From an uncultured Syntrophaceae bacterium (GTDB lineage: Bacteria; Desulfobacterota; Syntrophia; Syntrophales; PHBD01): 64,000 nucleotides of DNA. The notes under the pieces are model-generated. The model had not been told where the DNA came from. It searched no databases and was given only the letters and a program-made list of their open reading frames with translations. A program made the translations under genes and the position numbers. This document shows positions 1-64,000 of this stretch, one piece after another. The DNA lies in the NCBI GenBank assembly GCA_964578535.1, contig CAZODI010000002.1:12177-76176 (forward strand), read 5' to 3'. The first letter of the stretch is position 1; every line of letters begins with the position of its first letter.

Positions 1-92
1 TTTCCTCCATTACGATGTCGAGTTGAGAGAACGCCAGGCCAGCCACGCCGCGAGCGGCGGCCTGAGATACAGTTGGTAGTTAGCGAGCAATT

Positions 93-116
93 GTTCCTGC
101 CGCAGTTCCTGCCGCA
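93..116. repeat. perfect tandem duplication of a 12-nt unit (GTTCCTGCCGCA x2, followed by a partial GTT)
   Basis: Read directly from the sequence upstream of the first CDS. No function is implied. Confidence 0.6.
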
Positions 117-143
117 GTTTGTTCAGGTTGAGAAAGGAAGATC

Positions 144-719
144 ATGAAGAGAAACATCGGTCCCTGCGACATGTTTTTTCCCGTTCCCGCGGCCTTGATC
201 GTGAGTGGAGAGGAGGAGGAGGCAAACATCGCCACCGTAGCCTGGATCGGAATCCTCAGCTCCGAGCCTCCCACGATCGGGATATCCCTCAGAAAGGACC
301 GCTATACCCTGCAGTTGATCCGCAAGGGGCACGAGTTCAGCGTCAACATCCCTTCGGAGGACCTGTCGATCCAGGTCGATTACTGCGGAATCATCTCCGG
401 GCGCGATGCCAACAAGTTTGAGGCGACCGGCTTCAAAACGGATGCCTCGCTTTATATCAGGCCGCCCCTGATTCGGAACTGTCCATACAACCTGGAGTGC
501 GTCGTGGTGGGCGAACAGGAGATCGGGGATTTTATCCTGGTCATGGGAAAGATTGTCGCCAACCATATCGACGAGAACCTGCTGTCCCCGGAAGGCAAAG
601 TGGAGATGAGCGCCGTCAGGCCGCTGGTCTACTGCGCCGGCCCCAGGGAATACTGGAATCTGGGCTGCAAGCTGGACGATGCGTATTCGGTCGGGTTGAT
701 GATGGACGTGGTTGAGTGA
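144..719 (+). CDS. flavin reductase-like FMN-binding (split-barrel) domain protein
   Basis: 191-aa ORF with an ATG start and a GAAAGGAAG purine-rich stretch just upstream. The translation (FPVPAALIVSG...ANIATVAWIGILSSEPPTIGISLRK...GRDANKFE) fits the flavin reductase-like domain family as I remember it. Confidence 0.7.
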   Translation: MKRNIGPCDMFFPVPAALIVSGEEEEANIATVAWIGILSSEPPTIGISLRKDRYTLQLIRKGHEFSVNIPSEDLSIQVDYCGIISGRDANKFEATGFKTDASLYIRPPLIRNCPYNLECVVVGEQEIGDFILVMGKIVANHIDENLLSPEGKVEMSAVRPLVYCAGPREYWNLGCKLDDAYSVGLMMDVVE

Positions 720-747
720 CGGTGATTTCAGCAAGAGTGAGGAATGT

Positions 748-1086
748 ATGGTGGAAACTTTTCCGGATCCTATACGAAGGCTTCCCGAGGCGGATATACC
801 GATTGACGGAGTCAGGGCATATCTGTCCCAATCCGATACGCACCAGATCATTTTCATGGAGTTCGATAAGGATGTGAATCTGCCGGAGCATTCCCATGAG
901 GCTCAGATCGGTATCGTTCTGGAGGGCCGGATCGATCTGGTGATCGGTGGCAAAAAGGCCACCTACTCAAAGGGCGACCGGTATTACATTCCCGAAGGAG
1001 TACTGCATTCCGGGAAGATCTATTCCGGGTATGCGGACATCACCTTCTTCGACCAGCCGGATCGATACTCGCGGAAATCAGCATAA
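748..1086 (+). CDS. cupin domain protein
   Basis: Cupin motifs PEHSHEAQIGIVLEGRIDLVIGG and YYIPEGVLHSG are present. The start is ambiguous: TTG at 712 (ORF track) or ATG at 748 preceded by GAGGAA. Confidence 0.65.
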   Translation: MVETFPDPIRRLPEADIPIDGVRAYLSQSDTHQIIFMEFDKDVNLPEHSHEAQIGIVLEGRIDLVIGGKKATYSKGDRYYIPEGVLHSGKIYSGYADITFFDQPDRYSRKSA

Positions 1087-1179
1087 TCAGTAAAACGGGC
1101 CACCGGGGAAAAATTAAAGTGACACGGCAGGGGGATTCAGGGGGACCATAGAAAAACCATGTTAAAAGGGGGCAATACG

Positions 1180-1878
1180 GTGAAGACAATCGGTTTGATC
1201 GGGGGGATGAGCTGGGAATCAACCATTCCATACTATCGGATCATCAACGAAACCGTCAGGGAGCGGCTGGGAGGACTTCACTCCGCCAAGGTCCTTCTCT
1301 ACAGCGTTGATTTTCATGAAATCGAGCAGCTGCAGCGGGACGGGAAATGGGATGAAGCCGGCGAAATGCTGGCCGGAGCGGCATGCTCCCTGCAGAACGC
1401 AGGCGCCGAGATGATCGTCCTGTGCACGAACACCATGCACAAGGTGGCCGAACGGATTCAGGACGCCACGGACGTTCCCTTTCTCCACATCGCCGATCCC
1501 ACGGCCGAGGAGGTCAAGCGCACCGGATTCTGCACCGTGGGCCTGCTGGGCACTCGATTCACGATGGAACAGGATTTCTACAAGGGGCGTCTTCTGGAGA
1601 GGCATGGCATCGAGGTCATCATTCCGCAAGAAGAGGACCGCGAGCTCGTGCACAGGGTCATCTTCGAAGAGCTCTGCCTGGGAGAAGTCCTGGAGAACTC
1701 GCGTTCGGAATTCCGGCGCATCATCGGTGATCTTGCCGACCGGGGAGCCCAGGGAGTCATTCTCGGCTGCACCGAGATCCAGATGCTGGTCAGCCAGCAA
1801 GACTCGGATGTTCGCATCTTCGACACCACCGCCATCCATGCACGCGGGGCGGTGGAATGTGCGCTGGCGGGCTTTTGA
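1180..1878 (+). CDS. aspartate/glutamate racemase family protein
   Basis: KTIGLIGGMSWEST near the N-terminus, plus LCTNTMH and ILGCTEI containing the two catalytic Cys. GTG 1180 is preceded by AAAAGGGGG; the alternative ATG 1159 adds 7 aa. Confidence 0.8.
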   Translation: MKTIGLIGGMSWESTIPYYRIINETVRERLGGLHSAKVLLYSVDFHEIEQLQRDGKWDEAGEMLAGAACSLQNAGAEMIVLCTNTMHKVAERIQDATDVPFLHIADPTAEEVKRTGFCTVGLLGTRFTMEQDFYKGRLLERHGIEVIIPQEEDRELVHRVIFEELCLGEVLENSRSEFRRIIGDLADRGAQGVILGCTEIQMLVSQQDSDVRIFDTTAIHARGAVECALAGF

Positions 1879-2088
1879 ACATGCCTGTCCGATGAAAATT
1901 TTACGCCCTTTGATACGGCAACCGTTGCGTCTCATGATCCGGATTCCGGACGATTCAGCCGCCGGCCGTGTTTTCAACCGTCCGGAGCGGTGCCTTCTCC
2001 GGCAACCCGCAGTTCTTCTTCCATATTTTGCCCCAAGGATGTATAGTCCGCATCGCATTTCATCCCTCCGATCCGGAGCGCCCATTCC

Positions 2089-3492
2089 ATGAAAGAGTTT
2101 TTTCGATTCGAGGAGCGCGGAACGAACCTGCGGACCGAACTTTCTGCGGGAGTCACCACGTTTCTGACGATGGCCTACATCCTCTTCGTGAATCCCGGCA
2201 TTCTCTCCGCCGCCGGGGTTCCCTTCGCCGGCGCGGCGACCGCCACGGCCCTCGGCGCGGCCTTTATGTGCATCTGCATGGGTCTGGTGACGAACCGGCC
2301 GCTTGCCCTTGCCTCGGGGATGGGGCTGAACGCCGTCATCGCCTTCGGCGTCATCGGCTTACAGCAGGCCCATGTCCCGTGGCAGGTCGGGATGTCGGTA
2401 ATTTTTCTGGAAGGCCTCCTCATCCTGATCCTGGTCCTTTCGGGCCTCCGGGAAGCGGTGATGAACGCCATCCCGATGGATCTGAAGCGCGCCATCGGGG
2501 TGGGCATCGGCCTCTTCATCACCATCATCGGGCTGAACGGGGGCGGGATCATCCGCCCGGCGCCGTTCACACTCGTTGCCCTGGGCGATCTTTCCCAGAA
2601 GTATGTGTGGGTTTCCTTCATCGGCCTCTTTGCCGTCCTGATTTTCAAAACGATCGGGATCCGGAGCTATATCCTGTTCGGAATCCTGGCGGCGACGCTG
2701 GCTGCGCTCTTCCTGGGCGTGGCAAAACCTCCTTCCGGAATCGTCGGGCCGCTCGATTTCCAGACGTTCTTCGGGCCTTTTCAGCAAATCGACGGCTCGT
2801 ATGCCGTGCTCCGGGTGTTCACCCCCGCCCTCCTGGTCGTGGTATTCGCCGTTTTGCTGACGGATTTTTTCGACACCATGGGAACGGTTGTTGCGGTGGG
2901 AGAGCAGGCGGGATTCGTGGACCGGGAAGGACGGATTCCCGGGATCCGGGGCATCCTGACCGTGGATTCCGTTGCGGCTCTCACGGGTGGACTTTTTGGG
3001 GCCAGCTCCATCACGACGTACGTCGAGTCGGCATCCGGTGTAGCCGAGGGAGGGCGGACCGGCCTGACGGCGGTCGTGGTCGGCGTCCTGTTCGCGTTCG
3101 CAGCCTTCTTCTCGCCGATCATTCAGATGGTCGGCGGCGGCTTTGCGATTCCCAGCGCCCAGCAGTACGGCCTGCTGGTCGGCGCCGGCGCCACGGTTCC
3201 GGCGGGCGACTATCACCTTTATCCGATCACCGCGGGTGCCCTGATCGTCGTCGGATTCCTCATGATGGGGATTGTCCGGGAGATTCAATGGGGCAGTTTT
3301 GAAGACGCCTTTCCAGCCTTTCTCATCATGGTCGGAATCCCGCTGACCTACAACATCAGCTACGGAATCGGCTTCGGGTTCATCAGCTACACCCTCCTCA
3401 AGATCGTACGCGGACGGTATCGCGATGTCCCGCCCCTTCTTTATGTCATCAGCGCGGCCTTTGTGATCGCCTTTGCATTGCCGTTCCTTTGA
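2089..3492 (+). CDS. NCS2 family nucleobase permease (AzgA/PbuG-like adenine/guanine/hypoxanthine permease)
   Basis: 467-aa polytopic membrane protein. The N-terminus FRFEERGTNLRTELSAGVTTFLTMAYILFVNP is characteristic of AzgA-type purine permeases. Confidence 0.85.
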   Translation: MKEFFRFEERGTNLRTELSAGVTTFLTMAYILFVNPGILSAAGVPFAGAATATALGAAFMCICMGLVTNRPLALASGMGLNAVIAFGVIGLQQAHVPWQVGMSVIFLEGLLILILVLSGLREAVMNAIPMDLKRAIGVGIGLFITIIGLNGGGIIRPAPFTLVALGDLSQKYVWVSFIGLFAVLIFKTIGIRSYILFGILAATLAALFLGVAKPPSGIVGPLDFQTFFGPFQQIDGSYAVLRVFTPALLVVVFAVLLTDFFDTMGTVVAVGEQAGFVDREGRIPGIRGILTVDSVAALTGGLFGASSITTYVESASGVAEGGRTGLTAVVVGVLFAFAAFFSPIIQMVGGGFAIPSAQQYGLLVGAGATVPAGDYHLYPITAGALIVVGFLMMGIVREIQWGSFEDAFPAFLIMVGIPLTYNISYGIGFGFISYTLLKIVRGRYRDVPPLLYVISAAFVIAFALPFL

Positions 3493-3528
3493 ACGGCCTG
3501 AACCATCATTTCTTCAAGGAGGTATGGC

Positions 3529-5052
3529 ATGAAACTGCTCAGAATGGTTGTCCTTTTCGTGTCCTGTTTGCTGATCGTCATACCGACCGGCGCCGGTGCC
3601 GCGGCAACGGGAAAGATCGTCGTCGCCCAGGGTGTGGATGTGTCAAGCCTCGATCCCCAGAAGGCGGGCACGTCCGTCGATCTGAACTACTGCTCCGCCG
3701 TATTCGACGGCCTCCTGCGGAGGACGGGGAAGGACGGGATGAAACCCAACCTGGCGGAGAGTTATCGGAACATCGATCCGACGACCTGGGAATTCAAGAT
3801 CCGCAAGGGCGTCTTCTTCCACAACGGAGATCCGCTGACGGCCGCCGACGTTGCCTTCAGCTTCAGCCGGACGAAGAAGGAGCACAACCCCTTTAAAATG
3901 TTCTTTACGGGCCTGAAGGATGTGATCGTCGTGGATCCCTATACGGTTCGCATCGTTACGGCGAATCCCGATCCAATCCTGCCGAAACGGATGGCCTGTG
4001 TCGCGTATGTCGTCCCCGAAAAATACATTCGCGAAAAGGGGGAGGAGTATTTTGCACACCATCCCGTCGGAACGGGCCGCTACAAATTCGTGAGGCGCGT
4101 GATCGGACAATTCGTCGAACTGGAGGCGAATGACCGATACTGGGGACTGAAACCGGCAACGGTCAAAACGCTCGTGTTCAAAGTCGTTCCCGATCCGGCC
4201 AAGCGCGCGGAGGATCTGAAAAAAGGACGGGTGCAGGTCGCAGTCGGCATTCCGCCCCGCGCTGTTCCCGATCTGCAGAAGAATTCCGAACTGAATGTGA
4301 TCTCCGGTCCGAGCGGCAGGGTGGTGTTTATCGGTTTCAACCTGCTGAAGCCGGACGGCAGCCCGATTTCAGACAAACGGGTCCGCCAGGCCATCAGCCA
4401 TGCCATCGACCGGGAGTCACTCATAAAAAGAACACTCCATGGCAGCGGCGTACCCCTGGCCACGCCCCTGGTTCCCTCCGTCTCCGGGTATGATCCCTCG
4501 ATCCCGCAGATCCCCTACGATCCTGCAAAGGCCCGGAAACTCCTGGCGGAGGCGGGTTATCCGAACGGATTTGAAATCACGCTGGCCGCACCCTCCGGAC
4601 GCTACATCCACGACCAGCAGGTTGCCGAGGCGGTTGTCGGGATGCTGGACAGGGTCGGCATCAGCGTAGACGTCAAGCTGTATGAATGGACCGCCTATCA
4701 GCAGGCGATGGTGAGCCGCAAGCTGGAACCCATGTATCTGCTGGGATGGGGCAACCCGCTTTATGATGCCGACGGCGTACTGATTCCGCTCCTGTCAACC
4801 GGTACCCGCGTTTCCCATTATTCCAACCCGGAGCTGGACAGGCTGCTGCAGGCGGCGCGCTTCGAGATGGATCCGCAAAAAAGGCAGGCCCTGTACCGCG
4901 AGAGCCTTCTTATGATTCAAGACGACGTCCCGGGGATCTATCTCTACGAGGAGGTCGCGCGTTACGGTCTCAGCCGGAACATAGGCAATTTCCCCGCACC
5001 GGATGGAAGCGAGCGGAAGGACCTCGACATGCTGGAGCTGAAGGGCAGGTAA
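3529..5052 (+). CDS. ABC transporter substrate-binding protein, family 5 (peptide/nickel/opine type), orphan
   Basis: 507 aa with a signal peptide and a strong SD (AAGGAGG) 7 nt upstream. Length and sequence fit the family-5 periplasmic binding protein type. No permease or ATPase genes are adjacent. Confidence 0.8.
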   Translation: MKLLRMVVLFVSCLLIVIPTGAGAAATGKIVVAQGVDVSSLDPQKAGTSVDLNYCSAVFDGLLRRTGKDGMKPNLAESYRNIDPTTWEFKIRKGVFFHNGDPLTAADVAFSFSRTKKEHNPFKMFFTGLKDVIVVDPYTVRIVTANPDPILPKRMACVAYVVPEKYIREKGEEYFAHHPVGTGRYKFVRRVIGQFVELEANDRYWGLKPATVKTLVFKVVPDPAKRAEDLKKGRVQVAVGIPPRAVPDLQKNSELNVISGPSGRVVFIGFNLLKPDGSPISDKRVRQAISHAIDRESLIKRTLHGSGVPLATPLVPSVSGYDPSIPQIPYDPAKARKLLAEAGYPNGFEITLAAPSGRYIHDQQVAEAVVGMLDRVGISVDVKLYEWTAYQQAMVSRKLEPMYLLGWGNPLYDADGVLIPLLSTGTRVSHYSNPELDRLLQAARFEMDPQKRQALYRESLLMIQDDVPGIYLYEEVARYGLSRNIGNFPAPDGSERKDLDMLELKGR

Positions 5053-5392
5053 GGATCGGGGCTTGTTCCCGGGTCTGTTGGTGTTCGTTCCTCTTCGCCC
5101 CGTCACCCGATGGCGGCCTATCCTCTCCGTCCTGGGGGCGCTCCCGGCCTTTTTCATGGTTCCGGCCCCGAGCGCCCTCATCGGAAGCGCCAGTTCCTCC
5201 GTTGAGGGCCGGTCAGCGTTCCGCCTTTCCGTCCGGAAACAGGGAATCCTGCGGGAATCCGAAAATCACGGTCTGGATTAGCCTCGTTGCCGCCGCCGTC
5301 TGCGCCGCCGTGAAGTAGGCGCCGCGGATTCTGTGAACCCTGCTGCGATATTCTCTTGCATGTTCTTCTGACCAGAAGAAGACGCTCTCCCG

Positions 5393-5998
5393 TCAGAACG
5401 AGTCGATGATGCTTTCCTCCTCCAGGTTGATCAGATCCACGGCAGGCGAAAACGCGATGGGATCGCAGCCTGCTTCGTCCACCCGCCAGCGGAGATCGCT
5501 GTCGATCGAGATCTCCATGGGCCGGCGGCAGTGGGCGCATTCCGTTTGAATCGTGACCGACAGAGCCGTCCTGCGTAATTGCCCTTGCACGAAGGGCGTC
5601 GCGAATGCGTCCATCGCTCAGGCGGCGTAAATTGTCTCTCCGGTGTCGAAGGTCACGCGGTGCGGTGTCTTTTCGACAGTAACCGGGTAGGCCCAGACGA
5701 CCTCGCCCGCCTGGTTGCGGAAGAGGAAGGTCATGTGCTTTTCCAGGTCGTCCAGGATCGCATTCACCGTCCCGAGGGGCAGAGACAGGGAATCTGCAAT
5801 GTGACGGGGGGGCATGGGTCCTTCGAGGCGGGGGAGTTCCCGGACGACGAAATGGTGAACCATATTGTGCTCCCGGGTCATGAAACCGCGATGGGCCTCG
5901 AATTTTCTCGCCGCCTCGGGGAGCTTCTTTTTCCACAGAAAGGGGGGGACATCGATGACGAACCTCCACAATCCCATCATGAGCCTGTTTTTCCCCAT
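5393..5998 (-). CDS. MerB-like (alkylmercury lyase-like) protein with an in-frame TGA at 5618-5620, predicted selenocysteine
   Basis: Track ORFs 5618..5998 and 5393..5614 are in the same frame and separated only by TGA-GCG. The joined translation ...GETIYAA[TGA]AMDAFATPF...TECAHCRRPMEISI aligns by eye with MerB ...RRLYAWCALDTLIFPAL...SSHCAATGAPVSLTV. That places the TGA on catalytic Cys96 and keeps Asp99. The N-terminal winged-helix part resembles the MerB N-terminal domain. Confidence 0.6.
5573..5602 (-). promoter_or_regulatory. candidate bacterial SECIS hairpin downstream of the in-frame UGA
   Basis: mRNA reads UGA GCGAUGGACGCAUUC GCG-AC-GCCCUU-CGUGC-AAGGGC-AAUUA-CGC. It has a 6-bp GC-rich upper stem, a 5-nt apical loop containing GU and a 3-bp lower stem. 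The structure begins 15-20 nt after the UGA. Confidence 0.45.
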
Positions 5999-6063
5999 AT
6001 ATTTAACCTCCAGGTTCTATTGTCGATCCGTTCCCCGGTGATGAGGAACGGCATGCCTGTTCA

Positions 6064-6597
6064 TCATCCCCTCGACCATTCCCTGATCCGGTCGATCTCG
6101 TCGCCCGTGATTCCCAGTCCCTCGAGAAATTCCTGATGGGACAGGGGGGCTAACTTCTCGAAGGCCTTGTGCCACCTCACCAGCCCCTCGTCGTCGAGGC
6201 CCGCGGCTCTGAGCATGGCGGCCCAGCTTTCCCCGTCCAGAACGGGATAGCGATCCCGGAGCGTATCGTCGTTGAGCATGCGGATAATGACGTGCTGCTG
6301 CTCCCGGAGCTGGCCGATCTCCCTGCCCAGTTCCAGCAGCCTTTTCTCGAGGACGTCGCGCAGGCTGTCCCGGGGAGACAGCAGGATCCGGGCGATCGCG
6401 GAGAGGGACAGCCCCAGCTGGCGATACACGCAGATCGTTTCCAGCCGCCGGGCGTCCTCCTCCGTGTATCGCCGGTAGTTGGCCCGGCTCCTGCCTGCGG
6501 GATTCAGCAATCCGATGGAGTCGTAATACAGGAGCGTGCTTCGGGACAGCCCGAAGCGCCCGGCCAGCTCTCCGATGGTCATGGCGGTTTTCTTCAT
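6064..6597 (-). CDS. MerR family transcriptional regulator
   Basis: The N-terminal HTH MTIGELAGRFGLSRSTLLYYDSIGLL...YRRYTEEDARRLETICVYRQLGLSL is classic MerR. The start could be ATG 6624, 6597 or 6582. The effector domain has no Hg-binding Cys triad. Confidence 0.8.
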   Translation of the reverse strand: MKKTAMTIGELAGRFGLSRSTLLYYDSIGLLNPAGRSRANYRRYTEEDARRLETICVYRQLGLSLSAIARILLSPRDSLRDVLEKRLLELGREIGQLREQQHVIIRMLNDDTLRDRYPVLDGESWAAMLRAAGLDDEGLVRWHKAFEKLAPLSHQEFLEGLGITGDEIDRIREWSRG

Positions 6598-6654
6598 ATC
6601 CGGTTTGTCTGCATTGCGGGGCATTTTGCCATCCTCTGCGTGATGGTGATCGGG

Positions 6655-6685
6655 ATTGTAAACTGTGAAGCGATAGACGGGTCAA
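6655..6685 (-). promoter_or_regulatory. candidate sigma70 promoter with a 19-nt spacer (TTGACC-N19-TACAAT) upstream of merR
   Basis: On the minus strand, TTGACC sits at 6685-6680 and TACAAT at 6660-6655, giving a 19-nt spacer. This is about 30 nt upstream of the first possible merR ATG. Confidence 0.4.
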
Positions 6686-6730
6686 GCGTTTCTGAAGAAA
6701 TTTTTTCTCCCGTGTCCAGCCAGCCGACGG

Positions 6731-6753
6731 AAAAAGAAAAGGCAGAGCCTGCC
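6731..6753 (-). terminator. candidate rho-independent terminator after the acyltransferase gene
   Basis: The minus strand reads GGCAG-GCU-CUGCC followed by UUUUCUUUUU. The stem is short (5 bp) but is followed by a clear U-tract, about 65 nt after the stop at 6818. Confidence 0.35.
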
Positions 6754-6817
6754 GACCCTGCCTGTCTGCTTCGGAACGGAACCGTACATCAGGATCGGTC
6801 CCTATCCGCCTGTGTCC

Positions 6818-7732
6818 TCATCGTGCTTCCCCGCCCGGGACCGCCGCATTCCTCCGTGGTTCCTCCCCCAGGAAATCCTCGAAGTGGTACCACTGGTCCG
6901 GATGGCTGCGGGCCTCCTCCTCCAGGATCCGGGCGTAGGCCTGAACAGAATGCCGGACGGCATCATCCCGGTCCTTCCTTGAAGCGGCGTTCACGGTCCA
7001 GGGTGGGCCGACCCGGATGCGGTAGCGGCCCCCGGCCTCGCGATAGACAAAGAAGGGCAGAATCGGCGCCCCCGACAGAAGGGAGAACAGGTGCGGCGTC
7101 TCGGGGAGAAGGGTCTCGCGGCCGGCGAAGACGGCCGGGACGGATCGCTGGCTTGCGTGCCAGAGGCGGTCCCCCGTCATGGAGACCAGGCCGCCTTCGC
7201 GAAGGAAGCGGATCGCCTCAACGAGATCGAAGGGCGAAGCCGCATCGGGAGATGCCGTCACGATCCGCACGCCCCGTTCCGACAGGCTCTGCTTCTGCAT
7301 CCGCTCGATCTGCTCCCGGTGTTTCTCCCCCACGTACAGGAGAAGCTTCATGCCCTTGCCTTTCAGGAGATGGGCCGAGACCTCCCAGTTTCCCAGATGG
7401 GACATGAGCAGAACGCCCCCCCGTCCGGAGGTGACGGCCTCTTCCAGGTAGGGAAACCCCTCGCTTTCGTACTCGATGTCGCCCCGCTCCTGAAGCAGGA
7501 AGCGGTCCAGGAAGACGGAGGTGAAGTTCTGGTACTGGCGCCAGGTCAGGAGGAGGGCGCGAAGAAGGCCATGCCCCGGGAGGAGAATCCGGTAAAAACG
7601 GACGCTCCGGGCAACCCGTCCGGGGAAAAACACGAAGTAGCCGGCGGCGATAAACCAGGCGAAAAACCGGAACGCCCAGGGCCCGGCGTGACGGGTGAGG
7701 GTTGTCAGGAACCGGTAGGCGGCCGCCTTCAT
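6818..7732 (-). CDS. LpxL/HtrB-like lysophospholipid (lipid A biosynthesis-type) acyltransferase
   Basis: Translation from MKAAAYRF..., with LMSHLGNWEV (the HX4-type acyltransferase motif region). The ATGA overlap with the upstream exporter stop (7729-7732) fixes the start. It is equivalent to the APE-cluster ApeD-type gene. Confidence 0.8.
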   Translation of the reverse strand: MKAAAYRFLTTLTRHAGPWAFRFFAWFIAAGYFVFFPGRVARSVRFYRILLPGHGLLRALLLTWRQYQNFTSVFLDRFLLQERGDIEYESEGFPYLEEAVTSGRGGVLLMSHLGNWEVSAHLLKGKGMKLLLYVGEKHREQIERMQKQSLSERGVRIVTASPDAASPFDLVEAIRFLREGGLVSMTGDRLWHASQRSVPAVFAGRETLLPETPHLFSLLSGAPILPFFVYREAGGRYRIRVGPPWTVNAASRKDRDDAVRHSVQAYARILEEEARSHPDQWYHFEDFLGEEPRRNAAVPGGEAR

Positions 7733-10700
7733 GGTTCGTACTCCCGGGGTTTCCGGGCGACGAACCACCAGACCTCGCGGTCCGGCGACATGGGTTCCGG
7801 AAGGCCGACTCGCAGACCCGCGTCTTCGATCGCCTGCCGGACCTCTTCGACGGTGCGGAACCGTGCCCGGCCGCCGTGCCATTTCAGCCGCTTCTCCTCG
7901 AACCGGCGCTCCGGCGAGGGGGCTGGAAAGGACGGGACGAGGGCCCGGAGGACGAGGACCCCTCCCGGCTCCATGATCGCAGAAATTCGGGAGAGGGTCA
8001 GGCGGAGCTCCCCATCGTCGAGTATGTGGATCACGTCGAGGAAGAGCACCGCGTCGACCGGATCGGGGATGAAAGGCAGGTCCGGTGCCTTTCCCACGGC
8101 CATTCTGCCCCGGTCGCCGACGGCCCGGGCGGCGACCCGGACCCGGTCGGGATCGGGATCGAGACCGAAGACCCGGGCGCCCGGGTTGATCTCCAGGAGC
8201 CAGGACGACGGGATTCCGTATCCGCAGCCGATGTCCAGGATCGTCCTGGGATGGGGGACGAAGGAAGCCAGGCGCGGGAACATGGGATCCAGGCGCAGCT
8301 TGAAGAATACGAAGGCCCGCACATATCCCTCGATCCGGCGGTAGCGGGCGAGTACACGCCGGGCGTGCTTCTCCGATCCGGCCTCGAAGGTCTCTTCGGG
8401 AAGGGCCGCCGGCCGGTAAAGCCGCCGGAGCAGCGGCGGCACGATGGCGATGGTCCCGAGGAAGGAATAGCCGATTCCCAGGGCGAGGGCGATCCCGGCG
8501 CTGCTCAGCATGGCATGGCTTGCCAGGGCCAGGACGCCGAATCCCAGAAACGTGGTGGCGAAGGAAAGCAGGACCGACAGGCGGACGAGCGCCATGGAGG
8601 GATGCTTTTCATCGAGATACCGCTGCTGGGAGCGGACGATGTACATGGCGTAATCGGTTCCCATCCCGATGATGACGGCGGACACCATGATCGTCGGAAT
8701 GCCCGGGGGCCTCCCGATCAGGTGGAGGGTCCCCAGGGTGCAGATGAGCGAGAAGGCCGTCGGGGCCAGCGCGATGAGGGTCAGCCGGAGGTCCAGGAGA
8801 TACAGCGCCGCCACCACGAGGGTCAGGAGGCCGACGATGAGCGCCACCCGGAGAAAGCCGTCGAGGATGACCCCGCCGAGGCGCTCCGTGAATACGCCCG
8901 GGTCGAACAGCCGGGCGAGGCCGGAAGTGTGGAGGCGTTCAAAGAAGTCTCCTCCCCGGTAGGCGGGACCGGGAAGTACCGTGACAAACTGGCGCCAGGG
9001 GCCCGCTCCCGTGGACGGCGCGATTCCCAGGAGACCGTAGAGGGTGGTCGGGATCTCCACGGCACTTCCCGCCGCCGTTTCCAGGCGTCGCAGGAACGGA
9101 TCGAAGGATTGGGGACGAAAGCCCTCCACTTCCGCCGCCTCTGCCAGCCTGCGCCGGCAGGACTCTGCTCGCTCCGTCGTCCAGAAGGCCCGCCAGGCCA
9201 GCCGGTTTGCCGCGGCTCGTTCCGGCCCGGGGAAGGCCGTGGAGGCCACGAAAGCCGCCGACAGGACTCCCTTTTCGAGGTCCTCGTCCAGCAGGGCCGT
9301 CAGGCGGTCTCCCTTCTCCCGCAACTCCCGGTAGGAATTCCCTTCCGACAGCAGGTAGACCCGGTTCAGGATGTCGCCCCAGGCCCGTTTCATCTCCTCT
9401 TCCGCGGCAAGGGTCTCGGGCCGGACGGTGTTGAGGGACTTCAAGTCCACACGGAAATCGGGCCGGGCAAAAGGGAGGAGGGCCAGGCAAAGGACCAGGG
9501 CCGCCCAGGGCTTCCAGGCGGGATCGGCGGAGGACAGCTTCTCGGAGAGGCGCCGGAGCCAGGGGGTTCCCTCCCGGGCGGACGCGGGCACGACGGGGAA
9601 GAGGAACGGATAGACCAGGTGGACGAAGGCGAAGGTGAAAATGACGCCTAGGGCGGCGAAGGCGCCGAGCTGGGCCAGGGCCGGGAATCCGCTCAGGAAC
9701 AGGAAGGAGAAGCTGACAGCCGTCGTCAGCATTGCAAGGAGTCCCAGGGACCAGACTTCTCGTGTCGTGTCGAGCCCCCGGGTCTCGCGGGTCCGGTCGA
9801 GGAACAGGAGATAGGTGATCCCGTAATCGACGGTAAAGGAGATGATGGCGCCGCCGAAGCCGATGGCGAGAACGGAGATCTCTGACCGGAAGAGGGACAG
9901 GACGAAATAGGCCAGGGCCGTTCCCATGACAGCGGGAAACAGGGCGAGCAGTCCCAGGAGAGGGCGCGGGAATCCGATCAGCAGGAGGATGGCTATCGCC
10001 ATGGTGGAAAAGACCATGGCCCGGCGGGTGTCCGTTTTGGCGGCGTTTTCATTGTCCAGGGCGGCCCGGTAGGCCCCGACAGGGGTCAGGACGAGCCGGG
10101 GCTTGCCGGTCCAGGTCCGGTTCAGCTCCGCCTGGATGTCCGCGAAGAGACGGTCCGCCTGCCTGGCGAAGTCTGTGGCGGTGGCCGATGTCTTTGGCTC
10201 CGCGACGATAAGACAGCGGGAGCTGTCGGCGGAGAGCAGGACGTCACCCGACGGCCGGGCGCCCTTCGCCGGCTCCAGGTGTGCCATCCGGCCGAGGATG
10301 AGGAAGCGCAGCCCCAGAGGATCCGAGGCCAGCCAGCGGGCCTGGCCGATGCCTTCCAGGCCTTGGATCATCAGGGCCTGCCTGTGGACCGCGTCACGGA
10401 CGGACGGCCCCTCCAGGAGCGGGGCCACGTTCCGTCGGAGATCCCGCTCCGAGAACAGAAAGGGCAGGTTTTCCACGATCCCGTCCACCAGTTCCGGGAA
10501 AGCCCCACTTCCGCGTCCAGCCCGACCCGGCGAAAGAGCCCGCTGTCCCTCATTTTTTTTACAACAAGAGCCCCCCCTTCCTGGAGCGCCCTGGGATCCA
10601 CCGGGTCGCACCGCAGATCCGCAACGATGCGGTCCTGCATGGGATGGCTCTTCAGGACGGCCCCGGCATCCGCCAGGACGGGGTCTCCGGCGGGGAGGGC

Positions 10701-10817
10701 GTTGAGGATGTCTGTGTCCACGCCCATGCGGGTCTTCCCGACCAGGAAAAGGGCCGCCACGACGATCACGACGGCCAGGGCAAGACTCCAGCGCAACATG
10801 GGAGGGGATTTTTTCAT
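7729..10817 (-). CDS. MMPL/RND-type exporter fused to a C-terminal class I SAM methyltransferase; reading frame broken by an apparent 1-nt indel at 10503-10506
   Basis: The N-terminus (TM helix plus periplasmic start, MKKSPPMLRWSLALAVVIVVAALFLVGK...) lies in ORF 10371..10817. The rest (two 6-TM bundles, then ...ILDIGCGYGIPSSWLL...VLFLDVIHIL... methyltransferase) lies in ORF 7729..11016. The frames meet at the minus-strand GTGGGGC. One extra G would give ...GLDAEVGAFPELVDGIVENLPF... uninterrupted. Confidence 0.7.
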
Positions 10818-11431
10818 GGGCGGACTGTGGGGCGGGTTTTTTTCGGCTCGATTTCCAGGAGGAACCGGTTCTCCTTACGGTACTGGATCGGCCGGACGAT
10901 GTAATCCCTGTCCGGCACCAGTTCAACGGCCGCCCGGATGGACCCGGAAGCCGGGTCACGGCTGATCCGGACCTGGCGGACCAGGGGACCCTTGCCGTCC
11001 TGCTGGGCCGGCACACCCGGGTCGATGGAGGCGTTGGGGACGTCGAAATAGATCCGGGGCTTCTCTCCCGGAATCGTCCTGAGGACGGGCCGGTGGGGAC
11101 GGCTGAACGTGAAGGAGACCCGTTCCCGCCCCTTCGGGTCCGCCTCGCATCCGACGCTCTTCAGGAGAAGGGGGGCGGCTTTTGGCCTGTCTCCCGGGGG
11201 ACTGCCCTTCCCCGCTTCGGATTTCTTCAATGCCTCTGTCTGTCCGTCGTTCCAGCCGGCCTGCGGCGCCGGTTTCGCATGTCCCGTTTTCACGGCCGGC
11301 GGACTGTCCGCGGCGGAGACAGGCGCACTGCCCGGCGGTTTTGCAGCATCCGGAACGGTTCGTCCGGATTCGCCGAAGGCCTGGACGGCCGCGAACAGAA
11401 AAAGGATCAGGAAAAGGCCGATGCGGTTCAT
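10814..11431 (-). CDS. secreted AMIN domain-containing protein
   Basis: Signal peptide MNRIGLFLILFLFAAVQAFG, then a Pro/Ala-rich linker. The C-terminal segment ERVSFTFSRPHRPVLRTIPGEKPRIYFDVPNASI...VRQVRIS...IRAAVELV fits the AMIN pattern. Its stop overlaps the exporter ATG. Confidence 0.6.
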   Translation of the reverse strand: MNRIGLFLILFLFAAVQAFGESGRTVPDAAKPPGSAPVSAADSPPAVKTGHAKPAPQAGWNDGQTEALKKSEAGKGSPPGDRPKAAPLLLKSVGCEADPKGRERVSFTFSRPHRPVLRTIPGEKPRIYFDVPNASIDPGVPAQQDGKGPLVRQVRISRDPASGSIRAAVELVPDRDYIVRPIQYRKENRFLLEIEPKKTRPTVRP

Positions 11432-11494
11432 GGACCGGAAACCCCTTCGGAATGCGGCGGGATCCCTCCCCGGAAGCTCGTTTTCACCAGCCGG

Positions 11495-12229
11495 TTACCG
11501 GGAAGCCGGGGAATCTTCCTCGATCGGGCTTACCGGTTCCGGGTCGTTCATCAGGGGCCCCCAGTTCCCCCGCAAGGTCTCGCGCTCCCGACTCTTCCGG
11601 AGAAGCTCCAGGAAGTGGCTGCGGGAAATAAAGCGGGCGCCGAGGCTTCCCAGGTGGGCCGTATGGACCTGGCAGTCCACAAGAAGAAAGCCGAGTTTCC
11701 GGAGGCGCCGGACCAGGGCGATGAGGGCGACCTTGGAGGTGTTGCTCATCGCCGAAAACATGGACTCCCCGAAGAAGCACCCGCCGAGGGATACGCCGTA
11801 GAGGCCCCCCGCCAGTGTGTCCCCATACCAGACCTCCACGGAGTGGGCAAGGCCGGATTGGTGCAGCTCCCGGTAGGCCTCCCGCATTTCCGGCGTGATC
11901 CAGGTTTCCGGACTGCCGGGACGAGGCTTCCGGCAGGAGTCGATGACGGAGGAGAATGCGGCGTCAAAGGTGACCCGGAAGAGATTCTTTTTGAGGAGCT
12001 GGCGCATGCTCCGCGACACCTTCAGCTCATCCGGGAAGAGAACGAACCGGGGATGCGGGGACCACCAGAGGATAGGCTCGCCGGGGCCGTACCAGGGAAA
12101 GATCCCGAGCCGGTAGGCCTCGACGAGGCGGGATGTCGAGAGGTCGCCGCCGACGGCCAGGAGACCCGATGGATCGGCCAGCCGGACCGGCGGAAAGACG
12201 GGCTCCCGGGGAAGCTGGAAGACCGGCAT
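11495..12229 (-). CDS. aat: leucyl/phenylalanyl-tRNA--protein transferase
   Basis: GIFPWY...[19 protein letters not shown] and GESMFS motifs are present. It lies immediately downstream of clpA. Confidence 0.9.
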
Positions 12230-12232
12230 GGG

Positions 12233-14524
12233 TTATCCCGGGACCTCCTCCAGAACCCGGATCACCACATCGTCCCCTTCGAGGTCCGCCAGGGCCGAGC
12301 CGCCCTTCTGCAGGCGGCCGAACAGCACTTCGTCCACGAAGAAATGCTTGATCTTGTCCTGGACGAGCCGGCCGATCTCCCGGGCGCCGAACTCCGGGGA
12401 GTATCCGCGGCGGGCCAGCTCCTCATAGCAGCGCTCCGTCACCTCCAGGGAGACGCCCTTTTCTTTGAGCTGGTCGACAAATTCGCCCACGGTCTTTTTC
12501 ACGATCGATAGGACGACGTCCGGCGGAAGGCTCTCAAAGTGCACGACGGCGTCCAGGCGGTTCCGGAACTCGGGAGAGAACGCCTTCTCCACGGCGGCCG
12601 ACACGGCGTCCTTGTTGATGGACCGGCTCTCGAAGCCGATGACGGACCGCCCGATCTGGCGCGCCCCTGCGTTGGAGGTCATGATCAGGATCACGTTCCG
12701 GAAGTCCGCCTTCCGGCCGGCATTGTCCGTAAGCGTGGCGTAGTCCATGACCTGGAGAAGGGTGTTGAAGACGTCCGAGTGGGCCTTTTCGATTTCGTCC
12801 AGCAGAAGGACTGCGTGCGGTTCCTTGCGGACCGCCTCCGTCAGGAGACCTCCCTCCTCGTACCCCACGTAACCGGGGGGGGCGCCGATGAGGCGGGCCA
12901 CCGTGTGCTTCTCCTGGTACTCGCTCATGTCGTACCGGTGGAGCGGCACGCCGAGAATGGCCGCCAGTTGCCTGGCCAGCTCCGTTTTGCCCACCCCCGT
13001 GGGACCCACGAACAGGAAGGAGGCGACGGGCTTCTGGGGCTCCCGGAATCCCGCCCGGGCGCGCTTGATCGCCTCCGCGACGGCGGTGACAGCGCCGTCC
13101 TGGCCGAAGATCTGCTTTTTCAGGTCCGGAATCAGGGCGCGCAGCTTTTCCGCATCGGAGGAGGAGACGTTCTTCTCGGGAATCCGGGCCATCCGGGCCA
13201 CGATGCCCTCGACGGCCGGGCGGTCGATGGTGCAGGAGGCGTCTTCCTCGTCCCGGGTCATGGCCGCGCAGGCGCCCGCCTCGTCCAGGACGTCGATGGC
13301 CTTGTCCGGGAGGTGCCGGTCGTTGATGTAGCGAGCCGCCAGCTCGGATGCCGCCTGGAGGGCCTCTTCCGTGTAGGACACCTGGTGGTAGAGCTCGTAG
13401 CGCTCCCGGAGGCCCTTCAGGATCTCCAGGGTTTCCTGGCTTGTGGGCTCGGGGACGTCGATTTTCTGGAACCGGCGGGACAGCGCTCCGTCCTTCTCGA
13501 AGTGCTTCCGGTACTCGTCGTAGGTCGTGGAGCCGATGCAGCGAATCTTGCCCGACACCAGGGCCGGCTTGAGGATGTTGGAGGCGTCCATGGAGCCGCC
13601 GGAGACCGCGCCGGCGCCCACGATGGTGTGGATCTCGTCGATGAACAGGATGACCTTGTCCACCTTCTCCAGCTCGGCGATGATCTTTTTCATCCGTTCT
13701 TCGAAGTCTCCCCGGAAACGGGTTCCCGCCAGGATGGCGCCCATGTCGAGGGCGTAGATCTTCGATCCCTTGAGCCGCTTGGGAACCTTCCCTTCGACGA
13801 TGAGGCGTGCCAGCCCCTCGGTGATGGCCGTCTTGCCGACACCCGGATCGCCGACATGGACGGGATTGTTCTTGAAACGCCGGCAGAGAACCTGCATCGT
13901 CCGCGTGAGGATGTCCTCCCGGCCGATGAGGGGATCGATCTCCCCGGCTTTTGCCTTCGCGGTCAGGTCCGTCGTGAAGGCACTCAGGATCTTGGCTCCT
14001 CCCTCCGCTTCTTTCTCCTTTTCCTTTCCCGGAACGGCCTTCCGGATTTCCTGATCCCGGGTGCGCCGGCCCAGCGGCTCCTCCTGGCTGACCGTCGGGA
14101 TGACGCGGATGCCGTGGGAGATGTAATTCAGGAGGCTCAGGCGGGTGATTCCCTCGCGCTGCAGGAAGTAGGCGGCGAAGGACTCGGGCTCGCTGAGCAT
14201 GGAGACCAGGACGTCCCCCAGCTCGATCACGTCCTTCTGGGCGGAGAAGGTGTGCCGCACCGCCCGCTCCATGAGGCGGTGAAATCCCAGGGATTGGAGG
14301 GGATCGGATTCCGTCACCACGGGGTTTGTGTCCCGGAGATGCTTTTCCAGGGCGCCCTTGAGGCGCTCGACGTTGCCGCCGCTCTGCTCGATGATGTCCC
14401 GGCCCTCCTCGAAGAAGAGGCAGGCATACAGGACATGCTCGGGGGTGAGGAACTCGTGCCCCCGGGTCTTCGCTTCCGTATAGGCCGCCACGATGATGGC
14501 GTTCAGGTCTTCACTGATCTGCAT
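12233..14524 (-). CDS. clpA: ATP-dependent Clp protease ATP-binding subunit ClpA
   Basis: 763 aa with two AAA+ modules (GDPGVGKT and GPTGVGKTE Walker A motifs) and a Clp N-domain. Partners clpS and aat flank it. Confidence 0.95.
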
Positions 14525-14556
14525 AAAACCGTCCTTCCGCCGGGGGATCGCCCCGG

Positions 14557-14880
14557 TCAGGCCTCCTCCATGCTGCAGCGGAGGGGAAACTCCCTGTCCT
14601 TGGCCATGGAATGAACGAGGGATACCTTGGAGGAGGCGATGTCATAGGTATACACCCCGCAGATGCCCTTCCCCTTGCGATGGACATCCAGCATGATCCG
14701 CGTCGCTTCTGCCGCGGGCTTGTGAAAAACGGAGATCAGGACCTCCACGACAAAGTCCATGGTGGTGTAGTGGTCGTTATGGAGGATCACCCGGTACATT
14801 CGAGGCTCCCGGAGGTCCACCTCCTCTTCCACGTCGATGTCTTCCCCGGGCCGGGGCCGTTCAACCGGATCATTCGTCAT
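14557..14880 (-). CDS. clpS: ATP-dependent Clp protease adaptor ClpS
   Basis: PRMYRVILHNDHYTTMDFVVEVL..VFHK....A..IML.VH..G is the ClpS core. The start is taken at MTNDP (14880), downstream of the predicted promoter. Confidence 0.9.
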   Translation of the reverse strand: MTNDPVERPRPGEDIDVEEEVDLREPRMYRVILHNDHYTTMDFVVEVLISVFHKPAAEATRIMLDVHRKGKGICGVYTYDIASSKVSLVHSMAKDREFPLRCSMEEA

Positions 14881-14942
14881 GGGTGTCAGGCCGTTTCCTT
14901 CTTCCTGTCGTTTACCGTCGCGATGGGATCGCATCCGGGGTG

Positions 14943-14972
14943 ATAATATAAACAACCGGGTGGGAAATTCAA
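14943..14972 (-). promoter_or_regulatory. candidate sigma70 promoter for clpS-clpA-aat (TTGAAT-N16-TATATT)
   Basis: In an otherwise GC-rich region the minus strand reads cTTGAATttcccacccggttgttTATATTatc. This lies between the GT2 stop (15000) and the clpS start. Confidence 0.4.
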
Positions 14973-14999
14973 GCTCTCCCGGTGGAGGAATCCGCTGGC

Positions 15000-15740
15000 T
15001 CAGATGGATCGTCGTGACCGGAGGGAGCGGGGCATCAGGAACCGCTGAATGATGAGGGAAGAGAATGTCCCGGAATTCCTCATGAAATCTACAAACGGCC
15101 GGTAGTGGGAGATTCGCTGGTTTCCCGGCGGATAGGTCACCCGGACGGGAACTTCCAGGACCGGGATGCCCCGCCACTGTGCCCGCACCAGGACCTCCAC
15201 CTCGAACTGAAAACGCCGGGCCCGCACGCCCAGGGACAGGGTTTCCGGCAGGGGGTAGACCCGGAAGCCGCTCTGGGTGTCCGCTACGGGAGGGCCCCCG
15301 GAGGCCCGGACCCAGAAGTTCGAGAATGTCCGGCCGAAACGGCTTGTCCAGGGAACTTCCCGGGCGTCCATGTCCTGGCGGTTTCCCACGACGATGGATC
15401 GCTTTTCCGCGGAGACAGCCGCCAGAAGGAGGGGGATGTCCGCCGGATCGTGCTGGCCGTCGGCGTCGATCGTGACCGCCCGGTCGGAGAAGCGGACGGC
15501 CTCCGCCAGCCCGGTGAGGATGGCGGCTCCCTTGCCCCGGTTTGCCTCATGGTGGAGGACGGTGATGCCCGCAACGGAAGACAGGACCTTCCGGGTGTCG
15601 TCGGTGGAGCCGTCGTTGACGACGATCACCGGGTATCCCTGTTCCAGAACCCGCCGGACGACCGAAGCGACGGTCGAGGCGTGGTTGTAAACGGGAATGA
15701 CCACGGCGATGCGGTTTATTCCGGGTGTCGGGGCAGGCAT
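15000..15740 (-). CDS. family 2 glycosyltransferase
   Basis: The N-terminal IAVVIPVYNHASTV......VVNDGSTDDT and DADGQHD motifs are typical of GT-A/GT2 enzymes. It is equivalent to the APE-cluster glycosyl/acyltransferase position. Confidence 0.8.
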   Translation of the reverse strand: MPAPTPGINRIAVVIPVYNHASTVASVVRRVLEQGYPVIVVNDGSTDDTRKVLSSVAGITVLHHEANRGKGAAILTGLAEAVRFSDRAVTIDADGQHDPADIPLLLAAVSAEKRSIVVGNRQDMDAREVPWTSRFGRTFSNFWVRASGGPPVADTQSGFRVYPLPETLSLGVRARRFQFEVEVLVRAQWRGIPVLEVPVRVTYPPGNQRISHYRPFVDFMRNSGTFSSLIIQRFLMPRSLRSRRSI

Positions 15741-15761
15741 GAAGGCCTCCCTTGCGGCTCT

Positions 15762-17492
15762 TTACCGCTCGTCGTGGCCGGCTGCCTCCCTGCGGAGGAA
15801 GGCCACGGCCCACGTCTCCGGCCCCATGTGGGCGGCGGAGGTCCGTGACAGGGGCTCGAGCATGATCTCCACGGCGGGAAAACGCGAGTGGATCAGGGGC
15901 AGAATCTCCGCCTCCAGCCAGGGGCGGTTGTCAGAGTGCTCCAGGAGCACCCTGCCGGCTCCCGATGGAGCGAGCCCGGACTCCAGCTTTTCCAGGATGT
16001 AGCGGACCTGGTCCTTCCGGTTCCGGACGACGCCGACCTTTTTTGCCCCGTCGGGCAGCGGACTGATGACGGGCTTCATGTTCAGCATATCCCCGAAAAA
16101 GGCGCTTCCTTTTGACAGCCGCCCCCCTGCGGCGAGCCACTTCAGGCGGTCCAGGAAGATGTACTCTTCCGTCCGGGATGCGGCGTCCCGGGCAAAGGCC
16201 ACCACGGCCTCCGGGTCGGCCGCCTGGGAGGCGAACCGGGCCGTCTCAACGGCCATCAGGCCCAGCCGTCCCGAAGCGGCGCCGGTGTCGATCACGGTGA
16301 GGCGGTCGTCCGGGTCGTTGTTACGCTTCCAGTCCAGGGCCGTTTCATAATTGCCGGTGAAGACGGATCCGACGCAGAGATAGAGCACCCTTCCGAATCG
16401 GCTGACGACGCTCTCGTAGCTCTGCTGCCGCTCGAGAACGGACGCCTGGGAGGTGGAGACCTTTTCGCCCCGCCGCATGGCTTCGAACAGCTCATCCGGC
16501 GAAATCAGGGTTTCCGGAAGGCAGCGCTCTCCCACGGTGAGGTAGCTGTCCAGGAGCGTGATGCCCAGTTTCCGGGCGCCCTCCCGGGTCAGCGAGCCTG
16601 CGGCGTCGGTCATGATGTGAATCGGCGTGTCCGCCGCGGCCGCTCCGAAGTCGATCGTCTGCCGGGTCAGGTCGTCAACGGACCACCGGACGACCGGGGC
16701 GATGCTCTCGATGTCCCTCCGCAGCGAGACGGCGTCGTCGGTGTGCAGGTGAACCTTCAGGTAGTCCCGCTCGCGGATCATGACCACGCTCCGGCCGGCC
16801 GAGGCCAGCCGGTTGTAGGTCTCCTCCGGGTCGTCCGTTCCCTGGAGAACCAGATCCACGCACCATCCCCCTTCGTCGGGTCCAGACCCGGTCCGGCGGA
16901 CCCGGAGCCGCTCCCCGAAGGCCTCGGTGACCGGCCGGACGCCGGAGATGGAGTTTCCCAGTGCCGGGAAAAAACCTTCGAAAAACAGGTACATGCCGAG
17001 TGCGCCCGCATCGACCACACCGGCTTCCCGGAGCTTCGGCTGCTGCTCCACGGTGTTCCGGACCACGTCCTGAAGCCGGTCCATCAGCCGGCGGCACCAC
17101 CCCGGATCGGTCTCCCCGGAGGCGGTCCGCAGGCCCTCCTCCAGGGCCTCGAAAAAGGTCAGCATGGTTCCGGGTTTTGGCTCCCGTACGGCGCCCCGGG
17201 CCTGGTCGGCTCCCCGGGCGACCGCCGCGGCCAGCGACGGCATGTCCTCCGCGGGCAAAAGGCGGCTGAAAAAACGGGCGGCGATGTTGCCCGAGTTGCC
17301 TCGGGCGGAGAGGAGAAGGTCGCGGTTGAGGGCATCCCGCTCGCGCTCCGGGAAGCGCAGCGGCGCCAGGCTGAGGACGAGATTCCGTCCTGTGTCTCCG
17401 TCCGCCACGGGGAAGACGTTGATGTCGTCCAGGAGGTCGGACCAGGCGGTCACCCGTTCCACGCCGGCGGCAAGGGCCTTGTTCAAATCCAT
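15762..17492 (-). CDS. Dak2 (FakA-like) domain fused to a DegV (FakB-like fatty-acid-binding) domain
   Basis: The N-terminal INVFPVADGDTGRNL matches the Dak2/FakA signature. The C-terminal half carries DegV hallmarks: IMTDAAGSL, STSQASV, SVFTGNYETA, IDTGAASGRLG, LAAGGRLSK and LNMKPVIS. Confidence 0.75.
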   Translation of the reverse strand: MDLNKALAAGVERVTAWSDLLDDINVFPVADGDTGRNLVLSLAPLRFPERERDALNRDLLLSARGNSGNIAARFFSRLLPAEDMPSLAAAVARGADQARGAVREPKPGTMLTFFEALEEGLRTASGETDPGWCRRLMDRLQDVVRNTVEQQPKLREAGVVDAGALGMYLFFEGFFPALGNSISGVRPVTEAFGERLRVRRTGSGPDEGGWCVDLVLQGTDDPEETYNRLASAGRSVVMIRERDYLKVHLHTDDAVSLRRDIESIAPVVRWSVDDLTRQTIDFGAAAADTPIHIMTDAAGSLTREGARKLGITLLDSYLTVGERCLPETLISPDELFEAMRRGEKVSTSQASVLERQQSYESVVSRFGRVLYLCVGSVFTGNYETALDWKRNNDPDDRLTVIDTGAASGRLGLMAVETARFASQAADPEAVVAFARDAASRTEEYIFLDRLKWLAAGGRLSKGSAFFGDMLNMKPVISPLPDGAKKVGVVRNRKDQVRYILEKLESGLAPSGAGRVLLEHSDNRPWLEAEILPLIHSRFPAVEIMLEPLSRTSAAHMGPETWAVAFLRREAAGHDER

Positions 17493-17500
17493 GATGCTCC

Positions 17501-17920
17501 TCAGAACCCGAGGGCCAGGCGGATCTCGTCGGGGATGGAGAAGAGGATCTCCATCTCCGGCGCCTTCACCGCCACCTGCTCCGTCCGGCCGCGGGTGCAG
17601 ACCTGGCCGTCCGCCGCCAGGCGGATCTCGAAGTCGAAGACGAGCTTGAAGCGGGCCTCCCGGACGGTGGCCCGGCAGATGAATTCATCCTGGTAGCGGA
17701 GCGGGAGGATATGCTTCGTGGAGGTCCGGATGATGGGAAAAACGATGCCGGTGCGTCTGTAGATCTCGTAGAGGTCGATTCCGCGGGAGCCCAGCAGGGC
17801 GACGCGGGCGTCCTCGAAATAGTTCATGTAGTTGCCGTGCCAGACCACCTGGATGGGGTCCAGGTCGTAGAAGGGGACCCGGCGGGTGATCTCGAAGCGG
17901 ACAGGCTCTTTGCTTTCCAT
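17501..17920 (-). CDS. 4HBT/YbgC-type hotdog acyl-(ACP/CoA) thioesterase
   Basis: 139 aa. YDLDPIQVVWHGNYMNYFEDARVALL is the 4HBT-type catalytic Asp region. Confidence 0.75.
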   Translation of the reverse strand: MESKEPVRFEITRRVPFYDLDPIQVVWHGNYMNYFEDARVALLGSRGIDLYEIYRRTGIVFPIIRTSTKHILPLRYQDEFICRATVREARFKLVFDFEIRLAADGQVCTRGRTEQVAVKAPEMEILFSIPDEIRLALGF

Positions 17921-17945
17921 TTGCTTTCCTTGCCGTTCCGGCGGG

Positions 17946-19499
17946 TTATGCCGGTGGGGCGGAGCGAGTGATGAAGGCGGCTACGGCCTCGATGTCCCGG
18001 TCCATTTCCCGGTCTTCCAGGACGGCCGGGGAGAGGCGGCGGACCGCACGGACCCACCGGGCCAGCCGGGGCCGGATGTTTGCGCCGCCGCGGATCTCGC
18101 AGGCCTGGACCGCCGCCAGGAGGTGGATGGCCGCCGCCCGCTCGGCGAGGGTGCAGACTCGCTCGGCGTCACGGGCTGCGATCGTGCCCATGCTCACCTT
18201 GTCCTGGTTGTTCGATTCTGTCGGCCGTGAGAAGGACCCCGCCGGCATGGTCAGTTTCAGGGCCTCCGCCGCCAGGGCCGAAATGGAGAGGGACAGGGCC
18301 TTGAAGCCGTGGCGAAGCAGGCTTTCGCGACCGTTGGCCCGGACCAGGTCCGCCGGCAGGCCTCGATTGGTATGGGGGTCCACCAGCAGGGCCACCTGCC
18401 GGTCCGACAGGTCCGCCACCGAGGCGACGGCCGTCTTGAGGGCGTCCGCGGCGAAGGCGATGTGGCCGCCGTAGAAGTTGCCGCTCATGACGGGGGGGCC
18501 GCCGGCGGGATCGAAAATCGGGTTGTCGTTGGCGCTGTTGGCCTCAATCTCGATCCACGGAACGACCCAGGCCAGGGCGTCGGCCAGGACGCCGGCCACC
18601 TGCGGAACGCAGCGGACCGAGTAGGGGTCCTGGAGGGTCTCCGGTGCATCCGCTTCTCCGGGCAACGTGCCGGTCTTCGTTTCCAGGAGCTCCCGGAGGC
18701 GCCGGGCCACCTCGACCTGGCCGGGATGGGGCTTCGCCTCCCCGGCGGCAGGGTGGAAGTGGGAGGCCTTGCCGCGGAGGGCATGGACCGTGAGTGCCGT
18801 CGCCCCGACCACGGCGTCGAGGATCCGCCGGGCCCGGTCGGCCGCCAGGACGGCGATGCCCGTCATGGTGGCGGTGCCGTTCATCAGGGACAGGGCTTCC
18901 TTCGACTCGAAGGCATAGGCAGGGAATCCGGCTTCCCGGATCGCAAGCGCGGCGGGCATCCGGACGCCGCGGTAAAAGACCTCCCGCTCGCCGATCAAGG
19001 CGGCGGCGACGTACGACATGGGCGTGAGGTCTCCCGAGGCCCCGACGGAGCCTTCACAGGGGACAACCGGCGTGATCCCCTCGTTCAGGAAGCGGGCCAT
19101 CCGCTCCAGGAGCGCCACCGATACCCCCGAGTATCCCCGGGCCAGGCCGATCATGCGGCAGAGCATCGCCGCCCGGGTCGCCTCGATCCCGATGGGCTCG
19201 CCGGTGCCGCAGCCGTGAAAATAGAGGGGGCTGCTGCCGCCGTTCTTCAGGACCTCCTGCCGGGAGAGACGCTTTCCGCAGGAGCGGCCGAACCCCGTGG
19301 TGACCCCGTAAACCGGGACATTGTCCCGGATGGCGTCCGCCAGGAGCCGGCGGGACCGCTCCATGGACCGGCGAAAGTCCCGCCCCGTTCCGATCCGAAC
19401 CTCCCGGCCGTCCACGGCGACCGCCACGATGTCTTCCATCGAAACCGGTTGTCCGTCGATGATGAGTGGTTTTGTCAATTGTTTCAAATTGTTCTTCAT
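17946..19499 (-). CDS. aromatic amino acid ammonia-lyase (HAL/TAL/PAL family, MIO-forming Ala-Ser-Gly present)
   Basis: GSVGASGDLTPMS carries the MIO triad, with YGVTTGFG, NGTA and ANSANDNP also present. The start is trimmed to MKNNLKQL (19499). The longer track ORF (to 20432) overlaps the next gene in another frame. Confidence 0.85.
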   Translation of the reverse strand: MKNNLKQLTKPLIIDGQPVSMEDIVAVAVDGREVRIGTGRDFRRSMERSRRLLADAIRDNVPVYGVTTGFGRSCGKRLSRQEVLKNGGSSPLYFHGCGTGEPIGIEATRAAMLCRMIGLARGYSGVSVALLERMARFLNEGITPVVPCEGSVGASGDLTPMSYVAAALIGEREVFYRGVRMPAALAIREAGFPAYAFESKEALSLMNGTATMTGIAVLAADRARRILDAVVGATALTVHALRGKASHFHPAAGEAKPHPGQVEVARRLRELLETKTGTLPGEADAPETLQDPYSVRCVPQVAGVLADALAWVVPWIEIEANSANDNPIFDPAGGPPVMSGNFYGGHIAFAADALKTAVASVADLSDRQVALLVDPHTNRGLPADLVRANGRESLLRHGFKALSLSISALAAEALKLTMPAGSFSRPTESNNQDKVSMGTIAARDAERVCTLAERAAAIHLLAAVQACEIRGGANIRPRLARWVRAVRRLSPAVLEDREMDRDIEAVAAFITRSAPPA

Positions 19500-19561
19500 T
19501 GTTTTACGGACCCGCGCCCAGGCGCGGCGAAGGGGTTTCTTACCGGATGGGGTTTCATCCG

Positions 19562-20854
19562 TCAACCCTTTGTTGTCCCTTCCTCTCCGGACCTCTCCCC
19601 GCGGCGGCCGAACCTGGATTCCATCAGGTCCCGCCTGCGCCGGCGGTACGTGCCGTCTCGATGCTCCTTTTCGCTCACCTTTTTCAGGAGCTTGAACATC
19701 TTGTAGGTCTGGGGCTCGTCCCGGTAAAACGTGTCCCAGGCGTAGTGGAACAGCTCCTGGAGCTTCTCCGGCGACAGGTTCCGGGGCTGGAAGACGACCT
19801 TGTCGGCGGTGTAGTCGTTCCAGTCGTAGGACAGGATCCTCCCCTCCCGATGGAGGTCGTCGAACGTCCGGGTGTGGGGGAACGGAGTCAGGACGGTGAA
19901 TTCCGCCAGGTCCAGCTCGATCTCCATCAGGAAGTCGATGAGCCGCCGGATGCTGTCTTCCGTGTGATTGTCCAGGCCCAGGAGAATCGTCCCCTCGACG
20001 CCGATTCCGTGGTCGTGGTAGCGGCGGATGCGGTCCCGGATCGTGTCTGAGGTGTCGAAGACGGCCTGGTAGACGTACCAGGCCCCCGCCCGGGCGGCCA
20101 GATCCAGGATCTCCGGGTCGTCCTCGATGGGGTGGCTGCACCAGCTCTTCTTGAGGGGGATCATGGCCCGGAAGAGGTCCTTTTCCCACCGGCTGTCCTG
20201 GGCGAGGGAGTTGTCCACCACGAACAGGCGGTTGTTGTCGATGCCGGCAATCTCCTCGACCACCCGGTCGATGGGCCGGGGCCGGAACTGCCGTCCTCCA
20301 AGGAAAGAGACGCAGCAGGGGTAGCAGTTGAACCTGCAGCCCCGGGAGGCGTGGACCAGGTCCACCATCTGGACGCCCTTGTAATTGTACAGGTCCCGCT
20401 TGAGGATATCCCGCCGGGCCGGGCCGATCCACTCCGTCGGGGGACGATTGTCGAAGAAGTCATAGATTTTCTTGAGTTTTCCCTCCAGAAAGTCCCCGAT
20501 CACCTCCTCCATCCGTCCCTCTGCTTCGCCAAGGAAAATCGAGTCGGCGTGCCCGGCCGCCTCCTCGGCATGGAGCATGGTTCCGATCCCGCCGCAGAGG
20601 ACGGGAATCCCCCGGCGGCGGTACTCGTCGGCTATCTCCCATCCCCGCTTCACCTGGCTGGTGAGCATCATGGAGATGCCGACCAGGTCGGCCCTCTCCT
20701 CCAGGTCGAGGGGCTCCACGTTTTCGTCGGTGAAGGAGACCTCGACGCCCGGCGGCAGGGCCGCGGCGAAGACCACCGGCCCATGGGGCGGCAGGTGGAA
20801 TTCCGTCTGTCCTTCCAGTTTTCTCCAGCGGGGGTAGATCAGTTTCAATTTCAT
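19562..20854 (-). CDS. B12-binding domain radical SAM protein (class B)
   Basis: An N-terminal Rossmann-like B12-binding region (DLVGISMMLTS...) is followed by ASRGCRFNCYPC (CxxxCxxC). Confidence 0.85.
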   Translation of the reverse strand: MKLKLIYPRWRKLEGQTEFHLPPHGPVVFAAALPPGVEVSFTDENVEPLDLEERADLVGISMMLTSQVKRGWEIADEYRRRGIPVLCGGIGTMLHAEEAAGHADSIFLGEAEGRMEEVIGDFLEGKLKKIYDFFDNRPPTEWIGPARRDILKRDLYNYKGVQMVDLVHASRGCRFNCYPCCVSFLGGRQFRPRPIDRVVEEIAGIDNNRLFVVDNSLAQDSRWEKDLFRAMIPLKKSWCSHPIEDDPEILDLAARAGAWYVYQAVFDTSDTIRDRIRRYHDHGIGVEGTILLGLDNHTEDSIRRLIDFLMEIELDLAEFTVLTPFPHTRTFDDLHREGRILSYDWNDYTADKVVFQPRNLSPEKLQELFHYAWDTFYRDEPQTYKMFKLLKKVSEKEHRDGTYRRRRRDLMESRFGRRGERSGEEGTTKG

Positions 20855-20888
20855 GAAGCGAATTCCTTAAACGGTTCGGTTCGTTGCG

Positions 20889-21602
20889 TCAAGGGGTGTC
20901 CCCCTCCTCTTCGTCCGGGGCGGTCTCCGGCCGGCTCTCCAGCCGGACGGGTGTCCCGGTCAGGAGGGTCAGCGTGAGCCGGTAGGGGAAGGGGCCGTGG
21001 CCCGCCAGTTCCAGCTTCTTCGACAGGCCGTGCTCGCTCAGGCCCGTTGCCGTGAGCGTCCGGGTCAGAGCTCCCTCGCGGTACAGCCGGACCTCCCACC
21101 GCTCGGGTCCCGCAAGGACCACGTCCGTGGCCGTGTCCGGATCGTTCCGGAAGCGGCAGGCGGGGCGGTTTCCCTCTTCCAGCCCCACGGTTTCCGGGAG
21201 GGCCGCCGGCGGGAAAAGGCAGAAGGTCACGTCCCGGATCAGGGAGCGGGCGAAATCCCTGTTGGTGAACGGCGAGACGGCCCGCTCGATTTCCATGGTT
21301 TCCCCTTCGACCCGGGCGGTGAAGAGGACGAAGCCCTCGAGGGTCATGAGGGTGAGGCGAAGGGTCTGCGCAGCGGGATCCGCCACGGTGATCCCGATGG
21401 CGGAGGTCGCGCTCCCGTCGGGCAGGACCGCCTGAAGGGAGTGGATCAGCCGCGTCTCCTCCCGGAGGAACGGAAGCCGGCACTCCTGCCGGGTCCGTTC
21501 GAGCGATAATCCCTCGCCGGGCCGGATGGGCGGGAGGGTGCTGCAGGAGGCCAGAAGAAACACCGCAACCGGGATAAGGACAAGGGGCCCAAGCCGCTTC
21601 AT
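20889..21602 (-). CDS. lipoprotein (APE-cluster DUF3261-like position)
   Basis: Lipobox LLASC follows a signal peptide. The protein has no enzymatic motif. Its position between the LolA-like and core genes mirrors the APE-cluster lipoprotein. The family assignment is from memory only. Confidence 0.55.
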   Translation of the reverse strand: MKRLGPLVLIPVAVFLLASCSTLPPIRPGEGLSLERTRQECRLPFLREETRLIHSLQAVLPDGSATSAIGITVADPAAQTLRLTLMTLEGFVLFTARVEGETMEIERAVSPFTNRDFARSLIRDVTFCLFPPAALPETVGLEEGNRPACRFRNDPDTATDVVLAGPERWEVRLYREGALTRTLTATGLSEHGLSKKLELAGHGPFPYRLTLTLLTGTPVRLESRPETAPDEEEGDTP

Positions 21603-22228
21603 GGGGCCGCCTCGCCGGGATCCGCGAACAGCCGCTCGGATAAAGGAAGGTTGTGCTCCGTCCGGGTGAACTCCAGCATGGTCCAGGCGTCCTTTCCTTC
21701 GACGATTTTCACGCTCCGGATGGCGCCTTTCTTCTCCGGCGAAAAGGCGATCTCGATCCGGGAGATCAGGTTCACGAGGGCCGGATCTCTCGGGACGAGG
21801 ACGACCCGGGCGGTCCTTCCCCCCTCGAGGCGGGCGGTGAACCGGGGATCGGTGTCGAAGCGCCCCTGCGTCCAGGCGGCGATCTCGTCCATCACCATCT
21901 GCATGCCCTGGAGCCGTTCGCCCGACTCGGGAACCCAGCCCTTGTCTCCATAAATATAGCGCTTGGCACTGCCCCTGTGAATCAGAAGAACGCTCCGGAC
22001 CGGTTTGGAGTACTCCCAGCGGACCGAGCCGGGGGCCTGGAAATAGAAGCGGCCCTCCGACACGAACGGCTTCGCCAGGATGGGCAGGTGTTTCTTCTGG
22101 ACGAACCGGGCCCGGATCGACCGGATCTGCCCCGCCTCCCGGCGGATCGCGTCCCAGGAATCGGCCCAGCCGGCCAGGAGGAGCGCCAGGGCCATCGTGA
22201 GCAGCGGCACCGCGACGCGGAAGCGCAT
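21599..22228 (-). CDS. LolA-like outer-membrane lipoprotein carrier family protein
   Basis: Signal peptide MRFRVAVPLLTMALALLLAG, then IRARFVQKKHLPILAKPFVSEGRFYFQAPGSVRWEY, which fits the LolA fold pattern. The start is chosen at MRFRV. Confidence 0.65.
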   Translation of the reverse strand: MRFRVAVPLLTMALALLLAGWADSWDAIRREAGQIRSIRARFVQKKHLPILAKPFVSEGRFYFQAPGSVRWEYSKPVRSVLLIHRGSAKRYIYGDKGWVPESGERLQGMQMVMDEIAAWTQGRFDTDPRFTARLEGGRTARVVLVPRDPALVNLISRIEIAFSPEKKGAIRSVKIVEGKDAWTMLEFTRTEHNLPLSERLFADPGEAAP

Positions 22229-22337
22229 TCCGCTCCTCCCGGATTCTTGAAATCTGTGCGTTTTCAAAAACATCCCAAAATGGAGGGACACCTCCTCCGG
22301 CCGGCCGGTGCCGGACATGGAAGAAGTGTCCCGTGGG

Positions 22338-23066
22338 TTAGAACATGCCGCCGTTGACCGAGATCACCTGGCCGGTGATGTACGACGCGTCCGGGGAGCA
22401 TAGAAAGCGGACCACGTTTGCCACCTCCTCGGGGCGCCCGATGCGGTTCATGGGAATGATGTCCTTGATGCGGTCCACCGGGGCGTGGGCGATCATCTCC
22501 GTCTCGATCAGGCCCGGGGCGACCACGTTGACCCGGATGCCCAGGCGGGCCACCTCCGCGGACAGGGAACGGCTGGCGGCAATGAGGCCCGACTTGGCGG
22601 CCGAGTAGTTTACCTGCCCGCGGTTGGGGACCAGGGCCGCCACCGAGGAAACGGACACGATGGACCCGGACCGGCTCCGGGCCATCTTCCGGAGGACCGG
22701 CTTGGTCATGTTGTAGAAGCCCTTCAGGGTCGTCTGCAGGACCCGGTCCCAATCGTCCTCGGGCATCATCATGAACAGCCCGTCGGCGGTGACGCCGGCA
22801 TTGTTCACCAGGACGTCGATTTTCTTGTGGCGGTTCAGGATTTCCTTCATGTGCCGGTCCGTGTCGTGGCTGTCGGCGACGTCGAAGCGGACCGTCTCGC
22901 CGTCCCCGCCCGCTTCCCGGATCCGATCCAGGGTCTCCGCCGCCGCCGCGTCGTTGGACCGGTAATTCACGATCACGTAATAGCCTGTCCGGGCCAGCTC
23001 CATGGATACGGCCCGGCCGATTCCCCTGCTTCCGCCCGTTACGATGGCCACTGCGGCATCGCTCAT
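22338..23066 (-). CDS. fabG: 3-oxoacyl-ACP reductase (SDR, FabG family)
   Basis: [12 protein letters not shown] and YSAAKSG motifs are present. The start overlaps the upstream stop in an ATGA. Confidence 0.9.
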
Positions 23067-23530
23067 GATTCCGTCTTTCCCTCCCCGTTCCCTTCTTCGC
23101 CGAAGACCTGGATCTGCACGCGGGCGAGGGTTTCCCCGCCGGTCTCCGCGATTCCCTCGAACACGCTGTAGCCTTCGATGCTGTAAAGCAGACGGACCCG
23201 CGTCTGCACGACCGACCGAAGCGGCACCTTCTCGACCAGGAAGTCGGCGCTTTTGATGCCGACGATCCAACCCAGGGAGGCGCTCTTCTTCCCCTGGCGC
23301 TTCCGCCTGGCGCCGATGCAGACCGCCGCCGACTGGGCCGTCAGCTCGATCAGGATGACCGGATCCACCCCATCGGGACCGGCCGCAGGCCAGGAGGCGG
23401 CGACCAGGGAGCGCGTGACGGCCGTCTGGTCGTCCAGGTCCACGATCTCGTCGATCAGCCGGAGGCGGTCCCGGTGCGGAATCAGGTCCTCGATCTTCAG
23501 GTCGCTGGTCTTCAGGTCTGGCATTTTCAT
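23063..23530 (-). CDS. hotdog-fold beta-hydroxyacyl-ACP dehydratase (APE ApeI/ApeP-like)
   Basis: [15 protein letters not shown] is the dehydratase His motif of FabA/FabZ-like APE dehydratases. 155 aa. Confidence 0.7.
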
Positions 23531-23765
23531 GGGTCTTGTTCCGAATGGCCGGGTCGACTGCGGCTCCTGTTAAAGGAGATAATTCCCGGGAAGTCAAGCG
23601 GAATCCGTTCCGGCGAGCTCCACGTGCCGGACCGGATCGCTCGGGACCGGTTCTTCATCTGGAAATTCATTGACTCCCCCCCTCAGTTTTGGGTAAGAGG
23701 AGCCGTTTCTTGCCAAATCCAACCCGGGAGTCTGGATCATCGCGAATCTTTTCTCAAACAGGCGT

Positions 23766-25112
23766 TTGGAAAGCTGCCTTCGGCAGCGGTCCGGAGAAGA
23801 AGACCTGTTTCTGCCGCAGGGCGAACCGGGAAGCCTGTTTGCCCTGGCCCGGGGAATCAGGAACAGCCTTCCGCCGGGAGCCGGGCCGGGAGACATCCTC
23901 TGCCTCGCCACGGAAAGCCGCCGGCTGACCGCGGCCGCCATCCTGGCTTCCCTGACCGGCGGTCCCCGGCTGATCCTTCCCCACGCCCTCTCCGCGGCGG
24001 TGATCCGGGAGATCCATGGATGCCGCCCCCTGCTGGCAGTCCTGGCGGACGAGGCCCTGGATGTCCCCCCGGGAGTGCCCCTCCTGCGCGACGTGAAGGA
24101 GGCACCGGCGGAGGCCGCCGTCCTGGCCCGGGATGCCGACGAGCCCTTCCTCCATCTTTTTACCGGCGGATCCACCGGCAGTCCCCGTCTCTGGAGCAAG
24201 ACGCCGTCCAACCTGTTCGGCGAGGCCTTCTATCTGGCGGAGCAGTTCGGCATCGTGGGAAAGGACCGGATCCTTGCCACCGTTCCCCCCGTTCACATTT
24301 ACGGGCTCCTCTTCTCGATCCTTCTTCCCCTGGTGACGGGAGCCCGGGTCGTGGACGCCATGCCGTCTTTTCCCGGCGAGATCGCCGGGGCGCTCCGGGA
24401 GACCGGGGCGACCGTCCTGGTGAGCGTTCCCGTTCACTACCGGGTCCTCCGGACGGCTCCCCTCGACGGCCATACGCTGCGCTGCGCCTTTTCGTCGGCG
24501 GGCATGCTCGAAGCCTCCGACAGCCTGCAGTTCCACGATGAGTCGGGGGTCGGCATCACGGAGGTCTACGGATCCACGGAGACGGGGGGCATTGCCCTCC
24601 GGAACCGCTTCACCGACGGGCCCTGCTGGCATTCCTTCGGGGTTGTGGACTGGAAGATCGAGGGCGAGCTCCTGCATGTCCGCTCTCCCTTCCTGTCTCC
24701 GGAGATGGAGCGGGACGCCGACGGTTACGCCGCCACCGGGGACCGGGTCGAGGCCGCCGGGGTGTCGTCCTTCGACCTGCTGGGGAGGATGGACGGGATC
24801 GTCAAGGTGGGCGGAAAACGGGTCGATCTGCGGGAAGTCCTGGAAAAGCTGAAGGGCCTGGAGGGAGTCTCCGACGCCTACGTGACGGCCCTCCCCGTCG
24901 GAACGGGACGGCAGCAGGAAGTAGCGGCCCTCGTGGTGACGGAGCATGCTGACGACTCCCTGAAGGGCGCCCTGGAGGCGATTCTGGAGGCCCCCGCCCG
25001 GCCGAGGGTCCTGCGGACCGTTCGCCGGATCCCCGTCCTGGCCACGGGAAAGCCCGATCGCGCCCGCATCGAGGAAATCCTCCGCCACGGCGAGCCCGAT
25101 GATCGTCCTTGA
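23766..25112 (+). CDS. AMP-dependent synthetase/ligase (acyl/aryl-ACP synthetase-like)
   Basis: Adenylation core motifs FTGGSTGSPRLW, YGSTETGG, GDRV and GRMDGIVKVGGKRV are present. The TTG start at 23766 is uncertain. Confidence 0.8.
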   Translation: MESCLRQRSGEEDLFLPQGEPGSLFALARGIRNSLPPGAGPGDILCLATESRRLTAAAILASLTGGPRLILPHALSAAVIREIHGCRPLLAVLADEALDVPPGVPLLRDVKEAPAEAAVLARDADEPFLHLFTGGSTGSPRLWSKTPSNLFGEAFYLAEQFGIVGKDRILATVPPVHIYGLLFSILLPLVTGARVVDAMPSFPGEIAGALRETGATVLVSVPVHYRVLRTAPLDGHTLRCAFSSAGMLEASDSLQFHDESGVGITEVYGSTETGGIALRNRFTDGPCWHSFGVVDWKIEGELLHVRSPFLSPEMERDADGYAATGDRVEAAGVSSFDLLGRMDGIVKVGGKRVDLREVLEKLKGLEGVSDAYVTALPVGTGRQQEVAALVVTEHADDSLKGALEAILEAPARPRVLRTVRRIPVLATGKPDRARIEEILRHGEPDDRP

Positions 25113-26019
25113 GAGCCTTTCGAAATCCTACGGTCCGCAAAAGGCCCTGGACGGCCTGAACCTTACCCTCCGGGAGGGAGCCGTCACGGGTCTCCTCGGG
25201 CCGAACGGAGCCGGCAAGACGACACTGCTCTCCATCCTGTTGGGGATTCTCACGAAGGACCGCGGACGGGTCGTCGTGGGCGGGTATGATCTCGACGAGA
25301 GGCTGGAGGACGTCCGACGGATTTCCTGCCTCGTGCCCCAGAACCTGGCCTTCTACTCCGCTCTCACGGCCCGGGAGAACCTCTCCTTCTTCGGATCCCT
25401 CTGCGGCCTCTCCGGGAAGGAGCTCGGGGAGCGCATGGAGGCCGCCGTCGCCGCCGCGAGCCTGGAGTCCTTTCTCGACAAGCCGGCGGAGACCTATTCC
25501 GGAGGAATGAAACGGCGGCTCAATCTGGCCATCGGGCTCCTGGCCCGGCCCCGGGTCCTGTACCTGGACGAGCCGACGGTCGGGGTGGACGCCCAGTCCC
25601 GGACGTGGATCCTCGAGACAATCCGGCGGATCAACCGGGAGGAGGGCGTGACGGTGGTCTACGCGTCCCATTACATGGACGAAGTCGAGCAGGTGGCCGA
25701 CGATCTGGTGATCCTGGACGAGGGGCGGGCCGTCCTGGCGGGCGGCCGAGACAGGGTCCTGGCGGAGGCGGATGCCCTGGTCATGGAGGTGGCGGGGATG
25801 GATTCCGTCCTCCTGGAGCGCATCCGGAAGATCGACGGGCTCACCGTGAAGGGATCGGCCGTGATCATGGACGCCGGCCCGGGTCTGGGCGCCTCCCTGA
25901 AACGGGTCCTGATGGCCCTGGAGGGGACGGAGGCCCGGATCGCCGGGATGAAGGGCGGCAGCCGCACCCTGGAAGACCTGTTCCTGAGGCTCACCTCGCG
26001 GGCGCTGAGGGACGAATGA
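25099..26019 (+). CDS. ABC transporter ATP-binding protein
   Basis: Walker A GPNGAGKTT, signature YSGGMKRRL and Walker B LYLDEP are present. Confidence 0.9.
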   Translation: MIVLESLSKSYGPQKALDGLNLTLREGAVTGLLGPNGAGKTTLLSILLGILTKDRGRVVVGGYDLDERLEDVRRISCLVPQNLAFYSALTARENLSFFGSLCGLSGKELGERMEAAVAAASLESFLDKPAETYSGGMKRRLNLAIGLLARPRVLYLDEPTVGVDAQSRTWILETIRRINREEGVTVVYASHYMDEVEQVADDLVILDEGRAVLAGGRDRVLAEADALVMEVAGMDSVLLERIRKIDGLTVKGSAVIMDAGPGLGASLKRVLMALEGTEARIAGMKGGSRTLEDLFLRLTSRALRDE

Positions 26020-27257
26020 ACCGGATCGTCGCCATCCTTCGGAAGGAATTCCTCGTTCTCGGCCGCGACCGCGTATCGCTCGCGGTCCTGTTTTTTCTGC
26101 CCGCCGTTTTTATCCTCATCATGTCCCTGGCGATGGGGGAGCTCTTTTCCGCCCACTCCCGGGTGCGGATCCCCGTGCTGGTCGTCAACGGGGACGAGGG
26201 GCCGCGGGGCGGCGCCGTGGTGGAGATCCTGAAACAGGCCGGACCCTTCGAGATCAGGACGGGCGCCGTCGGGACGGATCCCGAAGAGGTGAAGCGTCTT
26301 CTGAAGTCGGGGGAAGTCCGGTTTGCCTGCCTCATCCGGAAGGATTTTTCCGCCGCCGTCTCCGCCCGGGACGGGGGGGAGGCGTCCGGCTCGATCCACC
26401 TGATCATGGATCCGACGGTTCACCGGCAGGCCCAGGAGCTCTTTCGCATGGCCGTGCTGGGGGCTGCCGGCAAGGCCCGCCTCGCCGCGTTCCTGGACGG
26501 AATCGGTCCGCTCCTGGACGTGGCCGGGGTGGATCGGACGTCCCTGGACGCCCGCATGGCGGCCGCCGGGGATCCGGCCGTGGCGATCTCTTATGTCGCC
26601 GGAGACGGCACGAATGGCCGGGTGCCGAACGCCGTCCAGCAGAGCGTGCCCTCCTGGATCGTCTTCGCCGTTTTCTTCATCGTGCTGCCCATCGGGAACG
26701 CCTTCATCGGCGAGCGGAACCAGGGCACCTTTTCCCGCCTCGCGGGGATGAATGTGTCGCTTGGGCTGCTCCTCATGGGAAAGACGGTTCCCTATTTCCT
26801 GGTGAACCAGATCCAGGTGGCGGCCATGCTGGCCGTCGGGGTCTGGGTCGTTCCCCTCCTGGGCGGTTTCGCCCTGACCCTGGGGAATTCCCCGGCGGGA
26901 CTGGCCCTGCTGTCGGCAAGCCTCAGCCTGTGCGCCATCGCCATGGCCCTCCTGGTTGCCGCGCTCAGCCGGACCCCGGAGCAGTCCAGCACGGTCGGGG
27001 GGATTCTGAACCTGCTCCTGGGGGCCATGGGCGGCGTCATGGTTCCCGTCTTCGTGATGCCCCCCGTTCTTCAGGCACTGTCGAGCCTGTCCCCCATGTC
27101 CTGGGGCCTCCAGGGCTACCTGGACCTCTTCCTCCGCGGCGGGGGGGTGCGGGACGTGCTGCCCGAGGCTGCGCTCCTGTTGACCGGCGCGGCGGTTCTC
27201 CTGGGGGCGGCCTTTGCCGTTCTCCGGAGTCAGGCCCGGCAGGGCGGAGTCGCGTGA
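26016..27257 (+). CDS. ABC-2 type transporter permease
   Basis: The start overlaps the ATPase stop in an ATGA. An N-terminal TM helix is followed by a large periplasmic loop and a C-terminal 5-TM bundle. Confidence 0.8.
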   Translation: MNRIVAILRKEFLVLGRDRVSLAVLFFLPAVFILIMSLAMGELFSAHSRVRIPVLVVNGDEGPRGGAVVEILKQAGPFEIRTGAVGTDPEEVKRLLKSGEVRFACLIRKDFSAAVSARDGGEASGSIHLIMDPTVHRQAQELFRMAVLGAAGKARLAAFLDGIGPLLDVAGVDRTSLDARMAAAGDPAVAISYVAGDGTNGRVPNAVQQSVPSWIVFAVFFIVLPIGNAFIGERNQGTFSRLAGMNVSLGLLLMGKTVPYFLVNQIQVAAMLAVGVWVVPLLGGFALTLGNSPAGLALLSASLSLCAIAMALLVAALSRTPEQSSTVGGILNLLLGAMGGVMVPVFVMPPVLQALSSLSPMSWGLQGYLDLFLRGGGVRDVLPEAALLLTGAAVLLGAAFAVLRSQARQGGVA

Positions 27258-27339
27258 ACAGGGTGCGGCGGGAACGGCATGCTTCAGCCGCAATACCGGA
27301 ACGGCAACTTCAGATACTGGATACAGAAGGAATGTGAGC

Positions 27340-27609
27340 ATGAAAGGATCCCTGGACGAGACCTTCAAGCGCGAACTCAAGGAACTGATCATCGAGGAGT
27401 GCGACCTGGCGGACCGCTTCCACCCCGGGGACATCCGGGACGACGAGCCCCTCTTCGGGCGGGATTCCCGCATCGGCCTGGATTCCATCGACGCCCTGCA
27501 GATCTCCATCGCCGTACAGCGGTATAACGTCAACATCACCGACAGCAAGGTCATGCGGCGCGTCATGACCTCCATCAACGCCTTTGCCGATTACATCCGG
27601 CCGGAGTAG
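27340..27609 (+). CDS. acyl carrier protein
   Basis: 89 aa with GLDSIDALQ, the phosphopantetheine Ser motif. GAAGGA lies upstream of ATG 27340. Confidence 0.8.
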   Translation: MKGSLDETFKRELKELIIEECDLADRFHPGDIRDDEPLFGRDSRIGLDSIDALQISIAVQRYNVNITDSKVMRRVMTSINAFADYIRPE

Positions 27610-27613
27610 CTCT

Positions 27614-28777
27614 GTGGAAAAAAGGGCCTGCATCCGGGGAGGCGCCCTGTCGTGCTCCCTCGGGACGGAGATGGACGCCGTCATCGGTGCCGTTCGCGGC
27701 GGGCGGACGCCCCTGGAGATCGTGCACCTGGATCTGGCGGGCCTCCCCTATGGTCGCCCCTACTACCGGCTTCCCTTCCGGGACGGAAGGCGCGACGCCG
27801 ATGTGGAGCGTTTCTTCTATGACGTTCTCTTCGATACGGTCGCCCGGGCCGTTGCCGGCGCCGGCTGGACGGCCCGAGATCTGGAGGGGGCGGCGTTCCT
27901 CTTCGGGTCCACCTCCATCGACATCCCCATCTACGAGGCCGCCTATGCCCGCTCGGAGGAGAACGGGATTCATTTCTTCGTCCACGCGTCCCTCGGCTAC
28001 GGCTCCATCGCCCGCGCCGCCGCGGACCGGTTCGGCATCGGCGGACCCTGCACGACCTTCACCACGGCCTGCACCTCCTCGGCCAATGCCGTCCTGTATG
28101 GGGCCGGCCTGATCGAGACGGGCGTCGTCGACCGGGCCGTGGCGGTCGGGTACGATCTCTACAACGCCACGGGCTTTTACGGCTTCGAGTCGCTCCGCCT
28201 CATGGCGCCGGAGCGCTACCGGCCCTTCGATGCGGACCGGGACGGGATCATCATGGGGGAGGGGTGCGGTGTCGTTCTTCTGGAGCGGGGCGGACCGGGG
28301 GACGGCGGGTTCGTTTTCCGCGGCGGCGCCAACCGGTGCGATCCCTTCAACGTGACGACCCACGAGGAGAACGGGACGGTGATCGCCGCCACCATGAGGC
28401 AGGCCCTCGCCGACGCCGGCGTGGGGGCGGACGGGATCGACGCCGTCAAGGCCCACGCCACGGGAAGCGACCTCAACGACCGGACGGAGTGCGCGGGCAT
28501 GCGGGCCGTCTTCGGCGACCGCCTGCCCCCCGTGACGGCCGTGAAGCCTTATGTGGGCCATACCGTCGGCGCCTCCGGGGCGATCGAGCTCCTGCTGGTC
28601 ACCGAGTCCCTGCGGCGGGGCTTTCTGCCCGCTGTGCCGGGATTCGAAAAGGAGGACCCGGAACTGGGCGTCAGCCCCCTGCGGGAGCCCCTGACGATGG
28701 CAAGGGGCACGGTCATGCTCAACTTCTTCGGGTTCGGCGGCAACTGCACGTCCCTGATCGTTTCGTCGGGAGGGTGA
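27614..28777 (+). CDS. beta-ketoacyl-ACP synthase (KS, catalytic Cys-His-His present)
   Basis: TACTSS (Cys), KAHATGS (His) and GHTVGASG (His) are present. GTG 27614 lies directly after the ACP stop. Confidence 0.85.
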   Translation: MEKRACIRGGALSCSLGTEMDAVIGAVRGGRTPLEIVHLDLAGLPYGRPYYRLPFRDGRRDADVERFFYDVLFDTVARAVAGAGWTARDLEGAAFLFGSTSIDIPIYEAAYARSEENGIHFFVHASLGYGSIARAAADRFGIGGPCTTFTTACTSSANAVLYGAGLIETGVVDRAVAVGYDLYNATGFYGFESLRLMAPERYRPFDADRDGIIMGEGCGVVLLERGGPGDGGFVFRGGANRCDPFNVTTHEENGTVIAATMRQALADAGVGADGIDAVKAHATGSDLNDRTECAGMRAVFGDRLPPVTAVKPYVGHTVGASGAIELLLVTESLRRGFLPAVPGFEKEDPELGVSPLREPLTMARGTVMLNFFGFGGNCTSLIVSSGG

Positions 28778-28779
28778 TC

Positions 28780-29655
28780 ATGTACATCCACGGCGCCTCG
28801 GCCTTCGTTACCGAACCGGGAACCCCGCCGCAGATCCTCAAGGAGGAGCTGGCCCGGGAATCCAAGGCATATTTCCGCCGGGTCAACCGCTACATCCTCC
28901 TGTCCCTCATCGGCGCCCACCGCTGCGTCGCGGGCCGGGCCGTACCGGCGGACACGGCGGTGTACCTGACGACGGAGCGAGGCAACTTAGGCGAGACGGA
29001 GTCGGTGCTCAGGCAGATCTTCCGCCAGCATTCCCTGCCCATGCCCTACAACTTCATCAACACCATGTCGAACACGGCGTCCTTCTACGTCGCCCAGGGG
29101 CTGGGCGCCGCTGGCCCGAACCTCTCGATCTCGGACCGCCTCCTGTCCTTCGAGCGGGGAATCACCCTGCTGACGGTGGATTTCCTGCGGGGCAGGGTCC
29201 GGAGCGCCCTTCTCGGCGGGGTGGACGAGGCCAATCCCTCGGCGGTTCACTTCGAGCGGACCTACGGGATCCCCGCCGGATCGGTACGGGGCGTCGAGGG
29301 GAGTGCCTGGCTCTGGGTGACGGACGAGCCGGAGGGGGCCCTGGGCCGGATCCTGGGGACCGGATCGGTCCGGGACGCCGGAGCAGGCGCGGCCTGGCTG
29401 AAGGAGAGGACCGGCAGGTCTCCCGTCATCGGCTACGGCCTCTCCGTGCCCGCGGCGGACCGGGAGGCCTGGAGCCGTGCCGTCGGGGCGGTGGACGAGT
29501 TCGACTATCTTTCCGCGCACGGCTGGTTCGATTCCGCCACGGCCCTGGGGATCAGCCGGTTTGTACAGGAGTGTCCGGGCCGCCTCCTCCTTCACGTGAC
29601 CTGCGACCGTCCGGGCCGCTACACCCTGGCGGCCGTGGAGACCGCCGCGAAATAG
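28780..29655 (+). CDS. KS-like chain-length-factor type protein (no active-site Cys)
   Basis: A thiolase-fold-like sequence (NFINTMSNTASFYVAQGLG) sits where KS carries its Cys. It is immediately downstream of KS, matching the APE KS:CLF pair arrangement. Confidence 0.7.
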   Translation: MYIHGASAFVTEPGTPPQILKEELARESKAYFRRVNRYILLSLIGAHRCVAGRAVPADTAVYLTTERGNLGETESVLRQIFRQHSLPMPYNFINTMSNTASFYVAQGLGAAGPNLSISDRLLSFERGITLLTVDFLRGRVRSALLGGVDEANPSAVHFERTYGIPAGSVRGVEGSAWLWVTDEPEGALGRILGTGSVRDAGAGAAWLKERTGRSPVIGYGLSVPAADREAWSRAVGAVDEFDYLSAHGWFDSATALGISRFVQECPGRLLLHVTCDRPGRYTLAAVETAAK

Positions 29656-29724
29656 CCCGGTCCCCCGCCGGGCCACGCGACCCCGGCAGGGGATGCTTCC
29701 TGGGTGCTGCCTGTACAGAGGAGC

Positions 29725-30561
29725 TCAGTTCGCCGGCTTTACGGCGGACACCCGGATGCTCACCGCCGTGGCGGCGAGATCCGACAACTCCTCCCGGGAA
29801 AGCCCCAGATCGCGGACCATGGTCTGGACCGTGGGATCGTTAAGCAGGAAGTCCACCGGGAAGACGTTTTGCCCGACGACCTCAATGCCCGTGAATCCCG
29901 CTGCGGCGATCGCTCCCAGGTAATCGGCTTTCCGTGCCGCCCCGGCCACGCAGCCGATCCAGGCGGTGAGTGACGCCTTGATCGCCTCCGGAAGATCCTT
30001 CGTCAGGACGATGTCCGAGACCATCAGCCGCCCCCCCGGTCTGAGGATCCGGAAGGCCTCCCGGAATACCTGCTGCTTGTCGGGCGAGAGGTTGATGACG
30101 CAGTTCGAGATGATTGCGTCGGCCTCCCCGTCCGCCACAGGCAGGTGCTCGATCTCGCCCAGGCGGAAGGCCACGTTTTCGTAGCCCCCCTTCCGGGCGT
30201 TTTCCCGCGCCTTCTCGATCATCTCCGGTGTCATGTCCACGCCGATGACCCGCCCCGTGGGTCCCACCTGCCGGGACGCCAGGAAGGCGTCGAAGCCCGC
30301 TCCGGACCCGAGGTCCACGACCGTCTCCCCTTCCCGGAGGGAAGCCAGGGCGACGGGGTTGCCGCAGCCGAGGCCGAGGTTCGCCCCCTCCGGGACGGAG
30401 GCCAGGTCCTCATCCGAGTAGCCGACAGCCTTGCCGATTGCCGCCGCCTGCTGTGCACCTCCACAGCAACCCGCGATGGGCAGGCTGCAGCAGGAATTCC
30501 CCGTGACGGCGATCTTCCCGTACCCTTCCCGGACATTGGTCCGGATGTCTTCGTTTTTCAT
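29725..30561 (-). CDS. arsM: arsenite S-adenosylmethionine methyltransferase
   Basis: VREGYGKIA, N-terminal Cys pairs, VVDLGSGAGFD and ISNCVINLSPDK are ArsM hallmarks. Confidence 0.85.
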   Translation of the reverse strand: MKNEDIRTNVREGYGKIAVTGNSCCSLPIAGCCGGAQQAAAIGKAVGYSDEDLASVPEGANLGLGCGNPVALASLREGETVVDLGSGAGFDAFLASRQVGPTGRVIGVDMTPEMIEKARENARKGGYENVAFRLGEIEHLPVADGEADAIISNCVINLSPDKQQVFREAFRILRPGGRLMVSDIVLTKDLPEAIKASLTAWIGCVAGAARKADYLGAIAAAGFTGIEVVGQNVFPVDFLLNDPTVQTMVRDLGLSREELSDLAATAVSIRVSAVKPAN

Positions 30562-30670
30562 CGATCATCCTCCATGATTTGAATTGCAGTTTTCAGGTAT
30601 AGGGAACCCGCGGCGACATCGCTCCGGGATGCCGGTTTCACTCGATCCTGCCGTCCGCTCCTGAACGGCA

Positions 30671-30952
30671 TCAATCCGCCAGATCCCCCAGGACGGGTCC
30701 CAGGAACTCCCGGACTCCCCGGGCCAGGGCGTCCGCCTTGATCAGGGTCAGACAGCAGACTTCGCCGTCCTTCTCCCAACTGACGAGAGCCAGTTTGTCT
30801 CCCGTCCGGATGTTCGCCCGCTCCCGGATGTCCTTGGGCAGGACCATCTGTCCCCGCTCGTCGACCCCCAGAAGGGCCTCGACCCGGCAGCAACTCTTGC
30901 CGCTCCGGGACGGCGTGCAGCATTCCTTGTCACTGGTTGTCTTGTCCGTCAT
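30671..30952 (-). CDS. AbrB/MazE/SpoVT-family DNA-binding protein with three vicinal Cys pairs
   Basis: The SpoVT-AbrB core GQMVLPKDIRERANIRTGDKLALV is present. CC dipeptides occur at KECC, KSCC and EVCC. Confidence 0.7.
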   Translation of the reverse strand: MTDKTTSDKECCTPSRSGKSCCRVEALLGVDERGQMVLPKDIRERANIRTGDKLALVSWEKDGEVCCLTLIKADALARGVREFLGPVLGDLAD

Positions 30953-30971
30953 TGTTGCTCCAGAATGGATT

Positions 30972-30997
30972 GATTGTTCAGATGCGTCTGAACAATC
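30972..30997. promoter_or_regulatory. perfect 11-bp inverted repeat GATTGTTCAGA-tgcg-TCTGAACAATC (candidate operator)
   Basis: Read directly from the sequence. It begins 20 nt upstream of the AbrB-like start codon, in the divergent intergenic region. Confidence 0.45.
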
Positions 30998-31054
30998 TGA
31001 ATTATATGTATCGATCCCGGATTGTCAAGGGGGTATCGCTCCGGGTTTTTCCGT

Positions 31055-31083
31055 TTGCCAAGGGGCTGCCAAACCAGTATGAT
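31055..31083 (+). promoter_or_regulatory. candidate sigma70 promoter TTGCCA-N17-TATGAT for the radical-SAM lipid block
   Basis: Each hexamer matches its consensus at 5 of 6 positions, with a 17-nt spacer. It lies about 50 nt upstream of GTG 31135. Confidence 0.45.
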
Positions 31084-31134
31084 CCCGAAGCATTTCCATG
31101 GAGTGAACCAATTCGAAGAGACAGGTGCCGTTCC

Positions 31135-32484
31135 GTGAAAGTCCTGCTCGTTTCCCTCAACCGCCTGACAGCGCCCTACCCGGTATACCCTCTCGGGCTG
31201 GACTATGTGGCGGGGGCCATCCGCGACCGCCATCCGGTCCGGATCGTCGATCTGGCCGTCCCGGGGTCGCCGGAGGGGCTTGCTGATGAGATCCGAAGCA
31301 TGGCTCCGGACCTGGTCGGCCTGTCGATCCGCAACATCGACAACACGGATGCCTCCAATCCCCTGGATTTTGTCGAGGAGTACCGGGAGGTCGTCACCGG
31401 GATCCGCGCCGTTTTCTCCGGTCCCCTCGTGCTCGGGGGAAGCGGCTTCACGATTTTTCCGGAAGCGCTGATGTCCCGGCTCGGGGCCGATTACGGCATC
31501 GTCGGCGAGGGGGAGCGCCTCCGCCCGCTTCTGGATGCCCTGGAACAGGGCCGGGATCCGTCGGGACTGCCGGGCGTCGTCACGAAAGGCTGCGGTGCCC
31601 CGGCGCCGGCGCCCTGGGGCGGTTCCCCGGTCCGGCATTTTGAAGGATCCGCCCGCCACGTCGCGACCTATCTCGACCGCGGGGGGATGATGAACCTGGA
31701 GACGAAGCGGGGCTGTCCGCATCAATGCCTGTACTGCACCTATCCCCACATCGACGGCCGGATCCTCCGCCGGCGGGATCCGGAAGAGGTGGCGAGAGAG
31801 GCGCGAATGCTCCAGGAACGGGGAGCCCGCTTTCTCTTCCTGACCGACTCCACCTTCAACACGGACCTGTCCCATTCCCTGGATGTGGCCCGCGCTTTCC
31901 GGGAGGCCGGCCTGTCTGTCCCCTGGACGGCGTTCTTCGCCCCCTTCCAGGTGCCTCCGGATTACTGGCGGGAGTTGAAGGACGCGGGGCTCAGCCACGT
32001 CGAGTTCGGCACCGAGGCCCTCTCGGACCGGATGCTCGCCTCGTACCGGAAACCCTTCCGGACCGCCGATGTCTTCCAGTGCCATGAGGCGGCCGTGGAG
32101 GCCGGCCTTCACGTGGCCCATTACCTCCTCCTGGGCGGTCCCGGCGAGGATGCCGAGACCCTGGCGGAGACCCTGAACCGGGCCGAGGAACTGTGCAGGG
32201 CCGTGTTTTTCCTCTTCCCGGGAATCCGGATCTACCCCCACACGGGGCTGTATGATGCTGCCCTTCGCGAAGGGCGACTGCAGGCCTCGGACGACCTCCT
32301 GAAGCCCCGTTTTTATATCTCCGGAGCCTTCGGGGAAGGGGAACTGGAGCGGCGGGTGAGGAGCCGTGCCGCCGGAAGGGGCCACTGGGTCGTGGGGGCC
32401 GGCGGAGACGAGACGGCCTCCGTCGTCACCCGCCTCCACCGCCGTGGTTGGAAAGGACCGCTCTGGGAGCACCTGATCCCATGA
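31135..32484 (+). CDS. B12-binding domain radical SAM protein (lipid-cluster type)
   Basis: The N-terminal VKVLLVSLN...DLVGLSIRN is a B12-binding-like domain, followed by ETKRGCPHQCLYCTYP (CxxxCxxC). The GTG start is inferred from the conserved N-terminus. Confidence 0.85.
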   Translation: MKVLLVSLNRLTAPYPVYPLGLDYVAGAIRDRHPVRIVDLAVPGSPEGLADEIRSMAPDLVGLSIRNIDNTDASNPLDFVEEYREVVTGIRAVFSGPLVLGGSGFTIFPEALMSRLGADYGIVGEGERLRPLLDALEQGRDPSGLPGVVTKGCGAPAPAPWGGSPVRHFEGSARHVATYLDRGGMMNLETKRGCPHQCLYCTYPHIDGRILRRRDPEEVAREARMLQERGARFLFLTDSTFNTDLSHSLDVARAFREAGLSVPWTAFFAPFQVPPDYWRELKDAGLSHVEFGTEALSDRMLASYRKPFRTADVFQCHEAAVEAGLHVAHYLLLGGPGEDAETLAETLNRAEELCRAVFFLFPGIRIYPHTGLYDAALREGRLQASDDLLKPRFYISGAFGEGELERRVRSRAAGRGHWVVGAGGDETASVVTRLHRRGWKGPLWEHLIP

Positions 32485-33323
32485 AAAATGTGCCTTCGCC
32501 CTGGTCGCCGGCCCACCGGACGGGAGCCGCCTCGCTGCTGCTGGCGGCGGGGGCGGGGGCCGTACAGCCCTGGTGGGCCATCGTTCCCCTTGCGCTTTTT
32601 CTGCTCCTCTGCGGTGTCCTCCCGTTCTTTCCCCGGTCGTCGTTCTTTCTGCCTGTTCTAAGCACGGGAAATCCGGAGAAAAATTCCGTATCGCTCACCT
32701 TCGACGATGGGCCGGATCCCCTGGTCACCCCCCGCCTTCTGGAGATCCTGGCCGCGGCGAGTGTCCCGGCGGCCTTTTTTGTGACGGGAGAGCGGGCGGC
32801 CCGCCATCCGGAGCTGATCCGGGCGATCCTCGCGGCGGGACATGAAGTGGGGAACCATTCGTGGCATCACGATCCCCTGCTCATGCTCCGCCCGATGTCC
32901 GTCCTGCGGCGGGAAGTCGAGGGGGCCCAGCAGATCCTCATGGAGGCGGGGATCCGCCCCCGGGCGTTCCGTCCGCCCGTCGGGATCACGAACCCGAGGC
33001 TTCCCGCTGTCCTTCGCGGATCGGGAATGATCTGCGTCACCTTCAGCCGCCGGGGTGCCGACTGGGGAAACCGGCGCGTTCCGGGACTGGCGGGGCGCCT
33101 TCTGCGGCAAGTCCGGCCCGGCGATATCCTGCTTCTGCACGATATCTCGCCTCCCGGGCCCGGGGGAGCCGACCGGTGGCTGGCCGAGGTCGCCGATCTC
33201 CTCCGGGGGCTCCGGGAGCGGTCCCTGGGGATCGCTTTACTATCCGATCTGATTGAACAATCTGTCATGGAACGGACGACCCGTCCGGGGAAAAAAGGTT
33301 TTGCTCCCCCGGGGCAAGAGTGA
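32481..33323 (+). CDS. polysaccharide deacetylase (NodB/CE4) family protein with N-terminal TM segments
   Basis: The motifs LTFDDGP, GHEVGNHSWHH and RPP.G form the CE4 metal/catalytic set. The start overlaps the upstream stop in an ATGA. Confidence 0.85.
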   Translation: MKNVPSPWSPAHRTGAASLLLAAGAGAVQPWWAIVPLALFLLLCGVLPFFPRSSFFLPVLSTGNPEKNSVSLTFDDGPDPLVTPRLLEILAAASVPAAFFVTGERAARHPELIRAILAAGHEVGNHSWHHDPLLMLRPMSVLRREVEGAQQILMEAGIRPRAFRPPVGITNPRLPAVLRGSGMICVTFSRRGADWGNRRVPGLAGRLLRQVRPGDILLLHDISPPGPGGADRWLAEVADLLRGLRERSLGIALLSDLIEQSVMERTTRPGKKGFAPPGQE

Positions 33324-33426
33324 TATAGAATCACGCTTTCATCGGCTTCCCTGGACAGGGTTTGGGCAGGGAATCCGATTCATCGATCTCTTCAGGTTTC
33401 GGGACGTCCATTGCAGTTGGGGGAAC

Positions 33427-33810
33427 ATGACCGAATACTGGCAGGACCTGAAGCTGAAAGAGAAAGACGCATCCGGAAGGCTTGTTGCCGAGGCCCGGTT
33501 CGCCCCGGATTCACTCTGGTTTTCCGGTCACTTTCCCGGGCATCCCATCGTCCCGGGGGTGGCGCTGCTGTACCTGGTGGCGGAGGTTCTCCGCCGGGGC
33601 GAAGCTGGAGGAGAGCGTGTGATCGTGAAATCCATCCGGAGGGTTCGCTTCCGCCAGCCGGCTTATCCGGGTGACAACCTGACCGTCATCGTTTCCCCCG
33701 ACGAGGGGAGGACGGAGGGCGCATACCTGTTCCGCCTTCTCTCGGAGGGGGAAACGGTCTGCAGCGGATCCATCGGGACACGCCGCGACCGGGGCGGGAA
33801 CGGCTGCTGA
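33427..33810 (+). CDS. FabZ/FabA-like hotdog 3-hydroxyacyl-ACP dehydratase
   Basis: FSGHFPGHPIVPGVALLYLVAEV is the FabZ catalytic His motif. Confidence 0.75.
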   Translation: MTEYWQDLKLKEKDASGRLVAEARFAPDSLWFSGHFPGHPIVPGVALLYLVAEVLRRGEAGGERVIVKSIRRVRFRQPAYPGDNLTVIVSPDEGRTEGAYLFRLLSEGETVCSGSIGTRRDRGGNGC

Positions 33811-33839
33811 GAATACCGAATCGTCGAGGAGGAAGATTC

Positions 33840-34115
33840 ATGTCTGACGTCAAGGACATCGAACAGCATATTCTTCGCATCGCCCAGATCGTCATCGACG
33901 AGCTGAGGCTGGAGGACGTCACGAAGGAGACCTTCGATCCCGACCTGGATCTTGTGGATGAACTGGGGATCGACAGCATGGACCTGGCGACCGTAGCACT
34001 TGTCCTCCAGGACGAATACGGCGTGAGCATCGATGAGGACGATTATCCCAAGCTGAAAACCCTCCGGCTGATTGCGGAATATCTTCTGGCCAGGCTTCAG
34101 GAAAAGGCTGCCTGA
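33840..34115 (+). CDS. acyl carrier protein
   Basis: 91 aa with LGIDSMDLATVAL. Confidence 0.85.
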   Translation: MSDVKDIEQHILRIAQIVIDELRLEDVTKETFDPDLDLVDELGIDSMDLATVALVLQDEYGVSIDEDDYPKLKTLRLIAEYLLARLQEKAA

Positions 34116-34142
34116 TGCCGGCGATGGGCAACGATTCCGGTA

Positions 34143-35237
34143 ATGGAGGAGCCGTTGACGAATCGAACCGCCCCGGCGGAAAAAACAGAAGGAAAATGGA
34201 AGTTCGGCGATCTTCTTCGTGACGAGCAGGTCCGGGACCGGTGGGAGAAGGTCCGGAAGTACTTCTTCCTGCGGGAATCCACCTATGACATGACCAACCG
34301 CTGCAACATCCGGTGCGACGGCTGCTACTATTACGAGGGGGAAAAACAGTTCGCCCCGGAAAACCGGGATCCCGGCGCCTGGCGGGAACGGATGCAAAAG
34401 GAGAAGGAGCGGGGCATCACGTACGTGGTTCTGGCCGGCGCCGAACCCTCCCTGGTTCCCGAGCTTCTCGAAACCTGCTTCGAGGTCATGCCCTTAGGCA
34501 GCATTGCCACCAACGGATTCCGGCTCATCCCCTCCGCGATCGGCTACAAAATCCATATCTCCGTCTGGGGAAACGACGAGACGAGCCGGCGGGTCCGCAA
34601 CGCCGCCAACCTCCTGGAAAGGCAGCTCGACAACTACGACGGGGATCCCCGGGCGGTCTTCGTTTACACCTTCACGAGACAGAATATCCGGGAAATCGCC
34701 GAAGTGTCGGAACGGATCGCCGGCCGGAACGGAAAGCTGACCTTCAACGTCTTTTCCGCTCCCGTCGGTTACAAGGGTCCCCTCCGGCATGACCATTCCT
34801 CCCTGGAGGAAACACGCCGGGCGATGCTGGAGACCATGGCGCGCCACCCGGCATCCGTGCTGTTTTCGAATTACAGCGCCATGGCCCATACGCACGGGCT
34901 GGGGCTGCATGCCCTGTACGGCTGCTCCTATCCCCGCCGGAACGCCTCCACGGACATCGGCCTCGGGCGCTCCTTCCGGCAGTACCGGGCCGATCTGACC
35001 TGGGACCGGAGCGTCGCCTGCTGCGTTCCCGACACGGACTGCGACGACTGCCGCCACTATGCCGCCGGAAGCGCCGTGGTGACGGCCCGCCTGTTCCGGC
35101 ATGCCTCCGACCCCGATACGTTCCGCTCCTGGCTGGATTACGTGGACACGTACCTGGCGGTGTGGGTCATGGGTTACGAGAAGGGGGAGAATCTCTGCGA
35201 CCGCCTGGTGGATCCGCCGGGATTTTCCATGAAATAG
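34143..35237 (+). CDS. radical SAM protein (non-B12; paralog of 35915..36913)
   Basis: YDMTNRCNIRCDGCYY (CxxxCxxC) and LAGAEPSL are present. A C-terminal Cys cluster ACCVPDTDCDDCRHYAA is also present. Confidence 0.8.
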   Translation: MEEPLTNRTAPAEKTEGKWKFGDLLRDEQVRDRWEKVRKYFFLRESTYDMTNRCNIRCDGCYYYEGEKQFAPENRDPGAWRERMQKEKERGITYVVLAGAEPSLVPELLETCFEVMPLGSIATNGFRLIPSAIGYKIHISVWGNDETSRRVRNAANLLERQLDNYDGDPRAVFVYTFTRQNIREIAEVSERIAGRNGKLTFNVFSAPVGYKGPLRHDHSSLEETRRAMLETMARHPASVLFSNYSAMAHTHGLGLHALYGCSYPRRNASTDIGLGRSFRQYRADLTWDRSVACCVPDTDCDDCRHYAAGSAVVTARLFRHASDPDTFRSWLDYVDTYLAVWVMGYEKGENLCDRLVDPPGFSMK

Positions 35238-35276
35238 AGACCCCGGGACAACCGGGACCGAGAGAAAGGATGGACC

Positions 35277-35912
35277 ATGAAACCGAATTCCATGAAGACC
35301 TGGAAAGCCGGAGCCGCTCTTTTCGTTGCGATTCTGTTTCTCGCCGGATGCGGGGCCGCCGGGGGCGTCAAGGTCGCCGTCCAGCAGGATAAATACAACC
35401 CCGGATTCCGGGCCTCCGACGCGGGGCGGCTCAAGGGCAAGCGGATCGCCCTGGCCTCCTTCATCAACCGGGCGGACAACACGAAGACCTGGAACTTCTA
35501 CAGCCCCGACAAAAAGCGGGTCTATGAGACCTCGACGCCGCTGGAGTCGTTCTTCTGGGAGTGCTACAGCAAGGCCTTCCGGCATGCCGGCGCCCGGATC
35601 GTGGACTACCAGGGGGGCGCCTACCATGGCCCCGGGCCCTGGTGGTGGGGCGGGCCCCAGCCGGCAGGCGTTGTCGCCCCGAAGGGCGTTCCCGAAATCC
35701 AGCTGGTGCTGACCTCCGTCACGGACCAGGAGGTGCGTTTCCAGGTTTACGTCTTCCGGGACGGCGTCGAGAAATTACGGAAGGACTATGTGGCGACGAT
35801 GTCGCCGGCGGCGTCCCAGGACGTGAAGGACCTGGAGAAGCGCGCCTATGAACTGGTCGACCAGACCTTCACGACCCTGGTCCGGGATCGTGATTTTCAG
35901 AGGGCCCTGTAG
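35277..35912 (+). CDS. lipoprotein of unknown function
   Basis: Signal peptide with lipobox FLAGC. I recognise no domain. It lies between the two paralogous radical SAM genes. Confidence 0.55.
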   Translation: MKPNSMKTWKAGAALFVAILFLAGCGAAGGVKVAVQQDKYNPGFRASDAGRLKGKRIALASFINRADNTKTWNFYSPDKKRVYETSTPLESFFWECYSKAFRHAGARIVDYQGGAYHGPGPWWWGGPQPAGVVAPKGVPEIQLVLTSVTDQEVRFQVYVFRDGVEKLRKDYVATMSPAASQDVKDLEKRAYELVDQTFTTLVRDRDFQRAL

Positions 35913-35914
35913 GC

Positions 35915-36913
35915 ATGCAGACCATCAGCTCCCTCCTCGACAGCGACTGGTACGAGCGATACCGGCGGATCTCACATCTGAACATCCGGAGCTCCATTTA
36001 TGATGTGACAAACCGGTGCAACCTGCGCTGCAAGGGGTGTTTTTTCTTTTCTTCCGGGGAACACGAGGCGGCAAAGGACGAGGAAGATATCCACCGATGG
36101 GAGTCTTTCATCGACCGGGAGAAGGCCCGGGGCGTGAATATGGCCATCCTGATCGGCGGCGAGCCTACCCTCTTCCTGGACCGGGTGGAGGCTTTCTATC
36201 GGCGGCTCCCGACCTACTGTGCCACCAACGGCCTGATCCGCGTGCCCCGGGACCGCTTCCCCGGAATGCTGGTGGGAATCTCCCTCTGGGGGGACGAAGA
36301 GGACGAGAAGGCCCTCCGGGGACGGGACGTCTTCAGCGTTTCGCGCAAAAATTACGAGGGGGACAGCCACACCTATTACCTGTACACCATCACCCCGAAG
36401 CAGATCGGCCGGACGGAGAAGATCATCCGGAAGATCGCCGACGCGGGGCTGAAGGTACACATGCAGCTCCTCACCAACGACGAGCAGGTGGAGGGCTTCC
36501 ACTGGACCCCGGAGGCCCTGCGGGACGTCCGTGCGGAGATGGACGCAATGCTGGACCGGTATCCCCGGACGGTCATTTCCTGCCGGTACTATCACGAGAT
36601 CATCTGCACGGGAAGGATGATGGGCCGCCCCTTCGGATGGGGCGAGTGCCCCTCCGTGACGGAGCCCCTGGACAACCGGGATCCGAAGCCGAAACGGCTC
36701 ATCCGTTTCATCCGCTGGGCCGCGGATCTCCAGACGATGCACCGCTGCTGCACCAGCGCCACCCGGGATTGCTCCATCTGCAAGGACGGGGCCGCCCACA
36801 TGAGCTGGGTCATGGTGAACAAGCGCGAGCACCTGCGCTCGGCCGGGGATCTGAAGAACTGGATCGAGGTGTACGAGATGTTCGCCAAGCTCTACGGATT
36901 CATCCCCTGGTAA
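35915..36913 (+). CDS. radical SAM protein (non-B12; paralog of 34143..35237)
   Basis: YDVTNRCNLRCKGCFF and IGGEPTLF are present. The C-terminal RCCTSATRDCSICKDGAA aligns with its paralog. Confidence 0.8.
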   Translation: MQTISSLLDSDWYERYRRISHLNIRSSIYDVTNRCNLRCKGCFFFSSGEHEAAKDEEDIHRWESFIDREKARGVNMAILIGGEPTLFLDRVEAFYRRLPTYCATNGLIRVPRDRFPGMLVGISLWGDEEDEKALRGRDVFSVSRKNYEGDSHTYYLYTITPKQIGRTEKIIRKIADAGLKVHMQLLTNDEQVEGFHWTPEALRDVRAEMDAMLDRYPRTVISCRYYHEIICTGRMMGRPFGWGECPSVTEPLDNRDPKPKRLIRFIRWAADLQTMHRCCTSATRDCSICKDGAAHMSWVMVNKREHLRSAGDLKNWIEVYEMFAKLYGFIPW

Positions 36914-36950
36914 TGGCCCGCCGAACGCCTTTGTGAATCGTAAGGACGGA

Positions 36951-38204
36951 ATGCACCCCGATCAACAACCCGTCATTCTCGGATACGATGCCGTTTCCCC
37001 CCTGGGCGTGGAGTGGGAGGACCAGTGGCGGCGCGCCGCCGGAGGTGACAGCGGCGTCGGTCCCCTGACGCGCTTTCCCCTCCGGGAGGGGTTTCCCGTC
37101 CGGGTGGCCGGCCAGGTGGACGAGTTCGACGAAACCCCCTATCCCTTTCTGAAGCCGCGGGAGATGGCCCACTGGACGTCGCCGATTTTCCGGCATGCCC
37201 TCCTTGTGGTCCACCGGGCGCTCCGCCGGGCGGGTGTGGAGATCACCGGGGAGCTGGCGCCCCGTGTGGCGGTCACCTTCAGCACCGCCGTGGGCGGGCT
37301 CGACGCCGTCATTTCCGCCGACCGCCTCCTCGTATCGGAGGGACGGCTGCCCCATCCCTTCACGAACGCCAATTCCTGCGTCAACATGGTAGGCGGAAAG
37401 GTGTCCATCCTGACGGGGGCCACGGGTCCCATCTGCTCCCCCATCACGGCCTGTGCGACCGGATCCTCCTCCCTCATCCTGGGGGCGATGTTCCTTCGGC
37501 AGGGTATGGCCGATGCAGCGATTTGCGGGGCCGTGGATTTTTCCCTGGTCGAGCCCATCGTCGCCGGCTTCGCCACGATGAACGGGGCCTATCGCCCCAA
37601 GGAGGGCCGGCCGGAGGAGGATCCCCGCGCCGTTAGCCGTCCCTTTTCCCGGAATCGCCGGGGATTCGTCATCTCCGAGGGGGCCGGATGCTTCATCTTG
37701 GCCACAAAGGACTTCGCCCGCGCCCATGGAATTCCCTGGCGGATCGAGGTGGCCGGCTGGGGAATGACCTCCGACGCCTACCACTTCGTGGCCCCCAAAA
37801 GGGAAACGATCCGGCGCTGCATGGCCGAGGCGATCGAGCATGCCGGCATCGCGCCCGGCGACGTGGACGCCGTGAACGCCCATGCCGCCTCGACGAGGGT
37901 GGGCGACAAGGTGGAGGCCGAGGCCCTGGGGGATCTTTTCGGAGACAGGATTCCCCCGGTGTCGGCCAACAAATCCCAGATCGGCCACGCCATGGGGGCC
38001 TCCAGCGCCATCGAGGCGCTCCTGGGCATCGAGGGGATGCTCCGGGACACGCTTCTGCCGACCATCAATTACGATCCGGACCCGGAGATCGTCCTGGACT
38101 GCGTCCCCGGGGAGGCCCGCCGTGCGGAGCAGGAGTTTCTCCTGAAGAACGCCTTCGGATTCGGCGGCTGCAACGCCTGCATCGTCTTCCGGAGGTCCGG
38201 ATAG
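36951..38204 (+). CDS. beta-ketoacyl-ACP synthase II-like (FabF family)
   Basis: ACATGSSS (Cys), NAHAASTRVGD (His), GHAMGASS (His) and FGFGGCNA are present. ATG 36951 follows AAGGA; the alternative is GTG 36933. Confidence 0.9.
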   Translation: MHPDQQPVILGYDAVSPLGVEWEDQWRRAAGGDSGVGPLTRFPLREGFPVRVAGQVDEFDETPYPFLKPREMAHWTSPIFRHALLVVHRALRRAGVEITGELAPRVAVTFSTAVGGLDAVISADRLLVSEGRLPHPFTNANSCVNMVGGKVSILTGATGPICSPITACATGSSSLILGAMFLRQGMADAAICGAVDFSLVEPIVAGFATMNGAYRPKEGRPEEDPRAVSRPFSRNRRGFVISEGAGCFILATKDFARAHGIPWRIEVAGWGMTSDAYHFVAPKRETIRRCMAEAIEHAGIAPGDVDAVNAHAASTRVGDKVEAEALGDLFGDRIPPVSANKSQIGHAMGASSAIEALLGIEGMLRDTLLPTINYDPDPEIVLDCVPGEARRAEQEFLLKNAFGFGGCNACIVFRRSG

Positions 38205-38205
38205 A

Positions 38206-39471
38206 ATGCGACCCCCGAGGAATAGACGCGTCTTTGTCGTCGGGTACGGCGCCGCCACGCCCCTGGGGGGAACCCTCGCCCGGACCTGGGAGCGGGCCGT
38301 TCGCGGCGAGGCGGGTTTCCGGACCATCACCCGCTGCCCGGTGGACGCCGCATCGAAGGTGGTCGGCGAGATCCCCGACTGGGACCCCCGGGCGTACCGC
38401 TTCGCCAGCGCCAAGGAGGTTTACAACTGGAACGCCGCCTTCGTGCTGCTCACCATGGCCCTCTGCAAAGATGCCCTCGAGGATGCGGGCCTGGCCATGG
38501 ATGCCGGGACGGCACCGCGGACGGCCTGCCTCGTCGGGTCGGCCCTCAACGGAACGGACGCCTTCCGGATCGCGTCGGAACAGCTCCGGGAGAGGGGGCC
38601 CCTTCGGGTGAGCCCCTATCTGCTGCCCAACCTCTGCGCCAACCTCCCTTCCGGCAAGGCGGGCATCCTCCTGGGTTTCACCGGCCCTGTTTTTTCCCCC
38701 CAGGGGGCCTGCGCGTCGGGAAACCACGCCATCGGCCTCGGGGCCCGGATGATCCGGGACGGGGACTGCGATTTCGTCCTTGCCGGAGGCGTGGACATGC
38801 CGATCCTGCCGGAGCTGGTGCACGGCTTCGAGAACATGAACGCCACCATCAGGATCGGCCCGAAGGACCGGGCATGGAACGATCCGTCCCAGGCCTCGCG
38901 GCCCTTCAGCCGCGACCGGCGGGGCTTCGTCCTGGCCGAGGGCGGGGCCGTCCTCGTCCTGGCGGCGGAGGATTGTCTCGGGTCGCATGGACTGGCGCCC
39001 CGGGCGGAGGTCCTCGGGGTGGGCTGGACCTCCGACGCCTTCCACTTCACGAACCCGCGGCAGGAGACCATTGTCCGGGCGATCCGGGAGGCCATCGAAG
39101 ACGGGGGGATCTCTCCGGCGGACGTGCAGTACGTCAACGCCCACGGGACATCCACGCCGAAAGGGGATGCCGCGGAAATCGCCTGCCTCCGGGAGGTTTT
39201 CGGCCGTCATCTGAATAACATGGCCGTGTCCTCCAACAAGTCCCAGATCGGGCATACCCTCGGGGCGGCGGCGGCCATCGAGGCGGTCCTCACCATCGAG
39301 GGCATGCGGCGCGGGGTGATCCTGCCCACGATCAACCACATTCCCGATCCGGCCCTGGAGGACGTGGACGTCGTCCCCAACGAGACGAGGAAGCAGGCCG
39401 TGGAGATCGCCCTGTCCAACGCCTTCGGGTTCGGCGGCACCAACTGCTGCATCCTTTTCCGGGGGGCATGA
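38206..39471 (+). CDS. beta-ketoacyl-ACP synthase II-like (FabF family)
   Basis: GACASGNHA (Cys), NAHGTSTPKGD (His), GHTLGAAA (His) and FGFGGTNC are present. Confidence 0.9.
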   Translation: MRPPRNRRVFVVGYGAATPLGGTLARTWERAVRGEAGFRTITRCPVDAASKVVGEIPDWDPRAYRFASAKEVYNWNAAFVLLTMALCKDALEDAGLAMDAGTAPRTACLVGSALNGTDAFRIASEQLRERGPLRVSPYLLPNLCANLPSGKAGILLGFTGPVFSPQGACASGNHAIGLGARMIRDGDCDFVLAGGVDMPILPELVHGFENMNATIRIGPKDRAWNDPSQASRPFSRDRRGFVLAEGGAVLVLAAEDCLGSHGLAPRAEVLGVGWTSDAFHFTNPRQETIVRAIREAIEDGGISPADVQYVNAHGTSTPKGDAAEIACLREVFGRHLNNMAVSSNKSQIGHTLGAAAAIEAVLTIEGMRRGVILPTINHIPDPALEDVDVVPNETRKQAVEIALSNAFGFGGTNCCILFRGA

Positions 39472-39482
39472 AGAGAAGAACG

Positions 39483-39503
39483 GCGCCGGGGCGGTCCCGG
39501 CGC
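39483..39503 (+). other. GC-rich intercistronic hairpin (8-bp stem GCGCCGGG/CCCGGCGC, 5-nt loop), no U-tract
   Basis: Read directly from the sequence. It begins 12 nt after the KS stop, inside the co-directional block. Confidence 0.3.
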
Positions 39504-39552
39504 AACCGTCGGGAGACAACGATGCGAATGATCGATCACGGAACAGCTTGAC

Positions 39553-40029
39553 ATGAAACCGAAACCCTTTCTCCCGGAAGCCCTCCCGGATGCCCGTTTC
39601 GTCCGGGACCGGACGACGGGTCAGGCCTGGCACCGCTGCTCCAACCGGACCCTGTACGCCGATACGGACCGCTCCGCCGTGGTCTACCACGCCAACTACC
39701 TCCGGTATTTCGAGATGGGCCGGGCGTCCCTGATGCGCGACGCCGCCTACCCGTACCGGGAAATCGAGGAGAGCGGCTTCGTCTATCCCATTATCGATCT
39801 CGCTGTGCAATTCTACCAGCCGCTGCGCTATGACGATCCCATGTGGATCCACACCCGGCCCGGCGAGCTGGAGCGGGTCCGCCTCCGGTTCGACTACGTC
39901 ATTACGCATGCCGAGACGGGGGTCCTGGTCTGCAGGGGCCACACCCGCCACTGTGCCCTGAACCGGTCGGGCAGGCCCGTGGCCGTGGACCCCAAGACGG
40001 TCCACCTCTGGAAGAGCTTCCCGCCATGA
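39553..40029 (+). CDS. YbgC/4HBT-type acyl-CoA/ACP thioesterase
   Basis: YADTDRSAVVYHANYLRYFEMGR is the 4HBT catalytic Asp region. 158 aa. Confidence 0.8.
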   Translation: MKPKPFLPEALPDARFVRDRTTGQAWHRCSNRTLYADTDRSAVVYHANYLRYFEMGRASLMRDAAYPYREIEESGFVYPIIDLAVQFYQPLRYDDPMWIHTRPGELERVRLRFDYVITHAETGVLVCRGHTRHCALNRSGRPVAVDPKTVHLWKSFPP

Positions 40030-40916
40030 CGGCGCGGGAAAGCGAAACCGTGAGGATTGCCGTCCCGGCCTGGCTGCGGGACCATTCCCTCGAGGGACGG
40101 ACGATCCTGCCCGCCGTGGAGATTCTGGAAATCCTCGCCGATTCCGTACAGGGCCGCTTTCCGGACACCGGCGTGCGGATCATGGAAGAGGTCCTGTTCC
40201 CCCGGTTTCTCGTCCTCGATCCAGGGGTGGCCGCCGTAGAGGTTCGGATCGAACGGCAGCCCCTCGAAGCCGGCCGCGTGAAGGCAGTCCTCGGGACGGC
40301 GGTCCGGTCCCGGTCGGGAGCCATCGGCCGGCTGGCCGTGCACGGGACGGCCGTCTTCGGAGGAGAAGCAGAGCCGGAAGCAAATCCGGAAGAGAACCCC
40401 ACCGTGTTGCGGACGGACCGGTTCACCGTTCCGGCCGGCCTGCTGTACCGGGATCTGGTCCCCTTTGGGCCGGCGTTTCGAAACGCCCGGGACCCCATCG
40501 AGATCTGGGAGGAGGGAGCCGAGGCCGTCCTGGAAGCCCCGGCGGGCGGTCATCCCCGGCTGCTGCTCGGATCCCCCTTCGTGCTGGACGCCGCCCTGCA
40601 CGTGGCCTGTGCCTGGTGCCAGCGTTACGGGGACACGGTTGCGCTCCCCGTCGGCTTCGCGAGCCGGAGGATCGTCCGGCCGGTTGCACCCGGCGAGTCC
40701 TGCCGGGTGAGGATGGATGCGAGAGGCGTTTCGGCAGGGGCGTTTTGTTTCGATCTCGTGATCCTGGACTCGGATCGCAGCCTGCGGGAGACCCTTCGGG
40801 GGGTGCGGATGCAGGATGTGAGCCGGGGGCGCCTGCGGCCGCCCGCCTGGATCCGGACCGGGCGGGACGGGGCATCCGGAGAGCCGGTGCCGGGAAGCGA
40901 AACGCCCCCCGCTTGA
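40026..40916 (+). CDS. free-standing polyketide-synthase-type dehydratase (double hotdog)
   Basis: The HxxxGxxxxP motif (HSLEGRTILP) is near the N-terminus and DxxxH (DAALH) is in the second half. The start overlaps the upstream stop in an ATGA. Confidence 0.65.
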   Translation: MTARESETVRIAVPAWLRDHSLEGRTILPAVEILEILADSVQGRFPDTGVRIMEEVLFPRFLVLDPGVAAVEVRIERQPLEAGRVKAVLGTAVRSRSGAIGRLAVHGTAVFGGEAEPEANPEENPTVLRTDRFTVPAGLLYRDLVPFGPAFRNARDPIEIWEEGAEAVLEAPAGGHPRLLLGSPFVLDAALHVACAWCQRYGDTVALPVGFASRRIVRPVAPGESCRVRMDARGVSAGAFCFDLVILDSDRSLRETLRGVRMQDVSRGRLRPPAWIRTGRDGASGEPVPGSETPPA

Positions 40917-41044
40917 CTTTTCGGGGAGGGGAACGATACAAGGGGCGGGAGGCGTGTGAAACAAACGCCGTTATCCCCTGCGGAGCGGTTCTTTCCGGCG
41001 GGCCCGGCGGATTCCGATTCCAGAAAGGTGCGTTGAACAGGAAT

Positions 41045-41344
41045 ATGACACGCGAGGCGATCGAAGCCGAAATCCGGCGGATTTTTCTTCAGGAGTTCGA
41101 GATCGAAGACCCGGCCATGGACGCGGATCTCCGGGAAGCCTACCAGTTCGACAGCATCGACGCCATCGAGCTGCTGGTGGAGATCGAGCGGTTCCTGGGC
41201 TCCGAGCTGACCATGGAGGAGAAAAAGAGGGCCATGGATATCCGCACGGTTCGCCAGATCTGCGCTTACGTGGAGGATCTCGCTCGGATCCGCCGTCCCG
41301 GCGGAGGCCGTCCCATCGGAGACTTATGCAAAGAAGGGTCGTAA
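41045..41344 (+). CDS. acyl carrier protein-like
   Basis: YQFDSIDAIELLVEIE is present. The 3' end overlaps the next KS start by 19 nt. Confidence 0.75.
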   Translation: MTREAIEAEIRRIFLQEFEIEDPAMDADLREAYQFDSIDAIELLVEIERFLGSELTMEEKKRAMDIRTVRQICAYVEDLARIRRPGGGRPIGDLCKEGS

Positions 41345-42561
41345 TCACAGCGGCATCCGCCATTACCCCGATCGGCCACGGCCGGGAGAATATCGTGCGG
41401 AGCCTCCGGCAGGGAGTCTCCGGCGTAAAGCCCCTCCGGCGGGACGATCTCCTGGCGCCCTTCATCCATTCCCAGGTCTTCGGCACCGTCGATTATCCCA
41501 TTCCCTTCGACTTCAAGCGGGTCAACCGGAAGACCATGGGCCCTGTCGGTTACTATGCCTGCCAGGTGGCAAAGGAGGTCCTGGAGGCCTCCGGCCTGGA
41601 GCAGGAATTCATCACCTCCGGCCGGCTGGGGGTGGCCTTCGGGTCCACCCACGGCAGCCCTACGGTACAGCGGGACATTTACCGGGTCTTCCACAGCGCC
41701 GACCGGGCGGGCGTCGCCTCCATCGGGGCGGTGGATTACCTGAAGTCGATGGTGCACACCACGGCGGTGAACATCACCAAGATGTTCGGCATCACCGGGC
41801 GCGTCATTGCCTCGTCGACCGCCTGCACCACCAGCAGCCAGTCCATCGGCTTCGGCTACGAGACGGTCCGGTACGGCATGCAGGACGCCATGCTCTGCGG
41901 TGGAGCCGATGAGTACGACACCACCACGGTGGCCGTCTTCGACAACCTTCTGGCCTGTTCCACCGGATTCAACGACGAGCCGCAGAGAACTCCCCGTCCT
42001 TTCGATGTCCGCCGGGACGGTCTTGTGGTCGGGGAAGGGGCGGGTGCGGTCCTCTTGGAGGAGTACGAGTCTGCACGCCGGCGGGGGGCTCCCATTCTGG
42101 CGGAAGTCGTCGGATTCGCCTGCAACAACAACGGAGGGGACCTGATCCTTCCGAATCTGGCCGGCATCCGGGAAACCCTGCGCCTGGCGCTCCGGGACGC
42201 CGGCATGACACCCGGCGAGATCGATCTCGTCAGTGCCCACGCGACGGCCACGAAGATGGGGGATATCATCGAGGCCCAGGCCATCTCCCAGGTATATGGA
42301 GACCACCCCCTCGTGACGGCCCTGAAGAGCTACATGGGGCATACCATGGCCTCCTGCGGGGTCATCGAAACGATCCTGGTCCTCTACATGATGCGGGATG
42401 GTTTCGTAGCGCCGACCCTGAACCTGGAAGAGGTGGACCCGAGGTGCGCCATGATCCGCCACGCCACATCACTCGCGGAGACCCCCGTCCGGACTGCCGC
42501 CGTCCAGAATTTTGCCTTCGGAGGGGTCAATACGGGCCTGATCCTCCGGAAGGATCCGTGA
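41326..42561 (+). CDS. beta-ketoacyl-ACP synthase (FabB/FabF family)
   Basis: RVVITAASAITPIG, STACTTSS (Cys), SAHATATKMGD (His), GHTMASCG (His) and FAFGGVN are present. Confidence 0.9.
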   Translation: MQRRVVITAASAITPIGHGRENIVRSLRQGVSGVKPLRRDDLLAPFIHSQVFGTVDYPIPFDFKRVNRKTMGPVGYYACQVAKEVLEASGLEQEFITSGRLGVAFGSTHGSPTVQRDIYRVFHSADRAGVASIGAVDYLKSMVHTTAVNITKMFGITGRVIASSTACTTSSQSIGFGYETVRYGMQDAMLCGGADEYDTTTVAVFDNLLACSTGFNDEPQRTPRPFDVRRDGLVVGEGAGAVLLEEYESARRRGAPILAEVVGFACNNNGGDLILPNLAGIRETLRLALRDAGMTPGEIDLVSAHATATKMGDIIEAQAISQVYGDHPLVTALKSYMGHTMASCGVIETILVLYMMRDGFVAPTLNLEEVDPRCAMIRHATSLAETPVRTAAVQNFAFGGVNTGLILRKDP

Positions 42562-42583
42562 TTCCGCCTCCCGGACGGTGCAG

Positions 42584-43441
42584 ATGAATCCGACGCGACC
42601 CACGATCCCCCGCCGCTCAGCATGCAGGTCGCTGATCGATCTCCCGGTGACGCTCCTCCTCTGGGTCTATTTCCTGGCGGGAACGCTGATTCTGCCGTTC
42701 TACGGTCTGTTGCGCCTGTTCTCGAACGACCGGGAGGCGTCCTTCCAGGGGATGAACAGCCGTTTCTACCGGGGATTCTTCCGGCTCGTCCAATGGCTGA
42801 TCCCCGGGCTTTCCCTCCGGATCGGAGAGGACGTCCGGGCGCTGCGCTCGGCGGTCATTGTCTCGAACCACCTGTCCTTTCTCGATCCGATCCTGCTGAT
42901 CTCCATTTTCGACCGACAGAAGACGATCGTCCGGAGCGATTTTTTCAACTATCCGATCTTCGGCTGGGTCCTGAAGACGGCGGGCTACCTCCCCTCCTCG
43001 GCAAACGGGGACCGCTTCTCGACCCTGCTGATCCAGCGAGTGGAAGACATGGACCGCTATCTTGCCACGGGAGGCAATCTCTTTATCTTTCCCGAGGGGA
43101 CGAGAAGCCGGAGCGGTCGCCGCCGGCCCTTCAGCCGGGGGGCCTTCCGCATCGCCGCCCGCTGCCGGGCGCCCCTCGGCGTGGTCCGGATCACGAATAC
43201 CCACCTGCTGTTTCCGCCGGACCGGTTTCTTTTTCGAACGGGTACCCGGGAGCCGGTGACCGTCGAGATGCTGGCGCTCCTGCGCCCCGACTGGGATGCA
43301 CCGGACTTTTCACTGAACGAGCTGATGGCCCGGGTGCAGGCCCTTTACGATGAGCGGGAGCAACGGGACGGGGAACGGGATCCGTCGCCGGCGGCCGGCC
43401 CCGGCGGAAAGCCGTCCGGAGGGGAGGCCGGGACACCGTGA
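42584..43441 (+). CDS. PlsC-like 1-acyl-sn-glycerol-3-phosphate (lysophospholipid) acyltransferase
   Basis: NHLSFLD (HX4D) and FPEGTRS motifs follow N-terminal TM helices. The start is either ATG 42584 or GTG 42578. Confidence 0.8.
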   Translation: MNPTRPTIPRRSACRSLIDLPVTLLLWVYFLAGTLILPFYGLLRLFSNDREASFQGMNSRFYRGFFRLVQWLIPGLSLRIGEDVRALRSAVIVSNHLSFLDPILLISIFDRQKTIVRSDFFNYPIFGWVLKTAGYLPSSANGDRFSTLLIQRVEDMDRYLATGGNLFIFPEGTRSRSGRRRPFSRGAFRIAARCRAPLGVVRITNTHLLFPPDRFLFRTGTREPVTVEMLALLRPDWDAPDFSLNELMARVQALYDEREQRDGERDPSPAAGPGGKPSGGEAGTP

Positions 43442-44043
43442 CGGAATGCCTGCTGGGGGCGGCCGTCGTCTATGTCGCCGCCTCGGTGAACTTCGCCATC
43501 CTCATCCTCACCGTCCTGGGGAAGGGGGATCCCCGGGGCCGCTTCAGCGGGAATGCGGGAACCACGAACGTATACCGCATGGCCGGCCCCTTCTGGGCGG
43601 CGGTGGTCCTGCTTCTGGACGTGGGACGGGCCGTGGCCGCGGCGGTCCTGGGCTCGATGCTTTTGCCTCCGAATCAGGTCCCCTGGCTGGGCCTGGCGCT
43701 GGTGGCGGGAAACCGTTTCCCCTGTTTCCACGGCTTCCGGGGCGGAAAGGGTGTGGCCGCCTACCTGGGTTTCGCGGGGGCCCTGGCCCCGTGGGCGGCG
43801 GCCCTGGCGGCGGCGCTGTGGCTGGTTGTCTTCTCGGTCGTCCGGGTGCCCTTCGTGGCCTCCTTCTACATGATCGCCGCCCTCGCGGCGGGAGAGGGAC
43901 TGGCTTCCGGGGCATCGGCAGGCGCCGCCGCAGCGGTGACGGCAACGGTCCTTTTGATTCTGGCGGGCCACTGGCGGAACATCCGGGAGATCGGGAAAGG
44001 GAAGAAGACGGGTGCCTCCGTGATCGAATCGGGGGCCGGATGA
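43438..44043 (+). CDS. plsY: PlsY-like glycerol-3-phosphate acyltransferase (acyl-phosphate dependent family), divergent
   Basis: SGNAGTTNV and FRGGKGVA motifs are present, with HWRNIREI near the C-terminus. The His of the usual GH..P motif reads GNRFP here. The GTG start overlaps the PlsC-like stop (GTGA). Confidence 0.75.
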   Translation: MTECLLGAAVVYVAASVNFAILILTVLGKGDPRGRFSGNAGTTNVYRMAGPFWAAVVLLLDVGRAVAAAVLGSMLLPPNQVPWLGLALVAGNRFPCFHGFRGGKGVAAYLGFAGALAPWAAALAAALWLVVFSVVRVPFVASFYMIAALAAGEGLASGASAGAAAAVTATVLLILAGHWRNIREIGKGKKTGASVIESGAG

Positions 44044-44056
44044 CAGGAGATGCACG

Positions 44057-44575
44057 ATGAAAAAAGGGGAAGTACCGCAGGACGATATCCGCCATTTCCG
44101 GACCGCCCGCAAGGCGGCCTATGCCGTGGACGAGGAGGGGCATTACACGACCGTTCCGACCACCGGCTGGGACGTGGAGGAGGTCATCCTGTACCAGGCC
44201 ATCGGGGAGTTCGAGGAGCAGGCGGAGGCCTGCCGGCAGCGCGTCCTCCGAGGGGAAGACTCGCCCATTGCCTTTTTCATGTACAAGCGCTGCATGGATC
44301 CCACGGTCCTGGCCCAGGCCATGGGCCTGCCGAAATGGAGGGTCAAGCGTCACCTGAAGGGGAAGGTCTTCGCCCGGATGGGGGAGGAGATGCGGAAGGA
44401 ATATGCCAGGATCCTGCGGGTTCCCCCGGACGCCCTCGCGCCGTTTCGTCCCGAGGTGCTGGAGGGGGAGACCTACGAGCTGCCCCCCGGACTCTCCACG
44501 GAGGACCGGGAGGCCGGAAGAATCCCCGGGCCCAAATCGGAAGACGGAAAAACGAATGGAAGGAGCGCTTCTTGA
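44057..44575 (+). CDS. hypothetical protein (possible HTH segment)
   Basis: 172-aa ORF translationally coupled to its neighbours. The DPTVLAQAMGLPKWRVKRHLKG stretch looks HTH-like. No family is recognised. Confidence 0.45.
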   Translation: MKKGEVPQDDIRHFRTARKAAYAVDEEGHYTTVPTTGWDVEEVILYQAIGEFEEQAEACRQRVLRGEDSPIAFFMYKRCMDPTVLAQAMGLPKWRVKRHLKGKVFARMGEEMRKEYARILRVPPDALAPFRPEVLEGETYELPPGLSTEDREAGRIPGPKSEDGKTNGRSAS

Positions 44576-45570
44576 AGCACGTCATCGATTTTGAACACCG
44601 CCATTACGGCCACTGCGAGAGCGGAGTCGTATCCGGCCTCCTCCGGCACAGCGGGCTCGACCTTTCGGAAGCTATGGTTTTCGGGCTCGCCAGCGCCATC
44701 ATGTTTGCCTACGTGCCGTTCCTCCGGATGAACAACATGCCCACCATCTCCTACCGGATTCTCCCCCGGACCATCATCAGCGGCATCCAGGGCCGCCTGG
44801 GCATCCCCTTCCGGAAACAGACCTACCGGGACCCACGCCGGGCGATGGATGAACTGGTCGATTTCATGCGGAAGGGGCAGATCGTGGGGCTCCAGACATC
44901 GGCGTACTGGCTGACGTACTTTCCGCCCGAGATGCGGTTCCAGTTCAACGTCCACAACCTGATCGTGTTCGGGGTGGAGGACGGCGAGTTCCTGGTGAGC
45001 GATCCCGTCTTCGAGCATCCCGTCCGCATCCAGGCGGCTGACCTGGAGAACGCCCGTTTCGCCAAGGGCGTCATGGCCCCGAGGGGCTTCGTCTATCACC
45101 CCGAAGGGGTCCCGGCCTCGGTGGACCTGCCGGTGCTGATCCGGAAGGCCGTCGCCCGGACCCTCTTCATGATGCTCTCCTCGCCCCCTCCCTTCGGGAT
45201 CCGCGGGATCTTCTACCTGGCCCGGAAGATCGAGCGGCTGGACCGAAGCAGGGATGGCCGCTACATCCGCCTCTTCCTGGGACATATGATCCGGATGCAG
45301 GAGGAGATCGGCACGGGCGGAGGCGGGTTTCGCTTCATGTATGCCGCGTTTCTCCAGGAGGCGTCGGAGATCCTGCATTCGGCCGCCTTGCAGGAGGCGT
45401 CTGGGAAAATGACCCGGGCGGGGGACCAGTGGCGGACCTTTGCGCTGGCATGCGCCAGGATCATCCGGCAGCGCGACGGCGCTCCGGACCTGAAGGAGAT
45501 CGCCGCGCTGCTCCGTCGGTGCGGCGAGATGGAGCGGGACGTGTACGTCCTGCTGAAAAAGGGGATCTGA
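44572..45570 (+). CDS. BtrH-N/DUF4872-like protein (papain-fold ACP-dependent acyltransferase-like)
   Basis: FEHRHYGHCESGVVSGLLRHSGLDLSEAMVFGLASAIMFAY matches my memory of the BtrH N-terminal domain signature (GxHCE...LL...SEAMVFG). The TTG start follows GGAAGGAG and overlaps the upstream stop (TTGA). Confidence 0.6.
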   Translation: MKHVIDFEHRHYGHCESGVVSGLLRHSGLDLSEAMVFGLASAIMFAYVPFLRMNNMPTISYRILPRTIISGIQGRLGIPFRKQTYRDPRRAMDELVDFMRKGQIVGLQTSAYWLTYFPPEMRFQFNVHNLIVFGVEDGEFLVSDPVFEHPVRIQAADLENARFAKGVMAPRGFVYHPEGVPASVDLPVLIRKAVARTLFMMLSSPPPFGIRGIFYLARKIERLDRSRDGRYIRLFLGHMIRMQEEIGTGGGGFRFMYAAFLQEASEILHSAALQEASGKMTRAGDQWRTFALACARIIRQRDGAPDLKEIAALLRRCGEMERDVYVLLKKGI

Positions 45571-45593
45571 GGTCTCCGCGGGGGAGGTTGTCG

Positions 45594-47021
45594 ATGCGTG
45601 TCGCCCTGGTCCAGCCGGCCGGGTCCAACTGGGTCCGGGGCCGCCGGGACATGGCCGCCGTGGCCAACCGGATGGCTCCGCTCGGTCTCCTGTCCATCGC
45701 CGCGTGGCTCGAGCGCGAGGGGCATGAGGTGTCGGTCCTGGACTGCCTGGGACCCGGCGCCGCGCCCGGTGCGGAGGCGGTCGTCCGGGACCTGCTCGAA
45801 TTCCGTCCCGACCTGGTGGGATTCTCTACCACCACGTCCAGTTTTCTTGACGGCCATGCCCTGGCGGTCCGCCTGAAGGAGGCCGACCCGGGGATCCGGA
45901 CCGTCTTCGGCGGCGTCCATGTTTCGGCCGTCGGCGAGCCGCTCCTGGAGCGGTATGCGGCCATTGATTATCTCTGCCCCGGGGAGGGGGAGGTCACGCT
46001 GGCGGCGCTGGCCGGCGGCGGGGATCCGCGGGAAATCGACGGCCTCATTTGGCGCGACGGGGAGCGCATCGCCGCCAACCGGGCCCGGCCGACCCTGCCC
46101 GACCTGGATCGCCTTCCCTTTCCGGCGTATCACCTGCTCCGGGGGTTCCCGCGGGGCTACAACCTTCCGCTGTTCAGCTACATCCGGACGCCGGGAGCCA
46201 CCATGGTGACGAGCCGAGGCTGCCCGTACCGCTGCAGCTACTGCGACCGATCCGTCTTCCGGCAGTCCTATCGCATGAATTCCCCGGAATACATCTACGA
46301 GCACCTGAGCCACCTGCGACGGCATTTCGGGGTGCGCCATGTCAACATTTATGACGATCTGTTCACGGCCCACCGCCCGCGGATCGCCGAGCTATGCCGT
46401 CTTCTCAGCTCCCGGCCCCTGGGGATCCAGTTCAACTGCGCTGTCCGGGCGGGCCACACGGATCGCGAGCTCCTTCGCATGCTCAGGGAAGCGGGCTGCC
46501 TGATGGTTTCCGTGGGCATCGAATCGGGGGAGCCGGAGCTCCTGGCCCGGCACAAGGCCGGGGTGACCCTGGAGGAGCTGCGGGAGACGGTGGCGCTGAT
46601 CCGGGAGAGCGGGCTCCGGGCGAAGGGGCTGTTCATGATGGGGCTGCCCGGAGAAACGGAGGAGTCGATCCGGAAGACCAGCGACTTCTGCCTGTCGCTG
46701 GAGCTGGACGACATGAACATGGCCAAGTTTACCCCGTTCCCGGGAGCGCCCGTCTGGGGGAACATCCGGGAGGAGGGAACCTTCGAGGAGGACTGGCCGT
46801 TGATGAACTGCCTGAACTTCGTCTTCGTTCCCCGGGGTATTGCTTCGCGTGACCGCCTCGACGAGCTGTACAACCGGCACGTAAAACGGTTCTACACCGA
46901 CCCGGGCTGGCGGCGCCGCCTGATCCGCCGGACCTGGCAGCACCGCTGGAGCCTCTGGTACCTGTTTTCCCACTTGCCCCAGTTCTGGACGGCGAAAAAC
47001 TCGTTCCAGCCGAAGGGGTGA
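45594..47021 (+). CDS. B12-binding domain radical SAM protein (class B)
   Basis: MRVALVQPA...DLVGFSTTTSS is a B12-binding-like N-terminus, followed by TSRGCPYRCSYCDR (CxxxCxxC). GGGGGAGG SD lies upstream. Confidence 0.85.
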   Translation: MRVALVQPAGSNWVRGRRDMAAVANRMAPLGLLSIAAWLEREGHEVSVLDCLGPGAAPGAEAVVRDLLEFRPDLVGFSTTTSSFLDGHALAVRLKEADPGIRTVFGGVHVSAVGEPLLERYAAIDYLCPGEGEVTLAALAGGGDPREIDGLIWRDGERIAANRARPTLPDLDRLPFPAYHLLRGFPRGYNLPLFSYIRTPGATMVTSRGCPYRCSYCDRSVFRQSYRMNSPEYIYEHLSHLRRHFGVRHVNIYDDLFTAHRPRIAELCRLLSSRPLGIQFNCAVRAGHTDRELLRMLREAGCLMVSVGIESGEPELLARHKAGVTLEELRETVALIRESGLRAKGLFMMGLPGETEESIRKTSDFCLSLELDDMNMAKFTPFPGAPVWGNIREEGTFEEDWPLMNCLNFVFVPRGIASRDRLDELYNRHVKRFYTDPGWRRRLIRRTWQHRWSLWYLFSHLPQFWTAKNSFQPKG

Positions 47022-47069
47022 CCGGTCCTGAAAGCCCGGGATGAACCGGGACACCCCTGCTCCGGGATT

Positions 47070-47327
47070 CTATTTCGTCCGGTGGTTGAGGATGTAGTCC
47101 GCCAGCGCGTTGAGAGAGGCGAACACCTTCACCCCCAGCTCCTTGTTGTCGATCTTGACCCCGTATTCCTTCTCGATCATCATCACCAGCTCGAGCACGT
47201 CGATGGAGTCCAGGCCCAGGTCTCCACCGACCAGCGCCCCCTTCTCGTCGATATCCTCCGGGGCCACGTCCAGCAGGCCCAGCGTGGAAATAATTTTCTC
47301 TTTCAATTCCTGCTTCAGGTTGTCCAT
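47070..47327 (-). CDS. acyl carrier protein
   Basis: 85 aa with LGLDSIDVLELVMMIE. Confidence 0.85.
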   Translation of the reverse strand: MDNLKQELKEKIISTLGLLDVAPEDIDEKGALVGGDLGLDSIDVLELVMMIEKEYGVKIDNKELGVKVFASLNALADYILNHRTK

Positions 47328-47366
47328 TTGCTTTCTTCTTCTCCTTGCAAAAAATAACGGACCCGT

Positions 47367-47768
47367 CTACGGGCCTTGATCTGTTTCCCTTCCGTCCTTC
47401 CCCGGTCCGGCGGGAAAGGGGGGGCGGCTCAGGATTCGTTCCATGAGCCGCCGGGTGGCATGCTTCATCAGCAGCCGCACGTATCGGGCCCCTGCCAGCC
47501 AGGCCCCGGCCAGGAACACCAGGTGGGACAGGCCGTACGTCAGGGGGCCGCCGACGGCGATGATCAGGGGTTCCCGGAACCAGGCGGCCAGCACTCCGAA
47601 GGCGGCTACGGCAGGCCAGCCGATCACGTAGCTGAGGCCGACGAGGAAGAGGCCCGCCCATACCCGGGGGGAAGGTTTTCTGCGAATTTCCCGAAGGTCC
47701 GGAGGGTGTTCCAGAGCGTCCCGGACATAGGCCGTCCGGGCCAGGCACTCCGCGATTTTCCCGATCAT
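47367..47768 (-). CDS. small integral membrane protein of unknown function
   Basis: Three or four hydrophobic helices (WAGLFLVGLSYVIGWPAVAAFGVLAAW..., LIIAVGGPLTYGLSHLVFLAGAWLAG). The start is chosen at MIGKIAE. Confidence 0.45.
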   Translation of the reverse strand: MIGKIAECLARTAYVRDALEHPPDLREIRRKPSPRVWAGLFLVGLSYVIGWPAVAAFGVLAAWFREPLIIAVGGPLTYGLSHLVFLAGAWLAGARYVRLLMKHATRRLMERILSRPPFPAGPGKDGRETDQGP

Positions 47769-47787
47769 GCCCGGACCTTCCTGCGCA

Positions 47788-49962
47788 TCACCGGGAGATC
47801 CGGACGTTCTGAAAGGCGAAATCAAACTCCTGCCACGACCAGAAAACCTTGCGGTAATAGATGTAGGGATGAATCATCAGCTTGCTGATGGATTTCATGC
47901 CCGGGACCTGCTTGAAGTGCAACAGGACGCTTCTGGTCGCCCGGCCTTCGAGGGGCACCCCCCTGCTTCCGGCGCTGTACATGGTCGTCTTCTCGTTCCC
48001 GCTGTAGAACGTGACTTCCGAGACGTTGTGTTCCTTTCCCTCCGGGTCGGTGATCCGGGACTTGGTCCAGCGGTAGGCATGGTCGTACAAGGCCACGCTG
48101 CGGATCGAGTCCTCGGTCAGGTTGGTGATGTCCACCCGGACCAGGATGTCCTTGCCGGCGGATTTCACGCTGATCAGCTCGAACAGGACGTCGTTGCCTT
48201 CGTGGGAGCCGATGGCGTGCGGGTTCCGCCGGACCGGCGTCTTCGCCGGCGGAGCCGGTGCGGCGGGCTTTTCGACGTCCCGGGACGGCTCCGGAGACGG
48301 AAGGATCTTTGCGAAGAAGCCGTCATCCTTGTCCTTCTCCTCAGGAGGCTTGGCAGCTGGGACGCGCTCAGCGGGTTTCCGTTCGATCGGTTTGCGATTC
48401 ACCTGTTTGCGGTTGGCGGATTTGCGATCGACGGGTCTGTGGTCGACGGGTTTCCGTTCGGCGGGCCTGTAATCGGCCACCCGTTTCCCGTCGTCCGCGC
48501 TCTCCTCCAGTACGGTCCTCACCCGGAACGCCATTTTCACCCGGACGCTGTCCCCCTCGTTGATGAAGGAAATGAGGCGGACGGACTGGATCCGGGCCTC
48601 CGTCACGGCCTGGTGGGACGATTCACCGGTGACGGTGAAATTCGTCACCTCTGTGGTGGACGTGGAGTGTTGTGTCTTGGCGTCGTTTTTCACCTCTGCC
48701 AGCTTGTCGATGATCGCCAGTGCCGAGGCCTCGGCGGGTGTCTGGGATCCCCGGGCCGTCGCCAGTGCGGTCTTGAAGATGATGGATTCGCGGACCCGCT
48801 TGGTGTCGTGCAGGGCCTGCTGGGCGTCCCGGAAAGCCTTGTCCGCCTCCTCTTTCTGGGATTGGACGGCAGCCGCTTCGCGGGTCGTTTTGTCGAGTTG
48901 TTCCTCGCGGCGCTTCAGGATGGACGCCTGGCTTTCCTTGTCTGACTGGGCCTCACGGATCCTCTTCTGGAGGGAGGCGATGCGGTCCTGGTAGGACTTG
49001 ACCTGCTCCTGGAGTCCTTCCTCGGCGGCGGCATTCGTCTGCGCGGTCTCGCGGATCAACCGGTAGGCCCGGTCGAGATCATGGGCGGTGGGGGTATAGC
49101 GGTTCTCGACGAGGAAATTGTCCAGGTCCTTCTTGCTCGACACGACGACCGCCCGGATGCCCCTTGAGGCCGGCGGCGGCTTGACACGCCCCCCCTTCGG
49201 GGCCTGGAAGGGGTAGAGCTCGTAGCGCTTCAGCCGGAGATAGGTCGTTCCCCGAGTGCCCTTTTCCATCTCGTAGCGGAGGGGCTCCTCGTTGTTCCAC
49301 TTGGCCGTTCCCTCCTCGATGGCGCGGATGAAGTCCACCGACAGGACCGTGTTGATGACCTTTGAAAAGGACTGGATGTAGGTTCCCATATGCTGGGCCA
49401 TCAGGGGCGCGGAGGCCTGGTCGGCCAGGGCCTCCAGCGTATGGGCCTTGTCCTTGAAGCCCCGGGTGAACAGGACCGCCACGGCGGCCTCTCCCTGCTT
49501 CTCGGTCTGGAGCCATTTCTTGAGGGATGCCTGCTGGGCCTGGATGTCCTGGTTGTAGCGGGCGACCTGGCTGTCCAGGTTTTCGATACCCGCCCGGATG
49601 GTCCGGACGTTTTTCTGCTGCTCCTCCCGCTCCGAAAAAACAGCCTGGTATCGGCTCGTCAGGTCGTCCCGTTTCTTCTTGGCCCGGATGAACTCTCGGT
49701 TTGCGTCGGAGACCCCCTTCTTGTAGGTAGAGTCGTCCCGCTCCTTTTCCTCCTCCGCGGACTTCAGGTTCGCCCTTTCCTCCTGGGACGTGGAAAAGCC
49801 CTCCCGTTTGTCCACCTCCGAGCGGATGATCTCCCTGACCGCGCCGGCATCGTCGGAGCGGAGCGTCACCCAGCGGCTCAGGGGGACGGTGGCGGCAAGA
49901 ACCGGGACGGCCAGGAGCAGAATGAATACAGCGGGGACCCATTTTCGGATGGCCGCAGGCAT
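47788..49962 (-). CDS. secreted coiled-coil protein with a basic pentapeptide repeat and a C-terminal beta-rich domain, unknown function
   Basis: A signal peptide is followed by about 400 aa of heptad-like E/K/Q/R-rich sequence. Then come 7-8 xxRKP-type pentapeptides and a C-terminal domain (DILVRVDITNLTEDSIRSVALY...). Confidence 0.6.
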   Translation of the reverse strand: MPAAIRKWVPAVFILLLAVPVLAATVPLSRWVTLRSDDAGAVREIIRSEVDKREGFSTSQEERANLKSAEEEKERDDSTYKKGVSDANREFIRAKKKRDDLTSRYQAVFSEREEQQKNVRTIRAGIENLDSQVARYNQDIQAQQASLKKWLQTEKQGEAAVAVLFTRGFKDKAHTLEALADQASAPLMAQHMGTYIQSFSKVINTVLSVDFIRAIEEGTAKWNNEEPLRYEMEKGTRGTTYLRLKRYELYPFQAPKGGRVKPPPASRGIRAVVVSSKKDLDNFLVENRYTPTAHDLDRAYRLIRETAQTNAAAEEGLQEQVKSYQDRIASLQKRIREAQSDKESQASILKRREEQLDKTTREAAAVQSQKEEADKAFRDAQQALHDTKRVRESIIFKTALATARGSQTPAEASALAIIDKLAEVKNDAKTQHSTSTTEVTNFTVTGESSHQAVTEARIQSVRLISFINEGDSVRVKMAFRVRTVLEESADDGKRVADYRPAERKPVDHRPVDRKSANRKQVNRKPIERKPAERVPAAKPPEEKDKDDGFFAKILPSPEPSRDVEKPAAPAPPAKTPVRRNPHAIGSHEGNDVLFELISVKSAGKDILVRVDITNLTEDSIRSVALYDHAYRWTKSRITDPEGKEHNVSEVTFYSGNEKTTMYSAGSRGVPLEGRATRSVLLHFKQVPGMKSISKLMIHPYIYYRKVFWSWQEFDFAFQNVRISR
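48372..48476 (-). repeat. seven tandem 15-nt units (consensus about CGGGTTTSCGNTCGA on the + strand) encoding the [P/V]x[D/E/N]RK pentapeptide repeat
   Basis: Read directly from the sequence. Units 1 and 6 are identical except for the last base. Confidence 0.6.
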
Positions 49963-50305
49963 GGATCATGATCCTTTCTGTATTGCGCCCGGTAACAGGC
50001 TGGAACGAAAGAAAGACAGCAGGTACCCGGAACCCTCGTTCTGAGGACCCGATTCCCCTCCTCCGGGCAGGGCGTAATCTAATGGATCGACTGCCTGATG
50101 TCAAATCATTTTCAGCGATTACGAGGGAACAATCCTGTTGACAGTGGTTTTGGTGCATGTTAGGAATGACGACCTCGCGGAAAGCATGCAACGGCGCGGT
50201 TTTGAGCGCCTGCCCCGGGCCGGGGAAGCCTGTGGTTGCAGCGGCATGCCGATATGTTGCCGGAGCCCCCGAGGGGATCCTGTACAGGGACATCAGGAGG
50301 CGTTC

Positions 50306-51190
50306 ATGACCTTTCAAGAACTTGTCCTGGCCCTCGACCGCTACTGGGCCGATCGGGGCTGCGTCATCCAGCAGCCCTACGACCTGGAGGTCGGGGCGGG
50401 GACCTTCAATCCGGCCACCTTCCTTCGCTCTCTGGGGCCGGAGCCGTGGAACGTAGCCTATGTGGAGCCGTCGCGGCGGCCCACCGACGGGCGCTACGGG
50501 GAAAATCCCAACCGTCTGCAGCATTATTACCAGTACCAGGTGATCATGAAGCCCTCCCCCCTGGACGTCCAGGATCTCTACCTGGATTCGCTCCGCAGCT
50601 TCGGCATCGATCCCCTGGACCACGACATCCGCTTCGTTGAGGACGACTGGGAATCACCCACTGTCGGGGCCTGGGGCCTCGGGTGGGAGGTCTGGCTGGA
50701 TGGCATGGAGATCACCCAGTTCACCTATTTCCAGCAGGTCGGGGGCTTCGACCTCAAACCGGTTTGTTCCGAGATCACCTACGGCATCGAGCGGATCGCC
50801 ATGTACATCCAGGGGGTGGACAACGTCTACGACCTCATGTGGAACGATTCGGTGACCTATGGTGACGTACACCACCGGGGTGAGGTCGAATGGTCTGTCT
50901 ACAATTTCGAGAAGGCTGACACGGCCATGCTGCGGACGCTGTTCGACATGTACGAGGCGGAGGGAATCCGGGCCGCCGGACTGGATCTGGTTCTGCCGAC
51001 GTATGACTGCTGCCTCAAGTGTTCGCACACCTTCAACATGCTCAATGCCCGCGGAGCTATCAGCACGGCCGAGCGGACGAGCTACATCGGCAGGGTGCGC
51101 AACCTTGCCCGGCTCAGCGCCGAGGGATACCTGAAGCAAAGAGAGAAAATGGGCTACCCGCTGCTGGGCCGGACGTGGAAGACATCCTGA
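50306..51190 (+). CDS. glyQ: glycine--tRNA ligase alpha subunit
   Basis: [26 protein letters not shown]...[21 protein letters not shown] is near-invariant GlyQ sequence. AGGAGG SD lies upstream. Confidence 0.95.
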
Positions 51191-51385
51191 ACGGGCAGCT
51201 TCTGAACCTGTCGTTGAATCAGGCTGCACCAATACGCACGAAAGCCGAATTCCCGGGACCCTGAGCCTCAAGGCGTGCCTGACGGCGCGCCGCAGGACGA
51301 CGGGCGGGGGAATCTCGGCGGTTCGGCGTCTTTTGGCATTCTGCACGAAGCGGCTGCACGGATACGCTGGATACGGGAGATGAAC

Positions 51386-53458
51386 ATGGGCAAGGAATTG
51401 CTTCTGGAAATCGGAACGGAGGAAATCCCCGCGGGTTTCCTGCCGAAGGCGATCGCCGACATGGATGAAATGGTCCGGAAGGCCCTCGCCGAAGAGAGAA
51501 TTTCTCACGGACCGCTCAAGGTTCTTGCGACGCCCCGCCGTCTCTGCCTGACCGTGGCGGACGTGGCGGAGCGGCAGGAAGACCAGTTGGTGGAGAAGAT
51601 GGGGCCGGCCCGGAAGGTCGGCTTCGACGAGGCCGGAAACCCCACCAAGGCCCTCCTCGGCTTCGCCCGGGGGCAGGGCCTCGACGTCTCGGAACTGGAG
51701 ACGGTCACAACGGAGAAGGGGGAGTACTTCTGCGCCCGCAAAAGGATCGCCGGGGTGGAGACGGTGTCCATCCTGCCGGGCCTCCTGCCGAAGCTCCTGG
51801 TGTCCATCCCCTTCAAGAAGACCATGCGCTGGTCCTCTTTCGACCTTCGCTTCCCGCGGCCCATCCACTGGATTCTGGCCCTGTTCGGCGGAGAGGTGGT
51901 GCCGTTCGGCATCGAGAACATCGCGAGCGGCCGGGAAACCCGGGGGCACCGCTTCATGAGTCCCGATCCTTCTCCCGTAAAGGGGTTTGAGGATTACCGG
52001 AACGTCCTCCGCGGAAAATTCGTGATCGTCGACCCGGAGGAGCGCAAGCGCATTATCCGGGAGGAGAGCCGCAAGGCGGCCGCGGCGGTCGGCGGCCGGC
52101 CCCTGGAGAATGACGACCTTCTGGAGACGGTGACGTTTCTCGTCGAGTATCCTACGGTTGTATGCGGCAGCTTCGATACGGCCTACCTGGACCTTCCCCG
52201 GGAAGTGCTCATCACCTCCATGATGTCCCATCAGAAGTACTTTCCCGTCGTGGACGCCGGGGGCAAGCTCTTGGCCCACTTCCTGACGGTGAACAATACC
52301 CTGGCGCGGGAGCCCGCCGTGGTGACCCGAGGCAATGAAAAAGTCATCCGGGCCCGCCTCTCCGACGCCCGGTTTTTCTTCGACGAGGATCAGAAAATTC
52401 CGCTCGACCGGCGCGTGGAGGATCTCCGCAAGGTCGTGTACCACAGCCTGCTGGGGACGTCCTTCGACAAGGTCGGGCGTTTCCGGGCCCTGGCGGCGGC
52501 CGTCGCGGGTCGGGTCTGCCCCGCGAAGAAAGAGACCGTCGACCGGACGGCCTGGCTCGCCAAGGCGGATCTGGACACGCAGATGGTCGGCGAGTTCCCG
52601 GAGCTCCAGGGCGTCATGGGGCGGGAATACGGCCTCCTGGCGGGGGAGGATCCCGCCGTGGCGAGAGGCATTTACGAACACTACCTTCCGGTGGTCGCCG
52701 GCGGTGACCTGCCGCAGACGGATGAAGGGGCCGTCGTCAGCATCGCCGACAAGCTGGACACGATCGTCGGATTCTTCGGGGTCGGCGTGGTTCCCACGGG
52801 AACGGCGGACCCCTATGCCCTGCGCCGGCAGGCCCTGGGTATCCTGAACATCATCCTGGACCGGGGGTATGCCCTTGACCTCGGCGAGCTCGTGGAGGAT
52901 AGCCTGGCCATCCTGGGGCCGCTGGTGAAGAAGCCCCGGGCGGACGTGAAGGCCGACGTCCTGGCTTTCATCCAGGCCCGTTTCCAGAACCAGCTCATCA
53001 CCCAGGGGTACGCCTATGACGTGGTCGACGCCGTCCTGGCCGCCGGGGCGACGGACGCCGTGCAAGTGCTCCAGCGGGTCAAGGCCATGGATGTCTTCAA
53101 GTCCCACGAGGCCTACCGCCCCCTGGCGACGGCCTTCAAGCGGGCGGGGAACATCATCCGCGACTTCCAGGGGGGGGACGTGGATCCCTCCCTCTTCGAG
53201 GGCGAAGAGGAAAAGGCGCTTCACGCGGCATTTCTCGGAATGAAGGAAAAGGCCCAGTCGAACATCTCCCGGCACGACTATCTGGCTGCCCTTGCGGAGA
53301 TGGCCGGGATCCGCGGACCGGTGGACGCCTTCTTCGAGAAGGTCCTGGTCATGGCGAAGGACGACCGGATCCGTTTCAACCGCCTGTCGCTGCTCAGCGA
53401 GATCTCTTCCTTTTTCCGGCAGGTGGCCGATTTCTCGAAGATTGTCACGGAATCATAA
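51386..53458 (+). CDS. glyS: glycine--tRNA ligase beta subunit
   Basis: LLLEIGTEEIPAGFL, ATPRRL and further GlyS motifs are present. 690 aa. Confidence 0.95.
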   Translation: MGKELLLEIGTEEIPAGFLPKAIADMDEMVRKALAEERISHGPLKVLATPRRLCLTVADVAERQEDQLVEKMGPARKVGFDEAGNPTKALLGFARGQGLDVSELETVTTEKGEYFCARKRIAGVETVSILPGLLPKLLVSIPFKKTMRWSSFDLRFPRPIHWILALFGGEVVPFGIENIASGRETRGHRFMSPDPSPVKGFEDYRNVLRGKFVIVDPEERKRIIREESRKAAAAVGGRPLENDDLLETVTFLVEYPTVVCGSFDTAYLDLPREVLITSMMSHQKYFPVVDAGGKLLAHFLTVNNTLAREPAVVTRGNEKVIRARLSDARFFFDEDQKIPLDRRVEDLRKVVYHSLLGTSFDKVGRFRALAAAVAGRVCPAKKETVDRTAWLAKADLDTQMVGEFPELQGVMGREYGLLAGEDPAVARGIYEHYLPVVAGGDLPQTDEGAVVSIADKLDTIVGFFGVGVVPTGTADPYALRRQALGILNIILDRGYALDLGELVEDSLAILGPLVKKPRADVKADVLAFIQARFQNQLITQGYAYDVVDAVLAAGATDAVQVLQRVKAMDVFKSHEAYRPLATAFKRAGNIIRDFQGGDVDPSLFEGEEEKALHAAFLGMKEKAQSNISRHDYLAALAEMAGIRGPVDAFFEKVLVMAKDDRIRFNRLSLLSEISSFFRQVADFSKIVTES

Positions 53459-53642
53459 AGCGGGGGTGAAGACCCCGAAGGTGCGGCGGATATCAAACCG
53501 CCTTGTCCCCGCCTGAAAAGGGAAGCAACCATGCCGGTGCCTGCCGGATACGAAGGGTGAGAGGGCGGCACTGACAGAGAAGAAATCAGCCGGTCCGCAT
53601 GAGTACCGCCGGGATGGCGGGCGGGCCGGGGGGAGTTGAAAA

Positions 53643-55940
53643 ATGGCGTCGGATCCCGTCAGCAGCAGAAAAATTTCCGAGCTCGAGGAGAAGCTGATTC
53701 TCCGCAAGCAGCTCCAGGATATCACCAACCGCATCCACGCGGCGCAGAACCTGAAGCAGATCCTGGTGGACCTGAAGGACGGCATCCTCACGCTTTTCGA
53801 CGCCCATTCCGTCACCATCTACGTGGTGGACAAGATCCGCAACGAAATCTACTCCATGTTTCTGAGCGGGACAGAGCTCAGGGACATCCGCGTTCCCATC
53901 AGCAACAACAGCATCGCCGGTTTTGTGGCCAATACGGGCAAGATCGTGAACATCGCCGATGCCTACGACGGGGATGAGCTGCGGAAGATCGACAAGAACC
54001 TGAATTTCGACCCGAGCTGGGACAAAAAGACCGGGTTCCGGACCCGGCAGATCCTGGCCATGCCGGTTCTGTACAACAACACCCTGATGGGGGTGGTCCA
54101 GATCATTAACCGCAAGGGCTCGACGGGCCGGTTCTCCGACGATGAAGAGAATTTTCTCCGCGAGATCGCCCAGGTCCTCGGGGTGTCCTTTTTCAACCAG
54201 GAGCGGTTTGCCCGGCGCCGGAAGACCAAGTTCGACTACCTTGTGATCCGTGGACTCCTGAAGGAGGAGGAACTGGATGCTGCCTGGGACGAGGCCCGGG
54301 AGCAGAAGGAGACCATGGAAAACTTCCTCATGAAGAAATATAAGATTTCCCGGGAAGACATCGGGAAATCCTATGAGGAGTTTTATCGTTGCCGCTTCAT
54401 CCAGTTCAACGACAAGCTTCCCATCCCCGGGGAGCTCTTGAAAAACCTCAAGCCCGAGTACCTGCGCCGGGAGTTGTGGGTGCCCATCGAAAAGATCGAC
54501 GGCCAGATCCACGTCATCGTCGACGACCCGAACAACATCCTCAAGCGGGACACCATCGAAAGCCTCCTGAAAACGAAGGCGGTCAAGTACGACGTCTCCC
54601 TGCCGGAGGATATCATCAAGTACATCGCCCAGTTCTTCCATTCCGCGGTGGACGAGACTTCCATCTCGGAGATCCTCGGGAGAATGGACACGCCGGACGA
54701 GGAGGCATACGAGGATGGCGAGGAGGTCGTTACCGAGTCGGACAGCGCCATCATGCAGCTGGTGAACAAGATCATCAACGACGCCTACGCCCGCCGGACG
54801 TCGGATATTCACATCGAGCCGAACGTCACCAAGAAGAACGTGGAAATACGGCTCCGCGTCGACGGGGACTGCGGCCTCTACCAGACCGTTCCCTTCAGCT
54901 ACCGGAACGCCATCGTGTCGCGCATCAAGATCATGTCCAACCTGGACATCACGGTGAAGCGGATCCCCCAGGACGGCAAAATCAAGTTCCGCCGCGCCGG
55001 CGGGGACGAGATCGAGCTCCGTGTGGCCACCATCCCGACCCAGGGGGGCGTGGAGGACGTGGTCATGCGCATCCTCGCCAAAGGCGAGACGCTTCCCCTT
55101 GAGGCCATGGGCATGCTGCCCCGGAACTACAAGGAACTGGTCAATTCCTGTGAGAAGCCCTACGGGATGGTCCTGGTGGTGGGTCCCACCGGATCCGGTA
55201 AGACCACCACCCTCCACGCGGCGCTGAAGCACATCAACACGCCGGACCGCAAGATCTGGACCGCCGAGGACCCCGTGGAAATCACCCAGTACGGGCTCCG
55301 GCAGGTCCAGGTACAGCCTAAGATCGGATTCGACTTTGCCGCCGCCATGCGGGCCTTTCTCAGGGCAGACCCGGACGTGATCATGGTCGGGGAAATGCGC
55401 GACTTCGAGACGGCCAAGACGGGCGTCGAGGCCTCCCTTACAGGCCATCTCGTCTTCAGCACCCTCCACACGAACAGCGCACCGGAGACGATCACCCGTC
55501 TTCTGGACATGGGCATCGATCCCCTGAACTTCGCCGACGCCCTCCTGGCCATCCTGGCCCAGCGGCTGGTGAGGACGCTCTGCAAGAGCTGCAAGGAGGC
55601 CTATCACCCGACGCAGGCGGAGTACGACGAGATCGTCCAGAGCTACGGGGAGGAGGACTTTGCGAAGCTCAATATTCCATACAGCGACAGCCTGACCCTC
55701 TATCGCCCCAAGGGCTGCGGTGCCTGCGACAATTCGGGATACAAGGGCCGGATGGGGATCCACGAGCTTTTGCTGGGAACGGACGAGATGAAGCGGCTCA
55801 TCCAGAAACACTCCTCCATCGAGGATCTGCGGGCCCTGGCCATGGACCAGGGGATGACCACGCTGCTGCAGGACGGCATTCAGAAATCCATCCAGGGGGT
55901 GACGGATTTCAAGCAGGTGAGAAGAGTCTGCATCAAATAG
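53643..55940 (+). CDS. GspE/PilB-family secretion ATPase with N-terminal GAF domain
   Basis: The N-terminal roughly 180 aa is GAF-like, followed by a T2SSE_N-like region. The ATPase core carries GPTGSGKTTT Walker A, an Asp box and the tetracysteine CxxC...CxxC (CKSCK...CGAC). Confidence 0.85.
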   Translation: MASDPVSSRKISELEEKLILRKQLQDITNRIHAAQNLKQILVDLKDGILTLFDAHSVTIYVVDKIRNEIYSMFLSGTELRDIRVPISNNSIAGFVANTGKIVNIADAYDGDELRKIDKNLNFDPSWDKKTGFRTRQILAMPVLYNNTLMGVVQIINRKGSTGRFSDDEENFLREIAQVLGVSFFNQERFARRRKTKFDYLVIRGLLKEEELDAAWDEAREQKETMENFLMKKYKISREDIGKSYEEFYRCRFIQFNDKLPIPGELLKNLKPEYLRRELWVPIEKIDGQIHVIVDDPNNILKRDTIESLLKTKAVKYDVSLPEDIIKYIAQFFHSAVDETSISEILGRMDTPDEEAYEDGEEVVTESDSAIMQLVNKIINDAYARRTSDIHIEPNVTKKNVEIRLRVDGDCGLYQTVPFSYRNAIVSRIKIMSNLDITVKRIPQDGKIKFRRAGGDEIELRVATIPTQGGVEDVVMRILAKGETLPLEAMGMLPRNYKELVNSCEKPYGMVLVVGPTGSGKTTTLHAALKHINTPDRKIWTAEDPVEITQYGLRQVQVQPKIGFDFAAAMRAFLRADPDVIMVGEMRDFETAKTGVEASLTGHLVFSTLHTNSAPETITRLLDMGIDPLNFADALLAILAQRLVRTLCKSCKEAYHPTQAEYDEIVQSYGEEDFAKLNIPYSDSLTLYRPKGCGACDNSGYKGRMGIHELLLGTDEMKRLIQKHSSIEDLRALAMDQGMTTLLQDGIQKSIQGVTDFKQVRRVCIK

Positions 55941-55969
55941 CCCGCCAAGGCCTTGAAATGATAAAAAGA

Positions 55970-55998
55970 TTGTAAGTGTCCGTCTTTTTCTGTATAGT
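55970..55998 (+). promoter_or_regulatory. candidate sigma70 promoter TTGTAA-N17-TATAGT
   Basis: It lies in an AT-rich patch between the ATPase stop and the kinase start. Confidence 0.4.
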
Positions 55999-56072
55999 TT
56001 TTCTAAAGGATTTGAAGGGATTCAGCAGGCGGACGGTTGGGGAGACATCATGCAGATGGGCAGGGGAGTACA

Positions 56073-58550
56073 ATGAGCAAGTGGAAGGGTTCGTTCGTGG
56101 CCGATGCCATGATCGGCCTGATTCTGACCGTTCTGGCCCTTCTGGCTTTGTATTTTCAATGGGGACCCCTGGAAAGAATCGGTTACGGCACCTATGACCT
56201 GGGGCTCTCCCTGCGGCAGAATCCCTCCGCCCGGACCGCCCCGTCCCCCGTCGTCGTCGTGGCCATCGACGATGCCAGCATTGCCGGGATCGGCCGGTGG
56301 CCGTGGCCCCGCCACTACATTGCCCAGATGATCTGGTTCCTCCGGCAGGCCGAGGCCAAGGTCGTGGGGGTGAACATCATCTACTCGGAACCGGACCAGA
56401 ATCAGGGCCTCCTGGAAATCCGGAACATCCTCAAGGAATTCGAGAGCGGCGCCGCCCGGTCAGGCCAGCTCTTCACCATGCTGAAGGAGGCGGAGGGCCG
56501 CCTCGACAACGATACGCGCCTGGCGGCAAGCCTGGAAGAGAGCAAGCGGGTGGTCCTGCCCCTGTATTTCCAGATTGGAAACGCTTTCGGCGGCGAGCGG
56601 AAGGACATGCCGGAGGTGCTGAAACGCAATTCCGTGTCGCTTCCCGGTCTCGCCGGCGGACTGACGGCCATCGAGATCACGCCCCCGATTCCGGAGTTTG
56701 CCGAGAGAGCCGCGGCCCTGGGCCACCTGAATATCCTCATGGACCCCGACGGCGCCGTGCGGAGCGCACCTCTCCTGATCAACTATGAAAACCGATTCTT
56801 CCCGTCCCTGCCGTTGCAGATGACCCTGCAGTACCTGAATTACGGCATCGGCGACCTGACGGCCCGGGGGCAGGAACTCCGCATCGGCCGCCTCGTCATT
56901 CCCGTACAGCCGGACAATCGAATGTTCGTGAGCTATTCGCGGTTTCCAACGGTCTATTCGTTCGTGGACGTGGCCAGCAACAAGGTGCCGCCGGAGGCGT
57001 TCAAGGATAAAATCGTCCTCGTCGCCCTGAATGCGGTCGGCCTGGGGGCGTTCCAGTTGACGCCCATGGGACCCAACGTCCCGTCGTTCGTGGGGCTTTC
57101 AAATGTCATCACCGACATCATCGACAACCGGGACTTTGTGGTCCGGCCCGACTGGGCCTTCTGGGTGGAGATCGCGGTGACGGTTCTCTTCGGCCTCTTC
57201 CTGGCCCTTGCCATTCCCCATATGAAGGCCTGGCTGAGCGCCCTGATCTCCCTGGTCCTTCTGGTGGCGTGGTGCGGCGCGTCCATGTTTCTCCTGGTTT
57301 CCCAGGGCTGGTGGATCAAGATGACCTATCCCGCTGTGCTGCTCCTGGCGGGGTACATCGTGCTCGTCTCGAAGCGGTTCCTCTGGACGGAGAAAACCAA
57401 GGAGTACATGGAGGCGGACGGCATCGAGACGAACAAGATGCTTGGACTCTCCTTCCAGGGCCAGGGGATGCTGGACATGGCCTTCGACAAGTTCCGGAAG
57501 TGTCCCGTGGAGGACGAGTCGGTGAAGGATCTCGTCTACAACCTGGGCCTCGACTTCGAGCGGAAGCGGATGTTCAACAAGGCCGTGGCGGCCTATGAGC
57601 ATATCCGCACGGCCGGGCCGTTCAAGGACGTCGACGACCGGATCAAAAAGCTCAAGGTGGCCGGAGAGACGATGATCTTCGGCCTCGGCGGCGCCAAGAA
57701 GGACGGAACCGTCCTGATCGACAGCGCCGAGACGAAACCGACGCTGGGCCGGTACGAGGTCGTAAAGGAACTCGGCCGAGGCGCCATGGGTACCGTTTAT
57801 CTGGGGAAAGATCCCAAGATCAACCGGGAGGTGGCCATCAAGACCCTCCGGTACGAGGACATCGACGAGGAGCAGCTTGCAGAGGTGAAGAAGCGGTTCT
57901 TCCGTGAGGCCGAGGCGGCCGGTCGACTTTCGCACCCGAACATCGTCACCATTTACGACGTGGGTGAGGACTATGAAATCGCCTACATGGCCATGGAGCT
58001 TCTCTCCGGCTCCGACCTGGCGAAATACTGCCAGAAGGAAAACCTCCTGCCCCTCCACGAGGTGGTGCGGATCGTGACGGCCACGGCGAACGCCCTGGAT
58101 TACGCCCACGAGCACGACGTCGTCCACAGGGACATCAAGCCGGCGAACATCATGGTCCTGAAAAACGGCGAGGTTCGGGTCGCCGACTTCGGCATCGCCC
58201 GGGTGGTCACGTCCTCGAAGACCCAGACGGGGGTTGTCCTCGGAACGCCGAGCTACATGTCTCCGGAGCAGATCGCGGGACAGAAGGTGGACGGCCGTTC
58301 CGATCTGTTTTCCCTGGGGGTGGTGCTCTTCGAGCTTTTGACGGGAACGAAACCCTTCCAGGGAGACAGCATCGCCACACTGATGTTCAACATCACGACG
58401 GGGCTTCCGCCCCGGGTGGCCGAGCTGGTCCCGGACATCCCGCCGGCTTTGCAGGCCATCCTGGACAAGGCCCTGGGCAAGGACCGGGAACAGCGATACC
58501 AGAAGGGATCGGAGATGGCCGGGGACCTTGCCCAGGCCCTTAAATCGTAA
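56073..58550 (+). CDS. CHASE2 sensor domain-containing Ser/Thr protein kinase
   Basis: The N-terminal TM helix plus VVVAIDD.S....GRWPWPR is CHASE2, followed by three TM helices. Hanks kinase motifs GRGAMGTVY, VAIK, HRDIKPAN, DFG and SPE follow. Confidence 0.85.
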   Translation: MSKWKGSFVADAMIGLILTVLALLALYFQWGPLERIGYGTYDLGLSLRQNPSARTAPSPVVVVAIDDASIAGIGRWPWPRHYIAQMIWFLRQAEAKVVGVNIIYSEPDQNQGLLEIRNILKEFESGAARSGQLFTMLKEAEGRLDNDTRLAASLEESKRVVLPLYFQIGNAFGGERKDMPEVLKRNSVSLPGLAGGLTAIEITPPIPEFAERAAALGHLNILMDPDGAVRSAPLLINYENRFFPSLPLQMTLQYLNYGIGDLTARGQELRIGRLVIPVQPDNRMFVSYSRFPTVYSFVDVASNKVPPEAFKDKIVLVALNAVGLGAFQLTPMGPNVPSFVGLSNVITDIIDNRDFVVRPDWAFWVEIAVTVLFGLFLALAIPHMKAWLSALISLVLLVAWCGASMFLLVSQGWWIKMTYPAVLLLAGYIVLVSKRFLWTEKTKEYMEADGIETNKMLGLSFQGQGMLDMAFDKFRKCPVEDESVKDLVYNLGLDFERKRMFNKAVAAYEHIRTAGPFKDVDDRIKKLKVAGETMIFGLGGAKKDGTVLIDSAETKPTLGRYEVVKELGRGAMGTVYLGKDPKINREVAIKTLRYEDIDEEQLAEVKKRFFREAEAAGRLSHPNIVTIYDVGEDYEIAYMAMELLSGSDLAKYCQKENLLPLHEVVRIVTATANALDYAHEHDVVHRDIKPANIMVLKNGEVRVADFGIARVVTSSKTQTGVVLGTPSYMSPEQIAGQKVDGRSDLFSLGVVLFELLTGTKPFQGDSIATLMFNITTGLPPRVAELVPDIPPALQAILDKALGKDREQRYQKGSEMAGDLAQALKS

Positions 58551-58568
58551 GGAGGAGGCTCCCGAAGC

Positions 58569-59375
58569 ATGCTCCGGATTGCCGCACGGACCGACACGGG
58601 ACGGGTCAGGGCCAACAACGAGGACAGTTTTTATGTCCGCGGGGACAGGGGCCTCCTCGTCGTGGCCGACGGCATGGGAGGGCATGCCTCCGGAGAGGTC
58701 GCGAGCCGGATGGCCGTGGACATCATGCGGGACTACTTCGACGATGCGGCGGGTGAAAAAGGCTTTGTCGGCGATTTCGACCCGGCCTGCCTGGAAGGGA
58801 CGAACCGGCTGGGGGCCGCAATCCGGCTGGCCAACATGGCCATCTTTGAAGCAGCGGCGGGCCAGGCGAAGTATGCCGGCATGGGAACCACGGTTGCAGC
58901 GGTGCTGATCCAGGGCAAACGCATGGGCATCGCCCATGTCGGAGACAGCCGTGTGTACCTGGCCCGGGCCGGGGACCTGATCCAGTTGACGGACGATCAC
59001 TCCCTCGTGGCGGAGCAGCTCAAGCGGGAGATGATCACCCCCGAGGAGGCCGCGGCGGCGGAAAACCGGAACATCCTGACCCGGGCACTGGGCATCGCAC
59101 CGGAGGTCCGGGTGGATCTCGACGAGATGACCGTTGCCGACGGGGACAGGATTGTCCTCTGCTCCGACGGACTGAACACCATGATCTCCGACGGGGAGAT
59201 CCTGTCCGTCGTCGAGGCGGCGGAGGATTTCGATGCGGCCTGCGACAGGCTGGTCGCAATGGCCAACGACCGCGGCGGACGGGATAACATCACCGTGGTC
59301 CTGGCGGAAATCAGGAAGAAGAAGGGTCCGGTCGCGTCCATCTGGCACGCGTTGACATCATGGTTCAGGAGGTGA
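58569..59375 (+). CDS. PP2C-family Ser/Thr phosphatase (Stp1-like)
   Basis: RANNEDSF, VADGMGGH, GTT and DNITVV motifs are present. Confidence 0.9.
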   Translation: MLRIAARTDTGRVRANNEDSFYVRGDRGLLVVADGMGGHASGEVASRMAVDIMRDYFDDAAGEKGFVGDFDPACLEGTNRLGAAIRLANMAIFEAAAGQAKYAGMGTTVAAVLIQGKRMGIAHVGDSRVYLARAGDLIQLTDDHSLVAEQLKREMITPEEAAAAENRNILTRALGIAPEVRVDLDEMTVADGDRIVLCSDGLNTMISDGEILSVVEAAEDFDAACDRLVAMANDRGGRDNITVVLAEIRKKKGPVASIWHALTSWFRR

Positions 59376-59378
59376 GGT

Positions 59379-60080
59379 ATGGCAAGGGTTCTGCTGAAGT
59401 TCAAGGAGGCCTTGATCAAAGAGATCCCGCTTGACAAGCCCGTCATCACCATCGGCAGAAAGGCGGAAAACGATATCGTCATCGACAACCAGGCCGTCTC
59501 GGGCTTCCATGCCAAGATCCTGGCCGAAGGCGAGGCGTTTGCCATCGAGGATCTCGGGAGCCTCAACGGTACCTTCGTGAACGGGCAGCGGGTGACGAAG
59601 ATCGACCTGGACAACGGCGATATCGTTCTGATCGGGATTCACAGCCTGGAGGTGGAGTGCCCGCCCCGCAAGGAGGCGGACAGGATGGCGCAGGCTGTGA
59701 GAGGACGGTCCATGGACGAGACGATGGTGATCGATCCGGCGTCCCAGAAGCGGATGCTGGAAGCGACCGTCAAGGCCGCCGAGGAGGTCCTCGGGGGGTT
59801 TGTCGTCGTCGAGGGATCCTCGGACAAGCGGGAGTACGAGCTCAAGGACCGGGTGGTGACGATCGGAAAGGACGACAGCGCCGCCATCCGCCTGAAGGGG
59901 TTCTTCGCGCCGTCTGTGGCTGCCCTCGTGAACCGCCGCAGGGAGGGGTACTTCATGACGCCCGCCAGCGGTAAATCCTTCAAGGTGAACGGCCAGGACG
60001 TGAAAACCCGCTACGACCTGAAGGACGGCGACCTGGTGGAGGTCGGCAACCTGAAGATGCAATTCTTTATCAAGGAGTGA
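59379..60080 (+). CDS. protein with two FHA domains
   Basis: ITIGRKAENDIVIDNQAVSGFHAKI...SLNGTFVNGQRV forms the first FHA domain. A second, more degenerate FHA runs VTIGKDDSAAIRL...VNGQDV...DGDLVEVG. Confidence 0.85.
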   Translation: MARVLLKFKEALIKEIPLDKPVITIGRKAENDIVIDNQAVSGFHAKILAEGEAFAIEDLGSLNGTFVNGQRVTKIDLDNGDIVLIGIHSLEVECPPRKEADRMAQAVRGRSMDETMVIDPASQKRMLEATVKAAEEVLGGFVVVEGSSDKREYELKDRVVTIGKDDSAAIRLKGFFAPSVAALVNRRREGYFMTPASGKSFKVNGQDVKTRYDLKDGDLVEVGNLKMQFFIKE

Positions 60081-60084
60081 ATCC

Positions 60085-60819
60085 ATGAAAAAGTTCATCG
60101 TCAACGGGGTGATACTGATTGCAGCGGGGTTGCTGGTTCTTCCGGTCCTGTCGGGGTGCATGGTCAAGGAGAGCACGTACCTGAAGAAGGTGGAGGAAGA
60201 GAAGGCGCTTCAGCAGAAGTACAACCAGCTGGAGAAGGAAAAGGCCGATGTCCTCCGGAAGAAGGAGGAATGCGACCGCGACCTGCAGCGGATCATGACC
60301 GAACTCCAGCAGAAGAACGTCGATATCAGTTCGCTGCAGAAGAAGAAGGAGGAGATCCAGACGGAGAGCCAGGCCTACAAGGACCTGCTCCGTGAAATGA
60401 AAGGCGAGATGGCCAGGGGCCAGGTGACCATCGAGGAGCTGAAGGGCAAGCTGACCCTCGGACTGGCGGACCAGATCCTCTTCGATTCCGGCCAGTCGGA
60501 GGTGAAGAAGGACGGCCTGGCGATTCTCAAGCGGATCGTGGACATTCTGGGCAAGGTGCAGGGAAAGGCCATCCGCGTCGAGGGCCACACGGACAACGTG
60601 AAGATTGCAGGCCGTCTGGCCCGGCGCTTCCCGACCAACTGGGAGCTCTCGGCCGCCCGGGCCATCAATGTCGCCCGTTTCCTTGAAGAGAACGGGATCG
60701 ACCCGAAGATCCTGTCAGCCGCCGCCTACGGCGAGTACAAGCCCATCGCGGACAACAGCACGCCGGAGGGACGCCAGAAGAACCGGCGGATCGCCATCAT
60801 TCTCCTGCCGACGGACTGA
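60085..60819 (+). CDS. OmpA/MotB-family lipoprotein with coiled-coil linker
   Basis: Lipobox LSGC is followed by an E/K-rich coiled coil. The C-terminal OmpA_C motifs are ILFDSGQSEV, VEGHTDN, NWELSAARA and NRRIAIIL. Confidence 0.85.
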   Translation: MKKFIVNGVILIAAGLLVLPVLSGCMVKESTYLKKVEEEKALQQKYNQLEKEKADVLRKKEECDRDLQRIMTELQQKNVDISSLQKKKEEIQTESQAYKDLLREMKGEMARGQVTIEELKGKLTLGLADQILFDSGQSEVKKDGLAILKRIVDILGKVQGKAIRVEGHTDNVKIAGRLARRFPTNWELSAARAINVARFLEENGIDPKILSAAAYGEYKPIADNSTPEGRQKNRRIAIILLPTD

Positions 60820-60845
60820 GGGGGAGGCGAACCGGGATTCATCAC

Positions 60846-60902
60846 GAAGGGGTTGGAGGGGAGGGGAGAGCCGGAACCCCGCCTCCGACCCCTTCCTGTT
60901 TT
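60846..60902 (+). terminator. candidate rho-independent terminator
   Basis: GAAGGGGT pairs with ACCCCTTC as the outer stem, and GGAGG/CCTCC and GGGG/CCCC pair inside. CTGTTTT follows, about 25 nt after the OmpA-like stop. Confidence 0.45.
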
Positions 60903-60929
60903 CGTATGGAGGGTCATCGTAGAGGAGCC

Positions 60930-62870
60930 ATGCCGGGAAAAACCATCACCGAAAAGATCATCGCCAATCACCTGGTCAAGGGGACATTCGGACCCGGCGA
61001 GGAGATCGCCATCCGCATCGACCAGACCCTGACCCAGGACGCCACGGGGACCATGGCCTACCTGCAGTTCGAATCGATGGGCATCCCCCGCGTCCGGACG
61101 GAGCTGTCCGTCAGCTACATCGACCACAACACCGTGCAGATCGGTTTCGAGAACGCCGACGACCACCGCTATCTCCAGACGGTGGCCGGGCGGTACGGCA
61201 TCCACCTTTCCCGGGCGGGAAACGGCATCTGTCACCAGGTGCACCTGGAGCGGTTCGGACGTCCCGGAAAGACCCTGGTCGGCTCCGACAGCCACACCCC
61301 TACCGGAGGCGGGCTGGCCATGCTGGCCATCGGCGTCGGCGGTCTGGACGTGGCGCTGGCCATGGCCGGGGAGGCCTTCTGGCTGACCTGCCCCCGGGTC
61401 GTCGGGATCCGGCTGTCGGGAAAGCTCCGGCCCTGGGTCTCCGCCAAGGACATCATCCTGAAGGTGCTGGAGATCTTTTCCGCCAAGGGCAACGTGGGCA
61501 CGGTCTTCGAGTACGGCGGGGAAGGCCTGGCGGGCCTCGCCGTTCCCGAGCGGGCGACCATCGCCAACATGGGCGCCGAGTGCGGCGTCACGACATCCGT
61601 TTTCCCCAGCGACGAACAGACCCGCCGTTTTCTCCGGGCCCAGGACCGCGAATCCGCCTGGGTCTCCCTGGCGGCGGACCCGGACGCATCCTATGACCGT
61701 GTGGTGGAGATCGACCTGTCCACGCTGGAACCCATGGCGGCCAAGCCCCACAGCCCCGACAACGTCAGCCCCGTCCGGGAGATTGCCGGGATCGGGGTGG
61801 ATCAGGTCTGCCTTGGCAGCTGCACGAATTCCTCCTACCGGGACCTGGCGACGGTGGCCCGGATCCTGAAGGGCCGGACCGTTCATCCCAACGTCAGCTT
61901 CGTCATCGCCCCGGGGTCCCGGCAGGTCCTTGAGAACCTGCTCCGGGACGGATACCTGGGAGACCTGCTGGCCTCCGGCGCCCGGCTCATGGAAAACGCC
62001 TGCGGCTTCTGTATCGGCAGCGGCCAGAGCCCCCGGACGGAGGGTGTTTCCCTCCGGACCTCGAACCGGAACTTCTTCGGCCGGTCGGGGACGAAGGACG
62101 CCCGGGTCTACCTGGTAAGTCCCGAGACGGCGGCGGCCGCCGCGCTGGAAGGGCGCATCACGGATCCCCGGGAACTGGGGATTTCCTACCCGGAGATTGC
62201 CCTTCCGGAGCGCTTCCACATCGACGACGGGCTGATCCTGTCGCCTCCGGACGCCGAGGCCGCCCGGACGGTGGAGGTCTACCGCGGTCCCAACATCGGG
62301 GAGCCGCCGGCCAACACACCCCTCCCGGAGGATCTCCGGATGGAGGCGGCCATCAAAGTGGGGGACGCCATCACGACGGACCACATCATCCCGGCGGGGG
62401 ACCGGATGAAGTACCGGTCCAACATCCCCAAGTATTCCGAATACGTCTTCGAGATCGTGGACAATCATTTCCACCGGCGGGCCTGGAAGATCCAGGGCGA
62501 GGGAAGACAGAACGCCATCGTCGCCGGCCTTTCCTATGGCCAGGGATCGTCCCGGGAGCACGCCGCCATCTGTCCCATGTACTTAGGGGTGCGGGCCGTC
62601 ATCGCCCGCTCCTTTGAACGGATCCATGCAGCGAACCTGGTCAATTTCGGAATCCTGCCGCTCGTCTTCGCCGACGGGAGGGATTACGACCGAATCGATC
62701 AGGGAGACCGCCTGGAGATTCCGGGCATCCGGGAAGCCCTGCTGGAAAACGGGTCGCTCATGGTGGAGAACCGGACGAAGGGGAACTCCTTCCGGGTGAC
62801 CTGCGACCTGACGGACCGCCAGAAGCGGATGATCCTGGCCGGCGGGGCCCTGAACCTGCGCAACGGCTGA
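60930..62870 (+). CDS. aconitate hydratase (about 646-aa short type)
   Basis: [29 protein letters not shown] and NRNFFGRSG (Fe-S ligands and active site) are present, plus the C-terminal swivel domain [11 protein letters not shown]. Confidence 0.9.
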
Positions 62871-62944
62871 AGAAGGAAAACGGGACTCCCGGCGGGATGC
62901 GCCGCGGGGTCCGGGAAAACCATTACGAAGTGGAGTTGTCATTC

Positions 62945-64000
62945 ATGGCCAAGGCTGGAAAAATTGTCGTCAAGACGCCCCTTGTCGAGATGGACGGGGA
63001 CGAGATGACCCGCGTCATGTGGGCGATGGTGAAGGAGAAACTGCTGTTTCCCTTCCTGGAGATGCCCCTGGAGTACTACGATCTGTACCTGAAACACAGG
63101 GACGAGACGGACGACCGGGTCACGGTCGATGCCGCCCGGGCCGTGGCGAGGCTGGGCGTGGGCGTCAAGTGCGCCACCATCACCGCCAACGAGGACCGTG
63201 TCCGGGAGTATTCGCTGAAGAAGGCCTGGAAGAGCCCCAACGCCACCATCCGGGCCTTCCTGGACGGGACGGTGTTCCGGACGCCGATCCTCGTGAAGAA
63301 CATCCGGCCTTCCGTGAGCTCCTGGAAGCGTCCCATCATCATCGGCCGTCACGCCTACGGCGACGTCTACAGCGGTGTCGAGATCCGCGTGCCCGGAGAG
63401 GGGACGGCGGAGATCGTGTTCCGGCCCTCCGACGGCGGAGAGCCTCTCCAGAAGACCATCCACGCCTTCACGGGGCCCGGCATCATCCAGGGAATCCACA
63501 ACACCGACGCCTCCATCGAGAGCTTCGCCCGGGCCTGTTTCACCTACGCCCTGGATCGCAAAGTGGACGTCTGGTTCAGCACGAAGGACACCATCTCCCA
63601 GACCTACGATGCCCGGTTCCGGGAGGTCTTCCAGCGGGAGTACGATCAGAACTGGAAACAGGCCTTCGAGAAGGAGGGGCGGGAGTACTTCTTCACCCTC
63701 ATCGACGATGCGGTGGCCCGGGTCATGAAGTCCGAGGGGGGGATGCTCTGGGCCTTGAAAAATTACGACGGCGACGTCCTGTCCGACATGGTCGCCTCCG
63801 CCTGCGGCAGCCTGGCCATGATGACCTCCGTCCTCGTGTCGCCCCGCGGGTGGTACGAATTCGAAGCGGCCCACGGGACGGTGCAGAAGCACTACTACAA
63901 GCACCTCAAGGGGGAGGTCACGTCCACCAACTCGATGGCCCTCATCTTCGCCTGGACGGGCGCTCTCCGGAAGCGGGGCGAGATGGACGGGACGCCGGAG
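62945..64000 (+). CDS. icd: NADP-dependent isocitrate dehydrogenase, eukaryotic-like (IDH1/2) type; 3' end truncated by the window edge
   Basis: Not in the ORF track because it runs off the window; I translated it by hand. [26 protein letters not shown]...[11 protein letters not shown]...[12 protein letters not shown]...NYDGDVLSD is present, and the frame stays open to position 64000. Confidence 0.9.

Follow-up and report, generated by a model that had tools for sequence, protein, structure and literature searches.

Does a radical SAM-rich block of biosynthetic genes that carries its own PlsC- and PlsY-like acyltransferases constitute an undescribed lipid pathway, as an earlier note on this DNA proposed, or does it belong to a family already seen elsewhere? 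We analysed the block (31055-47327) within a window comprising the whole 64,000-nucleotide stretch of DNA from an uncultured Syntrophaceae bacterium. We found that it is a member of a described, uncharacterised "ladderane-type"/aryl-polyene-like lipid cluster family and not a newly seen architecture.

Pfam and NCBIfam profile searches confirmed the domain content and order gene by gene, in agreement with the calls made before from the letters alone. Eighteen genes share the forward strand between 31135 and 47021, so the co-direction claimed earlier stands while the count of about seventeen does not; the convergent ACP expected at 47070 is also present. Fractions below refer to a synteny sample of 48 independent loci of at least 15 kb with 10-kb flanks, several of them incomplete.

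31028-31001 (-), perfect divergent promoter from the promoter scan
31055..31083 (+), sigma-70-like promoter TTGCCA-17-TATGAT, 5' of the 18-gene operon, 10/12 matches
31135..32484 (+), B12-binding radical SAM protein B12rSAM1, with B12-binding and Radical_SAM domains (40/48)
32481..33323 (+), CE4 polysaccharide-deacetylase-family protein, hydrophobic segment at the N terminus, PF01522, 102.6 bits (35/48)
33427..33810 (+), FabZ/FabA/ApeI-like single-hotdog dehydratase, Pfam (45/48)
33840..34115 (+), acyl carrier protein ACP1, motif DSMD
34143..35237 (+), radical SAM enzyme rSAM_A, CxxxCxxC and C-terminal CCxPxxDCxxCR motif
35277..35912 (+), lipoprotein, lipobox LFLAGC (only 2/48)
35915..36913 (+), radical SAM enzyme rSAM_B, paralog of rSAM_A at 25-26% identity
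36951..38204 (+), FabF-like ketosynthase KS1, ACATGSS / NAHAAST / GHAMGAS
38206..39471 (+), FabF-like ketosynthase KS2, ACASGNH / NAHGTST / GHTLGAA
39553..40029 (+), YbgC/4HBT-type thioesterase, TIGR00051, 80.9 bits against a cutoff of 68.7 (45/48, 65-91% identity)
40026..40916 (+), PKS-type double-hotdog dehydratase PS-DH, Pfam (42/48)
41045..41344 (+), acyl carrier protein ACP2, Pfam and NCBIfam (16/48)
41326..42561 (+), ketosynthase KS3, ACTTSSQ / SAHATAT / GHTMASC; best NCBIfam model PRK09116, 394 bits, below the cutoff of 470 (18/48)
42578..43441 (+), PlsC/LPLAT-family acyltransferase, PF01553
43438..44043 (+), divergent PlsY-family acyltransferase, PF02660, 106 bits
44057..44575 (+), DarG-family protein (172-aa ORF), NF053536, 140 bits against a cutoff of 70
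44572..45570 (+), DarH, BtrH-related acyltransferase with BtrH_N and DUF4872 domains, NF053550, 438 bits against a cutoff of 300
45594..47021 (+), second B12-binding radical SAM protein B12rSAM2, HpnJ/BchE-like, below the cutoffs of both (15/48)
47070..47327 (-), acyl carrier protein ACP3, NCBIfam PRK09184 subfamily, 75.5 bits against a cutoff of 70 (38/48, as a rule first in the operon)
47367..47825 (-), small hydrophobic, probably membrane, protein accompanying ACP3, no family match (26/48)

The near-consensus promoter claimed before was recovered, and two promoter-like sites were found around it where 0.2 were expected; position 31055 is its -35 hexamer, and gene callers place the first start at 31135. 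All four start/stop overlaps put forward as translational coupling are present (ATGA at 32481 and 40026, GTGA at 43438, TTGA at 44572). Motifs read directly from the translations bear out the Cys-His-His triad in the three block ketosynthases. The 172-aa ORF, previously left as hypothetical, is a DarG-family protein, and DarG and DarH are both flexirubin-cluster families. The lipoprotein, which matched no Pfam or NCBIfam family, is lineage-specific. In the PlsY-like protein, which scores 77.9 bits against the TIGR00023 PlsY equivalog (cutoff 137), the canonical GHxxP reads GN(R/S)FPCFH and the conserved His is gone; this enzyme may use other substrates.

No ketoreductase, enoyl reductase or malonyl transferase lies within 31055-47327, as had been stated, and no gene could be clearly assigned as a chain-length factor. 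The boundaries drawn around the block were too tight: it is embedded in a locus of about 33 kb of aryl-polyene/flexirubin-like type that includes a ketoreductase.

6818-7882 (-), LpxL-like acyltransferase, domain search
7729-11016 (-), MMPL/RND transporter fused to a methyltransferase, domain search
15000..15740 (-), family-2 glycosyltransferase (GT2), domain search
15762..17492 (-), fatty-acid-kinase fusion of FakA N-terminal and middle domains with a DegV/FakB domain
17501..17920 (-), second 4HBT thioesterase, domain search
17946..19499 (-), MIO-type aromatic amino-acid ammonia-lyase, PF00221, 494.7 bits, motif ASGDL; HAL, TAL and FlxA models all under cutoff
19562..20854 (-), third B12-type radical SAM protein B12rSAM0 (13/48, mostly 70-75% identity)
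20889..21602 (-), DUF3261 protein, ApeN (LolB-like) family, 22.6 bits against a cutoff of 22.3
21599..22318 (-), LolA-like carrier, LolA2_flexi, 81.6 bits, below the cutoff of 125 (9/48)
22338..23060 (-), FabG/FlxB-like ketoreductase of the divergent operon; FabG model 301 bits against a cutoff of 273, FlxB model 303 bits, under its cutoff of 340
23063..23530 (-), FabZ-like dehydratase that opens the divergent operon (12/48)
23766..25112 (+), adenylate-forming ligase, best match 4-coumarate-CoA ligase, below cutoff
25099..27257 (+), ABC transporter ATPase and permease, domain search
27310..27580 (+), weak ACP-like ORF ACP0, motif LDSID; PP-binding 17.9 bits, below cutoff
27614..28777 (+), fourth ketosynthase KS0, Cys-His-His; best NCBIfam model PRK09185, below cutoff (25/48)
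28774..29655 (+), 293-aa ORF coupled to KS0, no family match

Several of these neighbours recur elsewhere. In 17 loci the divergent operon upstream contains a ketoreductase ortholog (59-71% identity), ligase homologs adjoin the PlsY-like gene in three further loci (L046, L054, L078), and a FakA-DegV homolog (49%) adjoins the cassette in L086. In L015, an LpxL-like acyltransferase and an edge-cut methyltransferase-domain ORF lie directly 5' of the cassette, resembling the MMPL-methyltransferase and LpxL-like pair of the window. ACP0, counted as a fifth ACP-like gene, is called as a gene in L001. The 293-aa ORF has no significant similarity to KS0; it is possibly a degenerate ketosynthase partner.

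Across the sample, the core cassette keeps one order in 48/48 loci: ACP3, B12-rSAM (TIGR04072), CE4, FabZ/ApeI-like dehydratase, ACP1, rSAM_A, rSAM_B, KS1, KS2, 4HBT thioesterase, PS-DH and PlsY-like. Recurring in 48 independent loci, this order is not due to chance. The proposed co-occurrence of the radical SAM genes with the KS, ACP and PlsY genes was borne out (rSAM pair 48/48, at 67-96% identity for rSAM_A and 68-92% for rSAM_B; ACP1 47, invariably immediately 5' of rSAM_A; KS1 47; KS2 46; PlsY-like 30; PlsC-like 15); the ACP2-KS3-PlsC-like module (15-18/48) is optional. The CE4 protein of L005 is fused to a methyltransferase. Ten of the B12rSAM2 matches show 65-72% identity, and the five at 24-28% are likely other B12-rSAM paralogs. 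Minimal Smithella versions (L006, L084) carry neither ligase nor lyase, and neither LolA nor an exporter, in their 10-kb flanks; the ammonia-lyase sits beyond the reach of flanks of this size. Because of these loci, the parts for aryl starter supply and export may be add-ons of the lineage of the window.

How does the block relate to what has been described? B12rSAM1 passes the NCBIfam model TIGR04072, rSAM_ladder_B12 (391.8 bits, cutoff 360). The Kuenenia genes kuste3335-3352 comprise two adjacent radical SAM genes, ACPs, FabZ and FabG, several FabF genes, and genes for a deacetylase-like protein, lipoprotein, acyl-CoA ligase and glycosyltransferase; the functional inventory of the block closely matches these and also matches the Desulfotalea loci (Rattray 2009). 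Comparable clusters were already on record in 2009 for Desulfotalea, Geobacter and Pelobacter, and antiSMASH "ladderane" clusters have been reported in Desulfobacterota. On these grounds the architecture is not undescribed, contrary to what had been suggested. In the suggested comparison with anammox clusters, the inventory matches; solved anammox proteins are not the closest matches of the block ketosynthases and FabZ, the latter being best matched by 3esi and 6qsr, with the remaining solved FabZ-type dehydratases scoring lower. In line with the earlier note, which did not recognise the architecture as characterised, we found no assigned product in the literature. In the radical SAM pair, rSAM_A has no curated family match in Pfam or NCBIfam, the best structural matches of both are only generic twitch/SPASM-type radical SAM cores (TM-score ≤0.46), and the Cys-rich tail is of low confidence in the structure model.

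Aryl-polyene lipids are glycerophospholipids in which the conjugated fatty acid, on a second ACP, is installed by a cluster acyltransferase; acylation of the glycerophosphate backbone by cluster enzymes has already been proposed, and LolA-like, DUF3261 (a family of these clusters) and RND proteins are proposed as export machinery. The flexirubin cluster encodes TAL, CoA ligase, deacetylase, glycerol acyltransferase, LolA, a glycosyltransferase and an exporter. The window has counterparts for starter and chain chemistry (ammonia-lyase, adenylating ligase, ketoreductase, extra dehydratase), lipid assembly (GT2, DarG/DarH, FakA-DegV) and export (LolA-like, DUF3261, ABC and MMPL transporters). Most matches to aryl-polyene/flexirubin-type families fall below curated cutoffs (FlxA, FlxB, LolA2, PRK09116, PRK09185, coumarate ligase), while TIGR04072, DarG, DarH and the PRK09184 ACP model lie above.

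Judging from gene content, we lean slightly towards the block being the central part of a type II FAS/PKS-like pathway of the aryl-polyene/flexirubin/"ladderane-type" superfamily, in which a radical SAM-tailored, ACP-bound chain would become a glycerolipid. The general logic put forward before (private ACPs, radical tailoring, transfer to glycerol phosphate) gains synteny support from the conserved co-occurrence in 48 loci; its undescribed status does not. Dedicated ACPs would carry acyl chains elongated by the cluster ketosynthases, reduced by the cluster ketoreductase or housekeeping FabG and dehydrated without enoyl reduction, giving unsaturated or polyene chains, one of which may start here from an aryl acid supplied by lyase and ligase. 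The putative rSAM_A/rSAM_B pair would tailor the ACP1-bound intermediate, with the B12 enzymes most plausibly methylating or coupling unactivated carbons. PlsY uses acyl-phosphate, made by PlsX or FakA/FakB; the window shows no PlsX but encodes two thioesterases and the Fak fusion. The acid might be freed by thioesterase, converted to acyl-phosphate by FakA-DegV and transferred to glycerol-3-phosphate by the PlsY-like enzyme, the PlsC-like one attaching a second chain from ACP2. DarH/DarG, GT2 and CE4 would decorate the head group, and the LolA-like, DUF3261 and MMPL/ABC components may carry the lipid to the outer membrane.

Every carrier detected is a MAG, from Syntrophales, Desulfobacterales or Spirochaetota, with at least 524 tblastn-confirmed stretches in species-representative genomes. 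Strong conservation of the cassette spans different orders and phyla and hundreds of anaerobic bacteria, and the block is specific to anaerobes.

The gene list and order that the earlier note had proposed for the block at 31055-47327 were both confirmed by ORF listing, translation, and Pfam and NCBIfam searches (the window has a G+C content of about 65%).

Genes of the block at 31055-47327 (window coordinates, strand, assignment)
31135-32484, +, B12-binding radical SAM (B12rSAM1)
32481-33323, +, CE4 deacetylase
33427-33810, +, FabZ/ApeI-like dehydratase (FabZ-like DH)
33840-34115, +, ACP (ACP1)
34143-35237, +, radical SAM rSAM_A
35277-35912, +, lipoprotein with no family match, between the two radical SAM paralogs
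35915-36913, +, radical SAM rSAM_B, paralog of rSAM_A
36951-38204, +, FabF-like KS1
38206-39471, +, FabF-like KS2
39553-40029, +, YbgC/4HBT thioesterase
40026-40916, +, PS-DH double hotdog
41045-41344, +, ACP (ACP2)
41326-42561, +, KS3
42578-43441, +, PlsC-family acyltransferase
43438-44043, +, PlsY-family protein
44057-44575, +, 172-aa ORF, a DarG-family protein (NCBIfam, 140 bits against a cutoff of 70)
44572-45570, +, BtrH_N/DUF4872 protein, DarH (NCBIfam, 438 bits against a cutoff of 300)
45594-47021, +, second B12 radical SAM
47070-47327, -, convergent ACP (ACP3), which passes the PRK09184 model

The first radical SAM (ORF 30937-32484) matches TIGR04072 'rSAM_ladder_B12' along positions 1-442 of the 443-position model, scoring 391.8 bits (cutoff 360), and the FabZ-like DH matches the Pfam ApeI-like family below cutoff. 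As claimed earlier, the sequence has the four overlapping start/stop junctions and a promoter-like site ahead of the block (31055-31083), motifs read from the translations keep Cys-His-His in all three KS, and no KR, enoyl reductase or malonyl transferase lies within 31055-47327.

We found that the core of this block is widely conserved. rSAM_A, one of the two non-B12 radical SAM paralogs, has 2053 database relatives, the best 120 of which are all at least 68% identical, and clustering at 50% leaves what is in essence a single full-length cluster, with distant relatives at 30-42% identity beside it. In a scan of species-representative genomes, at least 524 stretches were confirmed; the best 80 of these 524 belong to Syntrophales/Smithella, Desulfobacterales, Spirochaetota and one Planctomycetota MAG, all of them MAGs with at least 67% identity. 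Among the listed matches, the closest is a Syntrophaceae MAG (96%), followed by HGW-Deltaproteobacteria-19 (92%). Synteny was assessed by tblastn of the window proteins against 48 related loci of at least 15 kb, several of them truncated, so that the counts are lower bounds. The order that recurs has in its 5' part a small membrane protein, ACP3, sometimes KS0 (a KS located at 27614-28777 in the window), a B12-rSAM, CE4, the FabZ-like DH and ACP1, and in its 3' part rSAM_A, rSAM_B, KS1, KS2, the thioesterase, PS-DH, an optional ACP2-KS3-PlsC module and the PlsY-like gene. Both rSAM_A and rSAM_B are present in 48 of the 48 loci; the co-occurrence with KS/ACP genes in related genomes that the earlier proposal implied was therefore found. 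ACP1 and KS1 occur in at least 47 each, KS2 in at least 46, the thioesterase and the FabZ-like DH in at least 45, PS-DH in at least 42, the B12-rSAM in at least 40, ACP3 in at least 38, CE4 in at least 35 and the PlsY-like gene in at least 30, while DarG and the lipoprotein were detected in at least 2 and DarH in at least 1. Across phyla, identities are 61-81% for the radical SAM pair, KS1, KS2, the thioesterase and ACP1, and only 28-44% for the two dehydratases. In the window, ACP3 and its small membrane-protein partner (47070-47825, -) are inverted at the 3' end; elsewhere they normally head the operon in the direction of the cassette, as we call this conserved core, which indicates a local rearrangement.

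The start of the cluster was misplaced at 31055 in the earlier note, as linked genes extend upstream.

Neighbouring genes (window coordinates, strand, assignment)
23530 down to 15000, -, operon of nine tightly packed genes
gene 1, within 23530-15000, -, FabZ-like dehydratase
gene 2, within 23530-15000, -, FabG/FlxB-like ketoreductase
gene 3, within 23530-15000, -, LolA-like carrier
gene 4, within 23530-15000, -, DUF3261 protein
gene 5, within 23530-15000, -, third B12-type radical SAM
gene 6, within 23530-15000, -, MIO aromatic amino-acid ammonia-lyase
gene 7, within 23530-15000, -, second 4HBT thioesterase
gene 8, 15762-17492, -, FakA-DegV fatty-acid-kinase fusion
gene 9, within 23530-15000, -, family-2 glycosyltransferase
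23766-29655, +, operon divergent from the former: coumarate-ligase-like adenylating enzyme, ABC transporter, weak ACP-like ORF, fourth KS (KS0), coupled 293-aa ORF
29725-30952, -, ArsM-type methyltransferase (29725-30561) and AbrB/MazE-like gene, between the plus-strand operon and the block
6818-11016, -, LpxL-like acyltransferase adjoining an MMPL/RND transporter with a C-terminal methyltransferase fusion

In the FakA-DegV protein a complete DegV/FakB domain, which binds fatty acids, is joined to the N-terminal and middle domains of the FakA kinase. No family match was obtained for the 293-aa ORF coupled to KS0, and its BLASTP similarity to KS0 is not significant; no clear chain-length factor (a KS homolog without the active-site Cys) was identified in the window. 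The methyltransferase at 29725-30561 was considered as a lipid gene and rejected: it is of the ArsM type that methylates arsenite and has an AbrB/MazE-like gene as its partner. This pair is faced by a perfect sigma-70 consensus (TTGACA-16-TATAAT, 31001-31028, -) that lies back to back with the block promoter. Among the 48 loci only the closest relative, L008, keeps the pair, and we therefore take it for an insertion that has nothing to do with the lipid genes. In the window, the MMPL-methyltransferase/LpxL-like pair is kept apart from the lipid genes by a ClpA/ClpS/Leu-Phe-transferase block (11495-15177). Downstream, the genes beyond 50 kb are housekeeping ones. A 724-aa ORF at 47788-49962 (-) belongs to no Pfam or NCBIfam family and has a homolog in 0 of the 48 related loci, and the PilB-type pilus ATPase at 53643-55940 carries an N-terminal extension of about 180 residues that weakly matches the N-terminal region of the phosphoenolpyruvate-protein phosphotransferase model.

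One explanation, which builds on the model of the earlier note, is a stand-alone tail-modifying pathway, where ordinary FASII intermediates would be converted by radical chemistry into a methyl-branched, cyclised or coupled acid, and the PlsY/PlsC of the block would pass this acid into bulk phospholipid; the aryl-polyene-like genes on its flanks would then form a separate cluster. The ArsM/AbrB insertion and the divergent promoters, which part the block from the upstream plus-strand genes, are consistent with this model, as is the PlsY-like gene closing the cassette in at least 30 of the 48 loci. Also, Smithella-type loci (L006, L084) have a minimal form, in which the cassette comes after a true FabA-domain gene, has unrelated neighbours and is accompanied by no ligase, lyase, LolA or exporter gene within 10 kb. 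The ketosynthases fit this model as well: among solved structures, canonical FabF is the nearest match of KS1 (1e-77) and of KS2 (1e-85), with only 1e-45 and 1e-60 for 9s5h, which we take to be the anammox FabF heterodimer; the best matches of the FabZ-like DH are 3esi/6qsr. However, in 17 loci a KR ortholog (59-71% identity) lies in a divergent operon directly upstream of the cassette, in many of them beside LolA-like, DUF3261, FabZ-like and B12-rSAM genes, and in L015 (21-2516) a methyltransferase-domain ORF cut at the locus edge and an LpxL-like acyltransferase stand directly ahead of the cassette, resembling the pair at 6818-11016. Three loci have a ligase homolog after the PlsY-like gene, and L086 has a FakA-DegV homolog (49%) next to the cassette; the window ammonia-lyase is 14.7 kb from rSAM_A, and the flanks of the compared loci are 10 kb. 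The ApeI-like match of the dehydratase, albeit below cutoff, and the PRK09184 match of ACP3 also argue against separate clusters, and DarG/DarH and CE4 are components of flexirubin clusters. Moreover, enoyl reductase is absent, so a saturated chain is not the obvious product. We consider the stand-alone pathway possible but doubtful: the synteny of the cassette genes partly supports its logic, and its boundaries are too narrow, as the locus includes aryl-polyene/flexirubin-type genes.

Sequence clustering places rSAM_A and rSAM_B in a tight family of their own. rSAM_A has a CxxxCxxC motif and a conserved C-terminal CCxPxxDCxxCR. Its AlphaFold model has a mean pLDDT of 71, with the Cys-rich tail disordered, and Foldseek against the PDB retrieved only generic twitch/SPASM-type radical SAM cores (SkfB, SuiB, BlsE, DesII, MoaA), matches that gave no functional assignment. 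As radical SAM enzymes within a lipid pathway, rSAM_A and rSAM_B resemble Tes, GrsA/B, Jaw5 and the synthase of bacterial membrane-spanning lipids, but on the Tes model NF045702 they reach only 21.9 (rSAM_A) and 27.5 bits (rSAM_B) against a cutoff of 450, over the N-terminal radical SAM core alone. A distant rSAM_A homolog (P0128, 42% identity; L089, 10001-11255) is translationally coupled to an ACP within a glycosyltransferase/sulfotransferase (capsule-like) cluster that is not FAS-like, and this coupling hints that the wider rSAM_A family may act on ACP-bound substrates.

The PlsY-like protein (43438-44043) is a PlsY member at the Pfam level and scores 77.9 bits on the TIGR00023 equivalog, below the cutoff of 137. 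Where canonical PlsY has GHxxP, nearly all of the 34 cassette-linked copies examined (L005-L086) have GN(R/S)FPCFH; Asn takes the place of the conserved His in each of the 34 copies aligning over the motif except one, which has Thr. Judged by this motif and by scores under the equivalog cutoff, the cassette proteins constitute a subfamily distinct from canonical PlsY. The window shares PlsY- and PlsC-family acyltransferases with the PlsX/PlsY/PlsC and FakA/FakB phosphatidic acid pathways, and the FakA-DegV kinase could supply acyl-phosphate, although FakA and FakB are fused here and no PlsX was seen in the window. In the comparison of loci, the invariant core is made up of the two non-B12 radical SAMs, both highly conserved, the ACP, KS, DH and thioesterase genes on their flanks and this signature PlsY subfamily, and the aryl starter, DarG/DarH and the exporters are variable accessories.

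Rattray et al. (2009) listed for Kuenenia kuste3335-3352 a glycosyltransferase, phytoene desaturase, SAM methylases, FabZ, ACP, FabG, two adjacent SAM radical enzymes, a phenylacetyl-CoA ligase, FabF paralogs including a non-canonical one, a second ACP, and deacetylase-like and lipoprotein-like proteins. They reported striking synteny with Desulfotalea psychrophila, where ladderanes were not found, and similar clusters in Geobacter and Pelobacter. Compared through published gene descriptions, these ladderane-type loci (kuste3335-3352; DP1853/DP1855 region) have a set of functions similar to that of the window: two adjacent non-B12 radical SAMs, dedicated ACPs, FabZ, FabG, several FabF paralogs, a deacetylase-like protein, a lipoprotein, an acyl-CoA-ligase-like enzyme, a glycosyltransferase, methyltransferases and a membrane/transport protein. 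Two adjacent non-B12 radical SAMs beside a dedicated ACP, FabZ and FabF paralogs were found in the window and in the 48 loci. The window adds the PlsY-like and PlsC-like proteins, DarG/DarH, the ammonia-lyase and FakA-DegV, and no phytoene-desaturase-like flavin amine oxidase was found among the window ORFs scanned. Such a gene is present in the related locus L005 (1670-9134), together with a CE4-methyltransferase fusion and an extra B12/DUF4070 radical SAM; through these added genes, the L005 cassette appears closer to the published Kuenenia list.

Given the TIGR04072 match and an inventory like that of kuste3335-3352, the architecture that had seemed unrecognised appears to belong to a described but uncharacterised cluster family, of which the window locus is a member with lineage-specific additions. 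An assigned product for close homologous clusters would have spoken against the earlier proposal; none was found in the literature. Non-anammox anaerobes have been noted as carriers of 'ladderane-type' clusters since 2009, and genome-mining surveys report such clusters routinely, without an assigned product. antiSMASH 'ladderane' clusters are reported in Desulfobacterota and other phyla, and the radical SAM chemistry of these loci is still given as unresolved in reviews as late as 2026.

Ladderane (concatenated cyclobutane) lipid biosynthesis itself, as proposed for anammox bacteria, seems highly improbable in spite of the TIGR04072 hit and the parallel with Kuenenia. The carriers among the best 80 of 524 stretches are Syntrophales, Desulfobacterales and Spirochaetota and not anammox bacteria, Desulfotalea has a similar cluster and no detected ladderanes, and no phytoene-desaturase-like gene was found in the window. 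Anammox Cluster I (kuste3603-3608) contains amxACP, amxFabZ, amxFabF2/amxFabFmut, a phytoene-desaturase-like enzyme and a B12-rSAM; the window likewise has one operon that unites an ACP, a FabZ-like DH, a B12 radical SAM and two KS of the FabF-like kind. It differs in that KS1 and KS2 both have intact Cys-His-His triads, whereas one partner of the anammox KS pair has a mutated triad, and in that two additional non-B12 radical SAMs are central. Orthology to Cluster I was rejected, KS1, KS2 and the FabZ-like DH being closer to canonical FabF or ApeI-like structures than to the solved anammox proteins; also, no link to an AmxMT1-like methyltransferase was found.

The aryl-polyene (APE) literature offers the closest working model for the window locus. 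According to the APE description compared here, these clusters make a glycerophospholipid: a second ACP carries the conjugated fatty acid, a cluster acyltransferase puts it on a glycerol backbone, and LolA-like, DUF3261 and RND proteins are proposed for export. In that description, apeA-R (APEL; Xenorhabdus doucetiae, E. coli CFT073) shares with the window a type II PKS-like system with several KS, at least two ACPs, hotdog DHs, KR, 4HBT thioesterase and an adenylating enzyme, besides a glycerolipid acyltransferase, glycosyltransferase, LolA-like protein, DUF3261 and RND/MMPL exporter; radical SAM genes, a PlsY-like gene and a Fak fusion are not mentioned there. Other differences are that, for the KS, KR, LolA, lyase and ligase of the window, most scores on the best-matching NCBIfam models lie below curated cutoffs, that a clear chain-length factor is lacking and that hosts of window-type loci are strict anaerobes. 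Window scores are below cutoff on the KS models PRK09116 and PRK09185, which are presumably APE-type. Of the APE core set used by Grammbitter et al. (KS, ACP, CLF, DH, KR, transporter), the window has KS, ACP, DH, KR and an RND/MMPL transporter, with the transporter about 20 kb away.

Another explanation is a pigment pathway of the flexirubin type proper, with an aryl-polyene acid that would be esterified to a dialkylresorcinol. The published flexirubin cluster (flx/dar; Chitinophaga pinensis, Flavobacterium johnsoniae) comprises a tyrosine ammonia-lyase, CoA ligase, deacetylase, glycerol acyltransferase, LolA, GT and exporter, a gene set that overlaps with the window's aromatic ammonia-lyase, coumarate-ligase-like enzyme, FlxB-like KR and LolA2-like protein, and the DarG and DarH families are shared above NCBIfam cutoffs. 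Nevertheless, the ORFs scanned in the 64-kb window yielded neither DarA nor DarB (resorcinol-forming), and the FlxA, FlxB and LolA2 models all score below cutoff; the MIO lyase reaches 276.8 bits on the FlxA tyrosine ammonia-lyase equivalog, whose cutoff is 700. Of the 48 related loci only 1-2 have DarG/DarH, and radical SAM genes and PlsY, present here, are missing from the published flexirubin description. A flexirubin product is therefore unlikely.

The explanation that we prefer, tentatively, is a pathway resembling that of aryl-polyene lipids, in which a chain bound to ACP would be tailored by radical SAM enzymes and then incorporated into a glycerolipid. Domain content and conserved synteny are demonstrated, and from them we infer the biochemical steps. 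Chain elongation would proceed on dedicated ACPs without enoyl reduction, and the ACP1-bound chain would be tailored by rSAM_A/B and the B12 radical SAMs. The thioesterase may then release it to FakA-DegV, giving an acyl-phosphate for transfer by the PlsY-like protein, followed by a second acylation by the PlsC-like protein. GT2, CE4 and DarH/DarG could modify the head group, and LolA-like, DUF3261 and MMPL/ABC proteins might export the lipid.

The core is thus tied to an aryl-polyene-lipid logic. A more far-reaching and less probable reading is that the cassette of 12-14 genes makes an undescribed lipid class, in which an unsaturated or polyene acyl chain tailored by radical SAM enzymes (e.g. 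C-methylated, cyclised or cross-linked on ACP1) would be built into a glycerolipid by the distinct PlsY subfamily. If this reading is true, rSAM_A and rSAM_B would found a new family of lipid-modifying radical SAM enzymes with ACP substrates, and tractable non-anammox carriers would open to experiment the chemistry that has long been postulated for ladderane-type clusters. According to a 2026 review, ladderanes and jawsamycin are so far the only ketoacyl lipids for which modifications by radical SAM enzymes have been proposed. Solving the product would add another such modification, could inform ladderane biosynthesis and could give a lipid biomarker for syntrophic and sulfate-reducing bacteria.
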